64,000 nucleotides of DNA. Source: a bacterium. GTDB taxonomy: Bacteria; Hinthialibacterota; Hinthialibacteria; Hinthialibacterales; Hinthialibacteraceae. The stretch is taken from assembly GCA_963662285.2 (NCBI GenBank), contig CAXXMV010000006.1:64001-128000 (forward strand), written 5' to 3'. Shown in pieces: positions 1 to 64,000 of this stretch (positions are counted from its first letter, which is position 1; each line of letters opens with the position of its first letter). The notes under the pieces were generated by a model. That model worked only from the letters and a program-made list of their open reading frames with translations. It ran no database searches and was not told the origin of the DNA. The position numbers were made by a program, and so were the translations under genes.

Positions 1-93
1 CGCTTCAACGCCGACTTTAGTGAGGATGTTGTCTGCGTATAATTCACGTAACGCATATTCGCGAGCGATGCGTCGTGGTCCGGTTTGTCTCAT
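1..93 (-). CDS. nusB: Transcription antitermination factor NusB (5' part, runs off window)
   Basis: Manual translation [19 protein letters not shown] (Arg-rich RRxARExAL motif); ATGA overlap with ribH stop; ribH-nusB is conserved synteny. Confidence 0.8.
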
Positions 94-554
94 AGTTGTT
101 CGCAAATGTTGGCCATCTCGATGGCGGTCATGGCGGCGTCAAAGCCTTTGTTGCCTGATTTAGTACCGGCCCGTTCAACGGCCTGTTCGATGGTGTTGGT
201 GGTAATAACGCCAAAGGATATGGGACATCCGGATTCTATGCTGACCTGAGCGATGCCTTTTGACGCTTCCGCCGCGACGTAATCGAAATGAGGCGTTTCG
301 CCGCGAATCACGGCCGCTAAAGCCAGCAGTGCATCGTATGAGCCGGATGCCGCCATCTTTTTAAGAATAATCGGCATTTCGAATGAACCGGGAACCCGTA
401 TGAGCGTGATCTGCTCTTCGCTGGCGCCGTGGCGCAGCAAACCATCCATCGCGCCCTCGTAGAGACGTTCAGTGATGAACGAATTGAAGCGGGATACTAC
501 AATACCGAATCGTTTCCCGGTTGCGTTTAATTGTCCTTCAATTATTTTAACCAT
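90..554 (-). CDS. ribH: 6,7-dimethyl-8-ribityllumazine synthase
   Basis: [33 protein letters not shown] motifs. Confidence 0.97.
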
Positions 555-587
555 GATAACTCCTTTTTGTGAGATTTTCTTAATGCT

Positions 588-1778
588 CTATAGCATATGC
601 CCCATCCGTTTTTCTTTCGTCTGGAGATAATGGGTATTATATTTATTTCGACCCACCTTGATGGGTATCCGCTCGATGATCTCTAATCCAAATGCATCCA
701 AGCCATGAATCTTCATGGGATTATTGGTCATAATGCGCATTTTGCTAATGCCCAGGCTAGAGAGGATTTGCGCGCCGATGCCATATTCGCGTTCATCGGC
801 TTTGAGACCCAGTTTCAAGTTGGCGTCTACCGTGTCGTATCCTTCATCCTGCAATACATAGGCTTTCAGTTTATTGACAATGCCGATGCCGCGACCTTCC
901 TGTGACATATAAAGCAGCACGCCGCGTCCGGCTTCTTCTATTTGCTTCATGGCATAGCCCAGTTGCTCGCCGCAGTCGCAACGCAGTGAACCGAAGCAAT
1001 CTCCGGTCAGGCATTGATCATGGACTCGAACCAATACCGGTTCGGGGGTGGTGATATCGCCTTTGACCAGCGCGAAATGTTCTTTTTTATCAACATGACT
1101 GACGAATAGGTGTAGTTGGAAAATGCCGAATTTGGTCGGCATTTCGGTGATAAGTATTTTATCGACCAGTTGTTCGGTGTTAAGGCGATAGCGGATCAGG
1201 TCTTCGATAGTAACGATGCTGATATCATGTTTTTTTCCGAAAAGTTCCAAAGAGGGCATGCGCGCCATGGTTCCGTCATCGTCTAATATTTCGCATAGAA
1301 CGCCGACTGGCTCTAAGCCCGCCAGTTTCATTAAATCCACCGTTGCTTCAGTATGACCGGATCGCCGCAGCACGCCGCCGGGTTTGGCGATAATCGGGCT
1401 GATGTGACCCGGACGACCGAACGAATCGGCGGTAGATTTAGAATCGGCCAGTTTCTGTATAGTGATAGCCCGGTCCATTGCGGAGATGCCGGATTCAGTG
1501 CCTTCCAGGGCGTCTACCGTAATAGTGAAATTAGTGCTGTGCAGGGCGGTATTCTGTGAGGTCATCTGGTTGAGTTGGAGATATTTGGCTCTGTCTTCTT
1601 CCAGCGCAACGCAGACCAGCCCGCGTCCCTGGGTTACGATAAAATTCACTAGTTCAGGGGTAATGGACTGAGCGGGATAAACCAGATCGCCTTCGTTCTC
1701 CCTATTCTCATCATCGACGACAATGAGCATTTTCCCATTCTTAAGTTGTTTTATGGCTTCTTCTATGGAAACTTTCAT
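588..1778 (-). CDS. ribBA: Bifunctional DHBP synthase / GTP cyclohydrolase II
   Basis: DDENRENEGDL, RRSGHTEA, CLTGDCFGSLRCDCG, QEGRGIG motifs; start moved to ATG 1778 (AGGA upstream). Confidence 0.97.
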   Translation of the reverse strand: MKVSIEEAIKQLKNGKMLIVVDDENRENEGDLVYPAQSITPELVNFIVTQGRGLVCVALEEDRAKYLQLNQMTSQNTALHSTNFTITVDALEGTESGISAMDRAITIQKLADSKSTADSFGRPGHISPIIAKPGGVLRRSGHTEATVDLMKLAGLEPVGVLCEILDDDGTMARMPSLELFGKKHDISIVTIEDLIRYRLNTEQLVDKILITEMPTKFGIFQLHLFVSHVDKKEHFALVKGDITTPEPVLVRVHDQCLTGDCFGSLRCDCGEQLGYAMKQIEEAGRGVLLYMSQEGRGIGIVNKLKAYVLQDEGYDTVDANLKLGLKADEREYGIGAQILSSLGISKMRIMTNNPMKIHGLDAFGLEIIERIPIKVGRNKYNTHYLQTKEKRMGHML

Positions 1779-1905
1779 ACTGCTCTTTTCCTGTGTATCA
1801 CAAAAATTATGTGTATCGCTCAAATAAATTGTCGAACGAAAAAAGTCTGTATTTATCTATGAAAAAAAGAAAACTTGAAATATCGGGCGTCGCTTGCAGA
1901 ATTGG

Positions 1906-2559
1906 TTATTCTCCTGCAAAACCATATTGTCGCAGCTTCTCTATTGTTAAGCCAGAGCTGTGTGGTACAGAACCCACGGATAAGAGGCGCTGTACGTAAC
2001 GCGCCAGGATATCAACTTCCAGATTAACCGGATCGCCAACATTTTTACCGCGCAGGTTGGTTTGCTGTATCGTGAAGGGAATGATTGCAAACTGCGCAAT
2101 ATCGTCGTCCAGACTGGATATAGTTAAACTGATTCCATTGACGCATAATGATCCTTTGAAAGCTATGAATCCGGCTAAATCTTCAGGAAAGCGGATAGCC
2201 AGCCTACAAAATTCACCATCAGCAATAATCTCAGAAATAAGGCCGATGCCATCGACATGCCCGGAGACGATGTGTCCGCCAAGGCGGTCGGATGGCCGCA
2301 GCGCCGGTTCAAGGTTTAATGAGTCCCCTTTGCGCGCATCCTTAAAGGTAGTGCGTTGTACGGTTTCGCTGGACAGGTCGGCGGAAAAAAATCCATTGCC
2401 TAATTCACTCACCGTCAGGCATACGCCATTAACGCAGATGCTGTCGCCCAAAGCGGCCTCTTGGCTGATTAGTGGAGCGGCAATGCGCAGGCGTACGGAT
2501 TCTCCCTTATGCTGAATATCCGCCAGTTCGCCAATTTCGAGAACAATGCCCGTAAACAT
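1906..2559 (-). CDS. ribE: Riboflavin synthase (alpha chain)
   Basis: MFTGIV start, NGVCLT, GGHIVSGHVDG, VNLEVD. Confidence 0.97.
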   Translation of the reverse strand: MFTGIVLEIGELADIQHKGESVRLRIAAPLISQEAALGDSICVNGVCLTVSELGNGFFSADLSSETVQRTTFKDARKGDSLNLEPALRPSDRLGGHIVSGHVDGIGLISEIIADGEFCRLAIRFPEDLAGFIAFKGSLCVNGISLTISSLDDDIAQFAIIPFTIQQTNLRGKNVGDPVNLEVDILARYVQRLLSVGSVPHSSGLTIEKLRQYGFAGE

Positions 2560-2684
2560 TATGTTTAATAAAATCCTTTACTGGATCGATATGATTAATC
2601 CTTGAATGAATAACTATTCTATAATCTTTTTTTCTTTTTCTTCAGGGAGGATTAAGGGATATTATAGTCGAGATTTGATAATAA

Positions 2685-3842
2685 TCACCGTCTCAGGATT
2701 CCACGAATCAAAGTGTCCTGATCGAGAAGAGTTCGTTCTACTCTCTCTAATTGCATAGCCTGGTCGATAAGTTCGACGCCTTCGCCAAGGAAAAAGGATG
2801 GCGCTTCTGATCCACCAACGATTTTTGGAGCGATATATAAAAGCAGTTCGTTGGCCAATTTACTTTCAAGAAAAGCGGTGTGAATTTTCGGGCCGCCTTC
2901 AACCAGTACGCTTTGGATGCCGGATGCGGCTAATGATTCCAGAACATAACGCAAGTCGAGCGCTTGTCTTTTTCCGCTTACTGAAGTGACGCTGGCATTA
3001 AGAAAAGTAAGTTCCTGAATAGCGAAATCGGGCGCCGAATCATGACAGAAAATCCATACCGGCGCCTCGATGAAAGTGCGGAGGATTTGGGCGTCTCTTT
3101 TGATTTCTAATTGAGGGTCCAGAACAACACGGGTTGACTGCTTGATGTTAAGTTCTTCCATGCCGGGCATTCTGGAGGTTAAAAGAGGATCATCAGCTAT
3201 GATGGTTCCTATGCCGGTTAAGATGGCGTCGGTCTCCGCCCGGACCTGATGAGCGTGCGCACGGGCGGTTTCGCCGGTGATCCATTTGGAGCATCCGGTT
3301 TTGGAAGCCATTTTGCCGTCCAGCGAAATGGCTGCTTTTAGAATAACCCAGGGCATTTTGGTGGTGTGGTAATGAAAGAAAAATCTGTTTTCAAACCAGC
3401 ATTCATCCTCCATCAGACCAACATCAACTTGAATGCCATTTTCGCGTAGAGTTTCTATGCCTTGGCCTTTAACTTCATGGAAGGGATCGCGGATGGCGAC
3501 AACTACCCGGTCAATATCTGCATCAATAATGGCATCGGTGCAGGGTGGGGTTGCGCCGTGATGGCAGCATGGCTCCAGGGTAACGTACATAGTCGCCCCG
3601 ATGGGATCTTCAGTACAGTTGGCCAAGGCGATGCGTTCGGCGTGCGGCTCGCCTTTACGAAGGTGGTAGCCCTCGCCGATTATTTGAGAAGAGCATTTTT
3701 CGTTAGAAGAAGGCCGGGCAATTACGCAGCCAACGCGGGGATTAGGCGAAGTGGTGAATCGTCCCTTTCGCGCAAGGTCAAGCGCCCGCTGCATAAACGA
3801 GCGGTCTTCTTCGGAAAAAGTAATTGCTGTTGTTTGGCTCAA
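2685..3842 (-). CDS. ribD: Riboflavin biosynthesis deaminase/reductase RibD
   Basis: PNPRVGCV, HAE, TLEPCCHHGATPPC, SLDGK, VEGG. Confidence 0.97.
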   Translation of the reverse strand: MSQTTAITFSEEDRSFMQRALDLARKGRFTTSPNPRVGCVIARPSSNEKCSSQIIGEGYHLRKGEPHAERIALANCTEDPIGATMYVTLEPCCHHGATPPCTDAIIDADIDRVVVAIRDPFHEVKGQGIETLRENGIQVDVGLMEDECWFENRFFFHYHTTKMPWVILKAAISLDGKMASKTGCSKWITGETARAHAHQVRAETDAILTGIGTIIADDPLLTSRMPGMEELNIKQSTRVVLDPQLEIKRDAQILRTFIEAPVWIFCHDSAPDFAIQELTFLNASVTSVSGKRQALDLRYVLESLAASGIQSVLVEGGPKIHTAFLESKLANELLLYIAPKIVGGSEAPSFFLGEGVELIDQAMQLERVERTLLDQDTLIRGILRR

Positions 3843-4663
3843 TGAGACAACTGTCCGATTCTTTCGAGTCCCATCCGGTCAACAAATTCTACAATATCTT
3901 CAAGAATTTGTTCGAAGCGCCTACCATCACGCACCTCAATTATTATTGGACCGTTAAAATCAATCTGCCTTAATCCTGTGATGATTTCGTCCCAAGGCGC
4001 GGCGCCGTGTCCGGGAGTCATATGTTCGTCCACATTCCCGCGATTGTCGCTGGCGTGGACCGAAAATATTTTATCGCCAAAACGCGATATCGCTTTGGGT
4101 AGATATCCTCCAACAAATGCATGTCCAATATCAAGGCACATGCCGACATTGGGGAGATCAAGTTTATCCAGTCGATCATACAGTTCTATCGGATCAGAAC
4201 CAAAAAGTGGATAAGGAAAATTCTCGATAGCGATCTTGATGTCTCTGTCTTCAGCGTATCCGCTTAAATCGCTTAGCGTATGAGTCAAAGCATCCCATCG
4301 TTCCAGTGCTTCAAACAATCCTTCTTCAATACTGGATGGATGGAATGTGACGGTAGTGGCGCCCATAAGCATGGCGGCGTCCAATACTCTTTGGCATGAC
4401 ACTACTGTTTCATCGCGCTCTGTTTCGTAAGGTATAGATAGGTCACCCAAACTACTGGGCGCATGCATGGTCACACAACGAAATTTCAGGTTTCTTAACA
4501 AGATACCTGCTTCCTGAATTTCTTCAGGATTATTAATGTCGAGGTGTCGTGGAGTCGCAAAAATTTCAACTCCTTCAAAACCATGCTCGTGTATGTCTCG
4601 TAATTTCGACATGAACGTCGACGGAAGCCACGTATAAGATGATATAGAGAGATGCATATCCAA
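3839..4663 (-). CDS. Sugar phosphate isomerase/epimerase (xylose isomerase-like TIM barrel)
   Basis: IAIEN, CLDIGH, VHASDN, DEH..PGHG, IIE metal-binding motifs. Confidence 0.85.
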   Translation of the reverse strand: MDMHLSISSYTWLPSTFMSKLRDIHEHGFEGVEIFATPRHLDINNPEEIQEAGILLRNLKFRCVTMHAPSSLGDLSIPYETERDETVVSCQRVLDAAMLMGATTVTFHPSSIEEGLFEALERWDALTHTLSDLSGYAEDRDIKIAIENFPYPLFGSDPIELYDRLDKLDLPNVGMCLDIGHAFVGGYLPKAISRFGDKIFSVHASDNRGNVDEHMTPGHGAAPWDEIITGLRQIDFNGPIIIEVRDGRRFEQILEDIVEFVDRMGLERIGQLSH

Positions 4664-4862
4664 CCTCGTTTACCCGCAAACCCTATTGGATTAAAATCCA
4701 GGGCGTACCAAAAACCGGAAACCATATTTTTATTCTCAATTTTAGTATACTATACCTTAGTCGGAATAAAAACCGTTTCAAAAAATATTTAACCAAATTT
4801 TATTACGTACTGCTATATACCTTCCATAACAGTATAGCATCTTGTAGGATTTTTAACCAATT

Positions 4863-5405
4863 ATGAGCATAATTCAAGTATTTATTAATTTGAAAATTCC
4901 CGACAATATCGAGCGTACCGCTCTGTATGCGTGCCGTAGTAGTTTGGGCTTTGATTCGTTGGAATCTCTAAGCCGAACTGAGTTCTGGGAACTTGATTTT
5001 CCAGAACTTACGGAAGAACAGGCCATGCAAAAAGCTGAACGGCTGGTTGAGAAAACCTCCCTTTTCGCCAATCCAAATAAGCATCGCTGGCATTTGGATG
5101 CAGTAGATCGCCTTTTAGAAGATAATGGCGTCTTGACTGTGCCATCCTCCGCCAGCGCCTTAATTTTGGTATGCGACAGGGAAGATGGCAAGGCCGAGTC
5201 AACTTTAGAGGCGATTCACCGCTTCGAAGGTAATAACGCGCAACCTTCATCTTTGTTACGCGGCGTGTTATGGCAAGTGACTTTTGCCGGGACGGATCAG
5301 CAGATCATTCGAGAACAGGTTGAAAAACTTGCAGTTACGGAAAGCCGTTCTCAGGGTCTTTTGGTTAATCCCCATTATCAGAGCCATAGAATATTTTACC
5401 CGTGA
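4863..5405 (+). CDS. Tandem PurS-like domain protein
   Basis: Two ~90-aa halves ending LFANPNKH / LLVNPHYQ, like the PurS LLaNP motif; N-terminal V.L.K..D pattern. Confidence 0.6.
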   Translation: MSIIQVFINLKIPDNIERTALYACRSSLGFDSLESLSRTEFWELDFPELTEEQAMQKAERLVEKTSLFANPNKHRWHLDAVDRLLEDNGVLTVPSSASALILVCDREDGKAESTLEAIHRFEGNNAQPSSLLRGVLWQVTFAGTDQQIIREQVEKLAVTESRSQGLLVNPHYQSHRIFYP

Positions 5406-6394
5406 ATAATAAAAACAATTGTTCTCCAAATGATGTTAAATCCGATCAGATAGAGATAAACTCTGTTGCAGAAGAGGATTTCTCTGTTGTTTTGGATATT
5501 TTAGAATCGGCTTTTCCGGATATGTCGCGCTCGTTTTTTTATTCGATGACGATGCGCGATCCCTGGTATCAATCAAAATATAGTTTGATTGCCAAACGTA
5601 AAGACGATTCTTTCGCCCATGTCCAGATTTTTAAAAGGGTTCTTTCATTAGGCGGCGATAATATAACTTTCGGGGGGATCGGCAGCGTCGCTACCCGGCC
5701 CGAACATCGCGGGAATGGATATGCCAGCCGGTTGCTGAAGCGCGCATTGGACATAATGCGCGAAGAGGGTATGGCGGGATCGTTTTTATTTACTTCTATT
5801 CAGCCATTTTATGAAAAACTAGGTTGGCGAACCATCCAGCAAACAGAACAGGATATTCCGGTTAATTCGTTAACGGAAATATCATTTAAGCCTCATTGGA
5901 TTCGTCCAATGAGGGACGATGATATTCCCCAGTTGCAGGATATGTATCAACGCATCCAGCAACGCAATGGCGGAGGGATAATTCGTACGGAAGAATATTG
6001 GGAAGCCCGGTCATCATGGCTTTCGCATTTGCCTGTCGTCATTATTGAAGATGAAGAAATATTGGGCTATTTCTATTACGCCCAATATGATCTGAAAAAA
6101 CCGGTGCTGTCCATTACGGAATATGGGATGGTTCGCGATGATGAAATGATATTGGAAAGAATGCTTCGTCTTATGGCTCGCAAGGCGGAAGAATTGCAAT
6201 GTCATACTCTGCGCGGTTTTTTCCTGCACGATCCGTTTTGGAGAGAATATATTACAAGGCGAAAGTTGGTTGCCGGTGAGAGAGCGTTTGCATATTTGAT
6301 GTGGAATAATATTGGCGATGAGGATATCTTAGATGTTATTCAACAATCGGTCGCCAAGCGCCAATTGCTTTTTTGGACTACAGACGCTTTTTAG
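5402..6394 (+). CDS. GNAT family N-acetyltransferase (Eis-like)
   Basis: GGIGSVATRPEHRGNGYA acetyl-CoA motif, FYEKLGW, second GNAT-like half. Confidence 0.85.
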   Translation: MNNKNNCSPNDVKSDQIEINSVAEEDFSVVLDILESAFPDMSRSFFYSMTMRDPWYQSKYSLIAKRKDDSFAHVQIFKRVLSLGGDNITFGGIGSVATRPEHRGNGYASRLLKRALDIMREEGMAGSFLFTSIQPFYEKLGWRTIQQTEQDIPVNSLTEISFKPHWIRPMRDDDIPQLQDMYQRIQQRNGGGIIRTEEYWEARSSWLSHLPVVIIEDEEILGYFYYAQYDLKKPVLSITEYGMVRDDEMILERMLRLMARKAEELQCHTLRGFFLHDPFWREYITRRKLVAGERAFAYLMWNNIGDEDILDVIQQSVAKRQLLFWTTDAF

Positions 6395-6446
6395 GATCTG
6401 AACTTTTTTTTTCAACATCAGAAAATCGTGACGGAGAATGGCCTAG

Positions 6447-7547
6447 ATGGATCTTCAGCATAGTTTCATCAAGACTCAGAGAGAATTAGCTTCCAGTTCT
6501 CTTCATAAGTTTCAAGTATCATTAGTTTTGGTGGTTCTGGTAGTCATATTAGGCGCTACGGGTTTTTATTATATTGAATCCGTAGTATTCCTGGATAATG
6601 ATGTTCTTCAAGAAAATGAAAGCGCCCCGAAGAGTATGCTGGATGCTTTTTATTGGGCGATTGAAACCATTACTACAACTGGATATGGTGATATTCATCC
6701 TAGGACGAACATTGGCAAGCTGTGGGTGATTGGTTTTTCCGTGATTGGTTTGATTACTTTAGCTTATGCGGGAGCGTACGCCCTGGCTTTTATCGTTGAA
6801 GGACACCTCACCTTGGCCGTGCGGGAGAGAAAAATGGCGAAAGAAATCGCAAAGTTAAAGGATCACTTCATTATTTGCGGTATTGGGAGGGTCGGTAAAG
6901 AGATCGTGCGGCAGTTCCGCGGCAATCCCAAAGACTATATTGTCATAGACCGTGATGCGGATGTATTAGAGGAAACATTGAATGACGATGAACTGCGTAT
7001 AGTAGGCGATCCAACGCAGGATGAAATTATTAAAGAAGCCCGGATCGACACTGCATACGGTTTGATAACCTGCCTGCCCAGCGACGCGGATAACGTATTT
7101 ACCATACTGACGGCCAAAGGCCTGAATCCTAATCTTTTTATCATTGCACGCGGCGAAAACGAAAGTTCGCGTAATAAACTGCTCCGTGCGGGAGCGAATC
7201 GAGTGGTTTTACCTGCTCATATCGGCGGCGTTCGAATGGCATCAATGGCTATCAGGCCGGCGGTGGTTGATTTTATCGAACAGACTATCCTTTTTACAAG
7301 CGACCGCGAACCCCTGTTTTTGGAAGAGGTTGCTATAGAACCGGGCAATCCCTTCATCGGTAAAATGTTGAAGGAAACCAAAATTAAATCTGAAACGGAA
7401 GTTCTGGTGCTGGGAGTAAAAAAACGCACTGGCGCTCTTGATTACAATCCTTCATCAAACTACGTATTTCAGGAAGGCGATATCCTCATTGGCATGGGGC
7501 AGCAGCCCCAATTTGAACTTTTAAGGAGGCTGATCAGTTCTTCGTAA
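6447..7547 (+). CDS. Potassium channel with TrkA-N/TrkA-C (RCK) domains
   Basis: TTTGYGD selectivity filter, 2 TM helices, CGIGRVG Rossmann motif, C-terminal RCK_C. Confidence 0.93.
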   Translation: MDLQHSFIKTQRELASSSLHKFQVSLVLVVLVVILGATGFYYIESVVFLDNDVLQENESAPKSMLDAFYWAIETITTTGYGDIHPRTNIGKLWVIGFSVIGLITLAYAGAYALAFIVEGHLTLAVRERKMAKEIAKLKDHFIICGIGRVGKEIVRQFRGNPKDYIVIDRDADVLEETLNDDELRIVGDPTQDEIIKEARIDTAYGLITCLPSDADNVFTILTAKGLNPNLFIIARGENESSRNKLLRAGANRVVLPAHIGGVRMASMAIRPAVVDFIEQTILFTSDREPLFLEEVAIEPGNPFIGKMLKETKIKSETEVLVLGVKKRTGALDYNPSSNYVFQEGDILIGMGQQPQFELLRRLISSS

Positions 7548-7600
7548 CCATATCGATCTCCCTGTTGTGAGTTACAATAAACTTAGAACGATTAATTCTT

Positions 7601-7714
7601 GAGAGTAGTTGTCATAATAATGTTCTGATTGGCGATTCGTAGAAGCCAGAAAAGAGTGGCTTCTACGAAGACCAAACGTGATAATGATCGAACATATTTT
7701 TGATAATCGCTCTA
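7601..7714 (+). mobile_element. MITE-like ~112-bp dispersed repeat, copy 1
   Basis: Imperfect terminal inverted repeats (GAGTAGTTGTCATAATAATGTTC ... GAACATATTTTTGATAATCGCTC); internal 13-bp hairpin TTCGTAGAAGCCA/TGGCTTCTACGAA; similar copies at 21822, 50019, 40842. Confidence 0.75.
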
Positions 7715-7734
7715 GATGCGTGGTTATTTCAGTA

Positions 7735-9516
7735 ATGTCAATATCTTCTTCGAATGAACCAATCGGCCTATTTCGCGCTTTAACTGCTTATGTCAAGCCG
7801 GTGGTTTGGCGTGAAATCGCTGGAATACTCTGCTTGATGACATATAGTTATCTCGTAATTTGCATCCCTGCCTATGTAAAACAAATCATTAACTCTATAG
7901 AAAACGGGACTGATAAACAGACTTTATTGGTTTCATGTTGTCTGATCCTGTTATTGGCTTCTGGAGCAGCTTGTCTATTATTCCTGGCCCGCTGGTTAAT
8001 TATCGGAGCATCCCGCTCGGTTGAAATGACTATGCGTAATGATTTTTTTAGGCATATACAGCGATTAACGCCGGGATTCTATCATCGCAGCAAAACGGGC
8101 GATCTGATGATCCATTTCAGCAGCGATCTGGAACAAGTCAGGTTGTTAATCGGTCCGGGGATTATGTACCCTTTCAATGCCTGCCTGATAACTATACTGG
8201 CCTTTTATTCGATGCTTTTGGTCAATGTGGAACTTACCTTTACTCTATTGGTTCCAGTTGTGGTTTTGATGGTTTACGTCAATTTCAATACCCGTAAACT
8301 GCACAAGGTCTATCAGCAATCGCAGGAGGTTTATTCGGAACTGACCGCCATGGTGCAGGAGAATTTCTCCGGCATCCGGGTTATCAAGGCGTATTGTCAG
8401 GAAGAGGCGGAAGTGGGCCGGTTCCATGAAATCGGTCAACGTTATGTAGCCAAGAATATCGAGCAGGTTAAACTGCGTGGACGTCTTTTCCCATTTATGC
8501 GTTTCATCGCCGGCCTGGGAGTGGTTATCATCCTGTGGCGCGGTGGATTGAAGGTGATACACGGTCAACTGACTTTAGGCGACCTGGTTCAGTTCGCCAT
8601 CTATTATCAAATGCTGATGTGGCCTATCATCGCGCTGGGTTGGATTATCAATGTAATCCATCGCGGAGTTGCTTCATGGCGCCGGGTAAAGATAATTCTT
8701 GATACGAGGCCGGATGTTGAAGATGTTTCTGATGTTGTTTTGACAACTCCGCTCAGCGGCGCCATAGAAGTGCGTGATCTGGCTTTTGGTTATGAAGAAG
8801 ATGCGCAGCCTGTTTTGCATAATATATCGTTCACTATTGAACCTGGACAGACCTTAGCCATTGTTGGTCAAACCGGTTGTGGAAAATCAACTCTGGTCAA
8901 TGCGCTGCTGCACCTTTACCCGGTAGAGCGGGGCATGATCTTTTTCGATGGCCGTGATATCAACGATATTTCTCAAAACGATTTACGCCACTCAATTGCT
9001 TATGTTTCTCAAGAAGTTTTTCTTTTTTCTGAGAGCATACAAGAAAATATTCTGTTCGGGATGGATGATCCCGGCGCCGCTACTGAAACTGATGTTATCG
9101 CCGCAGCCCAACGCGCCCAGCTGCACCGGGACCTGGATATGCTGCCGGATGGCTATCAAACCATCGTGGGCGAACGCGGCGTCATGCTTTCCGGCGGGCA
9201 AAAGCAGCGCACCGGAATCGCCCGCGCCTTGATCCTTGAGCGGCCTATCCTGATTTTTGACGACAGTCTTTCCGCGGTTGACGCTGATACTGAAGAAGCC
9301 ATTTTACAGAGCGTCTCCGGGGATATTAATGATTGCACCGCAATTCTGATCAGTCACCGTATATCCACCGTCAAAAACGCTGACCATATTATTGTTTTAG
9401 ATGAAGGCCGCATAGTTGAAGAAGGCTCTCATCAAGAATTAATAGCGCAGGAGGGCTTGTACGCCCGCATCAATAAGCGCCAGATTCTGGAAGAGAGCCT
9501 TGGCATCCGCCAGTAA
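7735..9516 (+). CDS. ABC exporter, fused permease/ATPase (MdlA/YheI-like)
   Basis: 6 TM, GQTGCGKST Walker A, LSGGQKQR, ILIFDDSLSAVD, SHR; start moved downstream of the MITE. Confidence 0.92.
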   Translation: MSISSSNEPIGLFRALTAYVKPVVWREIAGILCLMTYSYLVICIPAYVKQIINSIENGTDKQTLLVSCCLILLLASGAACLLFLARWLIIGASRSVEMTMRNDFFRHIQRLTPGFYHRSKTGDLMIHFSSDLEQVRLLIGPGIMYPFNACLITILAFYSMLLVNVELTFTLLVPVVVLMVYVNFNTRKLHKVYQQSQEVYSELTAMVQENFSGIRVIKAYCQEEAEVGRFHEIGQRYVAKNIEQVKLRGRLFPFMRFIAGLGVVIILWRGGLKVIHGQLTLGDLVQFAIYYQMLMWPIIALGWIINVIHRGVASWRRVKIILDTRPDVEDVSDVVLTTPLSGAIEVRDLAFGYEEDAQPVLHNISFTIEPGQTLAIVGQTGCGKSTLVNALLHLYPVERGMIFFDGRDINDISQNDLRHSIAYVSQEVFLFSESIQENILFGMDDPGAATETDVIAAAQRAQLHRDLDMLPDGYQTIVGERGVMLSGGQKQRTGIARALILERPILIFDDSLSAVDADTEEAILQSVSGDINDCTAILISHRISTVKNADHIIVLDEGRIVEEGSHQELIAQEGLYARINKRQILEESLGIRQ

Positions 9517-9648
9517 TTTATTTTTTTCTTATTGGGTTTTTTTCTGTTACAATGTTTGAGTAATGTTTAATTGGTGTTTAAATATGTGCTATATTCTACT
9601 TAATTAATATGTAATCGTTTTTGATTTTATATTTAGGGAGATACCGAA

Positions 9649-10548
9649 ATGGGTAAAAAGAAGAAAGATAAACCTCAAGAAAAAAACAAAGAAAAACAGG
9701 AAGCCAAGTCATCTGTTGAGAAAGAGATAATTGAATCTCCGGGTAATGATGTCAACCACGACGTAAAAAAAGAAAAAATGCCAAACAAGGAATATGAAAA
9801 AGAGTTGGCTAAACTCCAGATAGAACTGGTTAAATTGCAGGAATGGGTCAAGCATGAGCAATTAAAAGTCGTGGTCCTCTTTGAAGGGCGTGACGCCGCC
9901 GGTAAGGGGGGCGTCATTAAAAGAATCACCCAATCGCTTAGTCCCCGCATCTGCCGCGTGGTCGCCTTGGGCACCCCGACCGAGCGTCAAAAAACCCAAT
10001 GGTATTTTCAACGATATGTTTCAGAGTTACCCGCTGCGGGGGAATTGGTCCTTTTTGACCGTAGTTGGTATAACCGGGCTGGCGTTGAGCGCGTCATGGG
10101 ATTCTGCACCAGTGAAGAGCACCGGGAATTTCTGCGCTCCTGCCCTGAATTCGAGCGTATGTTGGTTCGTTCTGGAATTATTTTGATTAAATATTGGTTT
10201 TCAGTCAGTGATGAGGTGCAGGAGATTCGTTTCCAGGATCGCATTAAGAATCCAACCAAACGTTGGAAATTAAGCCCGATGGATTTGGAATCCCGCGAAA
10301 AATGGGAAGAGTATTCAAAGGCCAAAGATGAGATGTTCGCCTATACGGATATCAAACAGGCGCCTTGGTATGTTGTAAATGCTGACGTCAAGAAAAAGGC
10401 GCGCCTCAATTGCATCTCACATTTATTGAGCATGATTCCCTATGAGGATTTGACTCCCAAGCCATTTGAGTTGCCTCCCAGAAAAATTAATCACGCCTAC
10501 GTGCGGCCTCCATATTCAGATCAGACTTTAATACCGGAGATATTTTGA
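9649..10548 (+). CDS. ppk2: Polyphosphate kinase 2
   Basis: FEGRDAAGKGG, FDRSWYNRAGVERVMGF, WKLSPMD. Confidence 0.97.
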   Translation: MGKKKKDKPQEKNKEKQEAKSSVEKEIIESPGNDVNHDVKKEKMPNKEYEKELAKLQIELVKLQEWVKHEQLKVVVLFEGRDAAGKGGVIKRITQSLSPRICRVVALGTPTERQKTQWYFQRYVSELPAAGELVLFDRSWYNRAGVERVMGFCTSEEHREFLRSCPEFERMLVRSGIILIKYWFSVSDEVQEIRFQDRIKNPTKRWKLSPMDLESREKWEEYSKAKDEMFAYTDIKQAPWYVVNADVKKKARLNCISHLLSMIPYEDLTPKPFELPPRKINHAYVRPPYSDQTLIPEIF

Positions 10549-10569
10549 TTTATTTAGTTATATTACCAC

Positions 10570-10598
10570 AAAAGGCGACTCTATCGGGTCGCCTTTTT
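10570..10598 (+). terminator. Intrinsic terminator after ppk2
   Basis: AAAAGGCGACTC-TATC-GGGTCGCCTTTTT. Confidence 0.8.
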
Positions 10599-10626
10599 GT
10601 TTAGGTAAGATTATTATAATTAATTT

Positions 10627-10740
10627 TAAAAACGGCAATTCAATTATAATAATAACGTCAATTGGAAAATCTAAGGTTATAGTAAACAAACCCTCTTGAA
10701 TTCTCCCCCAGGCTTGGGGGAGAGGGGTTTTGGGAAATAA
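10627..10740 (+). repeat. ~114-bp dispersed repeat (family 2), copy 1
   Basis: Matches reverse complement of 18512-18626 (CAATTCAATTATA..TAACGTCAATTGG..CCCCAGGCTTGGGGGAGAGGGGTTTTG). Confidence 0.8.
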
Positions 10741-10788
10741 GTGATTAAATCGTTTAGACTTAGTTATACAAAACACCTTAGTTATACA

Positions 10789-10825
10789 TCCCTCTCCCAA
10801 GATTGGGAGAGGTTAGGAGAGGGTT
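10789..10825 (+). repeat. CCCTCTCCC...GGGAGAGG palindromic REP-like unit
   Basis: CCCTCTCCCAAGATTGGGAGAGGTTAGGAGAGGG; relatives at 45729 and 60624. Confidence 0.65.
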
Positions 10826-11054
10826 GAAAACAGACGCCTTCGCAATAAAAATTCACTTTTATTATTTCACCTTACGGGTGATATTGAAAAATTAATATTG
10901 TTCTCTTATCTAGTTGATTCAAAGAGACTTATTTCTAGAGTATGAAACTTAACCGCTGTTTTTAGATAAATGATAATAGAACGATTTCCCGTCAGCGTCT
11001 AATCCTTTTTCCATAAAAGCACATGTTTTTATTATGATATAGAGTCAACTTGAT

Positions 11055-11094
11055 AAAAAAATCGCCTCAACTAATAAATAGTCGAGGCGATTTT
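11055..11094 (-). terminator. Intrinsic terminator downstream of 11165-13189
   Basis: AAAAAAATCGCCTCAACT...AGTCGAGGCGATTTT stem with U-tract on minus strand. Confidence 0.7.
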
Positions 11095-11100
11095 GCAGTA

Positions 11101-11130
11101 GCCAAGGGCAGTGTATTTATACCTTTGGCC
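11101..11130 (+). repeat. Degenerate CAAGGGC-type REP hairpin
   Basis: GCCAAGGGCAGTGTATTTATACCTTTGGC, similar to 13361-13389. Confidence 0.55.
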
Positions 11131-11164
11131 AAGTTAACATCTTTTGGGTTATTAAAATAGTGGA

Positions 11165-13189
11165 TTAATACAAATCCCAATTGGAAAGGCCTGTCTCTCC
11201 TCTTGTCTGGTAGACGTAAATCCGTCGTGCGTCCAGATCGGAAATAAACACAAAGGTTTCGTTTTGTGCAGTGTGCATGACAACCGCATCGGTGGGAGTT
11301 ACGAATGGACCGTTTGGAGATTCACTGCCATCCACCAGGGCCGCCGGATTTTCGGTGTCTGAAGGATTATAAAAAGCCATCACTGGTTGAGCGCCGGAAT
11401 AGTCAGGAACGATGATTTGATTGTTAACTGCATCGTACTCAATCAGCTGGCTATTAGCGCCGTAAGTTCCCGCTATTGCGCCTTGGGGAACGAAATGATT
11501 CTGAAAGTCCGAGTAACCATCCAGGTTATCGGCATTACCTCCGCTAAGTAAATTAACGCTGCCTAGCGGTTCACCCGCTTTTTGGCTGTTTCGCGAAATA
11601 TAGATATCTCCGGTATTTGGATTATAAGCCAGGTCGCGTTGATAGGTTTGGCCTCCACTAACTGCATGCAGCGATGCGCCATCCGATGAATTGAGGAATT
11701 CAACAGAATTAAAAGTGCTCACCGCAATAACTCCATCGGTTATGAAATCCACTCCATTGATACGTTTGCCGTAAGAAATGATTCCTCCCCCGAAATCAGC
11801 ATCCAATTCGAAATTAGGGGCTGGACTGAATTTACGCAAATTAGCGGTTCCGGCATTGCCTGTTTCCAAGGCGAGATAAACCGAACCATTGTTATCAACC
11901 ACGATTCCCATAAATCCACGGGAACCTGGAACATCAGTATCGGCGCCATCATCGATCATCTTATGGTTTTCCATGTTGTTGGCGTTTAGCGGATCGGCAA
12001 TGTAATAGCATCCCGTCATATTCGCTTCAGGAACAGAAAATAGCGTATAGTAAAGGCCGCCATTGGAATCAGCCGCCAAGGCCATGGGCGCTCCGGTTTC
12101 GGCCACTGTCTCAAAATCCATAACGTAGGTAAACGGATGATTAGACGTATTATCTATGGCGCCACTATCAGAATACTCACCTTCTCCACCCATCAAAAAG
12201 ACCATGATGCGGCCAGCCGCACTATCTGTAATAAAAACATAGGTTTCCCCGGCCTCATTAGTCCAGGCGACTGCATCCGAGGGACTGGAGAGTGGACCGT
12301 TTGGGGATTTGTAACCATACAAATTCATCACTGGCGCGCTTGTATCCGAAGGATTATAAAAAGCGATTGACTGGGGAGACGTCTCAAAATCAGGAATAAG
12401 AATCAAATCATTTACAGCATCATAATCAAGCAACTGGCCTTTGACTCCATAAGTTCCTCCTGATCCTCCCTGGGGAATAAAACCAGGCTGAATCTCTGCA
12501 TAACCTGATAAATCGTCCGGGGATCCACCTGCCAGCAGACTGGCGGAATTCAAGACGCCATCCACGCTCCGGTTTTTGGCTATATAAATTTCGTGCGTAT
12601 CTGGATTATATGCAACATCTCTTTGATATGTTTCTCCATCAGTTACTTCGTGAAGTATCTCACCGGTATTTGCATCTACGAATTGGATTGTGGAGAAAGT
12701 CGACACGGCTATTAGATCATCTGTGAGGATATCAACACCGGTATACCTGGCGCCGAAGATCATTCCCAAGTCAGCAAACTCATCCACCCAATCAAAGTCG
12801 GGAGCGGGACTTCGTTTTGTAATTGATGAAGTAGAATCGCTGCCGCTGTCCATTGCAAGATACACATTGCCGGAATTATCGACTGCCACGCCGACAAATC
12901 CCCGGCCTGCGGGAACGCTGGTATCATAACCGCCGTCCACCATAATATGTTCTTCCGGCGGTGGAGCGTCGAGTGGATTGGCAACATAAAAACAACCGGA
13001 AGTATCGGGATCGGGAGAGGATAACAGGGTGTAATAAATACCTCCATTTGAATCCGCTGCAATAGCTATCGGCTGTCCGAGATCTAAAGGAGTGGAAAAC
13101 TCGGTGACATATTTGAAAGATATAGGTTGAGCATAAACTCCAATAACGAGGAAAATCGACAAGAAAATACAAATTGAAATACGTTTCAT
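11165..13189 (-). CDS. Secreted tandem beta-propeller (NHL/SMP-30-like) protein with C-terminal WxL[YH] motif
   Basis: Signal peptide (VYA|Q); two ~315-aa internally duplicated halves (AADSNGGxYYT, TYQRDxAYNP, SPNGP); ends TGLSNWDLY. Confidence 0.75.
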   Translation of the reverse strand: MKRISICIFLSIFLVIGVYAQPISFKYVTEFSTPLDLGQPIAIAADSNGGIYYTLLSSPDPDTSGCFYVANPLDAPPPEEHIMVDGGYDTSVPAGRGFVGVAVDNSGNVYLAMDSGSDSTSSITKRSPAPDFDWVDEFADLGMIFGARYTGVDILTDDLIAVSTFSTIQFVDANTGEILHEVTDGETYQRDVAYNPDTHEIYIAKNRSVDGVLNSASLLAGGSPDDLSGYAEIQPGFIPQGGSGGTYGVKGQLLDYDAVNDLILIPDFETSPQSIAFYNPSDTSAPVMNLYGYKSPNGPLSSPSDAVAWTNEAGETYVFITDSAAGRIMVFLMGGEGEYSDSGAIDNTSNHPFTYVMDFETVAETGAPMALAADSNGGLYYTLFSVPEANMTGCYYIADPLNANNMENHKMIDDGADTDVPGSRGFMGIVVDNNGSVYLALETGNAGTANLRKFSPAPNFELDADFGGGIISYGKRINGVDFITDGVIAVSTFNSVEFLNSSDGASLHAVSGGQTYQRDLAYNPNTGDIYISRNSQKAGEPLGSVNLLSGGNADNLDGYSDFQNHFVPQGAIAGTYGANSQLIEYDAVNNQIIVPDYSGAQPVMAFYNPSDTENPAALVDGSESPNGPFVTPTDAVVMHTAQNETFVFISDLDARRIYVYQTRGETGLSNWDLY

Positions 13190-13355
13190 TAGTAAAAACT
13201 CCTGGATTAGTATTTGATAATCAATTCTACTCCAGTCTTATCTATTTAGAAATAGGGATATTTTTCAACCAAGAAAAAACGGCGGTTAATTTTGGTTATG
13301 TAGAAATAAGTTATTTTCAATAAGTTTGATAAGAGAATTTTATCAATTGTACGCT

Positions 13356-13515
13356 TGGGTGCCAAGGGCAGTGTATTTTCTGCCCTTGATTGTGTTCACC
13401 TGTTTTATTTCCAGAATTTCCATCAACGATCCACACGGTAGACTGAATCATAGGATTGGTTTCGTTTCGTATGGTTGTCAGTCAAGGGCAGAAAGGACAC
13501 TGCCCTTGGCACCCA
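13356..13515. repeat. REPIN-like inverted pair of CAAGGGC-type REP hairpins
   Basis: TGGGTGCCAAGGGCAGTGTATTTTCTGCCCTTGA (13356-13389) and its near-perfect reverse complement at 13482-13515. Confidence 0.8.
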
Positions 13516-13541
13516 AATATATGCGCCTGGTGATACTATCG

Positions 13542-13584
13542 AAAAAACCAACGCCCCAACCTATCAAATAGTTGGGGCGTTGGT
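13542..13584 (-). terminator. Intrinsic terminator of the BMC cassette
   Basis: ACCAACGCCCCAAC/GTTGGGGCGTTGGT stem with A-run on plus strand (U-tract on minus). Confidence 0.8.
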
Positions 13585-13603
13585 AATTTTATGTATCCAG
13601 CGT

Positions 13604-15034
13604 TTACACAAACCGCAGGGCGTTTTTGACTGCGAAGCGTTTGATCTTGCTGAAGGTTACCGGGGTGCATGGGCCTTCGCCTGTCGCGAAGGCGATGGTT
13701 AGGGCTGTATCGCCTTCTCCGCCGTTGCCCAGCGCTGTTCCGCAAGGTCCGTTGGCGACGAATAAGCCGGTGCGCATCAGTTTGGCGAATGTGGTGACGC
13801 GATCCATGCGCTGGCTGTGAATGATGGCGGTGTGACCGAAACCGTGTTCAGCTTGTTTGGAGTATTGCATCGCTTCTTCAAACGAGTTGACGCGTATAAT
13901 AGCCAAGACCGGCATCAGCATTTCGTGTTGAACGAAGGGATGGTTGCTATCCGTTTCGCAGATTAACAATTCACAGTTGTTTGGCACCTGGACTCCAACG
14001 GCCTGAGCGAGGACGGCGGCGTCTTTGCCGATGAAATCGCGGTTGACCAGGTCATCCGATGTGATAGTGGCGCGAACCAGCGCGTCGCGTTGCTGCGCAT
14101 TAAGCAGGTAGGCGCCGCGTTGTTGAATGGCTTGCATGAACTGATCATAAACCTGTGTAAGGACGAAACATTCCTTCTCGCATACGCAAGGCATGTTGTT
14201 GTCGAAGGTGGCGCCGGTATAAACGCTGTCAGCGGCGTTAGTCAAATCGGCTGTCTCATCTACGATTACCGGAGGATTGCCCGGCCCGGCTACGATAGCG
14301 CGATTGGGGCTTTGCATAGCCGCTTTAACCACAGCAGGGCCGCCAGTAGCCACTAAGAGTTCGATATCTTCATGGTTCATGATGATCTTTGCTGTGCGCA
14401 GGGTTGGTTTGCTAACCGATGTCATCAGGTTAGCCGGAGCGCCAACTGAGACTAAAGCGCGGTTGATGTCCTGCATGCTCTTCAGGGTGCATTCAACAGC
14501 GCCGGGGTGCGGCGCGAAAACAATGGCGTTGCCAGCGGAAAGCATGGCGATGGCATGGTTGATAACCGTAGCGACCGGATTGGTGGAAGGCGTAATAGTG
14601 CCGATTACGCCAAAGGGCACATACTCTTCCATCATGATTCCATTGTCACCCGTCACGCAATGCGTGGTTAGTTCCTCCATGCCGGGAGTTTTTTCAATTG
14701 CCAGACTATTTTTTAATATCTTATGATCCACCCGCCCCATGTTGGTGTCGCGCACTGTCAGTTCCGCCCATTCGCGGTTTTTCTGACGTGAGGTTTCACG
14801 GATCACTTCGATATAGTATTTGCGCTTTTCAAGTGTTATTTCGCGGAATTGATCAGAAGCGATTTTGGCTGCGCGGATAGCGTCTTCGATATCTTCGAAT
14901 ACGCCGTCGCGTCCACCGCTAACGGCGCCGCCCGCACATGCCGCCACATGACCGCTGCTGGATGGCGAACCGGTCTGCTTTTGTAATTCTTGTATAACTT
15001 TCTGAACAATTTGAGAAATTTGCTGATCATCCAT
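13604..15034 (-). CDS. CoA-acylating aldehyde dehydrogenase (EutE/PduP family) with N-terminal encapsulation peptide
   Basis: PSTNP, ATGGPAVV, GPGNPP, FDNNMPCVCEKE, ELxMP-type motif; N-terminal amphipathic helix DDQQISQIVQKVIQEL. Confidence 0.93.
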   Translation of the reverse strand: MDDQQISQIVQKVIQELQKQTGSPSSSGHVAACAGGAVSGGRDGVFEDIEDAIRAAKIASDQFREITLEKRKYYIEVIRETSRQKNREWAELTVRDTNMGRVDHKILKNSLAIEKTPGMEELTTHCVTGDNGIMMEEYVPFGVIGTITPSTNPVATVINHAIAMLSAGNAIVFAPHPGAVECTLKSMQDINRALVSVGAPANLMTSVSKPTLRTAKIIMNHEDIELLVATGGPAVVKAAMQSPNRAIVAGPGNPPVIVDETADLTNAADSVYTGATFDNNMPCVCEKECFVLTQVYDQFMQAIQQRGAYLLNAQQRDALVRATITSDDLVNRDFIGKDAAVLAQAVGVQVPNNCELLICETDSNHPFVQHEMLMPVLAIIRVNSFEEAMQYSKQAEHGFGHTAIIHSQRMDRVTTFAKLMRTGLFVANGPCGTALGNGGEGDTALTIAFATGEGPCTPVTFSKIKRFAVKNALRFV

Positions 15035-15040
15035 TATTTC

Positions 15041-15967
15041 TTATCTTCTTTCTCTGGATTGGGGAACGATGATCACTTCTATGCCCCGTTTATGCAATAA
15101 TTCCAAAGCCAGTGGGGTTATGAGTCCACCGCGCGAGGCTTTAACTACCGGGCCGCTGAGTTTGGCCGCGTCTTCTTCAGTTAATAAACAGGTAATAAGG
15201 TCTGCGCCGCTTTCCGCCCGGTTTAAGGTAACGCTGAATACTTCTTTAACGGCGTCTTCAGCAGGCATCAGTTTCATGCCCATTTTGGCCAGTTGCTCGC
15301 GGTATTTATCCAGTACATCCTGGATTCCGGGAACCTGGTTGCCGCAGACTACGCAGGCGGTTGGTTCTAATCCATCGTTAGACGCAACCACATTGGCTTT
15401 TTGAGCCAAAGCCGAAATGGTCATGTTAAGCGTCAACGAATCGGTGATGCCTAGAGCCAGTTTGGCTGCATGGGTGCGGCTGATGGATGGTATAAAGACC
15501 GACGAATAGCGCGACAGATCGTAGATGATCTCCCGCACTTCGTTTGGTTGATCTATAGTTCGTATGCCCAGCGCTTCAACCTCATCAGAAGAGATGACGT
15601 ACTGAGCGCTATTGGAGAATATGGCGTCCAGACGTACTCCTGCTGCGCGCCACTGGCGCATGGCTTCTGCCAGAACATCCCATTTTTCACGCGCTCCAGT
15701 AAAGAGAAGCAATATAGCCGGGCCGTCCAGTTTGGGTGGAGTTGGCTCGGCTGGCTTTACAAGAGGAACTTTTGCTGCGACTGAAGTTGATGAAATAGCA
15801 GGTATGCTAGGCGGAATCGGAGCGCTGCACGCTGGACCCTGGCAAGCGTTGGCGTCCAGGGTAACATTTTGATCGGGTGGTAAAGAGGCTTCTTCGGCGC
15901 GTTGACGTTCGCCAAGCGCTTTAGCGACCTCTTCAGTTATGATGCGTTCCAATTCATGAAAATCCAT
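15041..15967 (-). CDS. BMC-associated flavoprotein-like protein with encapsulation peptide
   Basis: N-terminal FHELERIITEEVAKAL helix plus Pro-rich linker; LLLFTGA...AAKLALGITDS core resembling the Flavoprotein family; C-terminal LLTEEDA...LITPLA domain. Confidence 0.7.
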   Translation of the reverse strand: MDFHELERIITEEVAKALGERQRAEEASLPPDQNVTLDANACQGPACSAPIPPSIPAISSTSVAAKVPLVKPAEPTPPKLDGPAILLLFTGAREKWDVLAEAMRQWRAAGVRLDAIFSNSAQYVISSDEVEALGIRTIDQPNEVREIIYDLSRYSSVFIPSISRTHAAKLALGITDSLTLNMTISALAQKANVVASNDGLEPTACVVCGNQVPGIQDVLDKYREQLAKMGMKLMPAEDAVKEVFSVTLNRAESGADLITCLLTEEDAAKLSGPVVKASRGGLITPLALELLHKRGIEVIIVPQSRERR

Positions 15968-16056
15968 ATCAGATTGCCGATCCAATAATATCAAATGATG
16001 TAAAACAAATTATTATTTAATGTACACTTAAATATACACTCTTAATTAATTCTCAA

Positions 16057-16752
16057 TTAAGAGATAATTTCCGCTTTTTCCCCGCCGCGAAGACCAGCGG
16101 CGTTACCGTCATCAGTGTCAAGATGCATTTCATCGAGAAAAGCCTCTCTGACCCTGAGTTGCACATCTTCAAAGACTGTCTTTTTGGCGGTTTCGATACG
16201 GACTTTAATAGTCTGGTTGTCAGTCAGTCCCCATTTTTCTGCGGATGTCGTAGATAGATGGAGATGGCGGTTGGCCTGTATGACTCCTCTTTCAAGATGA
16301 ACCACCCCTACCGGACCAGCCAGAATCAAGCGTGAACTTCCTTCATGGTTACCAGATGGTTTAACAGGGGGATCTATGCCCAAATAGATGGCGTCAGTAC
16401 GGGATACCTCAACTTGCGTTGCATCCCGCAATGGTCCAAGCACCCTTACGGCGCCCAGGCATCGCATTCGGGGGCCAATCAGAGTAACCGTCTGGTTCGC
16501 TGCAAATTCGCCGGGTTGATAGAGGCCTTTAAGCTCCTCTAACTCAAAACCCGGACCATATAGCACATCCAGGTCTTTGCGGCATAGGTGTAGATGGCGA
16601 ACCGAAACATTGACGGGAACCATTTTGCGTCCCGGTTGCTGCACTCCAAACTGAGGCGAGGCTGAGGCAGGTTGCTGCGCCTGCCGCATACGCGACACAA
16701 CGCGTTGAACCACCTGATCAACCAAAGAGTTGTCGATGAAGGAATCCACCAT
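16057..16752 (-). CDS. pduL: Phosphate acyltransferase PduL (PTAC) with encapsulation peptide
   Basis: SVRHLHL, QPGEFA, VRVLGPLR, TQVEVSRTD, RHLH, MHLDTDDGNAA. Confidence 0.95.
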   Translation of the reverse strand: MVDSFIDNSLVDQVVQRVVSRMRQAQQPASASPQFGVQQPGRKMVPVNVSVRHLHLCRKDLDVLYGPGFELEELKGLYQPGEFAANQTVTLIGPRMRCLGAVRVLGPLRDATQVEVSRTDAIYLGIDPPVKPSGNHEGSSRLILAGPVGVVHLERGVIQANRHLHLSTTSAEKWGLTDNQTIKVRIETAKKTVFEDVQLRVREAFLDEMHLDTDDGNAAGLRGGEKAEIIS

Positions 16753-16768
16753 CGTTTTTTAGTCCTAT

Positions 16769-16801
16769 AAAAACCAAGCGTGGCTTCTGGCCACGCTTGG
16801 T
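16769..16801 (-). terminator. Intra-operon terminator or stabilising hairpin after the BMC-H gene
   Basis: Minus strand ACCAAGCGTGGC-CAGAA-GCCACGCTTGGT-TTTT. Confidence 0.7.
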
Positions 16802-16865
16802 GGAATCGTCCGCTTGAAATGCAGAATGACGCTGCTTGTGACAATCCAGAGATAAAGCGTGCGCC

Positions 16866-17159
16866 TTATCCGTTTACAGGAAGAATTCCTTCGATGTCTG
16901 AATGAGGCCGGGGAATAACGTGAACCGAAACCACTTCACCCACTTTGCGGGCGGCGGCGGCTCCAGCGTCTGTAGCTGCTTTGACGGCGCCTACATCACC
17001 TCTTACCATAACTGTTACGTATCCGCCTCCGATTTTTTCTTTACCAACCAGAGTTACGCTTGCGGCTTTGACCATGGCGTCGGCTGCTTCTACAGCGCCA
17101 ACTAATCCACGAGTTTCAACAAGTCCCAGGGCTTTACCTTCCACGGGTTTGTCCTCCAT
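16866..17159 (-). CDS. BMC hexamer shell protein (PduA/EutM-like)
   Basis: [35 protein letters not shown]. Confidence 0.97.
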
Positions 17160-17444
17160 TTTTAATGTTGAACGTTCTAAAGGATCATACTTTATTAATA
17201 TATCGCAAATCCCTTATACGCTTTAAGTTCATCAATTCTTATGTATAAGCCTAATAAATTCATACAATCCTGTCAAGCCAGTGATGTTCTATCCATTGTT
17301 AATATTTTATGCGTCAAGTACAAATACTTGATTTTTGAATGCAGTTCAAGGAATTTTACTCGCTTGTGATCATATTCAGTCATCTAATAAGCCCAATTTT
17401 TATTGATTTCATTTTTGAATGAATATTCTATTATTCGGATTATT

Positions 17445-18314
17445 CTATATTTTTTCAAAAGTAGTCTTACGGATGGCCAGTTGGAATGGAGCGTCTTGCA
17501 ATGATGGAAAACGATCCATTTGCATATCGAACTTATCAAGCAACTTTTCATCGAGAGTTGTTTGATCCTTGCAGGCAGCTAAGGGGTCATCATAATCTAA
17601 ATGCATGATAGAACTGCTCTGCTCATCCATAGTGAAGATATAGTGCAGGATGCTGGTTCTATTATCTATGGGTAGTTTAGTTTTCATGTCGATGGGGATT
17701 TCCAGGGTGATATCCTCCATTAAACCTTCACGTTCCGGGCGGTACTGACGATGAAGGAAAAGGCAGGCGGCCACTTTGTTTTCGACTTTATGATCGTATA
17801 TATAAGTTTGGCATTCGGGGAACAGTTCAATAAAGCGCTGAGCCTTTGGATTGCGTAATGCCAGCGAGCGTATTTTGGTGGGCCTAATGCGTTCTGACGC
17901 CTGCTTTTTAGCCCAGCGGTTATAGGTCATGGGCGTCAAGGCCAGGGGGATTAAGAGCGTTACAAGCGCCGTTCCCGGATAGGCGATTAATAATCGAATT
18001 GGCATACTACAAAACATTGGCAGTATCACCAAACTCAACAAGAAGGCTTCTATGATATGAAGCCCGAACAGGGCGCCGGTCAGTTTGATCAGCAGTCTTT
18101 GATATCCTTGAGAGATTTCTTCTTGATTGATTCTTGATTTTAAGAACCAATATAATAGCCCGAACCAATAGAAACTGATCATCATTTCCGTCAGCCAAAA
18201 AGGGAAAACCCAGGTCGGCTCCCCGCCCAGTGAACTGGAAAGAAACATCATGCAGGCGAATGTCAGTAAGATTGAGATAACAGTAAAGAGAAAACAGCCG
18301 ATCAACATTGTCAC
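17445..18314 (-). CDS. Hypothetical membrane protein (4 TM + soluble C-terminal domain), paralogue of 18646-19506
   Basis: Hydrophobic N-half; shares AxxFIxxFPxCxTY, CLFxHR, EDxxxEIPxDM, RFPSLxxAPFxLAxR with its neighbour. Confidence 0.75.
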   Translation of the reverse strand: MTMLIGCFLFTVISILLTFACMMFLSSSLGGEPTWVFPFWLTEMMISFYWFGLLYWFLKSRINQEEISQGYQRLLIKLTGALFGLHIIEAFLLSLVILPMFCSMPIRLLIAYPGTALVTLLIPLALTPMTYNRWAKKQASERIRPTKIRSLALRNPKAQRFIELFPECQTYIYDHKVENKVAACLFLHRQYRPEREGLMEDITLEIPIDMKTKLPIDNRTSILHYIFTMDEQSSSIMHLDYDDPLAACKDQTTLDEKLLDKFDMQMDRFPSLQDAPFQLAIRKTTFEKI

Positions 18315-18511
18315 CCTCGTTGAGCGTGTAGTATATAGGTTATCCTGGAAACGGCGGTCGCTTTATACGATGTCTATTATAAGTCGCTTGCAATCAGTAT
18401 GATAACATATAACGATTCAATTAAATATCACATCAAAAGGTTAACTCGATATTGTTGGATATTCTTATACGAAGATTGCCATTATCAACCCTCTTCAAAC
18501 AAAATATCCGG

Positions 18512-18626
18512 TTATATCTCAAAACCCCTCTCCCCCAAGCCTGGGGTCATTCACAAGAGGGGGTTGTTATCAAAAACCAGAGAATTGCCAATTGACGTTA
18601 AAAATATAATTGAATTGTCGTTTTTA
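18512..18626 (-). repeat. ~114-bp dispersed repeat (family 2), copy 2
   Basis: Reverse complement aligns to 10627-10740. Confidence 0.8.
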
Positions 18627-18645
18627 TGGTTGTTGATAAATCCTT

Positions 18646-19506
18646 TTACTCCGCATTGACCTGTTCAAACGCCGCGTCGCGTACTGCAAGCGAAAACGGC
18701 GCCTCGTGCAGAGACGGGAAACGGTAAAACGATGCGTTGAATTTCTCCATGATATCACCATCTAACGGTGAGTCATCCTGGTGTTGCTTAATGATATCAT
18801 CGCAGGGTAATTGGTATACCGCGCTTTTATCTTTTTGAGTTTGGAATATATAGCGCTGTGTTTTAATCCTGGCGCATTGTGGTTTTCGAGAACTCATATC
18901 AACCGGAATTTCAATCACCGCGTCTTCAGTTACTCCGTCATATTCAGGGCGGGGTTTGCGGTGTACGAACAGGCAGGATGCGTATTGATTCTTGAATGCT
19001 TTATCGCACACGTATGTTTTGCAGTCCGGGAAAGCATCTATAAATGCTTGAGCCGCATCGCACTGCAGGGCTATGTTGCGGATTACTTGCGGATCAATGC
19101 GTTCCTCTTCCATTTTTCTCTTAAACTTTGGATAGAAGATAACCGCCAGTTGCATGGGGATGGCGACGATAATAATGTAGTTAATTGGATAAGCGATAAG
19201 CAGCCGAAGCCCCCAGCTGATGCTAAGTAAAGGAAGAATGGCGAAGGTAAGTAAATATGCTGTAACCAGGTGCGTTATAAAGACATAACCTAGCATAGGT
19301 TTGAGATCCCAGACGAAATAGGATCGGTCTTTGGTTAGATCACAGAATTTTCGATTGAGTGATCCTAATACTCCAGCAAACCAATAAAAACTAAAGAGCG
19401 CCTCCCATAACCATGCAGGAAATACATTTACGCCAGTAAACATCATAATTATTGCAGCGACTAGTATTTCTATCGTTACAATTACAAAACAGAATGCAGA
19501 TAACAT
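18646..19506 (-). CDS. Hypothetical membrane protein, paralogue of 17445-18314
   Basis: Same architecture and motifs as 17445-18314. Confidence 0.75.
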   Translation of the reverse strand: MLSAFCFVIVTIEILVAAIIMMFTGVNVFPAWLWEALFSFYWFAGVLGSLNRKFCDLTKDRSYFVWDLKPMLGYVFITHLVTAYLLTFAILPLLSISWGLRLLIAYPINYIIIVAIPMQLAVIFYPKFKRKMEEERIDPQVIRNIALQCDAAQAFIDAFPDCKTYVCDKAFKNQYASCLFVHRKPRPEYDGVTEDAVIEIPVDMSSRKPQCARIKTQRYIFQTQKDKSAVYQLPCDDIIKQHQDDSPLDGDIMEKFNASFYRFPSLHEAPFSLAVRDAAFEQVNAE

Positions 19507-19509
19507 AAT

Positions 19510-20169
19510 TTAATTTGGCGCCGGGGGTTGATGAGTATTCATGTTCGGACCTGACGGGCGTCGGTTTCGCCTGGGCCGGGGCCTGAAATAATCATCAACA
19601 TCGATTTTGTTCTCAAAACCGCTTTCTTCAAGAAGATTATTGTAACGGTTGTAATAGAGTGGATTGCCGGGCGCTCTTTTCATGGCCTTCAAGAAATAGG
19701 CTTCCGCTTTCTCATATTGTTTCAATTGAAGATAAAGATCACCCACTCCATATTCGTTCTCCGCAACCTGACGGCTGATGGATGGATTACTATGCAAATC
19801 CTGAGATGACCAATAATTAAGGGAAAGCATCAGTTCATTCAAGGCCAGTTCCAGATAGGCGGTTTGCCGTACAAAAGAGGTCTGTTGATAAGCCAACAGC
19901 CAGTAATTCCTGGCCAGACGGTAATTGGTGTTAGCCCGTTCTCCCCCGGTGATGTCGGATTGACTAAGATAGAACTTATGTTTGGTTATGATGTTTTGAA
20001 GCATGTCTTCAGCGTTGCCGTTGAGGTTTTGCGTATCACTGTTCAGTTTTTCCAACATGGGTACGGCGTGCCAGGGAGGCTCCATAGGCTTTTGCCAATG
20101 CAGAGCGCTGAAGCATAGCCAGCCGAACGCCAGCCATATAACGGTTAACATGAATTGCAAAAATCGCAT
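19510..20169 (-). CDS. Membrane-anchored or exported TPR protein
   Basis: N-terminal hydrophobic helix; TPR motif YGVGDLYLQLKQYEKAEAYFLKAMKRAPGN; stop is 3 bp from the next start. Confidence 0.7.
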   Translation of the reverse strand: MRFLQFMLTVIWLAFGWLCFSALHWQKPMEPPWHAVPMLEKLNSDTQNLNGNAEDMLQNIITKHKFYLSQSDITGGERANTNYRLARNYWLLAYQQTSFVRQTAYLELALNELMLSLNYWSSQDLHSNPSISRQVAENEYGVGDLYLQLKQYEKAEAYFLKAMKRAPGNPLYYNRYNNLLEESGFENKIDVDDYFRPRPRRNRRPSGPNMNTHQPPAPN

Positions 20170-20376
20170 GAGTAATTCTCGTTCATTAATATAATTAATA
20201 ATAACGGATATTGACTTATTATGGTTTAGTCATAAACCATATATTTTATCATATCATCTTTCACGTTAAGGATATATACAATCTTACATGCTGGCTGCTC
20301 ATTTTTCAAAGCGCGCTTCTCTATTGATTAATCTGATATGTAGAATATATACTCAAACCATCGTGAGGTAAAAATA

Positions 20377-21681
20377 ATGCCCCAACAGGAAAATGGATTG
20401 CCCCAATTACAGCAGCAAATGATGAAGCCCTTATCTAATGTACTGGTCAAACCGACCAGCGCTGATTGCAACCTGGAATGCGGATACTGCTTCTATTTAG
20501 AAAAATCCGAACTCTATCCCGAATCGCGCATCCACCGCATGTCGGATGAAGTGATGGATGAGATGGTTCGCCAGCTGATGCAGGCCGGACAAGCATCAGT
20601 CTCTTTTGGCTGGCAGGGCGGCGAACCGACTCTGATGGGCGTTGATTTCTACCGTAAAGCCGTCGCCGCCCAGCAGAAATATGGCCTGCCCGGTCAGACG
20701 GTGGGCAATGGCTTCCAAACCAATGGCGTTTTGATAGATGAAGAATGGTGCGACTTGCTGAGAGAATATAATTTCCTCATCGGGCTATCCATCGACGGAC
20801 CGGAGCATGTTCATGATAAATACCGCTTGACGGCTGGCGGGCGTCCATCCTGGCGAAAAGTGTATGACAGCGCAAAGTTGATGCTTAAATCTGACGTGGC
20901 GGTTAACAGTCTGGTGGTGGTTAATGATTATTCCGTGCTTTATGCTGAAGAGATATATACTTTCCTCAGAGACGCCGGTTTCGAGTTTTTGCAATTCATT
21001 CCTTGCGTGGAACCTGATCCTAATGATCGATCCAAAGTAGCGCCATTTTCGGTCAGCCCTGAACAATACGGCGAATTTCTCTGTAAGATTTTCGATTGCT
21101 GGAAAAAAGATTTCGTTGATGGACGCCCTAGAATATCGGTGCGTTTTTTCGATTCGGTTTTCCATACTTATGTGGGTTTCATGCCGCCGGAATGCACCCT
21201 TCTGGAAGAGTGCGGCTGTTATGTCGTCATCGAACATAACGGAGACGTCTATTCCTGCGATTTCTTTGTTGAACCGAAATGGAAACTTGGCAATGTCATG
21301 ACTGGCAATCTGCTTGAAATGCTCAATAGCCCCAGGCAGAATGAGTTTGGGCGGGTCAAAAGCCAGTTGCCTCAAAAATGCGTAGCATGTAAATACCTGC
21401 TGCATTGCCGGGGAGGATGCCCCAAAGACCGCATTAATAATCCCCAATCCGGCGGCTTGGATCATTTCTGTACATCACATTTGATGTTCTTCGAGCACGC
21501 CGATGCCGACCTGAAAGCCTTGGCTGAAGATTGGATGACTGAGCAGCAACAATACGCAGAAGAGTCGAATCGAAGACTGGAAGAACTTACCACAAAAACA
21601 GAGCAAGCCAGGGTTGGGCGTAATGAACCATGCCCCTGCGGCAGCGGAAAGAAATTCAAAAAATGTTGTGGTCGCGCGTAA
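20377..21681 (+). CDS. Anaerobic sulfatase maturase (radical SAM/SPASM) with C-terminal SEC-C motif
   Basis: CNLECGYC, WQGGEPTL, QTNG, SPASM cysteines (CxxC..C.GGCPK), GRNEPCPCGSGKKFKKCC. Confidence 0.92.
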   Translation: MPQQENGLPQLQQQMMKPLSNVLVKPTSADCNLECGYCFYLEKSELYPESRIHRMSDEVMDEMVRQLMQAGQASVSFGWQGGEPTLMGVDFYRKAVAAQQKYGLPGQTVGNGFQTNGVLIDEEWCDLLREYNFLIGLSIDGPEHVHDKYRLTAGGRPSWRKVYDSAKLMLKSDVAVNSLVVVNDYSVLYAEEIYTFLRDAGFEFLQFIPCVEPDPNDRSKVAPFSVSPEQYGEFLCKIFDCWKKDFVDGRPRISVRFFDSVFHTYVGFMPPECTLLEECGCYVVIEHNGDVYSCDFFVEPKWKLGNVMTGNLLEMLNSPRQNEFGRVKSQLPQKCVACKYLLHCRGGCPKDRINNPQSGGLDHFCTSHLMFFEHADADLKALAEDWMTEQQQYAEESNRRLEELTTKTEQARVGRNEPCPCGSGKKFKKCCGRA

Positions 21682-21821
21682 AGCATTGTTTTTCTGCAAA
21701 CAAATATTCGTATGTCGCAAAAAACAGCGCTTTTTATTGTTCTTCTGCTTAAGGTAAAAAATAACTTCATTTATTCACGATTCTGACCGATACTTATTAA
21801 TGGGCAGAATCAACTCTTGAA

Positions 21822-21932
21822 TAGAGTCGTTTTCATAATAACGTTCTTCTTGGCGATTCTAAAAAACCAGAAAAGGTTGGCTTTTTAGAAAACCAAAAGT
21901 TATAGAGGAACATGATTTTGATAATCGCTCTA
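21822..21932 (+). mobile_element. MITE-like dispersed repeat, copy 2
   Basis: TAGAGTCGTTTTCATAATAACGTTC...GAACATGATTTTGATAATCGCTCTA; TA at both ends. Confidence 0.75.
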
Positions 21933-22085
21933 ACCAACACAAAGTCCTTTCCGGATTTAGAAAAACTGCATATCCAAATAGGGTGATTTGGACGATATTT
22001 TTTTATCATCTATCCATAATTATTTCTGGTTGGCTGGATAAATTCTTTATGTGATAGAGCAATTTTTTTAAAAGGCGTTGGTTAA

Positions 22086-22754
22086 ATGGCTCAGATATTC
22101 ACTAGAAATAAATCCTTAACTGACTTGTTACAAACCGCTTCGCAAAAAATCGAAACCAATCAAGTCTATGAAAATATTGATCGTTTGTTGATTGGCGCTG
22201 CCAAAGAAGGTTTACTGCTAAGTTTCCTTTTTATGCAAATCACCGATTTGTTTGAACTATATTCCCGGTTTCCCGTGCGCCGGGTTCGAAAGTTGGTTTC
22301 TGATTTTCTTAAAGTGCTGATCGACAAAACTCCTGATGATATCTATGTGGATTGTCCCGGCCCGAATCAATTCGGTCTTCTACTGCCAGGAGTATCCAAA
22401 GAGGATGTTCAGCAAGCTGGTAATGATATTCGGCGCCGCTTTCTCGAACTAAGCAAATCGATTCTACAAGATGACTCTATTAAAATAGATATTATCGGCA
22501 GCGTGGTCTCTTTTCCCGAAGATGGCGCTAACTGTGCAGAACTATTATGCCAGGCAAGAGATGCATTGTATTTGGCAAGCGTCGATGGCGCTGATCCCAT
22601 CCAGATCGCTGAGCCGTATGAAAATGTTAAACTCTCGGTTAATTTTTCCACTATTCAAGTCGAACGCTTAAAAAAAGTCGCTGAATCACAGCAGTTCTCT
22701 GAAACATCTCTGATTCGTGAAGCGGTAGATCAACTCCTCTGCAAATACGAATAA
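22086..22754 (+). CDS. Degenerate GGDEF-fold protein with C-terminal ribbon-helix-helix domain
   Basis: GGDEF position reads PGPNQFGLLLP; VVSFPEDG..ELLCQARDALY; C-terminal LSVNFS..QVERLKKVAE..SETSLIREAVDQLL. Confidence 0.65.
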   Translation: MAQIFTRNKSLTDLLQTASQKIETNQVYENIDRLLIGAAKEGLLLSFLFMQITDLFELYSRFPVRRVRKLVSDFLKVLIDKTPDDIYVDCPGPNQFGLLLPGVSKEDVQQAGNDIRRRFLELSKSILQDDSIKIDIIGSVVSFPEDGANCAELLCQARDALYLASVDGADPIQIAEPYENVKLSVNFSTIQVERLKKVAESQQFSETSLIREAVDQLLCKYE

Positions 22755-22896
22755 ATCACCTCGGTTATAAACAATTAAATAAATTATTATTTCTTCTTCT
22801 AATAATCTGTGCGTCCGGCAGGACGCATCTATTTGGAAGAGCAAGTCCACTGCAGCAATTGGGGTGATGATTGAGTAATGAGGAAAATATCAAAAT

Positions 22897-23093
22897 ATTA
22901 AAATAAGAAGGGGCCATCGTACCTATTTGATGACCCCTTCTTAATGTGTCGGTGGCGTATCTTCTATCATTCACGCCATCCTTTCTCTTCCCCAAAACAT
23001 TGCGCTTTGGGGCTTAAACCTTGGTCAAGAGATCGAATATCCCTTAGACCTCAAAAGGGGCATTGTAATCCGTTTGGCCCCATTTTCTTCTAC
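22897..23093 (-). ncRNA. Candidate small RNA (four hairpins plus terminator)
   Basis: Minus-strand TTGCGT-16-TAGAAT promoter (23127-23100), consecutive stem-loops, 15-bp terminator at 22904-22943, no credible ORF. Confidence 0.45.
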
Positions 23094-23301
23094 ATTTAAA
23101 TTCTACATGCATGGTCCACAAACGCAATAGGTTTTTTTGGTAAAAGAGAGAAAAATATTGGTTAATAATATTATCAATGAAGTTGACTAGGTTTCACTTC
23201 GTAAAACCAATTACATGCATCATCAATTTTTTTCACTCGCTATTTTTTTATGATTTTTATGATATTTTTAATATACTTATTTATATATAAATAAGTATAT
23301 T

Positions 23302-23335
23302 AAAAGCAAGAGCCTGCCAATTGGCAGGCTCTTGC
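23302..23335 (-). terminator. Intrinsic terminator downstream of 23382-24446
   Basis: Perfect 30-bp palindrome GCAAGAGCCTGCCAATTGGCAGGCTCTTGC with adjacent A-run. Confidence 0.75.
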
Positions 23336-23381
23336 GTGCTAATGTTATGCAGGGGAGGTAAAGAAGTAATAACAAAATATT

Positions 23382-24446
23382 TTAATGTAGTTCCCAATTT
23401 AAGCCGGAAGGAACAACAGCTGCCGGTTCATTAACGTAAATACCGAACAAGTGCCCGATATTAATGTTCCAGGCTAAACCGTCAACGTTACAGTCAACGA
23501 CCATATCTTGTAATTCGAGAACATCGCCTGATTTTTCATACCAATAAATCTGACTCCAATTGCCGCCTTCTTCGTTGGTTTTAAAGAAATCAAGATTTTC
23601 ATCGCCATCTATATCCCCACAGGTTAATGCTTCTGAACCTCCACCTGTAGGCGTCGAATGTACGGTATTTAGGGATGTGGAGAACACGCCAGGTTCGGTT
23701 TGTTCGATTATGTTAATGCTGGATACGGTGGGATCACTTCCATAAAACACTTGAGCAATGGCATAATCGATATCGCCATCGCCATCATAATCACAGGCTG
23801 TAACTCCAGCTACTCCGCCAAAACCGGGAAATGTTCCGCTCCAGTTTAGTAGTTTGGAATAGACCAGCGTTGGGTTATCTTCCAAAGTTAAAGTTCCGTC
23901 AGCATTTACTGTAAGTACGCCGTCATAAACTTCGCACATATTGCTGACAGGACCGGCGGCATCGTTGTCCTCAATCCAGACCATGTGAACTTCATCGCCA
24001 ATTGCGTAAAGATCCAAGCCAAGGGGGCTGACATCGGCGGGAGTAGTATAGATTGGATCTTGTACAATGGCCCAAAAACCGTTTTCATCCATTTTCCGAT
24101 GTTGGAACTGAGTTCCCAGGCTGGGAAAATGCGATTCGCCTTTTGAAACAGCGATAACGGCGCTAACTTCGCCATTGATTTCAAGCATGGACATACCCAT
24201 ATCGAAGACTCTGCCACTGTATTCTTCTCCCTGATAAAAGGGTAATTCCAGAGGCTGTTCCAGAGCATCCCAGTAGTTGTTTTCTATATCATAAGTCCAT
24301 TCGATAATAGAATAACCATACTCTGGTCCATAAGAATCGAATTCAACCGTCCAGAGATTAAATCCATTCACCACGCCTTCCACCGCAAACGATGAAACGC
24401 TTGCTATTCCAATAAATAGCGCTACCCAAAAGATTTGTTTTTTCAT
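23382..24446 (-). CDS. Secreted FG-GAP/VCBS-repeat protein with C-terminal WxL[YH] motif
   Basis: Signal peptide (SFA|V); DYDGDGDID and DIDGDENLD Ca-binding loops; ends PSGLNWELH. Confidence 0.75.
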   Translation of the reverse strand: MKKQIFWVALFIGIASVSSFAVEGVVNGFNLWTVEFDSYGPEYGYSIIEWTYDIENNYWDALEQPLELPFYQGEEYSGRVFDMGMSMLEINGEVSAVIAVSKGESHFPSLGTQFQHRKMDENGFWAIVQDPIYTTPADVSPLGLDLYAIGDEVHMVWIEDNDAAGPVSNMCEVYDGVLTVNADGTLTLEDNPTLVYSKLLNWSGTFPGFGGVAGVTACDYDGDGDIDYAIAQVFYGSDPTVSSINIIEQTEPGVFSTSLNTVHSTPTGGGSEALTCGDIDGDENLDFFKTNEEGGNWSQIYWYEKSGDVLELQDMVVDCNVDGLAWNINIGHLFGIYVNEPAAVVPSGLNWELH

Positions 24447-24635
24447 GATCTTAATATATCCCTTTCTTCCAAAAAAAATTATTTATGCCGGAAAATTATA
24501 TCGCTCTAATCCGGGCATTACATTAAACCAGTCTAACAAATGAGCCTCTGTTGTCTATCAGGATAATTCCCCAATTTTGCTATGGAAAATACCTGTATTG
24601 CATAATTAATATGTTATCGTCACCCTGTATGCAGT

Positions 24636-25295
24636 TTAATTTTCAAGGGAAGAGATGCCCTCGCGGATGGCGAACTTAGTGAGTTGAGCTATAGAGTGTA
24701 AGTCTAGTTTATTCATGATCTTCTGACGGTGTCCATCGACGGTTTTATCGCTGATGCTCATATTTCCGGCTATTTCCTTGGTTGTCATGCCCTCAGCGAT
24801 AAGTTGGAGTACTTCCTTTTCACGGGCGGTCAGGCACTCGTTATCGTTTTCCTGCTCTTTTTTGTGGATGCTGTTAACGAATTCGTTAACCACGATATTG
24901 GTTATCCCCGGACTCAGGTAGATTTTTCCCTGACTAACGCACTGAAGCGCAGTGATTACTTCTGTAACCGCCCGGTTTTTGAGTAGATATCCCCAGACGC
25001 CAGCTTTCAATGCCCGTTCAACAAATCGCTTGTCTGCATGCATGGATAGAATAATGACTTTTGCATCTGGTTTTTCTCGAAGGATTTGACGCGCCGCTTC
25101 AATACCATTCATTTTCGGCATACTGATATCCATGAATACGATATCAATGGCGAGCGACGTAACTAAAGACAGCGCTTCTCTACCGTCTGAGGCTTCCGCC
25201 ACTACTTCAACGCCCGGTTCGTTTTCTAATATCCGACGGATGCCTTCTAAAACGATCTTATGATCGTCGGCTAAGAGAACTTTAATAGTTTCCAT
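24636..25295 (-). CDS. NarL/LuxR-family response regulator
   Basis: LADDH, MDISMP, LSMH, GYLLK receiver domain; LTAREKEVL...KTVDGHR..IMNKL HTH. Confidence 0.95.
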   Translation of the reverse strand: METIKVLLADDHKIVLEGIRRILENEPGVEVVAEASDGREALSLVTSLAIDIVFMDISMPKMNGIEAARQILREKPDAKVIILSMHADKRFVERALKAGVWGYLLKNRAVTEVITALQCVSQGKIYLSPGITNIVVNEFVNSIHKKEQENDNECLTAREKEVLQLIAEGMTTKEIAGNMSISDKTVDGHRQKIMNKLDLHSIAQLTKFAIREGISSLEN

Positions 25296-25495
25296 ATATA
25301 ACGTATATCCAGTCTGAGTGTGCAATGCATATTAATTATACGAGTTACTTTTCTAATATACCAAAGACAAGATTAGATGCTGAATCTCTGTTATATTTTC
25401 TATGTATTTCTAAATATAACCAATAAGGGAAAGTGCCTATTTTTCAGGAAAAAAATAACTGGATTGCTTTTATCTTAAAAAAATCAACCATTTAG

Positions 25496-28400
25496 TCACG
25501 AATTGTCGGCATTGCAAGGCATTTCGATTATAACTTGGGTTCCCTTTTCTTTTTGAGAGCGGCACTCAAAGGTTCCCCCCAGGTATTCGATACGCTCGCG
25601 AATATTGAAAAGGCCGAAACTTTTCTGGCTGCTGGCCGTTTCATGCATGTTTTGCATAGGGAAGCCGGCTCCCTTGTCTTCAACGCTGAGGCGGACATTG
25701 TCATTTTTTCTTTGAATGCGAACTTGAGCGTGTAACGTTTCCGCATGTTTGATTACATTAAAGAGTAATTCCCTGATGGAGCGGAACAAGATGCCGCGTG
25801 CATCTTCACTCAATTCTTTTGGCTGGCCGTCATCAATAAAATCAATCTTAACTTGATATTGGTCTTCCATTTGTTCAATCAACCACTCTAAAGCCGCTTC
25901 TAATCCGATTTCATACAAAATAGGCGGACTGATTTCGAAAGTCAAAGTCCGGGTATCCTGGATAGTTTGTTCCAGTACTTGCAAGGTTCGATTTAGCAGT
26001 TGCGCCGGGTAAGTTTCAAGAGGTTCTTGAAGTATGGTTTCGATCTGCATCTGACAAGCCGCCAAACCATGCCCGATCCGATCATGCAACTCTGCGGCGA
26101 TCTGCTTGCGGTCGCGTTCTTCAACCAGAGTGATTTCTGAAGCGAATGATTGCAACTGTTTTTGATATATCAGTAACCTTTGGTGAACCTCCTGGAGATC
26201 GTAGGTGCGTACTTTGACCAGTTTTTCTAAATTTAGATGCCGCGATACAGCGAAAGCCAAGGCCATAACCGTAATCACGCCGCCAAGCGATAGCAGCATC
26301 AAGACTATCGGTTCTCTATACCATGGGAGTTGAACCGTGAAACTAAACGAAGCGACGGCAGAAGATTGATTCCAGTTTCGATCCATGCTTCTGACCGAGA
26401 ATTTATGAGATCCTGGAGGTAGATTTGTATAATTCGCTACAGTATCGCCAGTAAACGGAGACCACTCTCCATGATCGATTCTATGGGAGAATAACAGGCG
26501 GTTTTGAGGCGTATATTTCCATTTATCGATGCCGGAAAAGACGAATTTAGCGGATCCATTGACCGAGACGGTGTCACTATTGTCGTTTGGATTGAGGAAA
26601 ACAAGAGGGGGATCGGAATCGGCTTCCTTATTGTATAGATTCAATCCAAGCGATGTGGCGGCCCACAAACGCTCTTGACTGTCTTCAAAAACATTAAAAA
26701 CACAGAAGGAAGACAAGCCCTCTTCCACAGAGTTTTCGATCCAGGAATTGCCATCGTAGCGGTATAATCCGTTCCAGGTAGATATCCATACTGATCTATC
26801 TTTTCTGCGAATCATTGAGGGTACGCCATCAATATTAGTACGAATCGTAGACCACTTTTTCCCATCATATTCGTAAATCGAGTTACGGTCGGAAAACCAA
26901 AGTCGCTTGTCGTCATAGGGGAAAATGCACATGACTGAATCGCCGGGGTATTCGTCGCCCAGAGTTGTGTATTCGCCATCCCGAAAAACTCCTAACCGCT
27001 CTTCCGCCATTCCTCCCAACCACACGTTTGCGTTGGAATCCTCATATATATAACGTAATTGCTCTATGTTCCATTGATCGCCAAGGTCAGCGAATAATTT
27101 GAAATTTGAGCCATCGAATATTTCAAGGCTATAAATAAATTTATGACGAGTGGAGGTGACGTTCTCGCATTGCACCCAGATTGTTCCATCGGACCGGGGA
27201 AAAATCAGACTGACTTTCCTTCCATCCGGATGTTCTACAACATCAAACCGTTCGTTATCGGGATCGAAAAGCAGCAGAACATTGTTCATATTACGAATAA
27301 CAAGTTTCCCATTTTTAAGATAGGCCAATCCGTTGGGTTCCCATTGATAGGTGCTGAAGCCGGACGGTAAGGGATATTGTTTCCATGTTTCATCTTGATT
27401 GAGAATGAGTTTATTAAATGTGGTAAACCAGAGACGTTCATGGGGATCTTCGCAAATTGCGGTTATGTGTTCTGATAGATCAATCAAGGCTCTGGGTGAA
27501 TTCCATGTCGAGACTGCATAGCGTGCAATCCCAGGTGACAGGCTGATCCAGAATGAACGATTGGATTCATATAAGATGGGAAATCCCTGCTCCAGAACCG
27601 GTAACTGGATGCTGGTTAAAGATGGGAGGGGAACATCCATCTCAAAACGATTACTGGCCGGACCGGAAAGGAATGTCAATTTCGGATAGTAGGCGGATGT
27701 TTTCCAAAGCCAGAAACCTTCTTCAGCGCTGGGCCAACCTGCAGCGATGGATTGTTTATCAATGCATTTCAATGACCAAGAGCCTTGGTGAAATTGAACT
27801 AAAATCCGCTTTGACGTACTTTTGGATATAACGGATATATAAAAAATTCCGGCATCATCTTCCATGATTGTGCCAGGATAGGCTGCATCCAGTTCATTGG
27901 GAATCAGATACTCTGTCCATAACGCCCCAACTGCCGAATCCCGCCCTTTCATATCCAGTTTCGCGATTCCCCACTGGCCAATAGTAAAGATATCACCCTT
28001 TCGAGACATAACGACGTTAGTGAAATCGCCCAATTTTGTATCGCCAGAAGAACGAATATGAGTAAGCTGGTTAGTCTCTGCGTCAAATTCGGCCAGGAAC
28101 TCTGGAAGACATATAATAACGTGGTTAAGGGTTGTAGGAATAATGGATGCTTTGGAAAAATCAATCTCTGTAATGGGGAAAGAAATCCAAATCCCGTTAT
28201 CAAATCTCTTCAATCCTTTTAAGTCAAACGACCAAAGTTGATTAGAGCAGTTTTCAAAGATTTGTTTCCATACCCCCGGTGATGGAATGCGCGTTACTGA
28301 GTATCCATCCAGGCAACTAATTTGATTGACGGAGCCATGGCGTATCCAGATTCTCCCTTCATTGCCTCGTTGACATAAGCCGCATGTTTCCCGTAAATTA

Positions 28401-28966
28401 TCCTCCGTGGTCCAGTAACGCCAGTGACCATTTTGCCGCGCAGGAATTTTATGGGTTTGAGGAGAAAGAAATCTGTCTCCCAGGATAATCCGATCATTAA
28501 TCTTACCGTCAAATACGGCTGTATCACTGGCGTCTGAAGTGGGATGAAGCGTGTAGGTCAATTCAGTATAATCGTCCATGCCTTGAATGAGCCAGAATAA
28601 GACGTCTTTCCGTATTCTACCGTTTTGACCAATCTGATCGACCTTCCAGCCCGCTGGAATAATTTCCGTAACGCTAACCGGCTTATCACGGTTGGACGTA
28701 CTATCGATTTTCAGCGTCACCTGAACCGGGTCGTTTGAATAAAATGGAGTTGAAAACTCACGCTTTGCAACCGGGCCGGATTCACTGTTAGCAGTGTTAG
28801 TAGTGTTGGATTGAAAAGGCATCTGAGCTGTAAGATGGCATGGATTAACGCAATATGAGATGCATAAAGCAAACAGATATATCCTGCATCTATGCGTCTG
28901 ATTCCATAAGCGGGTGCATAGAGCGAGTATGAATATTTTTTTACGCATAATACAATACAGGATCAT
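25496..28966 (-). CDS. Sensor histidine kinase: Ig-like + beta-propeller + Y_Y_Y + HisKA_3 + HATPase
   Basis: EDxxxRLW propeller repeats, YTNLPPGSHKFSVRSMD (Y_Y_Y), TM, ERDRKQIAAELHD, ELLFNVIKHA, DKGAGF, GLFNIRER; start uncertain. Confidence 0.9.
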   Translation of the reverse strand: MILYCIMRKKIFILALCTRLWNQTHRCRIYLFALCISYCVNPCHLTAQMPFQSNTTNTANSESGPVAKREFSTPFYSNDPVQVTLKIDSTSNRDKPVSVTEIIPAGWKVDQIGQNGRIRKDVLFWLIQGMDDYTELTYTLHPTSDASDTAVFDGKINDRIILGDRFLSPQTHKIPARQNGHWRYWTTEDNLRETCGLCQRGNEGRIWIRHGSVNQISCLDGYSVTRIPSPGVWKQIFENCSNQLWSFDLKGLKRFDNGIWISFPITEIDFSKASIIPTTLNHVIICLPEFLAEFDAETNQLTHIRSSGDTKLGDFTNVVMSRKGDIFTIGQWGIAKLDMKGRDSAVGALWTEYLIPNELDAAYPGTIMEDDAGIFYISVISKSTSKRILVQFHQGSWSLKCIDKQSIAAGWPSAEEGFWLWKTSAYYPKLTFLSGPASNRFEMDVPLPSLTSIQLPVLEQGFPILYESNRSFWISLSPGIARYAVSTWNSPRALIDLSEHITAICEDPHERLWFTTFNKLILNQDETWKQYPLPSGFSTYQWEPNGLAYLKNGKLVIRNMNNVLLLFDPDNERFDVVEHPDGRKVSLIFPRSDGTIWVQCENVTSTRHKFIYSLEIFDGSNFKLFADLGDQWNIEQLRYIYEDSNANVWLGGMAEERLGVFRDGEYTTLGDEYPGDSVMCIFPYDDKRLWFSDRNSIYEYDGKKWSTIRTNIDGVPSMIRRKDRSVWISTWNGLYRYDGNSWIENSVEEGLSSFCVFNVFEDSQERLWAATSLGLNLYNKEADSDPPLVFLNPNDNSDTVSVNGSAKFVFSGIDKWKYTPQNRLLFSHRIDHGEWSPFTGDTVANYTNLPPGSHKFSVRSMDRNWNQSSAVASFSFTVQLPWYREPIVLMLLSLGGVITVMALAFAVSRHLNLEKLVKVRTYDLQEVHQRLLIYQKQLQSFASEITLVEERDRKQIAAELHDRIGHGLAACQMQIETILQEPLETYPAQLLNRTLQVLEQTIQDTRTLTFEISPPILYEIGLEAALEWLIEQMEDQYQVKIDFIDDGQPKELSEDARGILFRSIRELLFNVIKHAETLHAQVRIQRKNDNVRLSVEDKGAGFPMQNMHETASSQKSFGLFNIRERIEYLGGTFECRSQKEKGTQVIIEMPCNADNS

Positions 28967-29117
28967 TCATAGGCTGGTTTATTCTCAGTATTGGGATTCT
29001 TTCATAAATGGTTACGCCTAGTCAACCTGCTTCATCGGAAAAAACCTAGTCATGATATACAAATTTTGATATTATTAAATATTATTTATCTATTTAATAA
29101 ACCTATCAGGAGAAATC

Positions 29118-30029
29118 ATGAAGCAACTATTCGCTATTACTACGGCATTTCTACTTACGTGTCTCTTCATTTTCATCATTCCCACTCAAGCATCAGCTGT
29201 TGAAGATGATATTGTTTTCATTCATCATTCTTGTGGAAATAACTTTCTTAACCAGGGACTCAAAACTCAGTTATTAGCCAAAGATTACATCGACGAAGTG
29301 AACGATATCTACTACGGCGACGATTTGCAACCCGACGATGGGCGTCCCGATTCCTTGGGCGGGACTCCAGGCGATAACACCAATATGAACCATTGGGTAA
29401 TGTGGTTCAATGATTATCTATCTGGAATACAAACATTCGATTGCAGCAACGGCAGCAACCGGATCATCATGTTTAAGAGCTGCTACCCCATCAGTAATAT
29501 ATCCAGCGATGGACGCGAGCCGGGCGACCCTTTCAGTTCTTCGCAAACAATGGCCAATTATAAGAGCGTTTTCCGCAAGTATAACGATGCAGATGGCGTA
29601 TATACCCGCAGCGGCAATGATTATAATCCGTTGGAGCAGGTATTCGCTCAAAATCCAGATATCCTGTTTATCGCCGTGACCGCTCCTCCGCGTCATTTCG
29701 GACCTTCCGATGCTACCAATGATACGGAGGCGCAACGGGCGCGTAATTTCAATAATTGGCTGAAAAACGAATGGCTGGATGGTTATAGGGCTTCTATTAT
29801 AGGGCAGATGAATGTGGCCGTATTTGACTGGTTTGATGTCTTGGCTTATCCAAGCGATCATGCCGTTCATCCAAACCGTCTTAAAGAAGAATACGGCGGA
29901 GCTAATGGCGATTCGCACCCTAATTCGACCGCTAACAGTGAATCAGCAGAGGTTTTTTCGACATTAATTGATCAAGCATACACAGAATGGATCGAAATTA
30001 CATCGGTTAAAAACTGGAGTCTTTATTAG
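29118..30029 (+). CDS. Secreted SGNH-like hypothetical protein with C-terminal WxL[YH] motif
   Basis: Signal peptide (ASA|V); IVFIHHSCG and GDSHPN motifs; ends ITSVKNWSLY. Confidence 0.65.
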   Translation: MKQLFAITTAFLLTCLFIFIIPTQASAVEDDIVFIHHSCGNNFLNQGLKTQLLAKDYIDEVNDIYYGDDLQPDDGRPDSLGGTPGDNTNMNHWVMWFNDYLSGIQTFDCSNGSNRIIMFKSCYPISNISSDGREPGDPFSSSQTMANYKSVFRKYNDADGVYTRSGNDYNPLEQVFAQNPDILFIAVTAPPRHFGPSDATNDTEAQRARNFNNWLKNEWLDGYRASIIGQMNVAVFDWFDVLAYPSDHAVHPNRLKEEYGGANGDSHPNSTANSESAEVFSTLIDQAYTEWIEITSVKNWSLY

Positions 30030-30045
30030 AGTTAGGTGTTTATTT

Positions 30046-30080
30046 AGTCAGGAATGGGGGGGGGAATATCCTGATTTTTT
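30046..30080 (+). terminator. Probable terminator with poly-G loop
   Basis: TCAGGA...G9...TCCTGA-TTTTTT. Confidence 0.5.
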
Positions 30081-30200
30081 AACATAATTGTCTGATAGCC
30101 CTAAATGAGTATATTGTGTAATTGTTTTAATATATTTATTTTATGAATGTGATCGGATAATGGTTGTACCCCCCCCCCATCTAAATAATCGATCTAACAG

Positions 30201-30230
30201 TAGACAAGAGGAATTCTAATATTTTATAAT
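30201..30230 (+). promoter_or_regulatory. Putative sigma70 promoter of 30382-32094
   Basis: TAGACA-18 nt-TATAAT. Confidence 0.5.
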
Positions 30231-30381
30231 AGTTAACGTTAATTTTATGTTTACCAGAAATTTAAATTTGAAAGGAGGGATTAAATTATTAGATAATTGA
30301 GTGAAATAGAGTAAAAAATATCGATGATTCAAATTTTAATAACATCTGAATAATTTCGCAGAACTCTTAGGGGAGGTTTCA

Positions 30382-32094
30382 ATGAGAAAAAGTTTAGTAT
30401 TAGCAGGATTACTATGTTTAATTGTCGCTCCTGCATTTGCGCAGGTAGGTATTTTCGACAAAACAGTGGATTGGTTTTCACCTGATGCCCCGCGTGGAAC
30501 CATGAAGGTTGAAGGCAGCGCGTCTTTTGCGGATGGAGTCTACTCCCTCGAAGGCAACGGAGATGACATTTGGAACGCGGACGATGAAGGATTTTTCGTC
30601 TACACAGAAAAATCCGGCAGCATGAGTCTTTCAGCCCGTGTTTCATGGATTGATCCAGGCGGAAACGATGAGGCTAAAATTGGCGTCATGATTCGTGAAA
30701 AACCCGAAGATCCTTCGTCACGGTATTTTTGGATAGAATTGCGCGGTGCGGATTGGGGTGACCAGGTTAGCAATCAAATGCGTCTCTCCGAAGGCGGCTC
30801 AGCGACAAGCCCGGCTGGTGCTATAATGGATCCGGATGGGATTCAGGTTGAAGCTCTTGCAGAAGGCATTTTTCTACGTGTAACCCGTGTTGCTGATATG
30901 GGTCTGTTCGTCGCCGAAGTATCCTATGAAGGTAATGACTGGTTTATCGCCGATAGCGTAACAATCCCAGATTGGGGTGACACTGCCGCCTATGGTATAG
31001 CTATCACCAATCACGATGACAACGATGTCCTCGCCTATGGCCAAGCCGATAATGTGGTTCTCGGACCACCTCCGGCATTGCCTACATTTGCAATCCGTAA
31101 ATTCTCATCCAACAGTTTTAAGAATGGAGACACGGTCGAAGTTACGATCAGCATTACGAATCCAAATGAGGATGCACCGACTGTATCAGTCTCAGATACA
31201 GCTCCGCAAGGCTGGACCATCAGCGACATCAGCAGCGGCGGCGCCGCATCAGGGCAAACCATTTCATGGAGCGCATCCGCGCCTCATGGCATCACAACAT
31301 TAACCTATAAAGTGACTGCTACAACAGCTGGTGAAGTAAATCTCTTTACGGGAACCCTCGGTTCCGATGCAATTGGAGGCGGTGCTTCAATAGCGAAAAT
31401 CCAGGACGCCCCTGAAGGCGACCAGATATTCGACCAGCACGCCGATATTTTTGACGATCCCGCGAACGTTGGAACCGACGCAGACGGCAATGCCCTCCTC
31501 GGATCGGCTAGCTACGATGCAACAACAAACACCTATGAAATCCAGGGCGGCGGACTCGATATCTGGAATAACGCCGATCAGTTCCATTTCCTTTACACCA
31601 CGGTTTCCGGTGATTTTGTCATGGAATGCAATATGGAACATGACGAAAGCGAACGCAGCACCAGTACCGACGAATGGATAAAAGGGATGATGATGGGCCG
31701 CCAGAATCTGACAGCCGGTTCACCTAACTTTGGCACCCGCTGCCGCCGCGACGGCCAGTACAGTTGGCAAATGCGCGCCCTTCAGGATGGCGCCAGCAGC
31801 AGCGACAGCAACAACCGCGTGACCTTCACAACCGAAGGATATGCGGAAGATGAATTCCCGCGCCAGAGACTGGTAAGAGAAGGCGACGAATGGAGCATCT
31901 TCTTCCGCGACGACCTTGGAGATGGCGAGTGGATTCAAGTTCAATCCACCCAAACCCTGGTTATGGAAGATCCGATCCTGGTTGGTTTGGCGGTTACCGC
32001 TCACCAGGTTGGTTCCGTGCAGTTCACCTGGTTCCGTGATGTTACTCTCGAAACAACCGGTCCAGTTTCCGTCTCTCATTGGGAACTGCATTAA
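30382..32094 (+). CDS. Secreted protein: two ConA/DUF1349-like domains flanking a DUF11-like Ig domain, C-terminal WxL[YH] motif
   Basis: Signal peptide (AFA|Q); duplicated GxGxDIWNxxD...GxMxR...GxAxT[AN]H; central VEVTISITN..VSDTAPQGW; ends PVSVSHWELH. Confidence 0.75.
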   Translation: MRKSLVLAGLLCLIVAPAFAQVGIFDKTVDWFSPDAPRGTMKVEGSASFADGVYSLEGNGDDIWNADDEGFFVYTEKSGSMSLSARVSWIDPGGNDEAKIGVMIREKPEDPSSRYFWIELRGADWGDQVSNQMRLSEGGSATSPAGAIMDPDGIQVEALAEGIFLRVTRVADMGLFVAEVSYEGNDWFIADSVTIPDWGDTAAYGIAITNHDDNDVLAYGQADNVVLGPPPALPTFAIRKFSSNSFKNGDTVEVTISITNPNEDAPTVSVSDTAPQGWTISDISSGGAASGQTISWSASAPHGITTLTYKVTATTAGEVNLFTGTLGSDAIGGGASIAKIQDAPEGDQIFDQHADIFDDPANVGTDADGNALLGSASYDATTNTYEIQGGGLDIWNNADQFHFLYTTVSGDFVMECNMEHDESERSTSTDEWIKGMMMGRQNLTAGSPNFGTRCRRDGQYSWQMRALQDGASSSDSNNRVTFTTEGYAEDEFPRQRLVREGDEWSIFFRDDLGDGEWIQVQSTQTLVMEDPILVGLAVTAHQVGSVQFTWFRDVTLETTGPVSVSHWELH

Positions 32095-32141
32095 GATTTA
32101 GGCCATATTTTTATGCTGTAATATATATTATGTAATTATTC

Positions 32142-32177
32142 AAAAGCCCTCTTCCTTTGTGGAGAGGGCTTTTTTTT
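32142..32177 (+). terminator. Intrinsic terminator
   Basis: AAAAGCCCTCTTCC-TTTGT-GGAGAGGGCTTTTTTTT. Confidence 0.8.
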
Positions 32178-32449
32178 ATGACAAATTTTCTGCTGATATT
32201 GTTCTCTGTTTAACTTTTTTTGCGGTCTATCGAATCTATAAATGAATTCAGGAGGGATTCTTTTGACCTGGATTATAAATTATTCCTAAATATTCATTAA
32301 ACCGTACTTATTTATTCTCAAAAGGTACAATAAATATATAAGAGTCTGAGTTGAGAACAATTCTGAATGGAGAGAAATAATTTAATCTGTTTAAGAAAAG
32401 AAAAATAAAAACTGCAAATATTATTGTATTACTTTAGGATGTTATAGTT

Positions 32450-35400
32450 ATGCTTATATCATTCATCAACAATATCTCATTATTACTGGCATTAAGCATT
32501 TGTCATTCCTTCATTTTGAAGCGTTGGAAGCCCGATACCTTACCCTATCAAATCACCTCTGGAATCCTGTTTGGCTGTATAACTATCGCGGGAATGATGA
32601 ATCCATTCGTGATGACCGAAGGCATCATTTTTGATGGGCGCTCTTTCGTTGCAAGTATTGCCGGGCTAATGGGGGGATCCATTACGGCGATTATTGTAGT
32701 TCTCATCGGTGGAGCTTACCGGATATGGGGGATTGGCGGTGGTGGGGCGTTAATGGGAGTTTGCGTATTATCAACATCGGCTGGCTTAGGCGCTTTATAC
32801 CGTTATTGGAGAAGCGACAAGCCGGAATTCATTACTCCTTTATATCTCTACTGCTTTGGCGTAATTGTTCACATTACCATGATTTTATGGATGTTCACCT
32901 TACCTGCAGATAAAGTATGGATGGCAATTTCTAATATCTCTATACCGGTAATGATAATTTTTCCAATATGTACTGTTGTTCTTGGAAAAATGCTTTATGA
33001 ACAGATTATTTCTTTATCTATGCAAATAGACTTAGAAAAAAGCGAAGAGAAATACCGTGAACTAGTAGAACATGCCAACAGCATCATATTGCGATTGGAT
33101 ATAGCTGGGAACATTAAATTTTTTAATGAATATGCTCAGAAATTTTTTGGTTATTCAGAGGATGAAATAATTGGCCGTTCGATTATTGGAACAATAGTAC
33201 CGGAAACAGAAAGCACTGGCCGTGATCTCAGTAAGATCGCGGAACAAATTACCAATAATCCTGATAAATATTCAGTAAATGAAAATGAAAATATACGAAA
33301 AAATGGAGAACTCGTCTGGATCTCGTGGACTAATAAGGTGATTGTTGATGAAAATAATCAACCAACCGAACTTCTTTGTATTGGTAATGACATAACCGAA
33401 CACAGGCAGGCCGAAGAATCATTGCGTAAGAGTGAACAACAATACAAAATCCTGGCGGAGAATGTAACCGATGTTATTTGGACTGCTGATATGAATCTTC
33501 GGTATACCTACATCAGTCCTTCTATTAAACAACTAATAGGTTTTACTGTTGAAGAGCATATTTCAAAGACTATCGAGCAGATGATTACCCCTGCATCTTA
33601 CGATTACGCTATGAAGGTATTTGCGGAAGAACTTGCCATAGAAGCGACCGAAAATAAGGACTTGCACAGGTCACGGACGCTGGAAATCGAGCAATTCTGT
33701 AAAGACGGTTCAACCATCTGGACAGAGGAAAAATTGGTTTTCCTGCGCGACGAATCTGATCAGGCGGTAGGGATTCTAGGGGTTGCGCGAGATATAACCG
33801 AGCTCAAGCGTGCGGAAACTTATCGGCAACTTTCCTCAGAAGTGCTTTCCATTCTTAACGAGTCAGCGGGATTACATGAGGCTATCCAGCGTGTCCTTGA
33901 AGCCATCAATCTGGTTACGAATTGCGATGCCGTAGGAATCCGTCTGAAATCAGAAGAAGACTTCCCGTATTTCGTGCAACATGGTTTCTCGAATGATTTC
34001 CTGCTTACAGAAAACACATTACTGGTGCGCGATCCGCAAGGTGGAATCTGTCGCGGCCCCGATGGCAAGGTCAGTTTGGAATGCACCTGCGGCTTGGTCA
34101 TTTCGGGGAAGACGGATCCGTCGAATCCGTCTTGCACTCCGAGAGGGAGTTTTTGGACCAATGATTCATTTCCGCTTCTCGATCTACCTGAATCAGATGA
34201 TCCCCGGATTCATCCACGCAACCAGTGTATCCACGAAGGCTACGGCTCGGTTGCACTGATACCCATTCACGGCGATCAACAGATTGTCGGCATTCTGCAA
34301 CTGAACGCCTTCAGGAAGAATTGCTTCAGTTTCGATGCAATCCAGTCGCTCGAAACAATCGCGGGTCATTTAGCCGTAGCATTGATGCGTAAGCAGGCCG
34401 AGGAAGCGCTGCGGATTGAGAAGCAATTGTCCGAAGACTACATAAACAGTATGCCGGGGTTGTTCTATGTGTTCGATGAAAAGCGATTTATCAGATGGAA
34501 CAAGGAATGGGAGAAAGTTACAGGCTACAGCAATGAGGAATTGGCCGTCAGGTATGGTACGGATTTCTTCGAAGGCGAAGATAGGGAACTCATTGAAGAG
34601 CGAATGTTGAAGGTCTTACATGAGGGCGCGGCGGAGGCTGAAGCGGAATTGGTAACAAAACATGGTATACGCATTCCCTATTATTTCAACGGATTACGTA
34701 AAGAATTCGATGGGAAACCATATATAGTCGGTTTAGGAATAGACATAACCGAGCGCAAGAGGACGGAAGCTCAACTTAAGATGCAGGCTCTTGTTCTTGA
34801 TCAGATTGATGAACACATAACGATCACTGATCTTTCTGGTGTTATAACTTATGTTAATAACGCGCAGAGCCGTATATTGGGCGAATCAATGGATAAATTC
34901 ATTGGGGAAACCACGAATATCTATGGGGAAGATCCTGAACAAGGCGCTACCCAAAAAGAAATTTTAGAAAATACTCTTCGAGATGGTTCATGGCGTGGTG
35001 AAGTGGTAAACCTGACTTATGATGGCCGCAAAGTCGTTATGGATTGCCGGACGCAAGTAGTACGAAATGAATATGGGAAAGCCATCTACTTGTGCGGCAT
35101 TGCATCTGACATCACCGAGCGCAAGCAGACCGATGAGGCATTGCGAAATAGCGAGGAAAAATTCCGGACAATAGCTGAAACATCGCCATTGGCAATATAC
35201 ATGTCGGTTGGAATAGAGCAGAAAGCCGAATACATCAATCCCACGTTCATAAAATTATTCGGGTATACCTTGGAGGATGCGCCAACTGTGGCAGATTGGT
35301 GGCCCAAGGCCTATCCCGATGAAACCTACCGCAGGCAAATCGTTGCTGAATGGCAACGCAAGGTTGAGAAAGCCATTGAGACAAAATCAGAAATTGAGCC

Positions 35401-36661
35401 GATGGAAGTTGTGGTTACTTGTAAGGATGGGTCGAAGAAGAATATCTCATGGGGTTTCATTTCCATAGGCAAACAGAACTGGGCTTTCGGCCTGGATCTG
35501 ACCGACCGCAAGCGTGCAGAGGAAGAATTATTGAAAGCCCGTAAACTGGAATCAGTTGGAATCCTCGCTGGAGGAATTGCGCATGATTTCAACAATCTTC
35601 TAATGGCAATCGTCGGTAATATATCATTAGCAAAAGCACTTTCCGATTCACCGGAAAAAATTAACGAGTGTTTATATGAAGCGGAAAAAGCAACCAATCG
35701 AGCGCAAAACCTGACTCAACAATTGCTCACTTTTTCTAAAGGCGGGGCGCCGGTCAAAGAAAGCGCGAATGTTGTTGACCTGGTTAAAGAAACAGCGGCT
35801 TTTTCCCTCAGAGGATCGAATGTTACTTATGATTTTGATTTTCCTGATAACCTTTGGCAAGTTGAGGTTGATAAAGGTCAGTTCAGCCAGGTTATCCAAA
35901 ACCTGGTTATCAATGCCGATCAAGCTATGCCGGAAGGTGGAACTATCTATATTAAAGGAGAGAATATCGCCATTTCGTATAAAGATGAAAAGCACGACTC
36001 TTCTCTACAGGAAGGAGATTATGTAAAACTCTCGATCAAAGACCAGGGAACTGGCATTCCCAAGGATCACCTGCAAAAGATATTTGATCCCTATTTCACC
36101 ACAAAACAGAAGGGTAGTGGATTAGGATTAGCCACAACATATTCAATCATAAAAAATCACCAGGGAGATATAACCGTAGAATCCCAAATCGGAGCAGGAA
36201 CAACATTTACTATTCATCTTCCTCGTTCATTCAAAGAGAGTTTGGCGACTCAAGAAACAGTCCAGGAAGAACTCTTAACAGACCAGGGGCGTATATTGAT
36301 CATGGATGATGAAAAAATGATCAGAGATGTCGCGGGCATGATGCTCGAACATATCGGTTATGAAGTTGACTTTGCCGAGGATGGATACAAAGCCATTGAA
36401 AAATACCTGGACGCACTCGAATCCGGTAATGGATTTAATGCGGTCATTATGGATTTAACAATCCCCGGAGGCATGGGAGGTAAGGAAGCCATACAAAAAC
36501 TATTAGCAATTGATCCACAAGTCAAAGCCGTTGTTTCCAGCGGCTACTCTAATGATCCAATAATGGCGGATTATAAAAAATATGGATTTTGCGGAGTAAT
36601 CAGCAAACCATACGTCATAGAAGATTTGGCGGTAACTTTGCAGAACGTAATACATAAGTAA
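32450..36661 (+). CDS. Hybrid sensor kinase (5TM-5TMR_LYT, multiple PAS, GAF, HisKA, HATPase, REC)
   Basis: GIIFDGR in LYT-type TM domain; repeated DITERK PAS ends; GGIAHDFNNLL; FDPYFTTK; MDLTIPGG receiver. Confidence 0.92.
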   Translation: MLISFINNISLLLALSICHSFILKRWKPDTLPYQITSGILFGCITIAGMMNPFVMTEGIIFDGRSFVASIAGLMGGSITAIIVVLIGGAYRIWGIGGGGALMGVCVLSTSAGLGALYRYWRSDKPEFITPLYLYCFGVIVHITMILWMFTLPADKVWMAISNISIPVMIIFPICTVVLGKMLYEQIISLSMQIDLEKSEEKYRELVEHANSIILRLDIAGNIKFFNEYAQKFFGYSEDEIIGRSIIGTIVPETESTGRDLSKIAEQITNNPDKYSVNENENIRKNGELVWISWTNKVIVDENNQPTELLCIGNDITEHRQAEESLRKSEQQYKILAENVTDVIWTADMNLRYTYISPSIKQLIGFTVEEHISKTIEQMITPASYDYAMKVFAEELAIEATENKDLHRSRTLEIEQFCKDGSTIWTEEKLVFLRDESDQAVGILGVARDITELKRAETYRQLSSEVLSILNESAGLHEAIQRVLEAINLVTNCDAVGIRLKSEEDFPYFVQHGFSNDFLLTENTLLVRDPQGGICRGPDGKVSLECTCGLVISGKTDPSNPSCTPRGSFWTNDSFPLLDLPESDDPRIHPRNQCIHEGYGSVALIPIHGDQQIVGILQLNAFRKNCFSFDAIQSLETIAGHLAVALMRKQAEEALRIEKQLSEDYINSMPGLFYVFDEKRFIRWNKEWEKVTGYSNEELAVRYGTDFFEGEDRELIEERMLKVLHEGAAEAEAELVTKHGIRIPYYFNGLRKEFDGKPYIVGLGIDITERKRTEAQLKMQALVLDQIDEHITITDLSGVITYVNNAQSRILGESMDKFIGETTNIYGEDPEQGATQKEILENTLRDGSWRGEVVNLTYDGRKVVMDCRTQVVRNEYGKAIYLCGIASDITERKQTDEALRNSEEKFRTIAETSPLAIYMSVGIEQKAEYINPTFIKLFGYTLEDAPTVADWWPKAYPDETYRRQIVAEWQRKVEKAIETKSEIEPMEVVVTCKDGSKKNISWGFISIGKQNWAFGLDLTDRKRAEEELLKARKLESVGILAGGIAHDFNNLLMAIVGNISLAKALSDSPEKINECLYEAEKATNRAQNLTQQLLTFSKGGAPVKESANVVDLVKETAAFSLRGSNVTYDFDFPDNLWQVEVDKGQFSQVIQNLVINADQAMPEGGTIYIKGENIAISYKDEKHDSSLQEGDYVKLSIKDQGTGIPKDHLQKIFDPYFTTKQKGSGLGLATTYSIIKNHQGDITVESQIGAGTTFTIHLPRSFKESLATQETVQEELLTDQGRILIMDDEKMIRDVAGMMLEHIGYEVDFAEDGYKAIEKYLDALESGNGFNAVIMDLTIPGGMGGKEAIQKLLAIDPQVKAVVSSGYSNDPIMADYKKYGFCGVISKPYVIEDLAVTLQNVIHK

Positions 36662-36916
36662 AACTCATCATAACCATAATTCCTGCTTATCTTGCAAAAA
36701 GGCAACCACCTGTTATAACGGATGGCTCTGTTCTTGACTTGTATCTCATAATAATGATAAAGTCCAAGAGAGCGTCCATTTTTTTCAAGAATAATCTTAC
36801 TCGCAGTTTAATTTTTTCTTATGTTATCTCCCTGGCCTAGTCTTTGTTATATTGCCTGTTGACGGTATTAGCCAGAGGCTGCCAGGATATACTTCGCCTG
36901 TTGAGATGAGCGAACT

Positions 36917-39900
36917 ATGAAAATAAAATATAGAGTTTTTATACTAATGCTTGTTTTAGTTGTACTGATTTCCGCCATCTATTCATACCAAAGTTATGTC
37001 ATGCAACGGAAATTATTGATGAAAGGCATTGATGAGAAACTTTATGTTTCTGCAAAAATGGCTCAGGCAATCCTGCCGCTGGATTATCACGACCGTATTG
37101 TCGATTCCACTTCTGTTTCAAAAAAAGAGTATGATCAAATTGTTGACCAGTATAACAAACTCTGCGTCGATCTTGATATAGAATACTTATGGAGTCTGAT
37201 GAAGGTCAATGGAAAAATCGTTTTCACATCATCCACCTCTCCTGACAAAAATGTAAACAACCAAAAACAAGCCAAGTTCTTCGAAATTCATACCAATCCC
37301 GATGCCTACAAGCAGGCTTTTACAACTCAGGAACCACAATATCAGATCATTATTGACAAATGGGGTAAGCTCAAGAGCGTCCTGATTCCCTTCCGAGACA
37401 GACATGGAAGACCATACTTATTCGGCGCATGCGCCGAATTATCAGAAATTGATCAGTTGCTAAATCAAAGTATTGAAGACTCGGCGTTTCTTGCTTTGGG
37501 ATTTCTGATTATTGGATCCATTTTCAGTTATATGTTTGCCAACCTGCTTTCTAAACCATTCAGTAATCTAACTAATGAAACAACAGAAATCGCATCAGCC
37601 CGACTGGACGGAATAATTGAGGAAAAAGGTTCTTATGAACAGGTTATGCTTGCGCGTAGTTTCAATCGCATGAGTTTGGTAATAAAGGAGAGAATCGCAG
37701 AACTGAAGAAGAGCGAAGAAAACCTGTATACCACCCTCAACTCTATCGGAGACGCCGTAATCTCCACAGATACCGAAGGCGCTATCACCCACATGAATCC
37801 GGTTGCCGAGAATCTCACCGGCTGGATGCTTGCAGAAGCGCAAGGCAAACCACTGACTGAAGTCTTCAATATTATCAATGCCAAGTCCAGGGAACCTGCA
37901 GTCAATCCGGTAAAAAAAGTGCTGGAAAGCAGCGAGATCGTTGGACTAGCCAATCACACTTCGCTCATCAGAAAAGATGGAACGGAATACCAGATCGCCG
38001 ATTCCGCCGCTCCCATTCGGGGCGTCGATAACGCTATAAACGGCGTTATTCTGGTTTTCCGGGATGTGACTGGCGATTACCGGTTGCAGGAACAACTCAA
38101 GGAAATCAACGAGAAATACCAACGCCTCGTCAGCAACTTGATCGGAACGTTTCTATACCGGCTTAATGTTAACGGAGTCTTCGAATACGTATCGCCGTCA
38201 ATCACCAAAGTCCTGGGCTACACCCAGGAAGAATTCTGCAAGCATTTCTCGACCTATCTTACCGACAATCCCATAAATCAGAAATCTCTTGAATTCTCAG
38301 CGCTAAGTCTACGTGGAATACAGCAACCGAGGTATGAACTCGAGATTTTCGCAAAGGGGAACGACATACACTGGCTAGAGGTTTCGGAAAGCGCAGTTCG
38401 AGATGAAAATGGGGAAATCGTGGCAGTGGAGGGTGTGGCCCATGATATCACAGAACGCAAACGATCCGAGGAGGAGCTCAGAAAAAGTCAAGACAAACTG
38501 ATGACCATCATTGATCAAGCCCCGGTCATGATTGATTCTTTCGACGAGAGCGGCAAGTGCCTGATTTGGAATGCAGAATGCGTCAAACGATTGGGGTGGA
38601 CTGCTGAAGAAGTTAACGCTGCGGATAATCCCATGGCCTTGTTTTATCCTGATCCAGAGATTCAGAAGCAAGTCTACATGGCATTAGAACTGGCTGACGG
38701 CTCATTCCGGGAATATACCCTCCAAACCAAGGAGGGTTCTACTGTTGAACAAGTCTGGGCGGATTTCCGCTTGCCCGACGGCGCCATCATCGGCCTGGGG
38801 TACGACATCACCGAGCGCAACCAGGCCGAGAGAGAGAGCGTAAAACTACAGTCGCAGTTAGCCCAAGCGCAGAAGATGGAATCCATAGGACGGCTGGCAG
38901 GCGGAGTGGCTCACGATTTCAACAACATGCTGTCAGTTATTCTGGGCTACGCAGAGATGGCCCAGAAACGGGTGGATTCTTCACAACCACTCCATGCAGA
39001 TCTTCAGCAAATCGTGAAAGCCGCCGAACGTTCCGCCGATCTTACCCGGCAACTGCTGGCTTTTGCCCGTAAGCAGACCGTTTTACCCAAAGTCATGAAC
39101 CTGAATGACGCGGTTGAGGTAATACTCAAAATGTTGCGCCGGCTCATTGGTGAAGATATAACCCTGGCCTGGATGCCAGGATCGGAACTATGGTCTATCA
39201 AGATGGATACCAGCCAGGTTGATCAGATTCTGACGAACCTGTGCGTCAATGCCCGCGATGCCATAACCGAAGTGGGGAAGATTACTATCGAGACGGATAA
39301 CTGCTTCTTTGATGAAACGTACTGCGCCGGACATGCTGGATTTGTCGTCGGAGAATATGTATTACTCGCTGTGAGCGATAACGGCTGCGGCATGGATAAG
39401 GAAACTCTTGCTCAAATATTCGAACCTTTCTTCTCTACCAAGAACATTGGTGAAGGCACTGGTCTGGGATTATCCACCGTCTACGGCATCGTTAAGCAAA
39501 ACCACGGATTCGTCTACGTATACAGCGAACCGCACCAGGGAACTACCTTCAAAATATATCTGCCCAGGTACAGGGACAAAGCCGGAACGTTACCAACTGA
39601 GAGAACAACGGAATTGGATCTCAGCGGCGGAGAAACTATCCTGTTGGTTGAAGATGAACCGTCGCTACTGATGTTGAGTACAAAAATGCTCGAAGAACTT
39701 GGCTATAGGATTCTGGCTGTGGGATCGTCGAGTGAGGCCATCGAACTGGCAGAAAAACACGCCGGTGAGATTCATCTGCTGCTGACCGACGTGATCATGC
39801 CAGAAATGAATGGTTGGGATCTGGCCCAAAACATTCTTTCACTTCACCCAGATATGAAGGTATTTTTCATGTCCGGCTATCCGGCCAATGTCATCGCTCA

Positions 39901-39997
39901 TCACGGCGTACTGGAAGAAGGGGTCAATTTTATTCATAAACCCTTTTCAATACAGGATATGGCAACCAAAATACGTGAAGTGCTGGATAATGATTAA
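36917..39997 (+). CDS. Hybrid sensor kinase (periplasmic sensor, HAMP, PAS x3, HisKA, HATPase, REC)
   Basis: 2 TM, LARSFNRM, SIGDAVI, GGVAHDFNNML, GTGLGL, TDVIMPEMNG. Confidence 0.92.
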   Translation: MKIKYRVFILMLVLVVLISAIYSYQSYVMQRKLLMKGIDEKLYVSAKMAQAILPLDYHDRIVDSTSVSKKEYDQIVDQYNKLCVDLDIEYLWSLMKVNGKIVFTSSTSPDKNVNNQKQAKFFEIHTNPDAYKQAFTTQEPQYQIIIDKWGKLKSVLIPFRDRHGRPYLFGACAELSEIDQLLNQSIEDSAFLALGFLIIGSIFSYMFANLLSKPFSNLTNETTEIASARLDGIIEEKGSYEQVMLARSFNRMSLVIKERIAELKKSEENLYTTLNSIGDAVISTDTEGAITHMNPVAENLTGWMLAEAQGKPLTEVFNIINAKSREPAVNPVKKVLESSEIVGLANHTSLIRKDGTEYQIADSAAPIRGVDNAINGVILVFRDVTGDYRLQEQLKEINEKYQRLVSNLIGTFLYRLNVNGVFEYVSPSITKVLGYTQEEFCKHFSTYLTDNPINQKSLEFSALSLRGIQQPRYELEIFAKGNDIHWLEVSESAVRDENGEIVAVEGVAHDITERKRSEEELRKSQDKLMTIIDQAPVMIDSFDESGKCLIWNAECVKRLGWTAEEVNAADNPMALFYPDPEIQKQVYMALELADGSFREYTLQTKEGSTVEQVWADFRLPDGAIIGLGYDITERNQAERESVKLQSQLAQAQKMESIGRLAGGVAHDFNNMLSVILGYAEMAQKRVDSSQPLHADLQQIVKAAERSADLTRQLLAFARKQTVLPKVMNLNDAVEVILKMLRRLIGEDITLAWMPGSELWSIKMDTSQVDQILTNLCVNARDAITEVGKITIETDNCFFDETYCAGHAGFVVGEYVLLAVSDNGCGMDKETLAQIFEPFFSTKNIGEGTGLGLSTVYGIVKQNHGFVYVYSEPHQGTTFKIYLPRYRDKAGTLPTERTTELDLSGGETILLVEDEPSLLMLSTKMLEELGYRILAVGSSSEAIELAEKHAGEIHLLLTDVIMPEMNGWDLAQNILSLHPDMKVFFMSGYPANVIAHHGVLEEGVNFIHKPFSIQDMATKIREVLDND

Positions 39998-40056
39998 GTT
40001 TTTTTTGTATAGCAATTTAGGATGGCTTATGCCTGATCGACCCATCAATTGATTTA

Positions 40057-40686
40057 TTACGGCGACGCTTGCTCTATGGAATCACTGTTTGCTTTATTTT
40101 CCAGACTCTTCACCCAGCTCTGTGGATAGAGTCCGTATGATTCAACCTGTTGGCCGGTTTCATTAAACAGATCAATCTTCATCAGCCCTTCATTGTCCAA
40201 TCCGATCAAGCCCCTTCGCTTCTCATGATCATCAAACAGCGAAATATGCGGAACGCCGCTTTCCTTCAAACCATATACCGAACGCATTCGACCCTGGTCA
40301 TCGAAGAATTTCAGTAAGGGATAACCTTCCACACCCACGCCGAAATGGGCGCGGGGATTCTGCATCTTATCCAGAATAGTAATTGCTGATGATCCAAGTA
40401 TCACCCGGTATTCACCGTCATCTCCGGTAACAATGTATTGCCGGGCGGTAAGGGATTTTTGTGAAGATAGCATAAAGGTGATAAGAAACGCAATCACCAA
40501 TATAATTGCGGTTCCACACAACGAAATCGCCGTAATTAGAAGACGGTTTCGTCGCTCCAGTTTGGAAACACGCGACTTGGCAACCTGCAACTCACGCGCA
40601 ATGACTTTAACGGCAATATTTATGTTGGGCTTTTTTAACATATTTATACTATGACGAAACAGTAAAAAGTTAAAAACTGCTTTCAT
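40057..40686 (-). CDS. Hypothetical single-TM protein with ~22-aa beta repeats
   Basis: Coiled coil plus TM, then repeats GxPxLxxFDxxGxxRxxxGL; start uncertain. Confidence 0.6.
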   Translation of the reverse strand: MKAVFNFLLFRHSINMLKKPNINIAVKVIARELQVAKSRVSKLERRNRLLITAISLCGTAIILVIAFLITFMLSSQKSLTARQYIVTGDDGEYRVILGSSAITILDKMQNPRAHFGVGVEGYPLLKFFDDQGRMRSVYGLKESGVPHISLFDDHEKRRGLIGLDNEGLMKIDLFNETGQQVESYGLYPQSWVKSLENKANSDSIEQASP

Positions 40687-40841
40687 GATTTCAACAATTT
40701 GTAGATATTCAAGGTTGACTCATACGAAATATAGTGTGAGTTTCGTCCTACATCCACTTTTAGCCGACTCATCATACTATAGCGCTTGCCCATTGCATAC
40801 GCCAATTGACCTCTTCAGATTGTTAAAAAAATTGCAAAAAA

Positions 40842-40890
40842 TAGAGCGATTCTCAAAATGATGTTCGTTTATTATCACGTTTAGTCTTTG
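40842..40890 (-). mobile_element. Truncated MITE-like repeat, copy 4
   Basis: TAGAGCGATTCTCAAAATGATGTTCG..TATCACGTTTAGTCTT matches one end of copies 1-3. Confidence 0.6.
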
Positions 40891-40933
40891 AATAAGAAAG
40901 TTATTATATAAACTTCTCTAACAGGGAAATAGA

Positions 40934-41187
40934 ATGAATGATTTCTCATCGTACTCATCAGAAATCAATTTCATCCTGGCCGTTCTTCTTAAAGTAACAA
41001 TTGTTCTTGGTATAGCGTGGATGGGAGCCTGTCTCGCTACAATCTTAACCAACAAGATCACCGATAAAAATGTCTCGCTTCAGGCATGGACGACTATGTC
41101 TCCAAGCCGGTCAATTCCAAGATTCTGGTTGACATGATGGAGAAATGGCTTCCCAAATCTGACGTATAGCGCCAAAATGATACCATC
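40934..41187 (+). pseudogene. Chimeric relic: membrane-protein N-terminus joined to a decayed receiver-domain C-terminus
   Basis: 41062-41187 reads [34 protein letters not shown], in frame with the downstream Hpt ORF; upstream LLKVTIVLGIAW resembles BlaR1/M56 N-termini. Confidence 0.65.
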
Positions 41188-41565
41188 ATGCCAACGAACC
41201 GGGAAGATAATATCTTCGACCAAGCCAATTTCATGAATCGTCTGCTGGGGGATGAAGAACTCGCCCAAGAGGTGATCGCCATATTTCTCGACGACATCCC
41301 GCTTCAGATCGCTGCAATCCGGGAAACTATGCAGCATGAAGACGCGGCTCGAATTAAGCATCAAGCCCATAACCTGAAAGGCGCCTCGGCCAATATGAGT
41401 GCAGGAGTCTTGCGGGAACTCGCATTCCAAATTGAAACAGCAGCCAAAACCAACCATTTAGAACAAGTTAAATCTCTCCTTAACCAATTTGAAAATCAGC
41501 TGGAGATATTAAAAACAACTTTGAACAACCTGGGCTACCTGGCTGCGCCTGAAGACAGTCAATAA
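41188..41565 (+). CDS. Hpt (histidine phosphotransfer) domain protein, remnant of a hybrid kinase
   Basis: AHNLKGASANMSA Hpt motif. Confidence 0.8.
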   Translation: MPTNREDNIFDQANFMNRLLGDEELAQEVIAIFLDDIPLQIAAIRETMQHEDAARIKHQAHNLKGASANMSAGVLRELAFQIETAAKTNHLEQVKSLLNQFENQLEILKTTLNNLGYLAAPEDSQ

Positions 41566-41689
41566 AAAGGACTGCTCGCGATAAATATTCCGATATTTTC
41601 ACATCCCCTCTTCATTTCATCCCGTAAAATATGTTAGTATGAAACCTGTAGAATCTAATTCATCCATCAATTCAAGCAGGATATTCACC

Positions 41690-42322
41690 ATGAGAAAGCA
41701 AGCCTTCACTTTGATCGAATTACTAATTGTAGTCGCCATTATCGGCATCCTGGCGGCGATAGCGGTTCCCAATTTCCTCAACGCGCAGGTGCGGGCGCAG
41801 ATCGCGCGGGTGCGCAGCGACATGCGCTCCATCGCGGTAGCTTGCGACAGTTACCGGCTCGATAATAACGCATTCCCCTGGCCTATCCGCAACGGGCAGG
41901 TATGGAATACATCCAATCACATCGGCAACTGCATCGAACTAACCACTCCAGTGGCTTATCTCTCCACCGTCATGATGGAAGACCCCTTCATCCCGCAACG
42001 CTTCTGGCAGGATTTCAGCGCTAACCGCGCTCATCCCTCCTACGTCTACGTCTCTTACCGGGGCGACTGGGGAGTCAAATGGGGCGCCAGCAGCGCCGGA
42101 GTTCCGGTCGGAGACCTGCCCAACGGCTTCGGCCTCACCTCGCAAGGCCCCGACGGAACCGATTCCGGCGGCGTCCACTGGCCTCTGCAAGTCAAATACC
42201 TCAACAACATCCAGGCCGCCAATAATTCCCTATACCAACCATCCAACGGCCTGCGCAGCCTGGGAGACATAACCCGCTACGGCGGAGACGTCCCCGCCCC
42301 CGCAGTGTTAGGCGGCGGATGA
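41690..42322 (+). CDS. Prepilin-type N-terminal cleavage/methylation protein (GspG/pseudopilin-like)
   Basis: MRKQA|FTLIELLIVVAIIGILAAIAVP; YRLDNNAFP; SQGPDG. Confidence 0.9.
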   Translation: MRKQAFTLIELLIVVAIIGILAAIAVPNFLNAQVRAQIARVRSDMRSIAVACDSYRLDNNAFPWPIRNGQVWNTSNHIGNCIELTTPVAYLSTVMMEDPFIPQRFWQDFSANRAHPSYVYVSYRGDWGVKWGASSAGVPVGDLPNGFGLTSQGPDGTDSGGVHWPLQVKYLNNIQAANNSLYQPSNGLRSLGDITRYGGDVPAPAVLGGG

Positions 42323-42372
42323 TATATCATGATTAATTTTGTCTAAATCAGGATTGTATATAATCGGATATT

Positions 42373-42710
42373 TGTAGGGGCGTCCTTCATGGGCGCCAGA
42401 TCTATCCCACGTCCTAGGTATTGAATACACCAACGTGAAATCATAATCAATGGGCGCCAAGGGCAAGAGCGCAATGTGTCCAGCCCTTGATCAAGCCACT
42501 AACGATAGAGTGAAATTGTTTAACTTAATGGCTGGGTGGCAAGGGCAAGAGCGCATTGCGCTCAGCCCTTGATCAAGCCACCACTGATAGGATGAAATTC
42601 CTTAACTTAATGACATTGCCTTCATGGGCGCCCGATCTATCCAACAACCAGAGTATTGCATACACCAAAGTATAATCGTAATCGGGCAACCATAAAGGAT
42701 TGCCCCTACA
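42373..42710 (+). repeat. Composite REP element (GTAG-type ends, A-B-B-A' internal units)
   Basis: Ends TGTAGGGGC / GCCCCTACA; A 42384-42448 resembles A' 42619-42683; B 42451-42531 resembles 42533-42613 and contains a CAAGGGC..GCCCTTG hairpin. Confidence 0.8.
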
Positions 42711-42787
42711 TGGCTTCAATCCCACTGGGATCGATCCAGAACGAAGCCATCCAAAAGCATTGCAAATCAAGAAAGATTGTTTAACTA

Positions 42788-44251
42788 ATGACAAGCAAAA
42801 TTATTCCTAGAAGAAAACCGTTGCAGGCCAACATCGGCGTCTTCGGAGTTGGCCACGAAACCTATTGGCCTCAGTTTGATGGTTTGTTGGATGAACTGAA
42901 CAGGAAGAAAGATATTTTTATCAAAAAATTGAGCTTGTACGATGTAACCGTGACCGATTTCGGCATCACCGATAACGCCAAAAGCGCTTATGCAATGCTG
43001 CCAAAACTAAAGGCGGCGAATCTGGATTTGATATTTTGCGATATGCTGACCTACGCCACTTCGAGCACCTTTGGAATTATCATACGCGAAATGGATGTTC
43101 CCATTGTATTGGTGGCGCTCCAGCCGTTGCAGTCTTTGGATTATAAAAAAGCATCGACTTACATGCAACTGTGTAATGATGATTTATGCTCAGTTCCAGA
43201 ATTCACCGGAGTCGCCATACGTATGGGGAAAAAGGCGCCGCATTGTATTTTAGGAGTATTGGAAAATGATCCAATCGCCGATGCGGAGATCTCCGATTTT
43301 TGTCAAATCGCCAAAGTCATGCACGATCTCAAAGGCGCCCGAATCGGTATGATGGGGCATGTTCTGGAAGCAATGCTTGATATGCACTCCGATCCCGCCA
43401 TGTTCACAGCTGGTTTCGGCTGTCATATCGTTCAGACTGAGCCGCATGATGTTTACCGGCATTACAAAAATATTACTGATGCAGAAATCAAAATCGAGTC
43501 GGCCAGGATTCTGGATTTTTTCGATACTCCCGAACCAAAATCCGATCCAATCACGCGCAAATTGACTGACGAAGATTTAACAACCGCCGCCAAGGTTTCT
43601 GCTGCCCTAAAAAAGTTTATCGGGGAAAAAGAACTGGATGGTCTGGCCTATTATTATGAAGGTGAACCCGATTCAGAGTTGAGAAAAATGGTGACAAACT
43701 TCATAGTAGGCAACTCGATGTTAACCGCCGCCGGATTTCCCATGTGCGGAGAGTTAGACCTGAAGACCTGCATTGCCATGTTGATAATGGATCGCCTGGA
43801 TATCGGAGGCAGTTTCGCTGAATTCCACCCTATCGATTTCAAGGAAGGATTCGTTCTGGTGGGGCATGACGGGCCGCATCACATTAATATCGCTGAAGGC
43901 CGTCCGGTTTTAAGAAGCCTGCTTAAATATCACGGCAAACCCGGTTGTGGAGCGAGCGTCGAGTTCAAAATAAAAGAAGGTCCCATAACCATGCTGGGTA
44001 TAACCAGCACCTATGAGGGTAAATTCAAATTTGTCATTGGCGAGGGAGAATCGATGCACGGCCCAATCCCTCCAACCGGAAATACCAACACCAGAGGATA
44101 CTTCAAACCCGATATCCGCACATTCTTAAAACGCTGGGTAGCAGAGGGACCAACCCACCATTATGCACTGGGCATCGGGCGCCATGCGGATACTATTCAG
44201 AAAATTGCCGGTTTCCTGAATATCGAATCGGTTATTGTTGGAAGAGATTAG
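42788..44251 (+). CDS. L-fucose/L-arabinose isomerase family protein
   Basis: TYATSS, CGELD, SFAEFH, GHDGPHH, GPTHH motifs. Confidence 0.85.
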   Translation: MTSKIIPRRKPLQANIGVFGVGHETYWPQFDGLLDELNRKKDIFIKKLSLYDVTVTDFGITDNAKSAYAMLPKLKAANLDLIFCDMLTYATSSTFGIIIREMDVPIVLVALQPLQSLDYKKASTYMQLCNDDLCSVPEFTGVAIRMGKKAPHCILGVLENDPIADAEISDFCQIAKVMHDLKGARIGMMGHVLEAMLDMHSDPAMFTAGFGCHIVQTEPHDVYRHYKNITDAEIKIESARILDFFDTPEPKSDPITRKLTDEDLTTAAKVSAALKKFIGEKELDGLAYYYEGEPDSELRKMVTNFIVGNSMLTAAGFPMCGELDLKTCIAMLIMDRLDIGGSFAEFHPIDFKEGFVLVGHDGPHHINIAEGRPVLRSLLKYHGKPGCGASVEFKIKEGPITMLGITSTYEGKFKFVIGEGESMHGPIPPTGNTNTRGYFKPDIRTFLKRWVAEGPTHHYALGIGRHADTIQKIAGFLNIESVIVGRD

Positions 44252-45726
44252 TGAGGCTTGATATGGGACCGGGATTGGCAATTTTTATAGTATTGGGTTA
44301 TTTTGTTTTCTTGCTGGTTATTTCATATTTCACATCCAAAGACAGTAGTTCAAGCGCATTCTTCATCGCCAACCGCAGTTCACACTGGTTTCTGGTCTCT
44401 TTCGGCATGATAGGTGCGGCGTTATCGGGCATCACATTTATTTCCGTGCCCGGCGAAGTCTCCGTCACCCAATTCGCTTATTTCCAACTTGTCATCGGAT
44501 ACGTTTTAGGAATCGCGCTGGTTGCTATTGTCTTACTTCCATTATATTACAAATTAAATCTAGTATCGATTTACACTTTTCTCGATCAACGCTTCGGCTT
44601 TTGGTCTTATAAGACCGGAGCGGTCTCTTTTTTCATTGCGCAAAGCATGACATCAGCTTTCAAACTTTACCTGATGGCCAGCGTTTTGCAAATTTCTTTT
44701 TTCAATGCATATCACATACCTTTTTACGTCACTGTTCTAATAACCATTCTTCTAATATGGTTATACACATACCGTTCGGGGATCAAGACCATTGTATATA
44801 CAGATATTCTACAAACCACTTTTCTATTGCTGTCAGTTGTCATCAGCATCTATGTGATCGGAAAAGAACTCCACTTATCGGCTGTTGGTCATGTACAGAA
44901 TTTCCTGGATTTCAGCCAATCCACCATGTTTATCTGGGATTGGAATTCAAAACAGAACTTTTTCAAATATGTATTCACCGGGGCTTTCATGACTCTGGTG
45001 ACCAACGGACTCGATCAAAGCATGATGCAGAAGCACCTTACCTGCCGTAATCTGCGCGAATCACAAAAGAATATGTTTTGGTTTGCGGTTATGTTGCTCC
45101 TGGCCAATATTATTATTTTGTACCTGGGTCTTCTTCTGGTGCAGTACGCTGATATCAAAGCCATTCCCATTCCGGGAAACAAAGACGACCTATATCCATT
45201 GTTGGCCATAAATCACATGAGCCTGGCCGCTGGAATATTCTTCCTTATCGGAATATCCGCCGCCGCCTATTCCAGTTCAGACTCGGCGCTGACAGCGCTG
45301 ACCACATCTTTCTGCATCGATTTTCTGGGTTTCTCCAAAAAGGATGACAATAACATAACAAAGCGCTGCATGATTCATTTAGGCATCGCTCTTTATTTGT
45401 ATGTGCTGGTCATAAGTTTTCATCAGATAAAAAGCGCCAGCATCATCAGCGCCTTTATTACAGCTTCGGGCTATACCTACGGACCATTGTTGGGATTATA
45501 TGTACTTGGCATTTTCACCCGAATACGGGTGAGAGATGCATTCGTACCATTCATCGCATTATTATCTCCTGCCATTTCGTACCTTTTTTACCTGAAATCA
45601 GAAGAATGGTTCGGGGGATATAAGTTTGGCTACGAAATTTTAATCCTCAACGCCGCTTTAACAGTTTTGGGATTGATAATTTTCAAACAGAAAAGAAACA
45701 GTAATCCGACTACCCAGGATGCATGA
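44251..45726 (+). CDS. Sodium:solute symporter (SSS family)
   Basis: FFIANR, SGITFISVPG, GIKTIVYTDILQ, GLDQSMMQK; ~13 TM. Confidence 0.92.
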   Translation: MRLDMGPGLAIFIVLGYFVFLLVISYFTSKDSSSSAFFIANRSSHWFLVSFGMIGAALSGITFISVPGEVSVTQFAYFQLVIGYVLGIALVAIVLLPLYYKLNLVSIYTFLDQRFGFWSYKTGAVSFFIAQSMTSAFKLYLMASVLQISFFNAYHIPFYVTVLITILLIWLYTYRSGIKTIVYTDILQTTFLLLSVVISIYVIGKELHLSAVGHVQNFLDFSQSTMFIWDWNSKQNFFKYVFTGAFMTLVTNGLDQSMMQKHLTCRNLRESQKNMFWFAVMLLLANIIILYLGLLLVQYADIKAIPIPGNKDDLYPLLAINHMSLAAGIFFLIGISAAAYSSSDSALTALTTSFCIDFLGFSKKDDNNITKRCMIHLGIALYLYVLVISFHQIKSASIISAFITASGYTYGPLLGLYVLGIFTRIRVRDAFVPFIALLSPAISYLFYLKSEEWFGGYKFGYEILILNAALTVLGLIIFKQKRNSNPTTQDA

Positions 45727-45728
45727 AT

Positions 45729-45928
45729 CCCCTCTCCCACCGGGAGAGTATGGGTGCCAAGGGCAAGAGCGCATTGCGCTCAGCCCTTGATCAAGCCACC
45801 ACTGATAGGATGAAATTCCTTAAGTTAATGACATTACCTTTTATGGGCGCCCGATTAGCCCGTAGGCTCGATAATTGCAAAAACCAAATAGGATTCATAA
45901 TCGGGTAACCACAAGGGTTACCCCTACA
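45729..45928 (+). repeat. CCCTCTCCC palindrome plus 178-bp B-A'-GTAG repeat (direct repeat of 42533-42710)
   Basis: 45751-45928 is colinear with and equal in length to 42533-42710; ends CCCCTACA. Confidence 0.8.
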
Positions 45929-46050
45929 GTTATTGGATAATCGTTACCAATAAATATTATTAAGGAATATTATTTATATGACGTTTCCTTTGGCGATCTT
46001 ATTGAAGTAAAAGATGTAGATAAAAATCAGCACGCCGGGATACGACCAGG

Positions 46051-46091
46051 TGGGCGGCAAGGGCAAGAGCGCATTGCGCTCAGCCCTTGAT
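46051..46091 (+). repeat. Single CAAGGGC-type REP hairpin
   Basis: TGGGCGGCAAGGGCAAGAGCGCATTGCGCTCAGCCCTTGAT. Confidence 0.8.
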
Positions 46092-46131
46092 TAAACCGCC
46101 TATTATAAGGTAAGGTCGATACTAAAAAATA

Positions 46132-47478
46132 ATGACTAAAAACACAAAACCCATCTTCATGGAAACAGAACGCTCTTTCCAGGAATCCTTCCAAAAAACG
46201 CCAACTTTCATCATCCGCGCTCCCGGACGCGTAAACCTGTTGGGCGAGCATACCGACTACAATGGACTGCCAGTGCTGCCTATGGCCATTGACCGTTGCA
46301 TCGTTATCGCGGGATGCGCCAGAGATGATCAAACAATTCAAGCCATATCTTCTCATCACCAGAATGAGTCAATCACTTTTGATCTTCGCCACTCTATCCC
46401 CAAACATACCCAGGGACACTGGGTCAACTACGTCAAAGCAGGCATCCAGGGCGTCATTTCAAATATTTGCAAAGATGATCAAATCAATGACCTCAGTGGT
46501 TGTGATATTTTCCTATCAGGGGATATCCCGCCCGCATCAGGGCTATCCTCATCATCCGCATTGGTAGTGGCCTCAGCCCTGGCTTTGCTGCATGCCAATC
46601 AAATCACCTACGATCCCCACGTGCTGGCTGAGTGGATGGCGGAGGCGGAATGGTTTGTAGGAACCCGTGGTGGAGGCATGGATCAGGCCGCCTGCCTCTT
46701 GGGTCGCGCCGATCATTTACTCAAAATCGATTTCTTCCCTCTTAAAGCCAATCCGGTTCCCTGGCATCCCGATTATTCAGTGGTGATATGCGACAGTGGA
46801 GTCCAGGCCAAAAAAACCGAAGGAGCGCTGCAAGCCTACAACCTCCGGTCAGCCGAATGCCAACTGGCCAAACTGCTATTAAATAATTATCTCGACAAAT
46901 CAGGAAAACCCATTTCAATCAACCGCCTGGGCGACTTATTGCACCCCCCTCATTCCTATACTTACGACGACCTCAATCAGTTAATCCAACATGCCCTGCA
47001 AGATTCTTATGATTTAGAAGAGATTATTTCAATATTAGCTAACGAGAAGGCAGCGCTTGATATTCTCAACGATTGCTCCATTCCAGCAGACGCCAATCAA
47101 CAATTTCACTGCGGCAAACGATACCGGCACATTGTTACCGACGGGCAGCGCGTTGAACAAAGTCAGGATTTGTTGCTCAATCAGGATATGCATAGTTTTG
47201 CAAAATGCATGCGCCTTGGACACCAAAGCGCACGGGATGATTTCGAAATCTCATGTCCAGAATTAGACCAACTAGTAGAACTGGCATTACAAAACGGCGC
47301 CATAGGCGCCCGCTTAACCGGCGCCGGATTCGGGGGATCAACCGTAAATATAGTTCATAAAAAACAAATCGAAAGTTTCACAGAAAAAATGCAATCAACC
47401 TACTATCAGGATCAATCCAAACCAACCAAAAATTCCATCCTCATAACCAAGCCATCCAATGGAGCTGAATCAGTTTAA
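46132..47478 (+). CDS. galK: Galactokinase / GalNAc-kinase-like GHMP sugar kinase
   Basis: PGRVNLLGEHTDYNG, PPASGLSSSSA, GGMDQ, GARLTGAGFGG. Confidence 0.85.
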   Translation: MTKNTKPIFMETERSFQESFQKTPTFIIRAPGRVNLLGEHTDYNGLPVLPMAIDRCIVIAGCARDDQTIQAISSHHQNESITFDLRHSIPKHTQGHWVNYVKAGIQGVISNICKDDQINDLSGCDIFLSGDIPPASGLSSSSALVVASALALLHANQITYDPHVLAEWMAEAEWFVGTRGGGMDQAACLLGRADHLLKIDFFPLKANPVPWHPDYSVVICDSGVQAKKTEGALQAYNLRSAECQLAKLLLNNYLDKSGKPISINRLGDLLHPPHSYTYDDLNQLIQHALQDSYDLEEIISILANEKAALDILNDCSIPADANQQFHCGKRYRHIVTDGQRVEQSQDLLLNQDMHSFAKCMRLGHQSARDDFEISCPELDQLVELALQNGAIGARLTGAGFGGSTVNIVHKKQIESFTEKMQSTYYQDQSKPTKNSILITKPSNGAESV

Positions 47479-47500
47479 TAAAGGCGCTTCATTTGTCATA

Positions 47501-48916
47501 TCAATTGATAAATGTTTTTTTGGTTTCTTCTATCCTGGCTTTAAAATCTATACAGGTGTCATAAAGATTTTCCTGAATACCTTTCTTGTAAGGATTGACA
47601 TATCCTAATGCTTCCTCGATATGTTCAAGAGCCGTATCGATATCTCCGTTTTTTCTGGAAATTTTAGATAAATAATAATAGACAATTGCTTTCAAAGTGT
47701 CATCATCGGTTTGATCCAGAATTTGCTGATAGAATTCAACTAGTTTATCTTGAGGCATTGTCGAAGATATTGAATGGAAATATATTTGCGAACAGTTTGC
47801 GGCTGCCAGAGTGCCTGGGAAATTATCCATAACAAACCTGCATATCTCCAATCCTTTTTTTCCTTTACCGCTATTCACCAATCCTATTTGCTGCATATCA
47901 TACAAACTGGCAACGCTTTCAACCGGTAAATCCTGCTTCATCGAATCATCTTTGAACCAGTCGCTTTCAATCAAAAATGAAGCGAATTCATCCATATTCT
48001 CCATCTTTCTTCGCTGAATCAAGAGATCCCGCGCCAGCCTCAGCGCCGAAGCGATGATCTTTTCATCCTTGCCTTCATTGCGTTTCATGAATTTGGTGAA
48101 AGCGGCTTCAGCGGCGGGGAAATTCACGCCTTGCTTGTATAGGATGGAGGCTTTGTAGAGGGGAATGTGCTTGTACTCGCGGTGTTCTTTCTTTTTCGAA
48201 AGCAGAACATCGATTTCATCCAATATGCTAACCGCTTCATCGGGGTATCCATCTTCTGCCATACACAGTGCTTTGGCGATTCGGGTGAATATCGGCTTAT
48301 CAGTGATATCATCCAGGCGTTGGGACACATCATCCACCACTGATATCGAAGGATCATGGTTCTTGGCCATGCGCAGAAGGGTCAGGAATATCTCCAGAGA
48401 TTCCTCTGCGCCCAGGTAGTTCTTGTATTTATCCAGACCGGCGATGCGGTTGAATTCCAGGATGCATGATTCAGCCATGCGGCCGCTTTCGATTAAACTT
48501 TCACTATAACGCAGCATGGCGTTATGCCAGTTATTGCTGATAGCGTCCTGGAAAAAAGGTTTCGCCAGGTCCCATCGATGCAGACGGGTCAACATTTTGC
48601 CCCATGCCAACATGGCTTCCCGGTGCGCCTCACCGTCAACCGGTAAACGTTTCATGGCCGATTCAATGGCGTTCAATGTCTGTTGGTTCTCGTCCTTATT
48701 GGTGGCGTATCGAATTGCATCCTGCACGGCTTCTTTGATTACCTCGATATCACCAGCTTTCAGCAACATCTCATTGGCATACAGAAAGCGCTCGTATGAC
48801 CGTTTTACCAGGCGATGCTGCTGGTATTGCTCAATCCCAATCACATCATCATCTGCCAGGGCAATACAAGAAGAACAAATAAATAACAATACCAATGAGT
48901 AATACATAAAACGCAT
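47501..48916 (-). CDS. Secreted alpha-helical TPR-like protein
   Basis: Signal peptide (ALA|D); helical repeats, C-terminal TPR YYYLSKISRKNGDIDTALEHIEEAL. Confidence 0.65.
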   Translation of the reverse strand: MRFMYYSLVLLFICSSCIALADDDVIGIEQYQQHRLVKRSYERFLYANEMLLKAGDIEVIKEAVQDAIRYATNKDENQQTLNAIESAMKRLPVDGEAHREAMLAWGKMLTRLHRWDLAKPFFQDAISNNWHNAMLRYSESLIESGRMAESCILEFNRIAGLDKYKNYLGAEESLEIFLTLLRMAKNHDPSISVVDDVSQRLDDITDKPIFTRIAKALCMAEDGYPDEAVSILDEIDVLLSKKKEHREYKHIPLYKASILYKQGVNFPAAEAAFTKFMKRNEGKDEKIIASALRLARDLLIQRRKMENMDEFASFLIESDWFKDDSMKQDLPVESVASLYDMQQIGLVNSGKGKKGLEICRFVMDNFPGTLAAANCSQIYFHSISSTMPQDKLVEFYQQILDQTDDDTLKAIVYYYLSKISRKNGDIDTALEHIEEALGYVNPYKKGIQENLYDTCIDFKARIEETKKTFIN

Positions 48917-49165
48917 GATAATACACCTCGTATAAAATATTAATACAAATAATTTTTCAGGTCACAGAACAACGCGCCGTTTAAACATATAAAGAAAGAT
49001 TATCGGCGTCAAGCATAACATTATAAACAATAATGCAATAATAATTTATAATATGCATTATAAGCAACTGTATTGATGAAATAAGATGCGCATTACCTAT
49101 TGATTGAAGATAAGGTAAATATGAGTTTTTTGATTATCAACCTTAATAATCAAACTTGAAAAAAC

Positions 49166-49191
49166 AAAAAGCCCATGAAAATGGGCTTTTT
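49166..49191. terminator. Intrinsic terminator (symmetrical)
   Basis: AAAAAGCCCAT-GAAA-ATGGGCTTTTT. Confidence 0.75.
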
Positions 49192-49237
49192 GGAGGGGAT
49201 ATTTGATGATAAATAAAAAATAATTTTGCGAATCGCT

Positions 49238-49918
49238 CTAATTAACTGAAATATAATCGGGCGTTATAAAGAGTTCTCCTTCGATGAATCCAAGGGCTTC
49301 GTAGGCGCCTCTGAGCGTCTCCAGAGCATCTTCCACCACTCTTCGGTGTGGAAAGAGCAAGGAATCACTTGTGCAAGCCTGGATCACCTTCTGCTTGGCT
49401 ATACGCATGCCTTTTTTTACAAATAGGGTATAGATGAACATAAGGCGTTTTTTCATGGCTTCGTCATCTTCATAGACCAAAGCCTGTTTTAAGGGGAAGA
49501 GAACTTTTTCTCTTTCCTGAGGAGAACCCGGATCATACCAGGAGGTTACCTTACTGGCCACTTCATCTCGAGCCAATTGAAGAAAATAACCTAGTTGTTT
49601 ATCCGATAGAGGACTTTGGCTGCGGGCGAATCTACGCAGAGTATGATTCAAGGCTCTTCGAAGAACTCGCGGTTCTATATCATACCCGTAATGGCCTAAA
49701 TGCAGTTTTTTGAAGTAGCGGGTTAAGTTTTTTAAAGATAATAATATTTCATCCACCAACAGAAAAGCATGTTTTTTGGCAAAAGATTTTGCTACAGGCT
49801 CATCAATCTTCCATTCACGGGTCAGATATACTTTTAATCTTTCCCGGCGTTGCAGTTCATCAGCTGAAGGTCGTCGTCGCTTTTTCGGTTTAATTGAAGA
49901 AAGAACAGTTTCCTGCAT
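49238..49918 (-). CDS. Hypothetical basic protein divergent from dnaA
   Basis: 226-aa ORF with GAGGAG RBS; no recognised motif. Confidence 0.65.
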   Translation of the reverse strand: MQETVLSSIKPKKRRRPSADELQRRERLKVYLTREWKIDEPVAKSFAKKHAFLLVDEILLSLKNLTRYFKKLHLGHYGYDIEPRVLRRALNHTLRRFARSQSPLSDKQLGYFLQLARDEVASKVTSWYDPGSPQEREKVLFPLKQALVYEDDEAMKKRLMFIYTLFVKKGMRIAKQKVIQACTSDSLLFPHRRVVEDALETLRGAYEALGFIEGELFITPDYISVN

Positions 49919-50018
49919 GAATATTACTCCTCATAATATGCGCAAGCAATTCAGTGCTTCCATTAGAAAGTCTGCATAAAAACGCTCTTGTTCGCGTGAT
50001 TATCAACGAAAAATTTGT

Positions 50019-50130
50019 TAGAGCGATTGTCAAAATATGTTCGTTCCTTATCATGTTTGCTCTTCATAGAAGCAACTATTTTCTGGTTTCTACGAATCGC
50101 CAATCAGAACATTATTATGACAACTACTCA
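50019..50130 (-). mobile_element. MITE-like dispersed repeat, copy 3
   Basis: Reverse complement closely matches 7601-7714. Confidence 0.75.
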
Positions 50131-50379
50131 AGAGCCGCTCAAAAACGGATAGACTCCCGTTTTTCGCAATAACCGCTAATAGTTATGCTATTTTATTCTA
50201 AACCTCCTTTAAAAGCATGATAAATAATAACTTATACAACAAGCCTCTTCAATATATAAGTAATTGCATATCATGAATTTATACATTGATCACAATCAAG
50301 ACCGATTTTGTTGTGGATTAAAGGAAAGAAGCCAGAGAAAATGTAATAACTTCCAATAGCAATTAATAAATACACAACC

Positions 50380-50540
50380 AAAAAGGGTCTTCCTCATTTA
50401 TGAGACCCCTCAACTCAGAAAAAAAACATAGGAAGGAAAATTCACGCCAGCCGGAAAAGATATTTTATCCCGTATTCACTTTAGTTAAGCAAGTTAGCGC
50501 CGTGATAAAAGACCAATAATTACCAGTATGGCGTCTCGAC
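50380..50540 (-). ncRNA. Candidate small RNA next to oriC
   Basis: Minus-strand TTGACA-18-(TGa)TATTAT promoter (50576-50547); ACGCCA..TGGCGT long stem; terminator GGGTCT..AGACCC-TTTTT at 50380-50409. Confidence 0.4.
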
Positions 50541-50759
50541 GAGGCTATAATATCAAATATTATAATACGTTGTCAATCATTATTTTTACATATATAAAAA
50601 AAATCGCTTAACCTGAATAAATTAATTGCTGATAAATCAAGATTTGTATTAAATAAGTTATTCTTCTGGCCTTAAAAAGCCCATTAAAACAAGCTCTTTT
50701 CAAATAAAAATGCTCATGTTTGAACATATTTTCGAGAGACTTTCTATTAAGCCCATCCC

Positions 50760-51570
50760 AAGAGTTATACACAACCTGATTTTGAGTAATTTATTTTTTG
50801 AGGATTATAAATTGATTATTACCTGTGGATAACTCTTGGAGGGTCATAATAACCTGTAGTTATATTATTATATTTTCCAGTTTTCTTCGCCAAAAACCGG
50901 CAAAGTGCGCTTATGGAATTCAATCAATGATAAAGCAATGTATATCAGAGAGTTATTTATTAACAATAAATTTTATCGATTCAATATACGATTGTATTCT
51001 TCAGAAAAATATAGACTTGAAATAAACCTCACCTGAAGTAAGCGTATAAGCGATTTATAAGTTTTGTTGATTCAGTCTTCTAATCTTTTTAATATCTGCA
51101 ATATCCAATTTTCTGTTTTAAAATAATAAAAAATATTTTTGCGCTATAAATCTTCCTTATCCAGATAGTTAGTGAGATATGACTGACAGGATATAAATAA
51201 AAATGTAAAAAGGGTATTGCATCAGTCGTTCTTGGGTGCAACAATAGAATCTCAATCATCCATAAGGTCTTGGATATCAATCTGTTAGTAACCTGTGTAT
51301 ATCTATGTTAGTTTAGCTGTGGATAAGCCTGTGGATGATTTGTGTGTTGTTTGTGTGTTGTTTGGAGGAAGGCGTATTCTTTTGGGAAAGATGGTTGCCA
51401 ACCCTTGGTTAAGATCGATTCCTGAATATGATTTGATTAAGCCCTGTTACAACCTAATGTTATTTTGTGGTGTTTTGTTTTTCTGAATAATTGGCGCAAA
51501 GTTCCGGAATTTTCGGATAATTGTTTGCTGCCAACAGAACTGATTTTGTTGGCTATGTGGATCATTTTGC
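50760..51570. other. Putative replication origin oriC
   Basis: Long AT-rich ORF-free region upstream of dnaA; DnaA boxes TTATACACA 50765, TGTGGATAA 50824 and 51318; near-boxes at 51294, 51330, 51556. Confidence 0.7.
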
Positions 51571-51660
51571 CGTAATTTATACCGTTAATACTGTGAAATG
51601 TGATAGATATGCCATTTGAGAGATGCTGATGATTTAAGACATAACTACGGAGGACAAGTG

Positions 51661-53067
51661 ATGGCATCTATGCAAACGTCCCTTGAAAAGAATGATGTAC
51701 AAATTTTGTGGCGTAACGCAGAGAATGTGCTTCGAGACCGGATTCCCGGTAGCGAGTTGAATGGCTGGTTTGATGATGTACATATAAGAAATTACGACGA
51801 TGATTGCGTAGTTTTAGCTGTTCCAACCAACAGTCGTCGTGAACATATATTAAAAAATTTCCGCCCTGTATTGGCTGGTATTTTTTCTGATATCTTGAGA
51901 AGAGAAGTTGATGTTGACGTACAACTGAAAAATGATTTTACCATCGGGTCTCAACCAAAAGATTTTGCTACAGGAAATCAAGAAAAAAAAGCGCGAGATG
52001 TGCAGGATAATGATCCTGCTCCGGTTAATGGTTCGGTTCTGCGTTTTGAACCGATAAATTCACAGTATGTTTTTGATACATTTGTTATCGGTTCCAGCAA
52101 CAAAATGGCTCATGCGGCTGCTGAAGCGGTATCCCGTGAACCGGCGCAGTCATACAACCCCCTGTTTGTTTATGGCGGTGTAGGGCTGGGAAAAACGCAC
52201 TTAATGCAGTCAATCGGCAATGAGATATTAAAACTGCATCCCACTAAAAGGGTTGCGTATCTTTCTGCTGAGTTGTTTGTAAATATATTCATCGACGCTA
52301 TTAAGCGTAATGAACGGCTCTCTTTTCAGACAACTTTTCGTAACATAGATGTATTGTTGATAGATGACATCCATTTTCTGGCTGGCAAGGAAGGGACTCA
52401 GGAAGAATTCTTCCATACCTTCAATGCTCTGCATAACCGGCATAAACAGATCGTTATATCCAGCGACCGGCCTCCCAAGGATATTCCTACTATCGAAGAC
52501 CGGCTGCGGTCGCGTTTTGAGTGGGGATTGATAGTGGATGTCGCGCCGCCTGATTTTGAAATGCGTATGGCCATTTTGCGTCAGAAAAGCGAAAACCTGG
52601 CTTTGAATATCCCGGATGATGTTCTGGAATATATCGCTCATAAAATCCGGTTCTCCATCCGTGAACTGGAAGGCGCGTTGGCCAAAATCACGGCGCATAC
52701 CCGTTTCACCAATGATAGTCTGGACGTTGAGACCGCCGGGAAGTTACTGGGCGAGATTTATAGCCGGCCGGTTAAAGAGATATCCATCGAGAAGATTCAG
52801 CGTAAAGTGGCTGATTATTTCAACATTAAACCTTCTGATATTATCGGAAAAAGCCGCTCTCGTTCTATTGCGCGGCCCCGTCAGATCGCCATGTATTTAA
52901 GCCGTAAGTTAACCCGGCATTCGTTCCCCGAAATTGGCACTTTCTTTGGCAATAAGGATCACACAACAGTTCTTTTTGCTTTCAACAAGATCGAAAAGGG
53001 TATTGAAGAAGACAACAAACTTAGAGAAGTCATTAATCTGATTTCTGATTCATTCTCTAAATTTTAA
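51661..53067 (+). CDS. dnaA: Chromosomal replication initiator DnaA
   Basis: YNPLFVYGGVGLGKTHL, LLIDDI, QEEFFHTFN, RELEGAL, KDHTTV; GGAGG RBS. Confidence 0.98.
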   Translation: MASMQTSLEKNDVQILWRNAENVLRDRIPGSELNGWFDDVHIRNYDDDCVVLAVPTNSRREHILKNFRPVLAGIFSDILRREVDVDVQLKNDFTIGSQPKDFATGNQEKKARDVQDNDPAPVNGSVLRFEPINSQYVFDTFVIGSSNKMAHAAAEAVSREPAQSYNPLFVYGGVGLGKTHLMQSIGNEILKLHPTKRVAYLSAELFVNIFIDAIKRNERLSFQTTFRNIDVLLIDDIHFLAGKEGTQEEFFHTFNALHNRHKQIVISSDRPPKDIPTIEDRLRSRFEWGLIVDVAPPDFEMRMAILRQKSENLALNIPDDVLEYIAHKIRFSIRELEGALAKITAHTRFTNDSLDVETAGKLLGEIYSRPVKEISIEKIQRKVADYFNIKPSDIIGKSRSRSIARPRQIAMYLSRKLTRHSFPEIGTFFGNKDHTTVLFAFNKIEKGIEEDNKLREVINLISDSFSKF

Positions 53068-53184
53068 AGTGTTTACAAAAGCCGATGTAATAGTATTTTG
53101 AAGTTATGCATCCATTTTATAAAGCCGGTAAAGAGGTTTTGAAATTCACTTCAGGCGCTTTATACGGGGCTAACGTCCCAGGGT

Positions 53185-53220
53185 ACCGCACTTGCCGTTT
53201 TGTGAGTGCGGTTTTTTTTT
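53185..53220 (+). terminator. Intrinsic terminator downstream of dnaA
   Basis: ACCGCACTT...GAGTGCGGT-TTTTTTTT. Confidence 0.8.
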
Positions 53221-53306
53221 CTCCTGAACTGGTTGACAGATAGCCTCGATTTATGACAATACATTCATCAATTTTGGCTTTATGTTCTCAAAAAGGAACT
53301 CTTTTT

Positions 53307-54548
53307 ATGATCAAATATAGTCCTGATTCTTTATTGAATCTTCTGCAAGTACTTTATCCTGAATGGATTGATAAAATAAATCCAACGGATGATGCATCCA
53401 TGTTTTCTAAAGACCGGATTCAATCTTATCTGGAAATGAACCGGGAAGACTTACCCGAAGAACCGTCTACTAATGATGAATTATTGCAGATCATGGCTTT
53501 GCTGCCCAACCGGGAGATTCCATGTCAACCGGACAATCCCGTAGCAGTTATACTGGCCGGAGGACGGGGAACCCGCATGGGAGAAGAGATCAAGCAGAAA
53601 TCCCTGTGCCCCATCCTTGGTAAACCGGCGTTGCTGCGCTCGATTGAGATGTACCGTGAGTTTGGCGTAGAGCATTTTATCATAATTGTCGGCGCTGGTT
53701 ATAAGGATGTGATCTCCTGCCTGGGCGCCGATGCTCCCAATATAACCTATTTGTTGCAAGAAGAGCAATTAGGTACCGGACATGCAGCGCGATTGGCGGC
53801 GCGGTATCTGCATCAGGCTGGATACCTGGGCAGCGTGCTGGTTACGATGGGCGATAAGTATATTACTCACCATGGTTTAAGAGAACTGATTCGCGAAAAT
53901 CCGGATATTTCAGTAGAACAGCCCGATCTGACTCTGGTGACCGCTTCCAAACAGGCTTGGCCCGATTCAGGACGGGTGGTGGTGGACGACAGGAACCACG
54001 TCTGTGCGGTAATCGAAAGACCTGACCTGGTGCAAAGGCAGTTGATTACTGATTTTTATCAGTGGCCTCAAAATCCAGTATCTTGCAAGTCATTTAAGCG
54101 TCATGCCATCGATATGTGGGATCGTCCCAACAAACTGCGCAAAATCCTGGGCGCTTCCTTTTGGGATGGCTTGGATCAGCATGATAGTATTTTGAAGGAA
54201 AAGGCCTGTTTTCCGCTTGATAAAGATCAACTTGAGTTTCAAATCTCTGATTCAATAAGGCTTACGGCGTCCACTATAGAAGATCAATGCCATCAGGTTA
54301 ATATTTCGGTCTATATCTTCGGGGCGCAGGCTTTGTATGATTCGACTGGCCGTTTGACATCAAATAACGCTCAAGGCGAACTTTATCTGACCGATGCGGT
54401 CTTTGATCTGACCAGCCATCATCATTCGGATGATTATCATATTAAGGCGATTATGATGCCGGGAGATTATGACGTCATGGGATTCAACACGCTTGAAGAA
54501 CTGGCTCAAATCGAACGCCGCTTATTGGTCGCTGCTCAAATTACTTAA
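53307..54548 (+). CDS. Sugar-1-phosphate nucleotidyltransferase (GlmU N-terminal domain only)
   Basis: ILAGGRGTRM, QEEQLGTGHA, NNAQGELYLTD, GFNT; no hexapeptide acetyltransferase domain. Confidence 0.8.
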   Translation: MIKYSPDSLLNLLQVLYPEWIDKINPTDDASMFSKDRIQSYLEMNREDLPEEPSTNDELLQIMALLPNREIPCQPDNPVAVILAGGRGTRMGEEIKQKSLCPILGKPALLRSIEMYREFGVEHFIIIVGAGYKDVISCLGADAPNITYLLQEEQLGTGHAARLAARYLHQAGYLGSVLVTMGDKYITHHGLRELIRENPDISVEQPDLTLVTASKQAWPDSGRVVVDDRNHVCAVIERPDLVQRQLITDFYQWPQNPVSCKSFKRHAIDMWDRPNKLRKILGASFWDGLDQHDSILKEKACFPLDKDQLEFQISDSIRLTASTIEDQCHQVNISVYIFGAQALYDSTGRLTSNNAQGELYLTDAVFDLTSHHHSDDYHIKAIMMPGDYDVMGFNTLEELAQIERRLLVAAQIT

Positions 54549-54676
54549 AAAAAATATTTACAAAAAAAAGAATAATTTGCAATAAAACCATTATAATATC
54601 CTCATTATATTCTTTTATGGAAGCCCACAAAAAATCTCGAATGGATTAAGCCATTCAGAAACAGGGGTATGACATA

Positions 54677-55009
54677 ATGTTGGATATTCACAAAAGGGAA
54701 GTTGGAACAGTATCTGTATTGTCATTGGATGGAGAACTTGATTTGGAAGGCGCCCAGAACCTGAAAATCTGTCTCTCCTGTTTGTTTCAAGAAGCGACCA
54801 AGAAAGTTATTATTGACTGGACGGATGTTGACCGGATCAATTTCGCTTCACTGCAAATGGTAACACGTCCTATGAAGGATTTGGTTACTAACCGTCCCAT
54901 GGCTTTTTGCGGAATGTCAGACGCCGTCAAAAAATCCCTCAAAACGGTTCCTTTTTATGACAAGATAAAAGAATTCGATTCAGAAGACCGGGCGCTTACG
55001 CGTTTGTGA
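54677..55009 (+). CDS. STAS domain protein (anti-sigma factor antagonist)
   Basis: LSLDGELD, VIIDWTDVDRINFASL, ends FDSEDRAL. Confidence 0.8.
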   Translation: MLDIHKREVGTVSVLSLDGELDLEGAQNLKICLSCLFQEATKKVIIDWTDVDRINFASLQMVTRPMKDLVTNRPMAFCGMSDAVKKSLKTVPFYDKIKEFDSEDRALTRL

Positions 55010-55125
55010 TAATCAGCGTTATGCAAGTTAATTTTGATGGAGTGGTAAGGCTTAATAATCTGCTTTACCATTAAGATGCGTTGCGTCCATTCTTCCCGCA
55101 AGGCGCTTTCGGTATGATGTCATGA

Positions 55126-57357
55126 TTGATATCTAGCATCATACCGGAGGAGAATGAATTGATTCTGCTTTATTCCGCTACATTACTATTAAGCGCCGGA
55201 TTACTCTTTTCGATTCAGCCCATGTTTTCCAAGATGGTATTACCTCTTTTCGGGGGGACTCCCGGAGTATGGAATACCTGCATGTTTTTTTATCAGACGG
55301 CGCTGCTGGCGGGATATGCGCTGACTCATTTCTCTATCCAAAAACTGGGCGTGAAACGGCAGGTGGTGTTGCAGGTCGTCCTGGTTGCCACCGGGTTTTT
55401 ATGTCTCCCCATCGCGGTTTCTCTACAAGGGATGCAACTGACCGGGCAACCCGATATAGGGCTGTTGATAATATTAATCCTCTCTATTGGTTGGCCTTTC
55501 CTTATTATTTCGATGACGGCGCCCATGCTGCAACGCTGGTTCGCCCATAGCGCTCACACCGATGCCCATGATCCATATTTTCTCTACTCGGCCAGTAATG
55601 CGGGCAGTTTGATTGCGCTGCTCTGTTATCCAATTTTGATTGAGCCGTTATTGCCATTATCCATGCAAAGCCAGATATGGAGTGTGGGCTATGGATTGTT
55701 GACCGTTATGATATTGTGCTGCGCGGTTATGGTCTGGCGCAGCCCCGGTGGCTCTGATGCGGTTCATGATGAGCCGCAATCTGAATCAGAGCAACGCAGT
55801 CCGGATTTCATTGACCGGATATATTGGTTTCTGCTGGCTATGGTTCCCTCTAGTCTGCTGCTGGGTACCACTACCTACCTGACCACTGACGTAGCCGCTA
55901 TACCGCTGTTATGGGTAACGCCTTTGGCTATATATATGGCCACATTCGTGATCGTCTTTGCGCGCCGCCCCTGGTTGAGCCGTGAAACCATGCTTAGGAT
56001 TCAACCATTTATTCTGATTCCTCCCATTATGTTGATCCTATGGGGCAAGAAGGTTCCCATTTTTGTTAACTTTCCTATCCATTTAACTGCGCTGTTCATT
56101 CATGCCATGGTCTGTCACGGGCAGTTGGCCAGGAAACGTCCCCATGCGCGTCACCTGACCGGGTTTTATCTGTGGATCGCGGCGGGCGGCATGGCGGGTG
56201 GATTGTTCAACGCTCTGATCGCTCCCTATGTTTTCAAAACTACTCTGGAATATCCCCTGGCTATCATGGCCGTCGCTTTACTGCGCCCCGGCTTTATCAG
56301 CGGGACGCCCAGAACGCGGCGTTACGCCTATGGTTTGATTTTAGGATTATTCATTTTACTGAGTGGGCCGTTAGCTGGCGACCGTGAGGTTATTTATCAT
56401 TTCGGCATGATCGGCATATTGATCGCGTCATCGGTATTCGCTGGATATTTCTATACCTTGGTCAACCGTCCCATCGTGCTGGGCATTCTGTTCAGTATCG
56501 CAGTATTCGCTGGACTACAATTCAATGACTCGCAACAGAAAGTACTGCACCGCGACCGGAGTTTCTTCGGGCCGCTGCATGTGCGTTACGATCCAACCGA
56601 CCAATACGCATTGTTCTACCATGGCACAACCCTGCATGGGGCGCAGGGGCGCTTTGGCGGGGAACACAACAGGCCGTTGACCTATTTCACCGTCTCTGGT
56701 CCATTGGGGCAATTGCTCTATACGCTGTATGAACACCCTAAACCGAGGAATATCGCCATAACCGGATTAGGGGTGGGCAGCATCGCATGGTATGGCAAAT
56801 CCGGCGACCTAATTGATTATTATGAGATCGATCCACTGGTCGAGCAGACGGCCCGTGATGAGCGTTTCTTCTCGTTTCTCAAAGACTGTCCGGCGCAGGT
56901 CAGAACCATCATCGGAGACGCGCGTTTGACTTTAGCCCAGGCGCCGGATCACTCTTATGATTTGATAATTATGGACGCCTTCAGTTCGGGATCGATCCCG
57001 GTGCATCTGCTGACCCGCGAGGCGTTCGATATGGCGCTAAGTAAAATGAAAGATGATGGCTTATTGATATACCAGATCACCAACCGCTTCATCAACCTGG
57101 AGCCGGTGCTAGGCGCCTTGGCTGAAGAGAATGGATTAACCGCCATAATCCAACGCCATGAAAAAGTTACTGAAGCGGAGAAGAAAGCCATGAAAATGCC
57201 GTCGGTCTGGGTAGTGATAGGCCAGCCCGGCAAAACCATGGATATTCTCAAAGGCGCTCACGGGTGGCAAACGCTCGAAGCAACTCCCGGTTTCAATGCA
57301 TGGACCGATGATTATTCCAACCTGCTCAGCGTAATAAGAAGGCCCCGTTGGGATTAA
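55126..57357 (+). CDS. Fused MFS-like membrane / spermidine synthase-like methyltransferase
   Basis: LPLFGGTPGVW, HGTTLHGAQ, GLGVGS, YEIDP, GDAR, MDAFSS, WTDDYSN; true start may be TTG 55159. Confidence 0.88.
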   Translation: MISSIIPEENELILLYSATLLLSAGLLFSIQPMFSKMVLPLFGGTPGVWNTCMFFYQTALLAGYALTHFSIQKLGVKRQVVLQVVLVATGFLCLPIAVSLQGMQLTGQPDIGLLIILILSIGWPFLIISMTAPMLQRWFAHSAHTDAHDPYFLYSASNAGSLIALLCYPILIEPLLPLSMQSQIWSVGYGLLTVMILCCAVMVWRSPGGSDAVHDEPQSESEQRSPDFIDRIYWFLLAMVPSSLLLGTTTYLTTDVAAIPLLWVTPLAIYMATFVIVFARRPWLSRETMLRIQPFILIPPIMLILWGKKVPIFVNFPIHLTALFIHAMVCHGQLARKRPHARHLTGFYLWIAAGGMAGGLFNALIAPYVFKTTLEYPLAIMAVALLRPGFISGTPRTRRYAYGLILGLFILLSGPLAGDREVIYHFGMIGILIASSVFAGYFYTLVNRPIVLGILFSIAVFAGLQFNDSQQKVLHRDRSFFGPLHVRYDPTDQYALFYHGTTLHGAQGRFGGEHNRPLTYFTVSGPLGQLLYTLYEHPKPRNIAITGLGVGSIAWYGKSGDLIDYYEIDPLVEQTARDERFFSFLKDCPAQVRTIIGDARLTLAQAPDHSYDLIIMDAFSSGSIPVHLLTREAFDMALSKMKDDGLLIYQITNRFINLEPVLGALAEENGLTAIIQRHEKVTEAEKKAMKMPSVWVVIGQPGKTMDILKGAHGWQTLEATPGFNAWTDDYSNLLSVIRRPRWD

Positions 57358-57414
57358 GGATTATTACTTTTTATACTCCCACGACGCGGTTATAGCGCCC
57401 TCACAATAACATTC

Positions 57415-60400
57415 TTATCGCATTTGCGTCATCAAATAATTGAATGGAATTTCAGGATTTTTGGCGCCAGTTAGAGATAATACTCTATCGCTTTCGCCCA
57501 TCTCAGAAATGTGAAGCAAATTAAATAACCATACCGGCTTGGTTTGCTTATTGTCAGTCTTTAGCATTTCCCAAGGTATGGAGATTTCCAGGGATTTCGC
57601 GCCAGAGTTAGGATCATCATTCAAATTATAAGCGGCTTGAATCGATAGGGCTTCATCATTGGGCGAATTAGGGTGATTATTTTTATGCGCAATTTTTTCC
57701 ATGAAATCTTTAGGCAGAATTTCCTTGAGCCATTCAGGCATTTCCTCAGATAACAGGTCATCAGGAGAGAAAGTATTCTTCGATTCACCCTTAAATGTTA
57801 ATCCAAGAGCATCAATCACCCGCGTTTGAAGGTTAATTTGCGGTTTTAGAGAATCTTCCTGCTGCTTTAGATCGACCGAGATTTGCATAACATTGCTGTA
57901 ATCGCGTCCAGGGCAAAGCATAACTTTAATCTGATCGTCCTCGTGGATATCTCCATCAACATAAAGATAAAGATTCGTAGAATCGCGCAGCATACGAAGA
58001 CTTACCTCTGAATCCGATTCACCCATTTTAAGCGGCAATGCCTGAGATTTCCGCCATCCATCTTCTTCCATGAGGCCATCAACCGTAACGGGCGTTTCAA
58101 CCGCCGCAACATTGATTACGCTTTCCAGCGTTCCACTCGAAGTTAAAGCCGATTCAGCGTTGGCGGCCATCGGTAACCAGCCATCGCCAGCATTAATGCC
58201 GGCGGCTTTGTTGAAAAGAGCAGCGGCGATAGACGCATTTCCCGCATCGCGTTTCGCCAAAGCAATGCCGAATAATGCTGCGCCTTTATCGATGCGTTGC
58301 GTCTTGGCAGCCCATTGATTTACCCGCTCAATAATCCGCTCAATGTTATCATCATCAATAATGATTTCGCGGTTTACCAGGGATGCGGTTTTGGGCATTT
58401 TTTCCATCACGCTATCATAAACTTTCAGCGCGGCGTCCTTGTCGCCCATTGTTTTATATAAATTACCCAATTTCGACAAGTAGCGGTCATCTTCCGGGAA
58501 GAACTCAACCAATCGTGAATACAAACGGGCGGCGCGTTCGTTATCATCCGATTTACTGCACCAGTCAGCCCAAAAAGCGACCAGGTCTTTAGCGCCCAGC
58601 GATATTTTCCGCTGCGACATAAAATCAACCGGCGGAACGATGCGAAGGTCGTTGATTAATTGCACTTCGTTAGAAACGATTTTATCCGGTTGGATTACCG
58701 AATGCTTCACTGTACCTTTAAGCACCTGCCAACAACTCATCAGATAGGCGGCGCGGTCTAAAACAAAAGATGGCAATGTGCGAAGTTCATCAGGCAAACC
58801 AAAAGCGAGGTCAGGAATAGAACCCATCTTGCGCATCGCCTCTCGATAAGCGTAGAATTCAGATTCGTTATCCTGGAAAGACATCTTATTTGCAGGCATC
58901 ACAGCAACATCATTCAAAAAACGGTATTGCCGGTTTCTTCCAATGCCGCTGCGTACGCCCGCTTGAATATCGAGCATTTCACGGATCATGTTGGGCCGGG
59001 TTGCCAGAATCATTACTTTGTCATGGATGCACCAGCTGGGCGCAAAAGGAATCAAAGGTATAGGTATTGTCAACGAAGAGATTTCCTTTCCCAGATAGGT
59101 CTCGGTTTCAATAGAAAGGGATATCTGGAATGTCTTGGTAATGAGAGAGGCCAGTTTTTCTATACCGCGAAGAGCTGCGTCGTGGTCTGTAATTTCCAGC
59201 ATGGAGGCGCCCTGGTTGGTGGCAATAATCGTTTCCAGATCCATAGCCGGTCTCATGGTGCACCATGAATCTCCCATCCAGCTAAGAATATCCTTCTCAA
59301 TCGAGAATTCATTCTCCTCTTCCCATTGGCTGATTCCAGTTAAAAATTCCTGAACCGGTTTCACATCTTTAAGCAAACTGTGGCCTAAAGCCCAGATATC
59401 TTTCGGGCCGAAAATGTTTCCGCTGGAAACTGTACCGACTTTACGGGGTAGATATTTTTCGAAGATAAATGGAACCGGCTTGCGGTTAATCATTTGCTGT
59501 AGGACTTCATTCTCAAACGAAAGATTAAACCTGGTATGAGATACAGTATTTAAACGATCCTTATCATCGATCCATTGGGCGGATGAGTAAGACTTAAAGG
59601 AATGCATAAAAGCCAGAACGCTTTCTATGATGGGCATCGCCTCATCAATATCATTGAAAGCATCGAAATGCTGCATGGATTTAAGGTTCTTGGCTAAGTA
59701 TTCCCCGGTCTGGCCGATCTTGGCGTAATTGGCGAAGAAAGTATAAGAACGTTTTTCGGGCAGTTCGGACATAGCCTCCTTATAAACATCCAAATCAGCC
59801 AGAAAGCCTTCTTCATCTTCCAGGCGGTCTATGGCATCCAGTAAGAGATGCTTGCTGTTGGCGATCATCAAGGTAGAATCTTTTATGGCAAAGGCCAAAT
59901 CAAGTCCAGGCAGAGTTAAAGGTCCATAGAGTGAATAAATCAAATACCCATAATATTCATCCTTAACGCTGTGAACCGGAGTAATCAGTTGGTCGATTTC
60001 TTGCAGAAATGAGCCTAATACCTGTTCAGCTTTTTCGGGATCGCTCACTTCAGTGATGTATAATCCCCTTCCAGGGATGGGGATGCCTTCTAACAGAGGG
60101 AATAGAGCGAAAGACCATTTGTCGCCCGAAAAAATTTCGCTATTCTCTTTGAAACCGCTTTTCTCAATTATCGTCTGGAATTCTTCCTTCAGCACCCGCC
60201 ATTCAAGGATGTCATCCATTAAGGAAAACCAATTGTCAAAAGCCTTATCATAATTGGGCAATGGGACTTGAAAAGATTTGTCGCATCCCCAATAAAACAT
60301 GGCATTGGAGGGCGTCATCCGGTCAAAGGGACTACCGAAAGCAGTCGAAGTTAAAAGCGCTCCATAACATACAAATGCAATAAGACGAATGCGCCATCGC

Positions 60401-60444
60401 ATAATATAACTCCTAGGTTTGTTGACTAAGTTTTGCCTTTTCAT
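57415..60444 (-). CDS. Large exported protein (DUF3352-like + TPR + CBM9-like domain)
   Basis: Signal-like N-terminus; DILSWMG; TPR LSKLGNLYKTMGDKDAALKVY; VTVDGLMEEDGW...NLYLYV...LEISIPW. Confidence 0.6.
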   Translation of the reverse strand: MKRQNLVNKPRSYIMRWRIRLIAFVCYGALLTSTAFGSPFDRMTPSNAMFYWGCDKSFQVPLPNYDKAFDNWFSLMDDILEWRVLKEEFQTIIEKSGFKENSEIFSGDKWSFALFPLLEGIPIPGRGLYITEVSDPEKAEQVLGSFLQEIDQLITPVHSVKDEYYGYLIYSLYGPLTLPGLDLAFAIKDSTLMIANSKHLLLDAIDRLEDEEGFLADLDVYKEAMSELPEKRSYTFFANYAKIGQTGEYLAKNLKSMQHFDAFNDIDEAMPIIESVLAFMHSFKSYSSAQWIDDKDRLNTVSHTRFNLSFENEVLQQMINRKPVPFIFEKYLPRKVGTVSSGNIFGPKDIWALGHSLLKDVKPVQEFLTGISQWEEENEFSIEKDILSWMGDSWCTMRPAMDLETIIATNQGASMLEITDHDAALRGIEKLASLITKTFQISLSIETETYLGKEISSLTIPIPLIPFAPSWCIHDKVMILATRPNMIREMLDIQAGVRSGIGRNRQYRFLNDVAVMPANKMSFQDNESEFYAYREAMRKMGSIPDLAFGLPDELRTLPSFVLDRAAYLMSCWQVLKGTVKHSVIQPDKIVSNEVQLINDLRIVPPVDFMSQRKISLGAKDLVAFWADWCSKSDDNERAARLYSRLVEFFPEDDRYLSKLGNLYKTMGDKDAALKVYDSVMEKMPKTASLVNREIIIDDDNIERIIERVNQWAAKTQRIDKGAALFGIALAKRDAGNASIAAALFNKAAGINAGDGWLPMAANAESALTSSGTLESVINVAAVETPVTVDGLMEEDGWRKSQALPLKMGESDSEVSLRMLRDSTNLYLYVDGDIHEDDQIKVMLCPGRDYSNVMQISVDLKQQEDSLKPQINLQTRVIDALGLTFKGESKNTFSPDDLLSEEMPEWLKEILPKDFMEKIAHKNNHPNSPNDEALSIQAAYNLNDDPNSGAKSLEISIPWEMLKTDNKQTKPVWLFNLLHISEMGESDRVLSLTGAKNPEIPFNYLMTQMR

Positions 60445-60623
60445 TGCCGTAAGACCTCAGGCTTTCAAACAGCTAATCACAGATGCCCAAAGTATTTGCG
60501 CATCAAAATCTTATGATTTGATAAAAATCCTAATTATCTATACTCACTACTACTGATAAAACGCACTTTATTTTGACAATTACTCTAGTACTCTGACCAA
60601 CTAATTATGTCGGGCGACCTCGT

Positions 60624-60658
60624 CCCCTCTCCCCACGGGAGAGGGTTAGGGTGAGGGG
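60624..60658 (+). repeat. CCCTCTCCC-type REP-like unit
   Basis: CCCCTCTCCCCACGGGAGAGGGTTAGGGTGAGGGG. Confidence 0.65.
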
Positions 60659-60700
60659 AAATTACAGAAAACCACCTGACAAAATAAACTGGTCGTACTA

Positions 60701-61513
60701 CTAAATCACAGAAATAAGCGTAATCAATGATGCGCCAAGTCCAAGCGCCAATTGCTTTACGCCTGTTCGAGCCAAAAGTTGATTAGCGGATAAAGTTATG
60801 GCTTCACCGCTATCCGTCGCTTTATCCGGTTGCGATCCGGCGGAAGTAAACGCCTTTAAGGCAATACCCAGATCGGCTGTTTGAGGTATAGCGGAAAGAG
60901 TCTTGCCAATTGGTTGACTCTTCTCTCTGGCATAATCAAAACCACTGCTGAAAGCCGACTTAGCGTAACCGGTTGCAGCGATAAGCACCTGCTTTTGCGC
61001 CTCATCGACGACAGGTTCTTCATTATCAAGGTCAATAGTAGGTTGATCATGGATATCGTCAGTGATTACTCCCTTACCTTTGCCTGTTTCAACATCAGAT
61101 TTGCCGTGGTCATTATTAATAGCAACCATCGTCGGTCCCTGATCCATGGGGGCTATCGACGAAAATACGCCGAAGATAATTAACAAGCCAGCCAAGCCAG
61201 CCAAAAGATTGCGCGGCATTAGCATCCAATCCCAGATGGAGATCGATTGTTTTCTATGGGTCTTCTCTTCTGTGATAAGCCGTTCGTGGATGCTGGTCAG
61301 GTTATTATTTAATAACTGATCGAACCGGTCATCGTCCAAATCAGAATCGAGAGCGCTTTCAAATCGCTTAAAAACATCCAGCATACGCTTATCGCTCTGG
61401 TTTTGTTCTAGTTGGGCTTCGATCTCAGCGCTTTTCTCTCGATCAAGCAGTCCATCGTAATAAAGCGAAAGATCGTGTAAATCCGGTTTCTGTTTTTGAT
61501 TCATGATGCTCAC
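60701..61513 (-). CDS. Putative transmembrane anti-sigma factor
   Basis: LSLYYDGLLD...IEAQL anti-sigma-like N-terminus (lacks HxxxCxxC), single TM, directly downstream of the ECF gene. Confidence 0.7.
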   Translation of the reverse strand: MSIMNQKQKPDLHDLSLYYDGLLDREKSAEIEAQLEQNQSDKRMLDVFKRFESALDSDLDDDRFDQLLNNNLTSIHERLITEEKTHRKQSISIWDWMLMPRNLLAGLAGLLIIFGVFSSIAPMDQGPTMVAINNDHGKSDVETGKGKGVITDDIHDQPTIDLDNEEPVVDEAQKQVLIAATGYAKSAFSSGFDYAREKSQPIGKTLSAIPQTADLGIALKAFTSAGSQPDKATDSGEAITLSANQLLARTGVKQLALGLGASLITLISVI

Positions 61514-61523
61514 CTTCGGCCGC

Positions 61524-62237
61524 TCAAAGGCTAATCGGGCCGTATTCTTCTTCCAATATAGGTTGCAAAATTTTCATTAATTTTTTTCTGGCTGCAAAAA
61601 GAGTCGTGCCAACGGTTTGTTCAGTGCTGTTCATCACTTCAGCGATTTCTCTGAGAGAGAAGCCTTTTACGCTGCGCAGGGTCATCGCCATACGCTGTTG
61701 TTTAGGCAAGGTTTCGATTGCACTCAATATTTTTTCCTGAACCCATGTTTCGCTCATTTTATCGTCCGGGCGCTGTGGTCCTTCCATATCGCTTGCATCC
61801 GCTAACGCCTGAAAAGCAGAATCCTGATGATCCATCGCCGTTACCCGTCCCGGTTTACGTTTCCTTAAGTAATCAATACTCAAATTGTTGGCCGTCGTAT
61901 ATAGCCAAGACTTTAAACTCTTGTCTTCTTTTAGTTTATCAAGCGAACGGTGCAATCTTACGAATGTTTCCTGCAACACGTCTTTGGCATCGAAATCGTC
62001 ACGAATCATTCTAAATATGAATACTAACAATGGTCGTTCATAACGTTTAACCAGGTTGTTGTATCCCCGGATATCGCCATCTTTCCACTGACGCAGCAAT
62101 GCCAAGTCAGTGGAGTTCGCCACCTCACTCATAGAGGATACGGCAGGGAATGATACAGCTGAGATTGCATTCATATCAGATTCTTCGGGATGATCCCCGT
62201 CGTTACTCCTAGAATGATCCGATTTTTTAGGTTTCAT
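61524..62237 (-). CDS. ECF RNA polymerase sigma factor
   Basis: DAKDVLQETF, SWLYTTANNLSIDYLRK, LPKQQRMA..GFSLREIAE. Confidence 0.93.
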   Translation of the reverse strand: MKPKKSDHSRSNDGDHPEESDMNAISAVSFPAVSSMSEVANSTDLALLRQWKDGDIRGYNNLVKRYERPLLVFIFRMIRDDFDAKDVLQETFVRLHRSLDKLKEDKSLKSWLYTTANNLSIDYLRKRKPGRVTAMDHQDSAFQALADASDMEGPQRPDDKMSETWVQEKILSAIETLPKQQRMAMTLRSVKGFSLREIAEVMNSTEQTVGTTLFAARKKLMKILQPILEEEYGPISL

Positions 62238-62309
62238 AATGATATACGAATGCTATCAAGATTATTTTTAATAATTTTAATAATTTTAATAAGTTCATAT
62301 TAAAATTAT

Positions 62310-63703
62310 GCCTCTTCAAAAAAATCTGTGGGTGAAATTTGGTTCTGGTAAATCGCCAAGTGTATGATATAAGGCGATTTCCAGCGCTTTGTAGGTTCGA
62401 AAACCGTACGCCATTTTGGTAGTCACTTTGGCCTTGTTGTTTAAGCCTTCCACCACTCCAGAAGAAAACTCCTTTTTCGCCCGAAACCAGTTCAAAATCA
62501 GTTCGCGATGGTTGCGCAGCATCTTGGCCACTTTCTTCATTGGTTCGATTCGCGAGCGCATGGTTTTAGTACACCACTGATCCATGAAGCGTCCAGCCCA
62601 CCATGCTGATTTATATTCCCAGAAAAATTGAAATTCCTCTTTGAGAAGATAACTTCTCACCGTGCGCAGATTATATCGAACCACGTTGGCTAATTTATCG
62701 ACCTGCTTGACTGTCAAATTATCCGGGTCGTTTCAGAAACCACCAGCGACTTCCTTTTAATACCGGTTCTAATCCCTTGGCCTTCAATTCACGGGATTCT
62801 CCAGCGCGGACTTGATCTATGGCTTTGTTCATATGAGCCATGATGTGAAACCGATCCAATACATTCAGCGCGCTTTTGGCTTTTTTGCGAATGACTTTGA
62901 GATAAGCTTTCCACATATCACTGCACACAAATTCCAATTTTTTTGAACGTTCTTCCCCGAACCATCTGAAGAATTTCAACAGTGTTTTGATCTTTCTTTT
63001 TTCCCCGATCCACAGCAGCCGTTTGCAATTCTCATTGATTTGATATACCACTGTCACATACTGATGTCCGCCGCCCCATTGCATTTCATCGATTCCAATG
63101 GCGGTGATTCCTTCCAGGTTCACATGCTGGCGGCCCCATTCTACCGCCCGTTCAACCGAATGAAAAAACATTGTACCAACTTGTTTGAAATGCTTCCGCC
63201 ACTTGGCTCCAACTCATCCGCTTGGCCCAGCTCGCCAAGAACCATTGATAGATATGCGTTAATTCATGTTTACCATCGGCCCAAGGTACCTTTTCAACTT
63301 TCACTCCCACAGCGGTGACAATTCACGCGGCGCATGGCATAGATCAGGAATACGGTTAATCCCCATATCGGGATAAACTCAAATCGGCGCGCATCTAATC
63401 TGTCATAACCTGATCCTTTTTCTCCGCAGCATGAACATATCGGGCGGCTTTTGACATGAGCACGGACTTTTACCTCTATGGATGTTTTACCATTCCATTC
63501 ACCAAATTTGCTAGAAGCATATACATACCCCTTGATTTTATGAACACGATTGAGGATTCTAATGACATCCATCCGGTTTCCTCCTGGTTGATGATTTTTC
63601 GCTGATTTCATTCTTTCAGGATAAGAGACCGGATGTCTTTTTTATACCTCTACTATTCGAAGTATTTTTGCTATCATTCACCCACAGATTTCTTTATAGA
63701 ACC
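62310..63703 (-). mobile_element. ISL3-family insertion sequence (decayed)
   Basis: 27-bp TIRs 22/27 identical (..AAATCTGTGGGTGAA); 8-bp target duplication AAAATTAT/AAAACTAT. Confidence 0.9.
62316..63572 (-). pseudogene. ISL3 transposase, frameshifted into three pieces
   Basis: CxCC..RRVNCHRCG zinc ribbon, IGIDE, CSDMWKAY, DRFHI, VEGLNNKAK...AYGFR spread across ORFs 63294, 62719 and 62316. Confidence 0.9.
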
Positions 63704-64000
63704 AAAACTATTAATTTCTTTGAAAGAAATATTGTATTTATACGTATCATTATATAATTACGCTGAAATTCTTGAATGAAAATCATTCATAAACGTCTAT
63801 TTCAGTGGATATTATTTCAATAATACGATAATAATACATTTAAGAACGAATTTTCAGTTTTTATAAAGGTTTTTAAAAAAGTTTTTATCAAATTACTCTA
63901 CCTGACATTTATTGTGTAAAAAATTATGGAATCAAAACTGGCGCTGCAAATATCAAACCTATCCGTATATTTAGCTTCAAAAGAAATTTTGAAAAATGTT

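Follow-up and report, generated by a model that had tools for sequence, protein, structure and literature searches.

A Short C-Terminal Tryptophan Tail Shared by About 150 Unrelated Exported Proteins of a Hinthialibacterota Bacterium

New envelope machinery, including sortases, exosortases, rhombosortase, the type IX secretion system (T9SS), and myxosortase, has repeatedly been found by way of C-terminal sorting tags. According to PMC11980579, proteins with GlyGly-CTERM and MYXO-CTERM tags need type II secretion (T2SS) to reach the cell surface. We present here a C-terminal tryptophan tail found on about 150 unrelated exported proteins of one bacterium, with an architecture (nine residues predicted to be flexible, no helix, and no domain) unlike that of the known tags.

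Four of the 50 genes called in or touching the window (the whole 64,000-nt stretch analyzed) carry the tail (Table 1), and their ORFs and tails lie exactly where the original prediction had placed them. The exported-looking proteins encoded at 47501-48916 and 57415-60444 lack it, in keeping with the claim that it marks a subset. The 674-aa protein has Pfam matches to SBBP, NHL, and MRJP-like repeats. The end of the 354-aa protein is a variant one residue shorter, with L at -6 rather than V/I at -7. The AlphaFold model of the 303-aa protein (pLDDT 87.9) has carbohydrate esterase 7toh and acylhydrolases as its best natural Foldseek matches (E 2e-5 to 1e-4, TM ~0.43), and the protein is a candidate carbohydrate esterase. 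The 570-aa protein was modeled at pLDDT 91.1, and PF07081 is precomputed on its homologues.

Table 1. Tail-bearing genes, their tails, and a pseudopilin-like gene in the window
Feature	Coordinates	Strand	Basis or remark
674-aa exported protein, two beta-propeller-like halves, tail at end	11165..13189	-	ORF and signal-peptide-like start
Tail TGLSNWDLY of the 674-aa protein	11168..11194	-	Stop at 11165-11167
354-aa exported FG-GAP-repeat protein, tail at end	23382..24446	-	ORF, Pfam
Tail PSGLNWELH of the 354-aa protein	23385..23411	-	Followed by stop
303-aa exported SGNH/GDSL-hydrolase-like protein, tail at end	29118..30029	+	ORF, AlphaFold, Foldseek
Tail TSVKNWSLY of the 303-aa protein	30000..30026	+	Followed by stop
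570-aa exported protein, DUF1349-type concanavalin-like domains and DUF11 domain, tail at end	30382..32094	+	ORF, Pfam
Tail VSVSHWELH of the 570-aa protein	32065..32091	+	Followed by stop
Pseudopilin-like gene, N-terminus ..QAFTLIELLIVV..	41639..42322	+	Family enriched beside tail genes; no adjacent tail gene in the window

The tail was counted across the whole genome in 11,847 ORFs of at least 80 aa. W-x-L-[YHF] stands at the exact C-terminus of 81 ORFs, versus about 2.0 expected from its internal rate (466 in 2,800,617 positions); shifted 2 to 11 residues ahead of the C-terminus, it has 0 to 4 occurrences. The excess found by this search is about 40-fold and is confined to the exact C-terminus. 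When all C-terminal three-letter patterns were counted without bias, those with W came out on top, about 200-fold over expectation. The fuller tail T-x-[VI]-x-[DNE]-W-x-[LIM]-[YFH], with or without one additional residue, recovers 147 to 164 genes, so the tail is neither a product of chance nor limited to the four window genes. The 147 strict tail genes represent 77 unrelated families by single linkage. A logo of 135 ORFs reads T (85), x, V/I (120), x, D/N/E (88), W (135), x, L/I/M (124), and Y/F/H (133), followed in about one-sixth of tails by an additional, mostly polar residue. The conserved part spans 9 to 10 residues, and the protein ends 3 to 4 residues past W. The consensus first drawn from the window proteins is corrected by this logo, and the scale of the phenomenon had been understated.

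Tail proteins are predominantly exported. A crude signal-peptide heuristic was passed by 123 of the 147, versus 1632 of 4455 other proteins (odds ratio 8.9, p 1e-30), and a signal peptide is visible by eye in most of the other 24; the predicted enrichment among exported, not cytoplasmic, proteins is thus upheld. Among the cargo, modules for binding and degradation predominate (CBM9, LamG, CotH with LTD, binding proteins, and a multihaem cytochrome). Its folds are soluble ones: propellers, lectin-like sandwiches, an SGNH-like alpha/beta fold, and similar. Periplasmic-binding-protein types, which normally function in the periplasm, account for 3 of the 51 tail proteins scanned. Some of this cargo is expected to remain periplasmic, as would suit a quality-control ligand, in which a PDZ-domain protease or chaperone would read the aromatic C-terminus and set stability or turnover rather than location. 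DegS reads the C-termini of outer membrane proteins (OMPs) and Prc reads non-polar ends, and aromatic or hydrophobic free C-termini, such as those of the tail, resemble PDZ ligands. This explanation is nonetheless quite improbable, given that the tail tolerates an extra residue or a non-aromatic end, that the same genome encodes an outer-membrane-type protein (a below-full-length Pfam DcaP match) whose end is of an ordinary ..LMYKF type, and that the corresponding slot in other lineages holds sorting or anchoring modules, not degrons.

In the AlphaFold models, the tail is an appended flexible module rather than part of a fold. In the 570-aa model, the final strand ends at residue 558, and residues 561 to 570 have a mean pLDDT of 46; in the 303-aa model, confidence drops to 63 over residues 291 to 300 and to 48 over residues 301 to 303. 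Neither model makes the tail a buried strand, the arrangement that the original prediction had named as speaking against a signal. The tail W is invariant in two alignments, of 33 homologues (27% mean column identity) and of 23 homologues (51%), and W567 of the 570-aa protein is one of 13 invariant columns (33 homologues). In the DUF1349 family, with query and +1 forms counted, 30 of the 34 closest proteins among the matches listed have the tail (P0002, P0004, P0022, and P0034 do not), as do none of the 35 more distant listed matches from other lineages (P0035-P0069). The 674-aa protein keeps a W-x-[LIV] tail in 13/13 homologues retrieved from further genomes of its phylum, and the 354-aa protein keeps W-x-[LI] in 12/13 homologous loci; in both, the tail is retained at 42 to 67% overall identity, and the linkers ahead of it vary. 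The last residue of the 354-aa family is variable (Y, F, Q, or M/L/R/F plus 1 to 3 further residues). Because the final aromatic is often replaced in this family and about one-sixth of all tails are extended, the position of the free C-terminal carboxylate is not fixed. The same data bear on whether the tail is a signal at all, or instead a structural cap peculiar to the lineage or a by-product of gene-end sequence context. An excess found only at the exact C-terminus, on exported proteins of many unrelated families, in a segment modeled as flexible and retained while the preceding linkers diverge, speaks against both; the counts bring this explanation close to refuted, and we regard it as extremely improbable.

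The tail occupies a slot that holds known surface-sorting modules in relatives from other bacteria, and it therefore looks like an undescribed address label. Of the 120 matches listed for the 303-aa protein, 10 end in the W tail; the slot holds a PEP/PGF-CTERM-like end (motif, transmembrane helix, and basic tail) in 11, a T9SS C-terminal domain (PF18962) in 6, and a dockerin in 3. A C-terminal domain of about 75 aa replaces the tail in homologues of a 602-aa tail protein; three of these homologues are labeled Verrucomicrobia in their sources. No Pfam or NCBIfam model describes or matches the tail, a point that the original prediction could not confirm, and no paper describing it was found. No alternative tag turned up: PEP-CTERM-like ends (regex motif, transmembrane helix, and basic end) occur in 0 of 5166 proteins of this genome, and a genome-wide profile search gave no match to the T9SS C-terminal domain. 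TIGR04183/PF18962 matched none of the four window proteins (E up to 1) and none of 51 further tail proteins (E up to 1e-5). SprA (TIGR04189) had no match in this genome (G000, 92.5% complete), but 14 control genomes also gave none, so its absence is not proven. With neither the T9SS domain nor SprA found here, the kinship to T9SS linkers that had been hinted at is not borne out.

Alternatively, an enzyme that processes C-termini, either a sortase-like transpeptidase or a protease, might recognize the tail, cut after D/N/E so that the last four or five residues are lost, and link the protein covalently to a lipid, glycan, or wall component. D/N/E directly precedes W in 88/135 tails, which recalls the Asx-specific ligases, whose C-terminal leaving group is short and hydrophobic. 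As stated in PMC11980579, all known prokaryotic C-terminal sorting signals undergo cleavage. However, G/S/H occupies the position before W in 26/135, there is no transmembrane helix to keep the substrate at a membrane enzyme, and conservation reaches five residues upstream of where the enzyme would cut, so that we consider processing rather improbable.

A DNA pattern for the tail plus stop codon shows a clear excess in 33 of 35 genomes from the phylum, most likely Hinthialibacterota/OLB16 (in G000, 63 matches versus 1 for a control pattern), and it is also overrepresented in 43 of 75 Sumerlaeota genomes and one UBP4-titled genome. The tail occurs, then, in at least two candidate phyla plus the UBP4-titled genome. 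In these genomes it marks about 3% of the genes. The tail-bearing candidate phyla have no cultured members, and polysaccharide-degrading genes are abundant in them.

On balance, we favor the view that the tail is a short C-terminal address tag for sorting or holding exported proteins at the cell surface or exterior. N-terminal signal peptides would direct the tail proteins across the inner membrane by Sec, folding would follow in the periplasm, and a flexible tail of nine to ten residues (T-x-V-x-[DNE]-W-x-L-Y) would jut from the last domain. We infer an envelope component that would read the tail and send the protein to the surface or exterior, or hold it there, doing the job performed elsewhere by T9SS C-terminal domains, PEP-CTERM signals, or dockerins. 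The route would most likely be one of the lineage's several pseudopilin-driven (type II secretion-like) machines. The original proposal of a tag read by a dedicated outer-membrane machine is supported in part, as to a subset-marking tag on unrelated Sec-exported proteins; no reader was identified.

Pseudopilin-like genes adjoin 22 of the 147 tail genes, versus 6.2 +/- 2.6 for random genes, and in an unbiased test of all neighbor families, they were the only family enriched (26 versus 10.2 expected, p 5e-6). One tail gene/pilin gene pair is syntenic in 8 genomes, and in a Sumerlaeota sample, a pilin-like gene lies directly upstream of 3 of 20 targeted tail genes (about 0.6 expected). This adjacency in two phyla also speaks for a docking peptide, that is, a tail that binds a surface receptor non-covalently on proteins that cross the outer membrane regardless of it. 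A fibre made of pseudopilins, an outer-membrane protein, a scaffold, or a glycan could serve as the receptor, on the dockerin-cohesin principle reduced to nine residues. The dockerins in the same slot of the 303-aa family's listed homologues and the prevalence of binding and degrading cargo fit such docking; furthermore, a lipobox occurs in only 3/123 signal-peptide-positive tail proteins, and proteins so rarely lipidated would need another means of staying on the cell. Docking is nevertheless doubtful: no receptor was found, the 100-plus pseudopilin-like paralogues have variable heads whereas the tail is uniform, and because these genes are equally expanded in tail-less or low-scoring genomes, their presence does not track the tail.

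For the address tag, the T2SS was compared across genomes. This genome has one complete annotated T2SS cluster, with a 975-aa secretin containing six Secretin_N domains, and two more T2SS-like clusters by gene order. Full-length orthologues of the 975-aa secretin are present in the tail-bearing families of the phylum (f1, 19/19; f2, 2/2; f3, 4/4; f6, 6/7) and in 0/2 of its tail-less genomes, both of which have the second T2SS secretin. This co-occurrence rests on two tail-less genomes and may reflect one or two evolutionary events. It holds inside the phylum and not in Sumerlaeota, where four tail-rich genomes have no recognizable orthologue of the 975-aa secretin or its GspK and the best secretin matches in two of them lie within PilMNOPQ-type clusters. 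T2SSK-type genes are found in both tail-bearing and tail-less or low-scoring genomes. Type II substrates are Sec- or Tat-exported and fold in the periplasm of a T2SS-encoding bacterium, and the tail proteins fit this description in having signal peptides and a T2SS cluster in their genome. To our knowledge, known T2SS substrates have no linear signal. Tentatively, the tail could give pseudopilin-driven, type II-like transport its first signal that is both linear and transferable, either by loading folded proteins onto the machine to pass through the secretin or by clipping them onto short fibres made of the pseudopilin-like paralogues.

A type II-like reader, if true, would answer the long-standing question of how such machines recognize their substrates and would provide a portable export or display tag. 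If the pseudopilin reading is true, Hinthialibacterota, Sumerlaeota, and their relatives display enzymes and binding proteins in a novel way and perhaps reel in captured substrates. Even without a reader, the motif can serve as a practical annotation rule by which the extracytoplasmic and probably surface-associated proteins of these lineages can be predicted, half of which lack a Pfam domain.

As the original prediction held, the known signals do not fit a tail so short and without a transmembrane helix, basic tail, or domain. The WxL domain of Gram-positive surface proteins has about 150 to 200 residues and two WxL motifs; it had no Pfam match in the 4 plus 51 tail proteins, which have a single W-x-L in a nine-residue tail. 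Type I secretion signals, defined by the lack of an N-terminal signal peptide, are ruled out by the 123/147 proteins that pass the heuristic. The tail resembles the beta-signal of OMPs (BAM) and the YxF end (DegS) in its aromatic last residue and the hydrophobic positions just ahead, but its hydrophobics do not alternate up to the end, and an OMP beta-signal is ruled out because the cargo consists of soluble folds, not beta-barrels, and the tail is unstructured in the models. Like peroxisomal PTS1 (-SKL, bound by the Pex5 TPR domain), it is a very short, apparently uncleaved linear tag at the C-terminus of folded proteins with tolerant last positions; PTS1 is eukaryotic and serves another compartment, and the likeness is by analogy alone. 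The dockerin-cohesin system (PF00404) likewise tags many enzymes and binding proteins per genome, but a dockerin is a calcium-binding module of about 60 to 70 residues (duplicated loop-helix) with a known partner fold, and PF00404 had no Pfam match in the 4 plus 51 tail proteins. Secreted glycan-binding and -degrading proteins with signal peptides are also labeled by T9SS C-terminal domains (type A, TIGR04183/PF18962); these domains are folded and comprise about 70 to 100 residues, unlike the 9 to 10 flexible residues predicted here, and no Sumerlaeota genome has more than one match to them. The tripartite sorting signals differ in their transmembrane helix and basic cluster, which the W tail lacks, as it lacks an NCBIfam match. 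As in LPXTG/sortase, PEP-CTERM/exosortase, PGF-CTERM/archaeosortase, GlyGly-CTERM/rhombosortase, and MYXO-CTERM/myxosortase, however, the tail is a short, lineage-restricted C-terminal signature; each genome has dozens to hundreds of unrelated Sec-exported proteins that carry it after a linker, in the same slot.

The tail considered here is a C-terminal T-x-[VI]-x-[DNE]-W-x-[LIM]-[YFH], sometimes with one extra residue after it (the +1 form). The four window open reading frames (ORFs) and endings claimed in the original prediction were exactly reproduced in an ORF check, as was the lack of a tail on the exported-looking proteins at 47501 and 57415. Of the 50 genes called within the window or overlapping its edges, only the four have a tail-like end. 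Their products are a double propeller (11165-13189, 674 aa), an FG-GAP protein (23382-24446, 354 aa), an SGNH-like hydrolase (29118-30029, 303 aa; model pLDDT, 87.9), and a DUF1349/DUF11 protein (30382-32094, 570 aa). Foldseek matches of the 303-aa protein are carbohydrate esterases and acylhydrolases (E values of 2e-5 to 1e-4). Elsewhere in the window, a row of minus-strand genes resembles, by eye, a bacterial microcompartment module (see the table).

Coordinates of the tails and of other features of the window and genome
Feature	Position	Strand	Remarks
Tail TGLSNWDLY	11168-11194	(-)	stop directly after
Tail PSGLNWELH	23385-23411	(-)	stop directly after
Tail TSVKNWSLY	30000-30026	(+)	stop directly after
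Tail VSVSHWELH	32065-32091	(+)	stop directly after
Microcompartment-like gene row	13604-17159	(-)	by eye
Aldehyde dehydrogenase-like gene	13604-15034	(-)	by eye
PduL-like gene	16057-16752	(-)	by eye
Small shell-like ORF	16866-17159	(-)	by eye
Anaerobic sulfatase-maturase-like radical SAM gene	20377-21681		by eye; near the 13604-17159 row
Pseudopilin-like gene	41639-42322	(+)	window member of the family
ORF ending ..THRFF	62316-62717	(-)	window copy
Complete T2SS cluster (locus L001)	contig 6, 872000-890000		GspE, F, H, J, K, L, M
Long secretin, 975 aa	L001:5288-8215	(-)	N0 and six Secretin_N domains
TonB-dependent receptor tandem cluster	contig 6, 1100838-1112782		

The tail is not a chance occurrence and is not confined to four genes. 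In a mechanical call of 11,847 ORFs of ≥80 aa from the 7.29-Mb, 8-contig assembly, W-x-L-[YHF] ends 81 ORFs, compared with 2.0 predicted from the word's internal frequency, and moved off the C terminus it occurs 20 times at offset 1 and 0 to 4 times at offsets 2 to 11. The relaxed pattern W-x-[LIVMF]-[YHFW] yields 135 ends, and its +1 form adds 40 more, part of them in spurious short ORFs. The logo of the 135 has T at -9 (85), V/I at -7 (120), D/N/E at -5 (88), W at -4, L/I/M at -2 (124), and Y/F/H at -1 (133). An overlap-free set of 5,421 genes holds 164 relaxed and 147 strict tails, which disposes of the possibility, raised in the original prediction, that the motif is limited to its four genes; the 147 proteins form 77 single-linkage BLAST families. 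In an unbiased count of three-letter patterns over the last five residues, W patterns ranked top at about 200-fold above expectation, and the same script found no PEP-CTERM-like ends among 5,166 proteins. A further ending, ..THRFF, on 11 to 12 proteins of the genome is probably no signal but the result of repeated copies of a single insertion-sequence ORF.

Tail proteins are enriched, as had been anticipated, among proteins with signal peptides: 123 of 147 passed a crude, lenient signal-peptide test, versus 1632 of 4455 others (≥150 aa; odds ratio, 8.9; p, 1e-30), and by eye many of the 24 failing tail proteins show a signal peptide. A lipobox is present in only 3 of the 123. Pfam scanning (E up to 1e-5) of 51 tail proteins found domains in 27 and none in 24. 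The domains include CBM9, CotH and lamin-tail domains, beta-helix/PD40/TIG giants, periplasmic-binding-protein domains, WD40 and FG-GAP propellers, LamG, multihaem cytochrome, S9-type hydrolase, and tyrosine phosphatase. The typical predicted cleavage context of tail proteins in this genome is A-x-A/Q (cleavage at the slash), and by a rough cleavage rule Gln follows the predicted site more often than any other residue does (25/123 tail proteins versus 89/1632 other signal-peptide-like proteins). N-terminal Gln is a pyroglutamate site in type IX secretion system (T9SS) cargo of Bacteroidota.

For the 570-aa protein, AlphaFold (33-sequence alignment; model pLDDT, 91.1) places the end of the last strand at residue 558, with a mean pLDDT of 46 over the final ten residues; in the 303-aa model, confidence over the tail drops to 63 and then 48. 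In neither model is the tail a buried strand of the fold, the alternative named in the original prediction, and both models depict it as an appended flexible module. Among the matches listed for the 570-aa family, the tail is present on 30 of the 34 closest proteins (query and +1 forms included), with some tail-bearing homologues carrying the source name Candidatus Hinthialibacter, and is absent from the 35 more distant matches listed, which come from other lineages. This family's alignment has 13 invariant columns, the tail W among them, and in a second family alignment the W is again invariant. W-x-[LIV] is kept in 13/13 (674-aa) and 12/13 (354-aa) homologous loci from other genera at 42 to 67% identity; in the 354-aa family, the final aromatic residue is frequently replaced.

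Module swapping in two families provides the strongest evidence for a sorting, anchoring, or docking job of the tail. The family of the 303-aa SGNH-like protein is widespread, and in it a conserved catalytic part is followed by varying C-terminal modules. The best 120 listed homologues of this protein comprise 10 with the W tail, 11 with a PEP-CTERM- or PGF-CTERM-like end (motif, helix, and basic cluster), 6 with the T9SS C-terminal domain (PF18962), 3 with a dockerin, 15 with a ..LPLVLK.. ending, 5 with a PF18998-repeat end, 3 with another transmembrane helix and basic end, 2 with a ..YR[LIV].. end, and 65 with no listed module type. In a 602-aa family (P0076-P0111, homologues of L077:638-2446), tail-less members, three of which bear the source name Verrucomicrobia, carry a C-terminal domain of about 75 aa ending ..RFYRLR; it has no match in Pfam or NCBIfam and may represent a further C-terminal sorting domain not described before. 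These sequence comparisons argue that the C-terminal position holding the tail is a sorting slot. The 15 listed 303-aa homologues with the LP-type ending (P0152-P0246) share ..[YH]LP[LV][VI][LQ]K.. within a few residues of the stop, mostly with DUF11, and one Anaerolineales-labelled protein has a comparable ..YFPLVYKE end; this is a second short C-terminal ending that recurs.

Lineage range was assessed with a broad DNA pattern, V-x-[DENK]-W-x-[LIMVF]-[YF]-stop, counted beside the reversed pattern as a control. The genome has 63 matches versus 1 control, and a clear excess was found in 33 of 35 genomes of the phylum. The control-level genomes, from two other families of the phylum, are G001 (1 versus 0) and G027 (2 versus 2), and neither has an excess of the +1 form. 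A stricter pattern run on 185,579 species genomes gave 53 loci, 49 of them at the ends of long ORFs; by title these are 2 from Hinthialibacteria OLB16, 10 from Omnitrophota-labelled metagenome-assembled genomes, 6 from Sumerlaeota, 1 from UBP4, and 30 from other records. The other four were rejected as chance matches in short frames (Armatimonadota, Thermodesulfatator, Kapaibacterium, and Faecousia). The broad-pattern recounts were 9 to 17 versus 0 to 1 control in four Sumerlaeota genomes, 10 versus 1 in the UBP4 genome, and 1 to 3 versus 1 to 3 in the four chance-match genomes. The 75 Sumerlaeota genomes divide into 43 with a clear excess, 27 with 0 to 2 matches, and 5 unclear. Low-count Sumerlaeota were rejected as a tail-negative contrast set because members have variant tails, which the DNA pattern therefore undercounts: one shows 5 +1 forms versus 0 control, and another encodes a 303-aa homologue ending ..RRHWSLYE. 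The counts across genomes thus place the tag in one UBP4-titled genome and at least two candidate phyla, where it takes clade-specific dialects.

As the hypothetical envelope component that recognises the tail (the reader), the T9SS was rejected, since the genome has no detectable T9SS C-terminal domain or SprA; in Sumerlaeota, this domain gave at most one weak match per genome, in 10 of 75 genomes. The genome has eight secretin matches and a complete type II secretion system (T2SS) cluster, L001, which also encodes a 266-aa GspC-like protein and a 642-aa protein. Its secretin is unusually long. Full-length orthologues of this 975-aa secretin are present in all sampled genomes of three tail-bearing families (f1, 19/19; f2, 2/2; f3, 4/4) and in 6/7 of a fourth (f6), the only f6 genome without one being 68% complete. 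None was found in tail-less G001 or G027, in both of which orthologues of another T2SS secretin, used as a control, are present. The long-secretin T2SS is a real lead for the reader, and only a lead, as it rests on two tail-less genomes and fails outside the phylum: neither the secretin nor its GspK has a recognisable orthologue in four tail-rich Sumerlaeota genomes. The best secretin matches in two of these four genomes lie within PilMNOPQ-type clusters, and the UBP4 genome has a T2SS cluster similar to that of L001. In the OLB16-like f6, the open frames that contain the matching secretins span 1,636 to 3,966 aa and match the N-domain repeatedly, so that these may be giant secretin fusions. 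The 642-aa neighbour, as a single-sequence query, was matched in f1 (19/19) and weakly in f3 (4/4), with no match in f2, f4, f5, or f6. Neither Pfam nor NCBIfam has a match to it, and its Atlas features lead to DUF3352-like clusters, mostly of Acidobacteriota, at a recognition value just below the mark; it was set aside as uninformative about the reader. Of seven TonB-dependent receptor matches in the genome, six are arrayed in a single tandem cluster.

The genome's pseudopilin-like genes, which have a GspG-type N terminus, number about 122. Tail genes lie directly beside one in 22 of 147 cases, versus 6.2 ± 2.6 for random gene sets, with the same strand and short gaps in most pairs. When all 501 genes within two positions of tail genes were clustered without bias, pseudopilin-like genes were the sole enriched neighbour family (26 versus 10.2 expected; p, 5e-6). 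The pairing of the 602-aa tail protein with the pilin-like gene following it shows synteny across 8 genomes, every one of which retains the tail; no orthologue of the 602-aa protein was matched in five genomes (G001, G027, G036, G047, and G043). A pilin-like gene lies directly upstream of 3/20 Sumerlaeota tail loci, a small sample, versus about 0.6 expected if each genome has about 65 of these genes. Expansion of the pilin-like genes is just as great in tail-less and low-count genomes, which counts against a simple reader role. The presence of a pseudopilin-like or T2SSK gene was likewise rejected as a tail discriminator, both being found in tail-rich and tail-poor genomes alike. A complex prediction for the 602-aa tail protein (24-602) and the pilin-like protein (33-215) scored 0.00 against a mark of 0.32, had no controls, and carries no weight either way as to binding. 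Members of the pseudopilin-like family are about 200 aa long with a near-identical N terminus, GFTLIELLIVVAIIGILAAIAVPNF. Matches range from 33 to about 89 per genome across the 35 genomes of the phylum, these being "at least" values in 26 of them; first-look candidates number up to 268 per genome of the phylum and 25 to 168 in each of 75 Sumerlaeota.

A library search of the window proteins bore out the suspicion that the tail is absent from Pfam and NCBIfam models. No description of it was found in the accessible literature on Hinthialibacter, OLB16, Sumerlaeota, or type II/C-terminal signals, subscription journals and supplements aside. The accessible text on Hinthialibacter (PMC9324843) makes no mention of secretion, C-terminal, sorting, type II, or T9SS, and that on Sumerlaea (PMC8092238) holds nothing on a tail. 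The accessible C-terminal sorting literature with partial phylogenetic profiling deals with MYXO-CTERM-type signals throughout. Known C-terminal signals have a defining tripartite architecture, and proteins with GlyGly-CTERM or MYXO-CTERM are brought to the surface via the T2SS (PMC11980579). The tail lacks this tripartite architecture. It is a genuine C-terminal tag of exported proteins, under strong selection and restricted by lineage, and the best reading of it is as a protein-sorting or docking signal of a new architectural variant.
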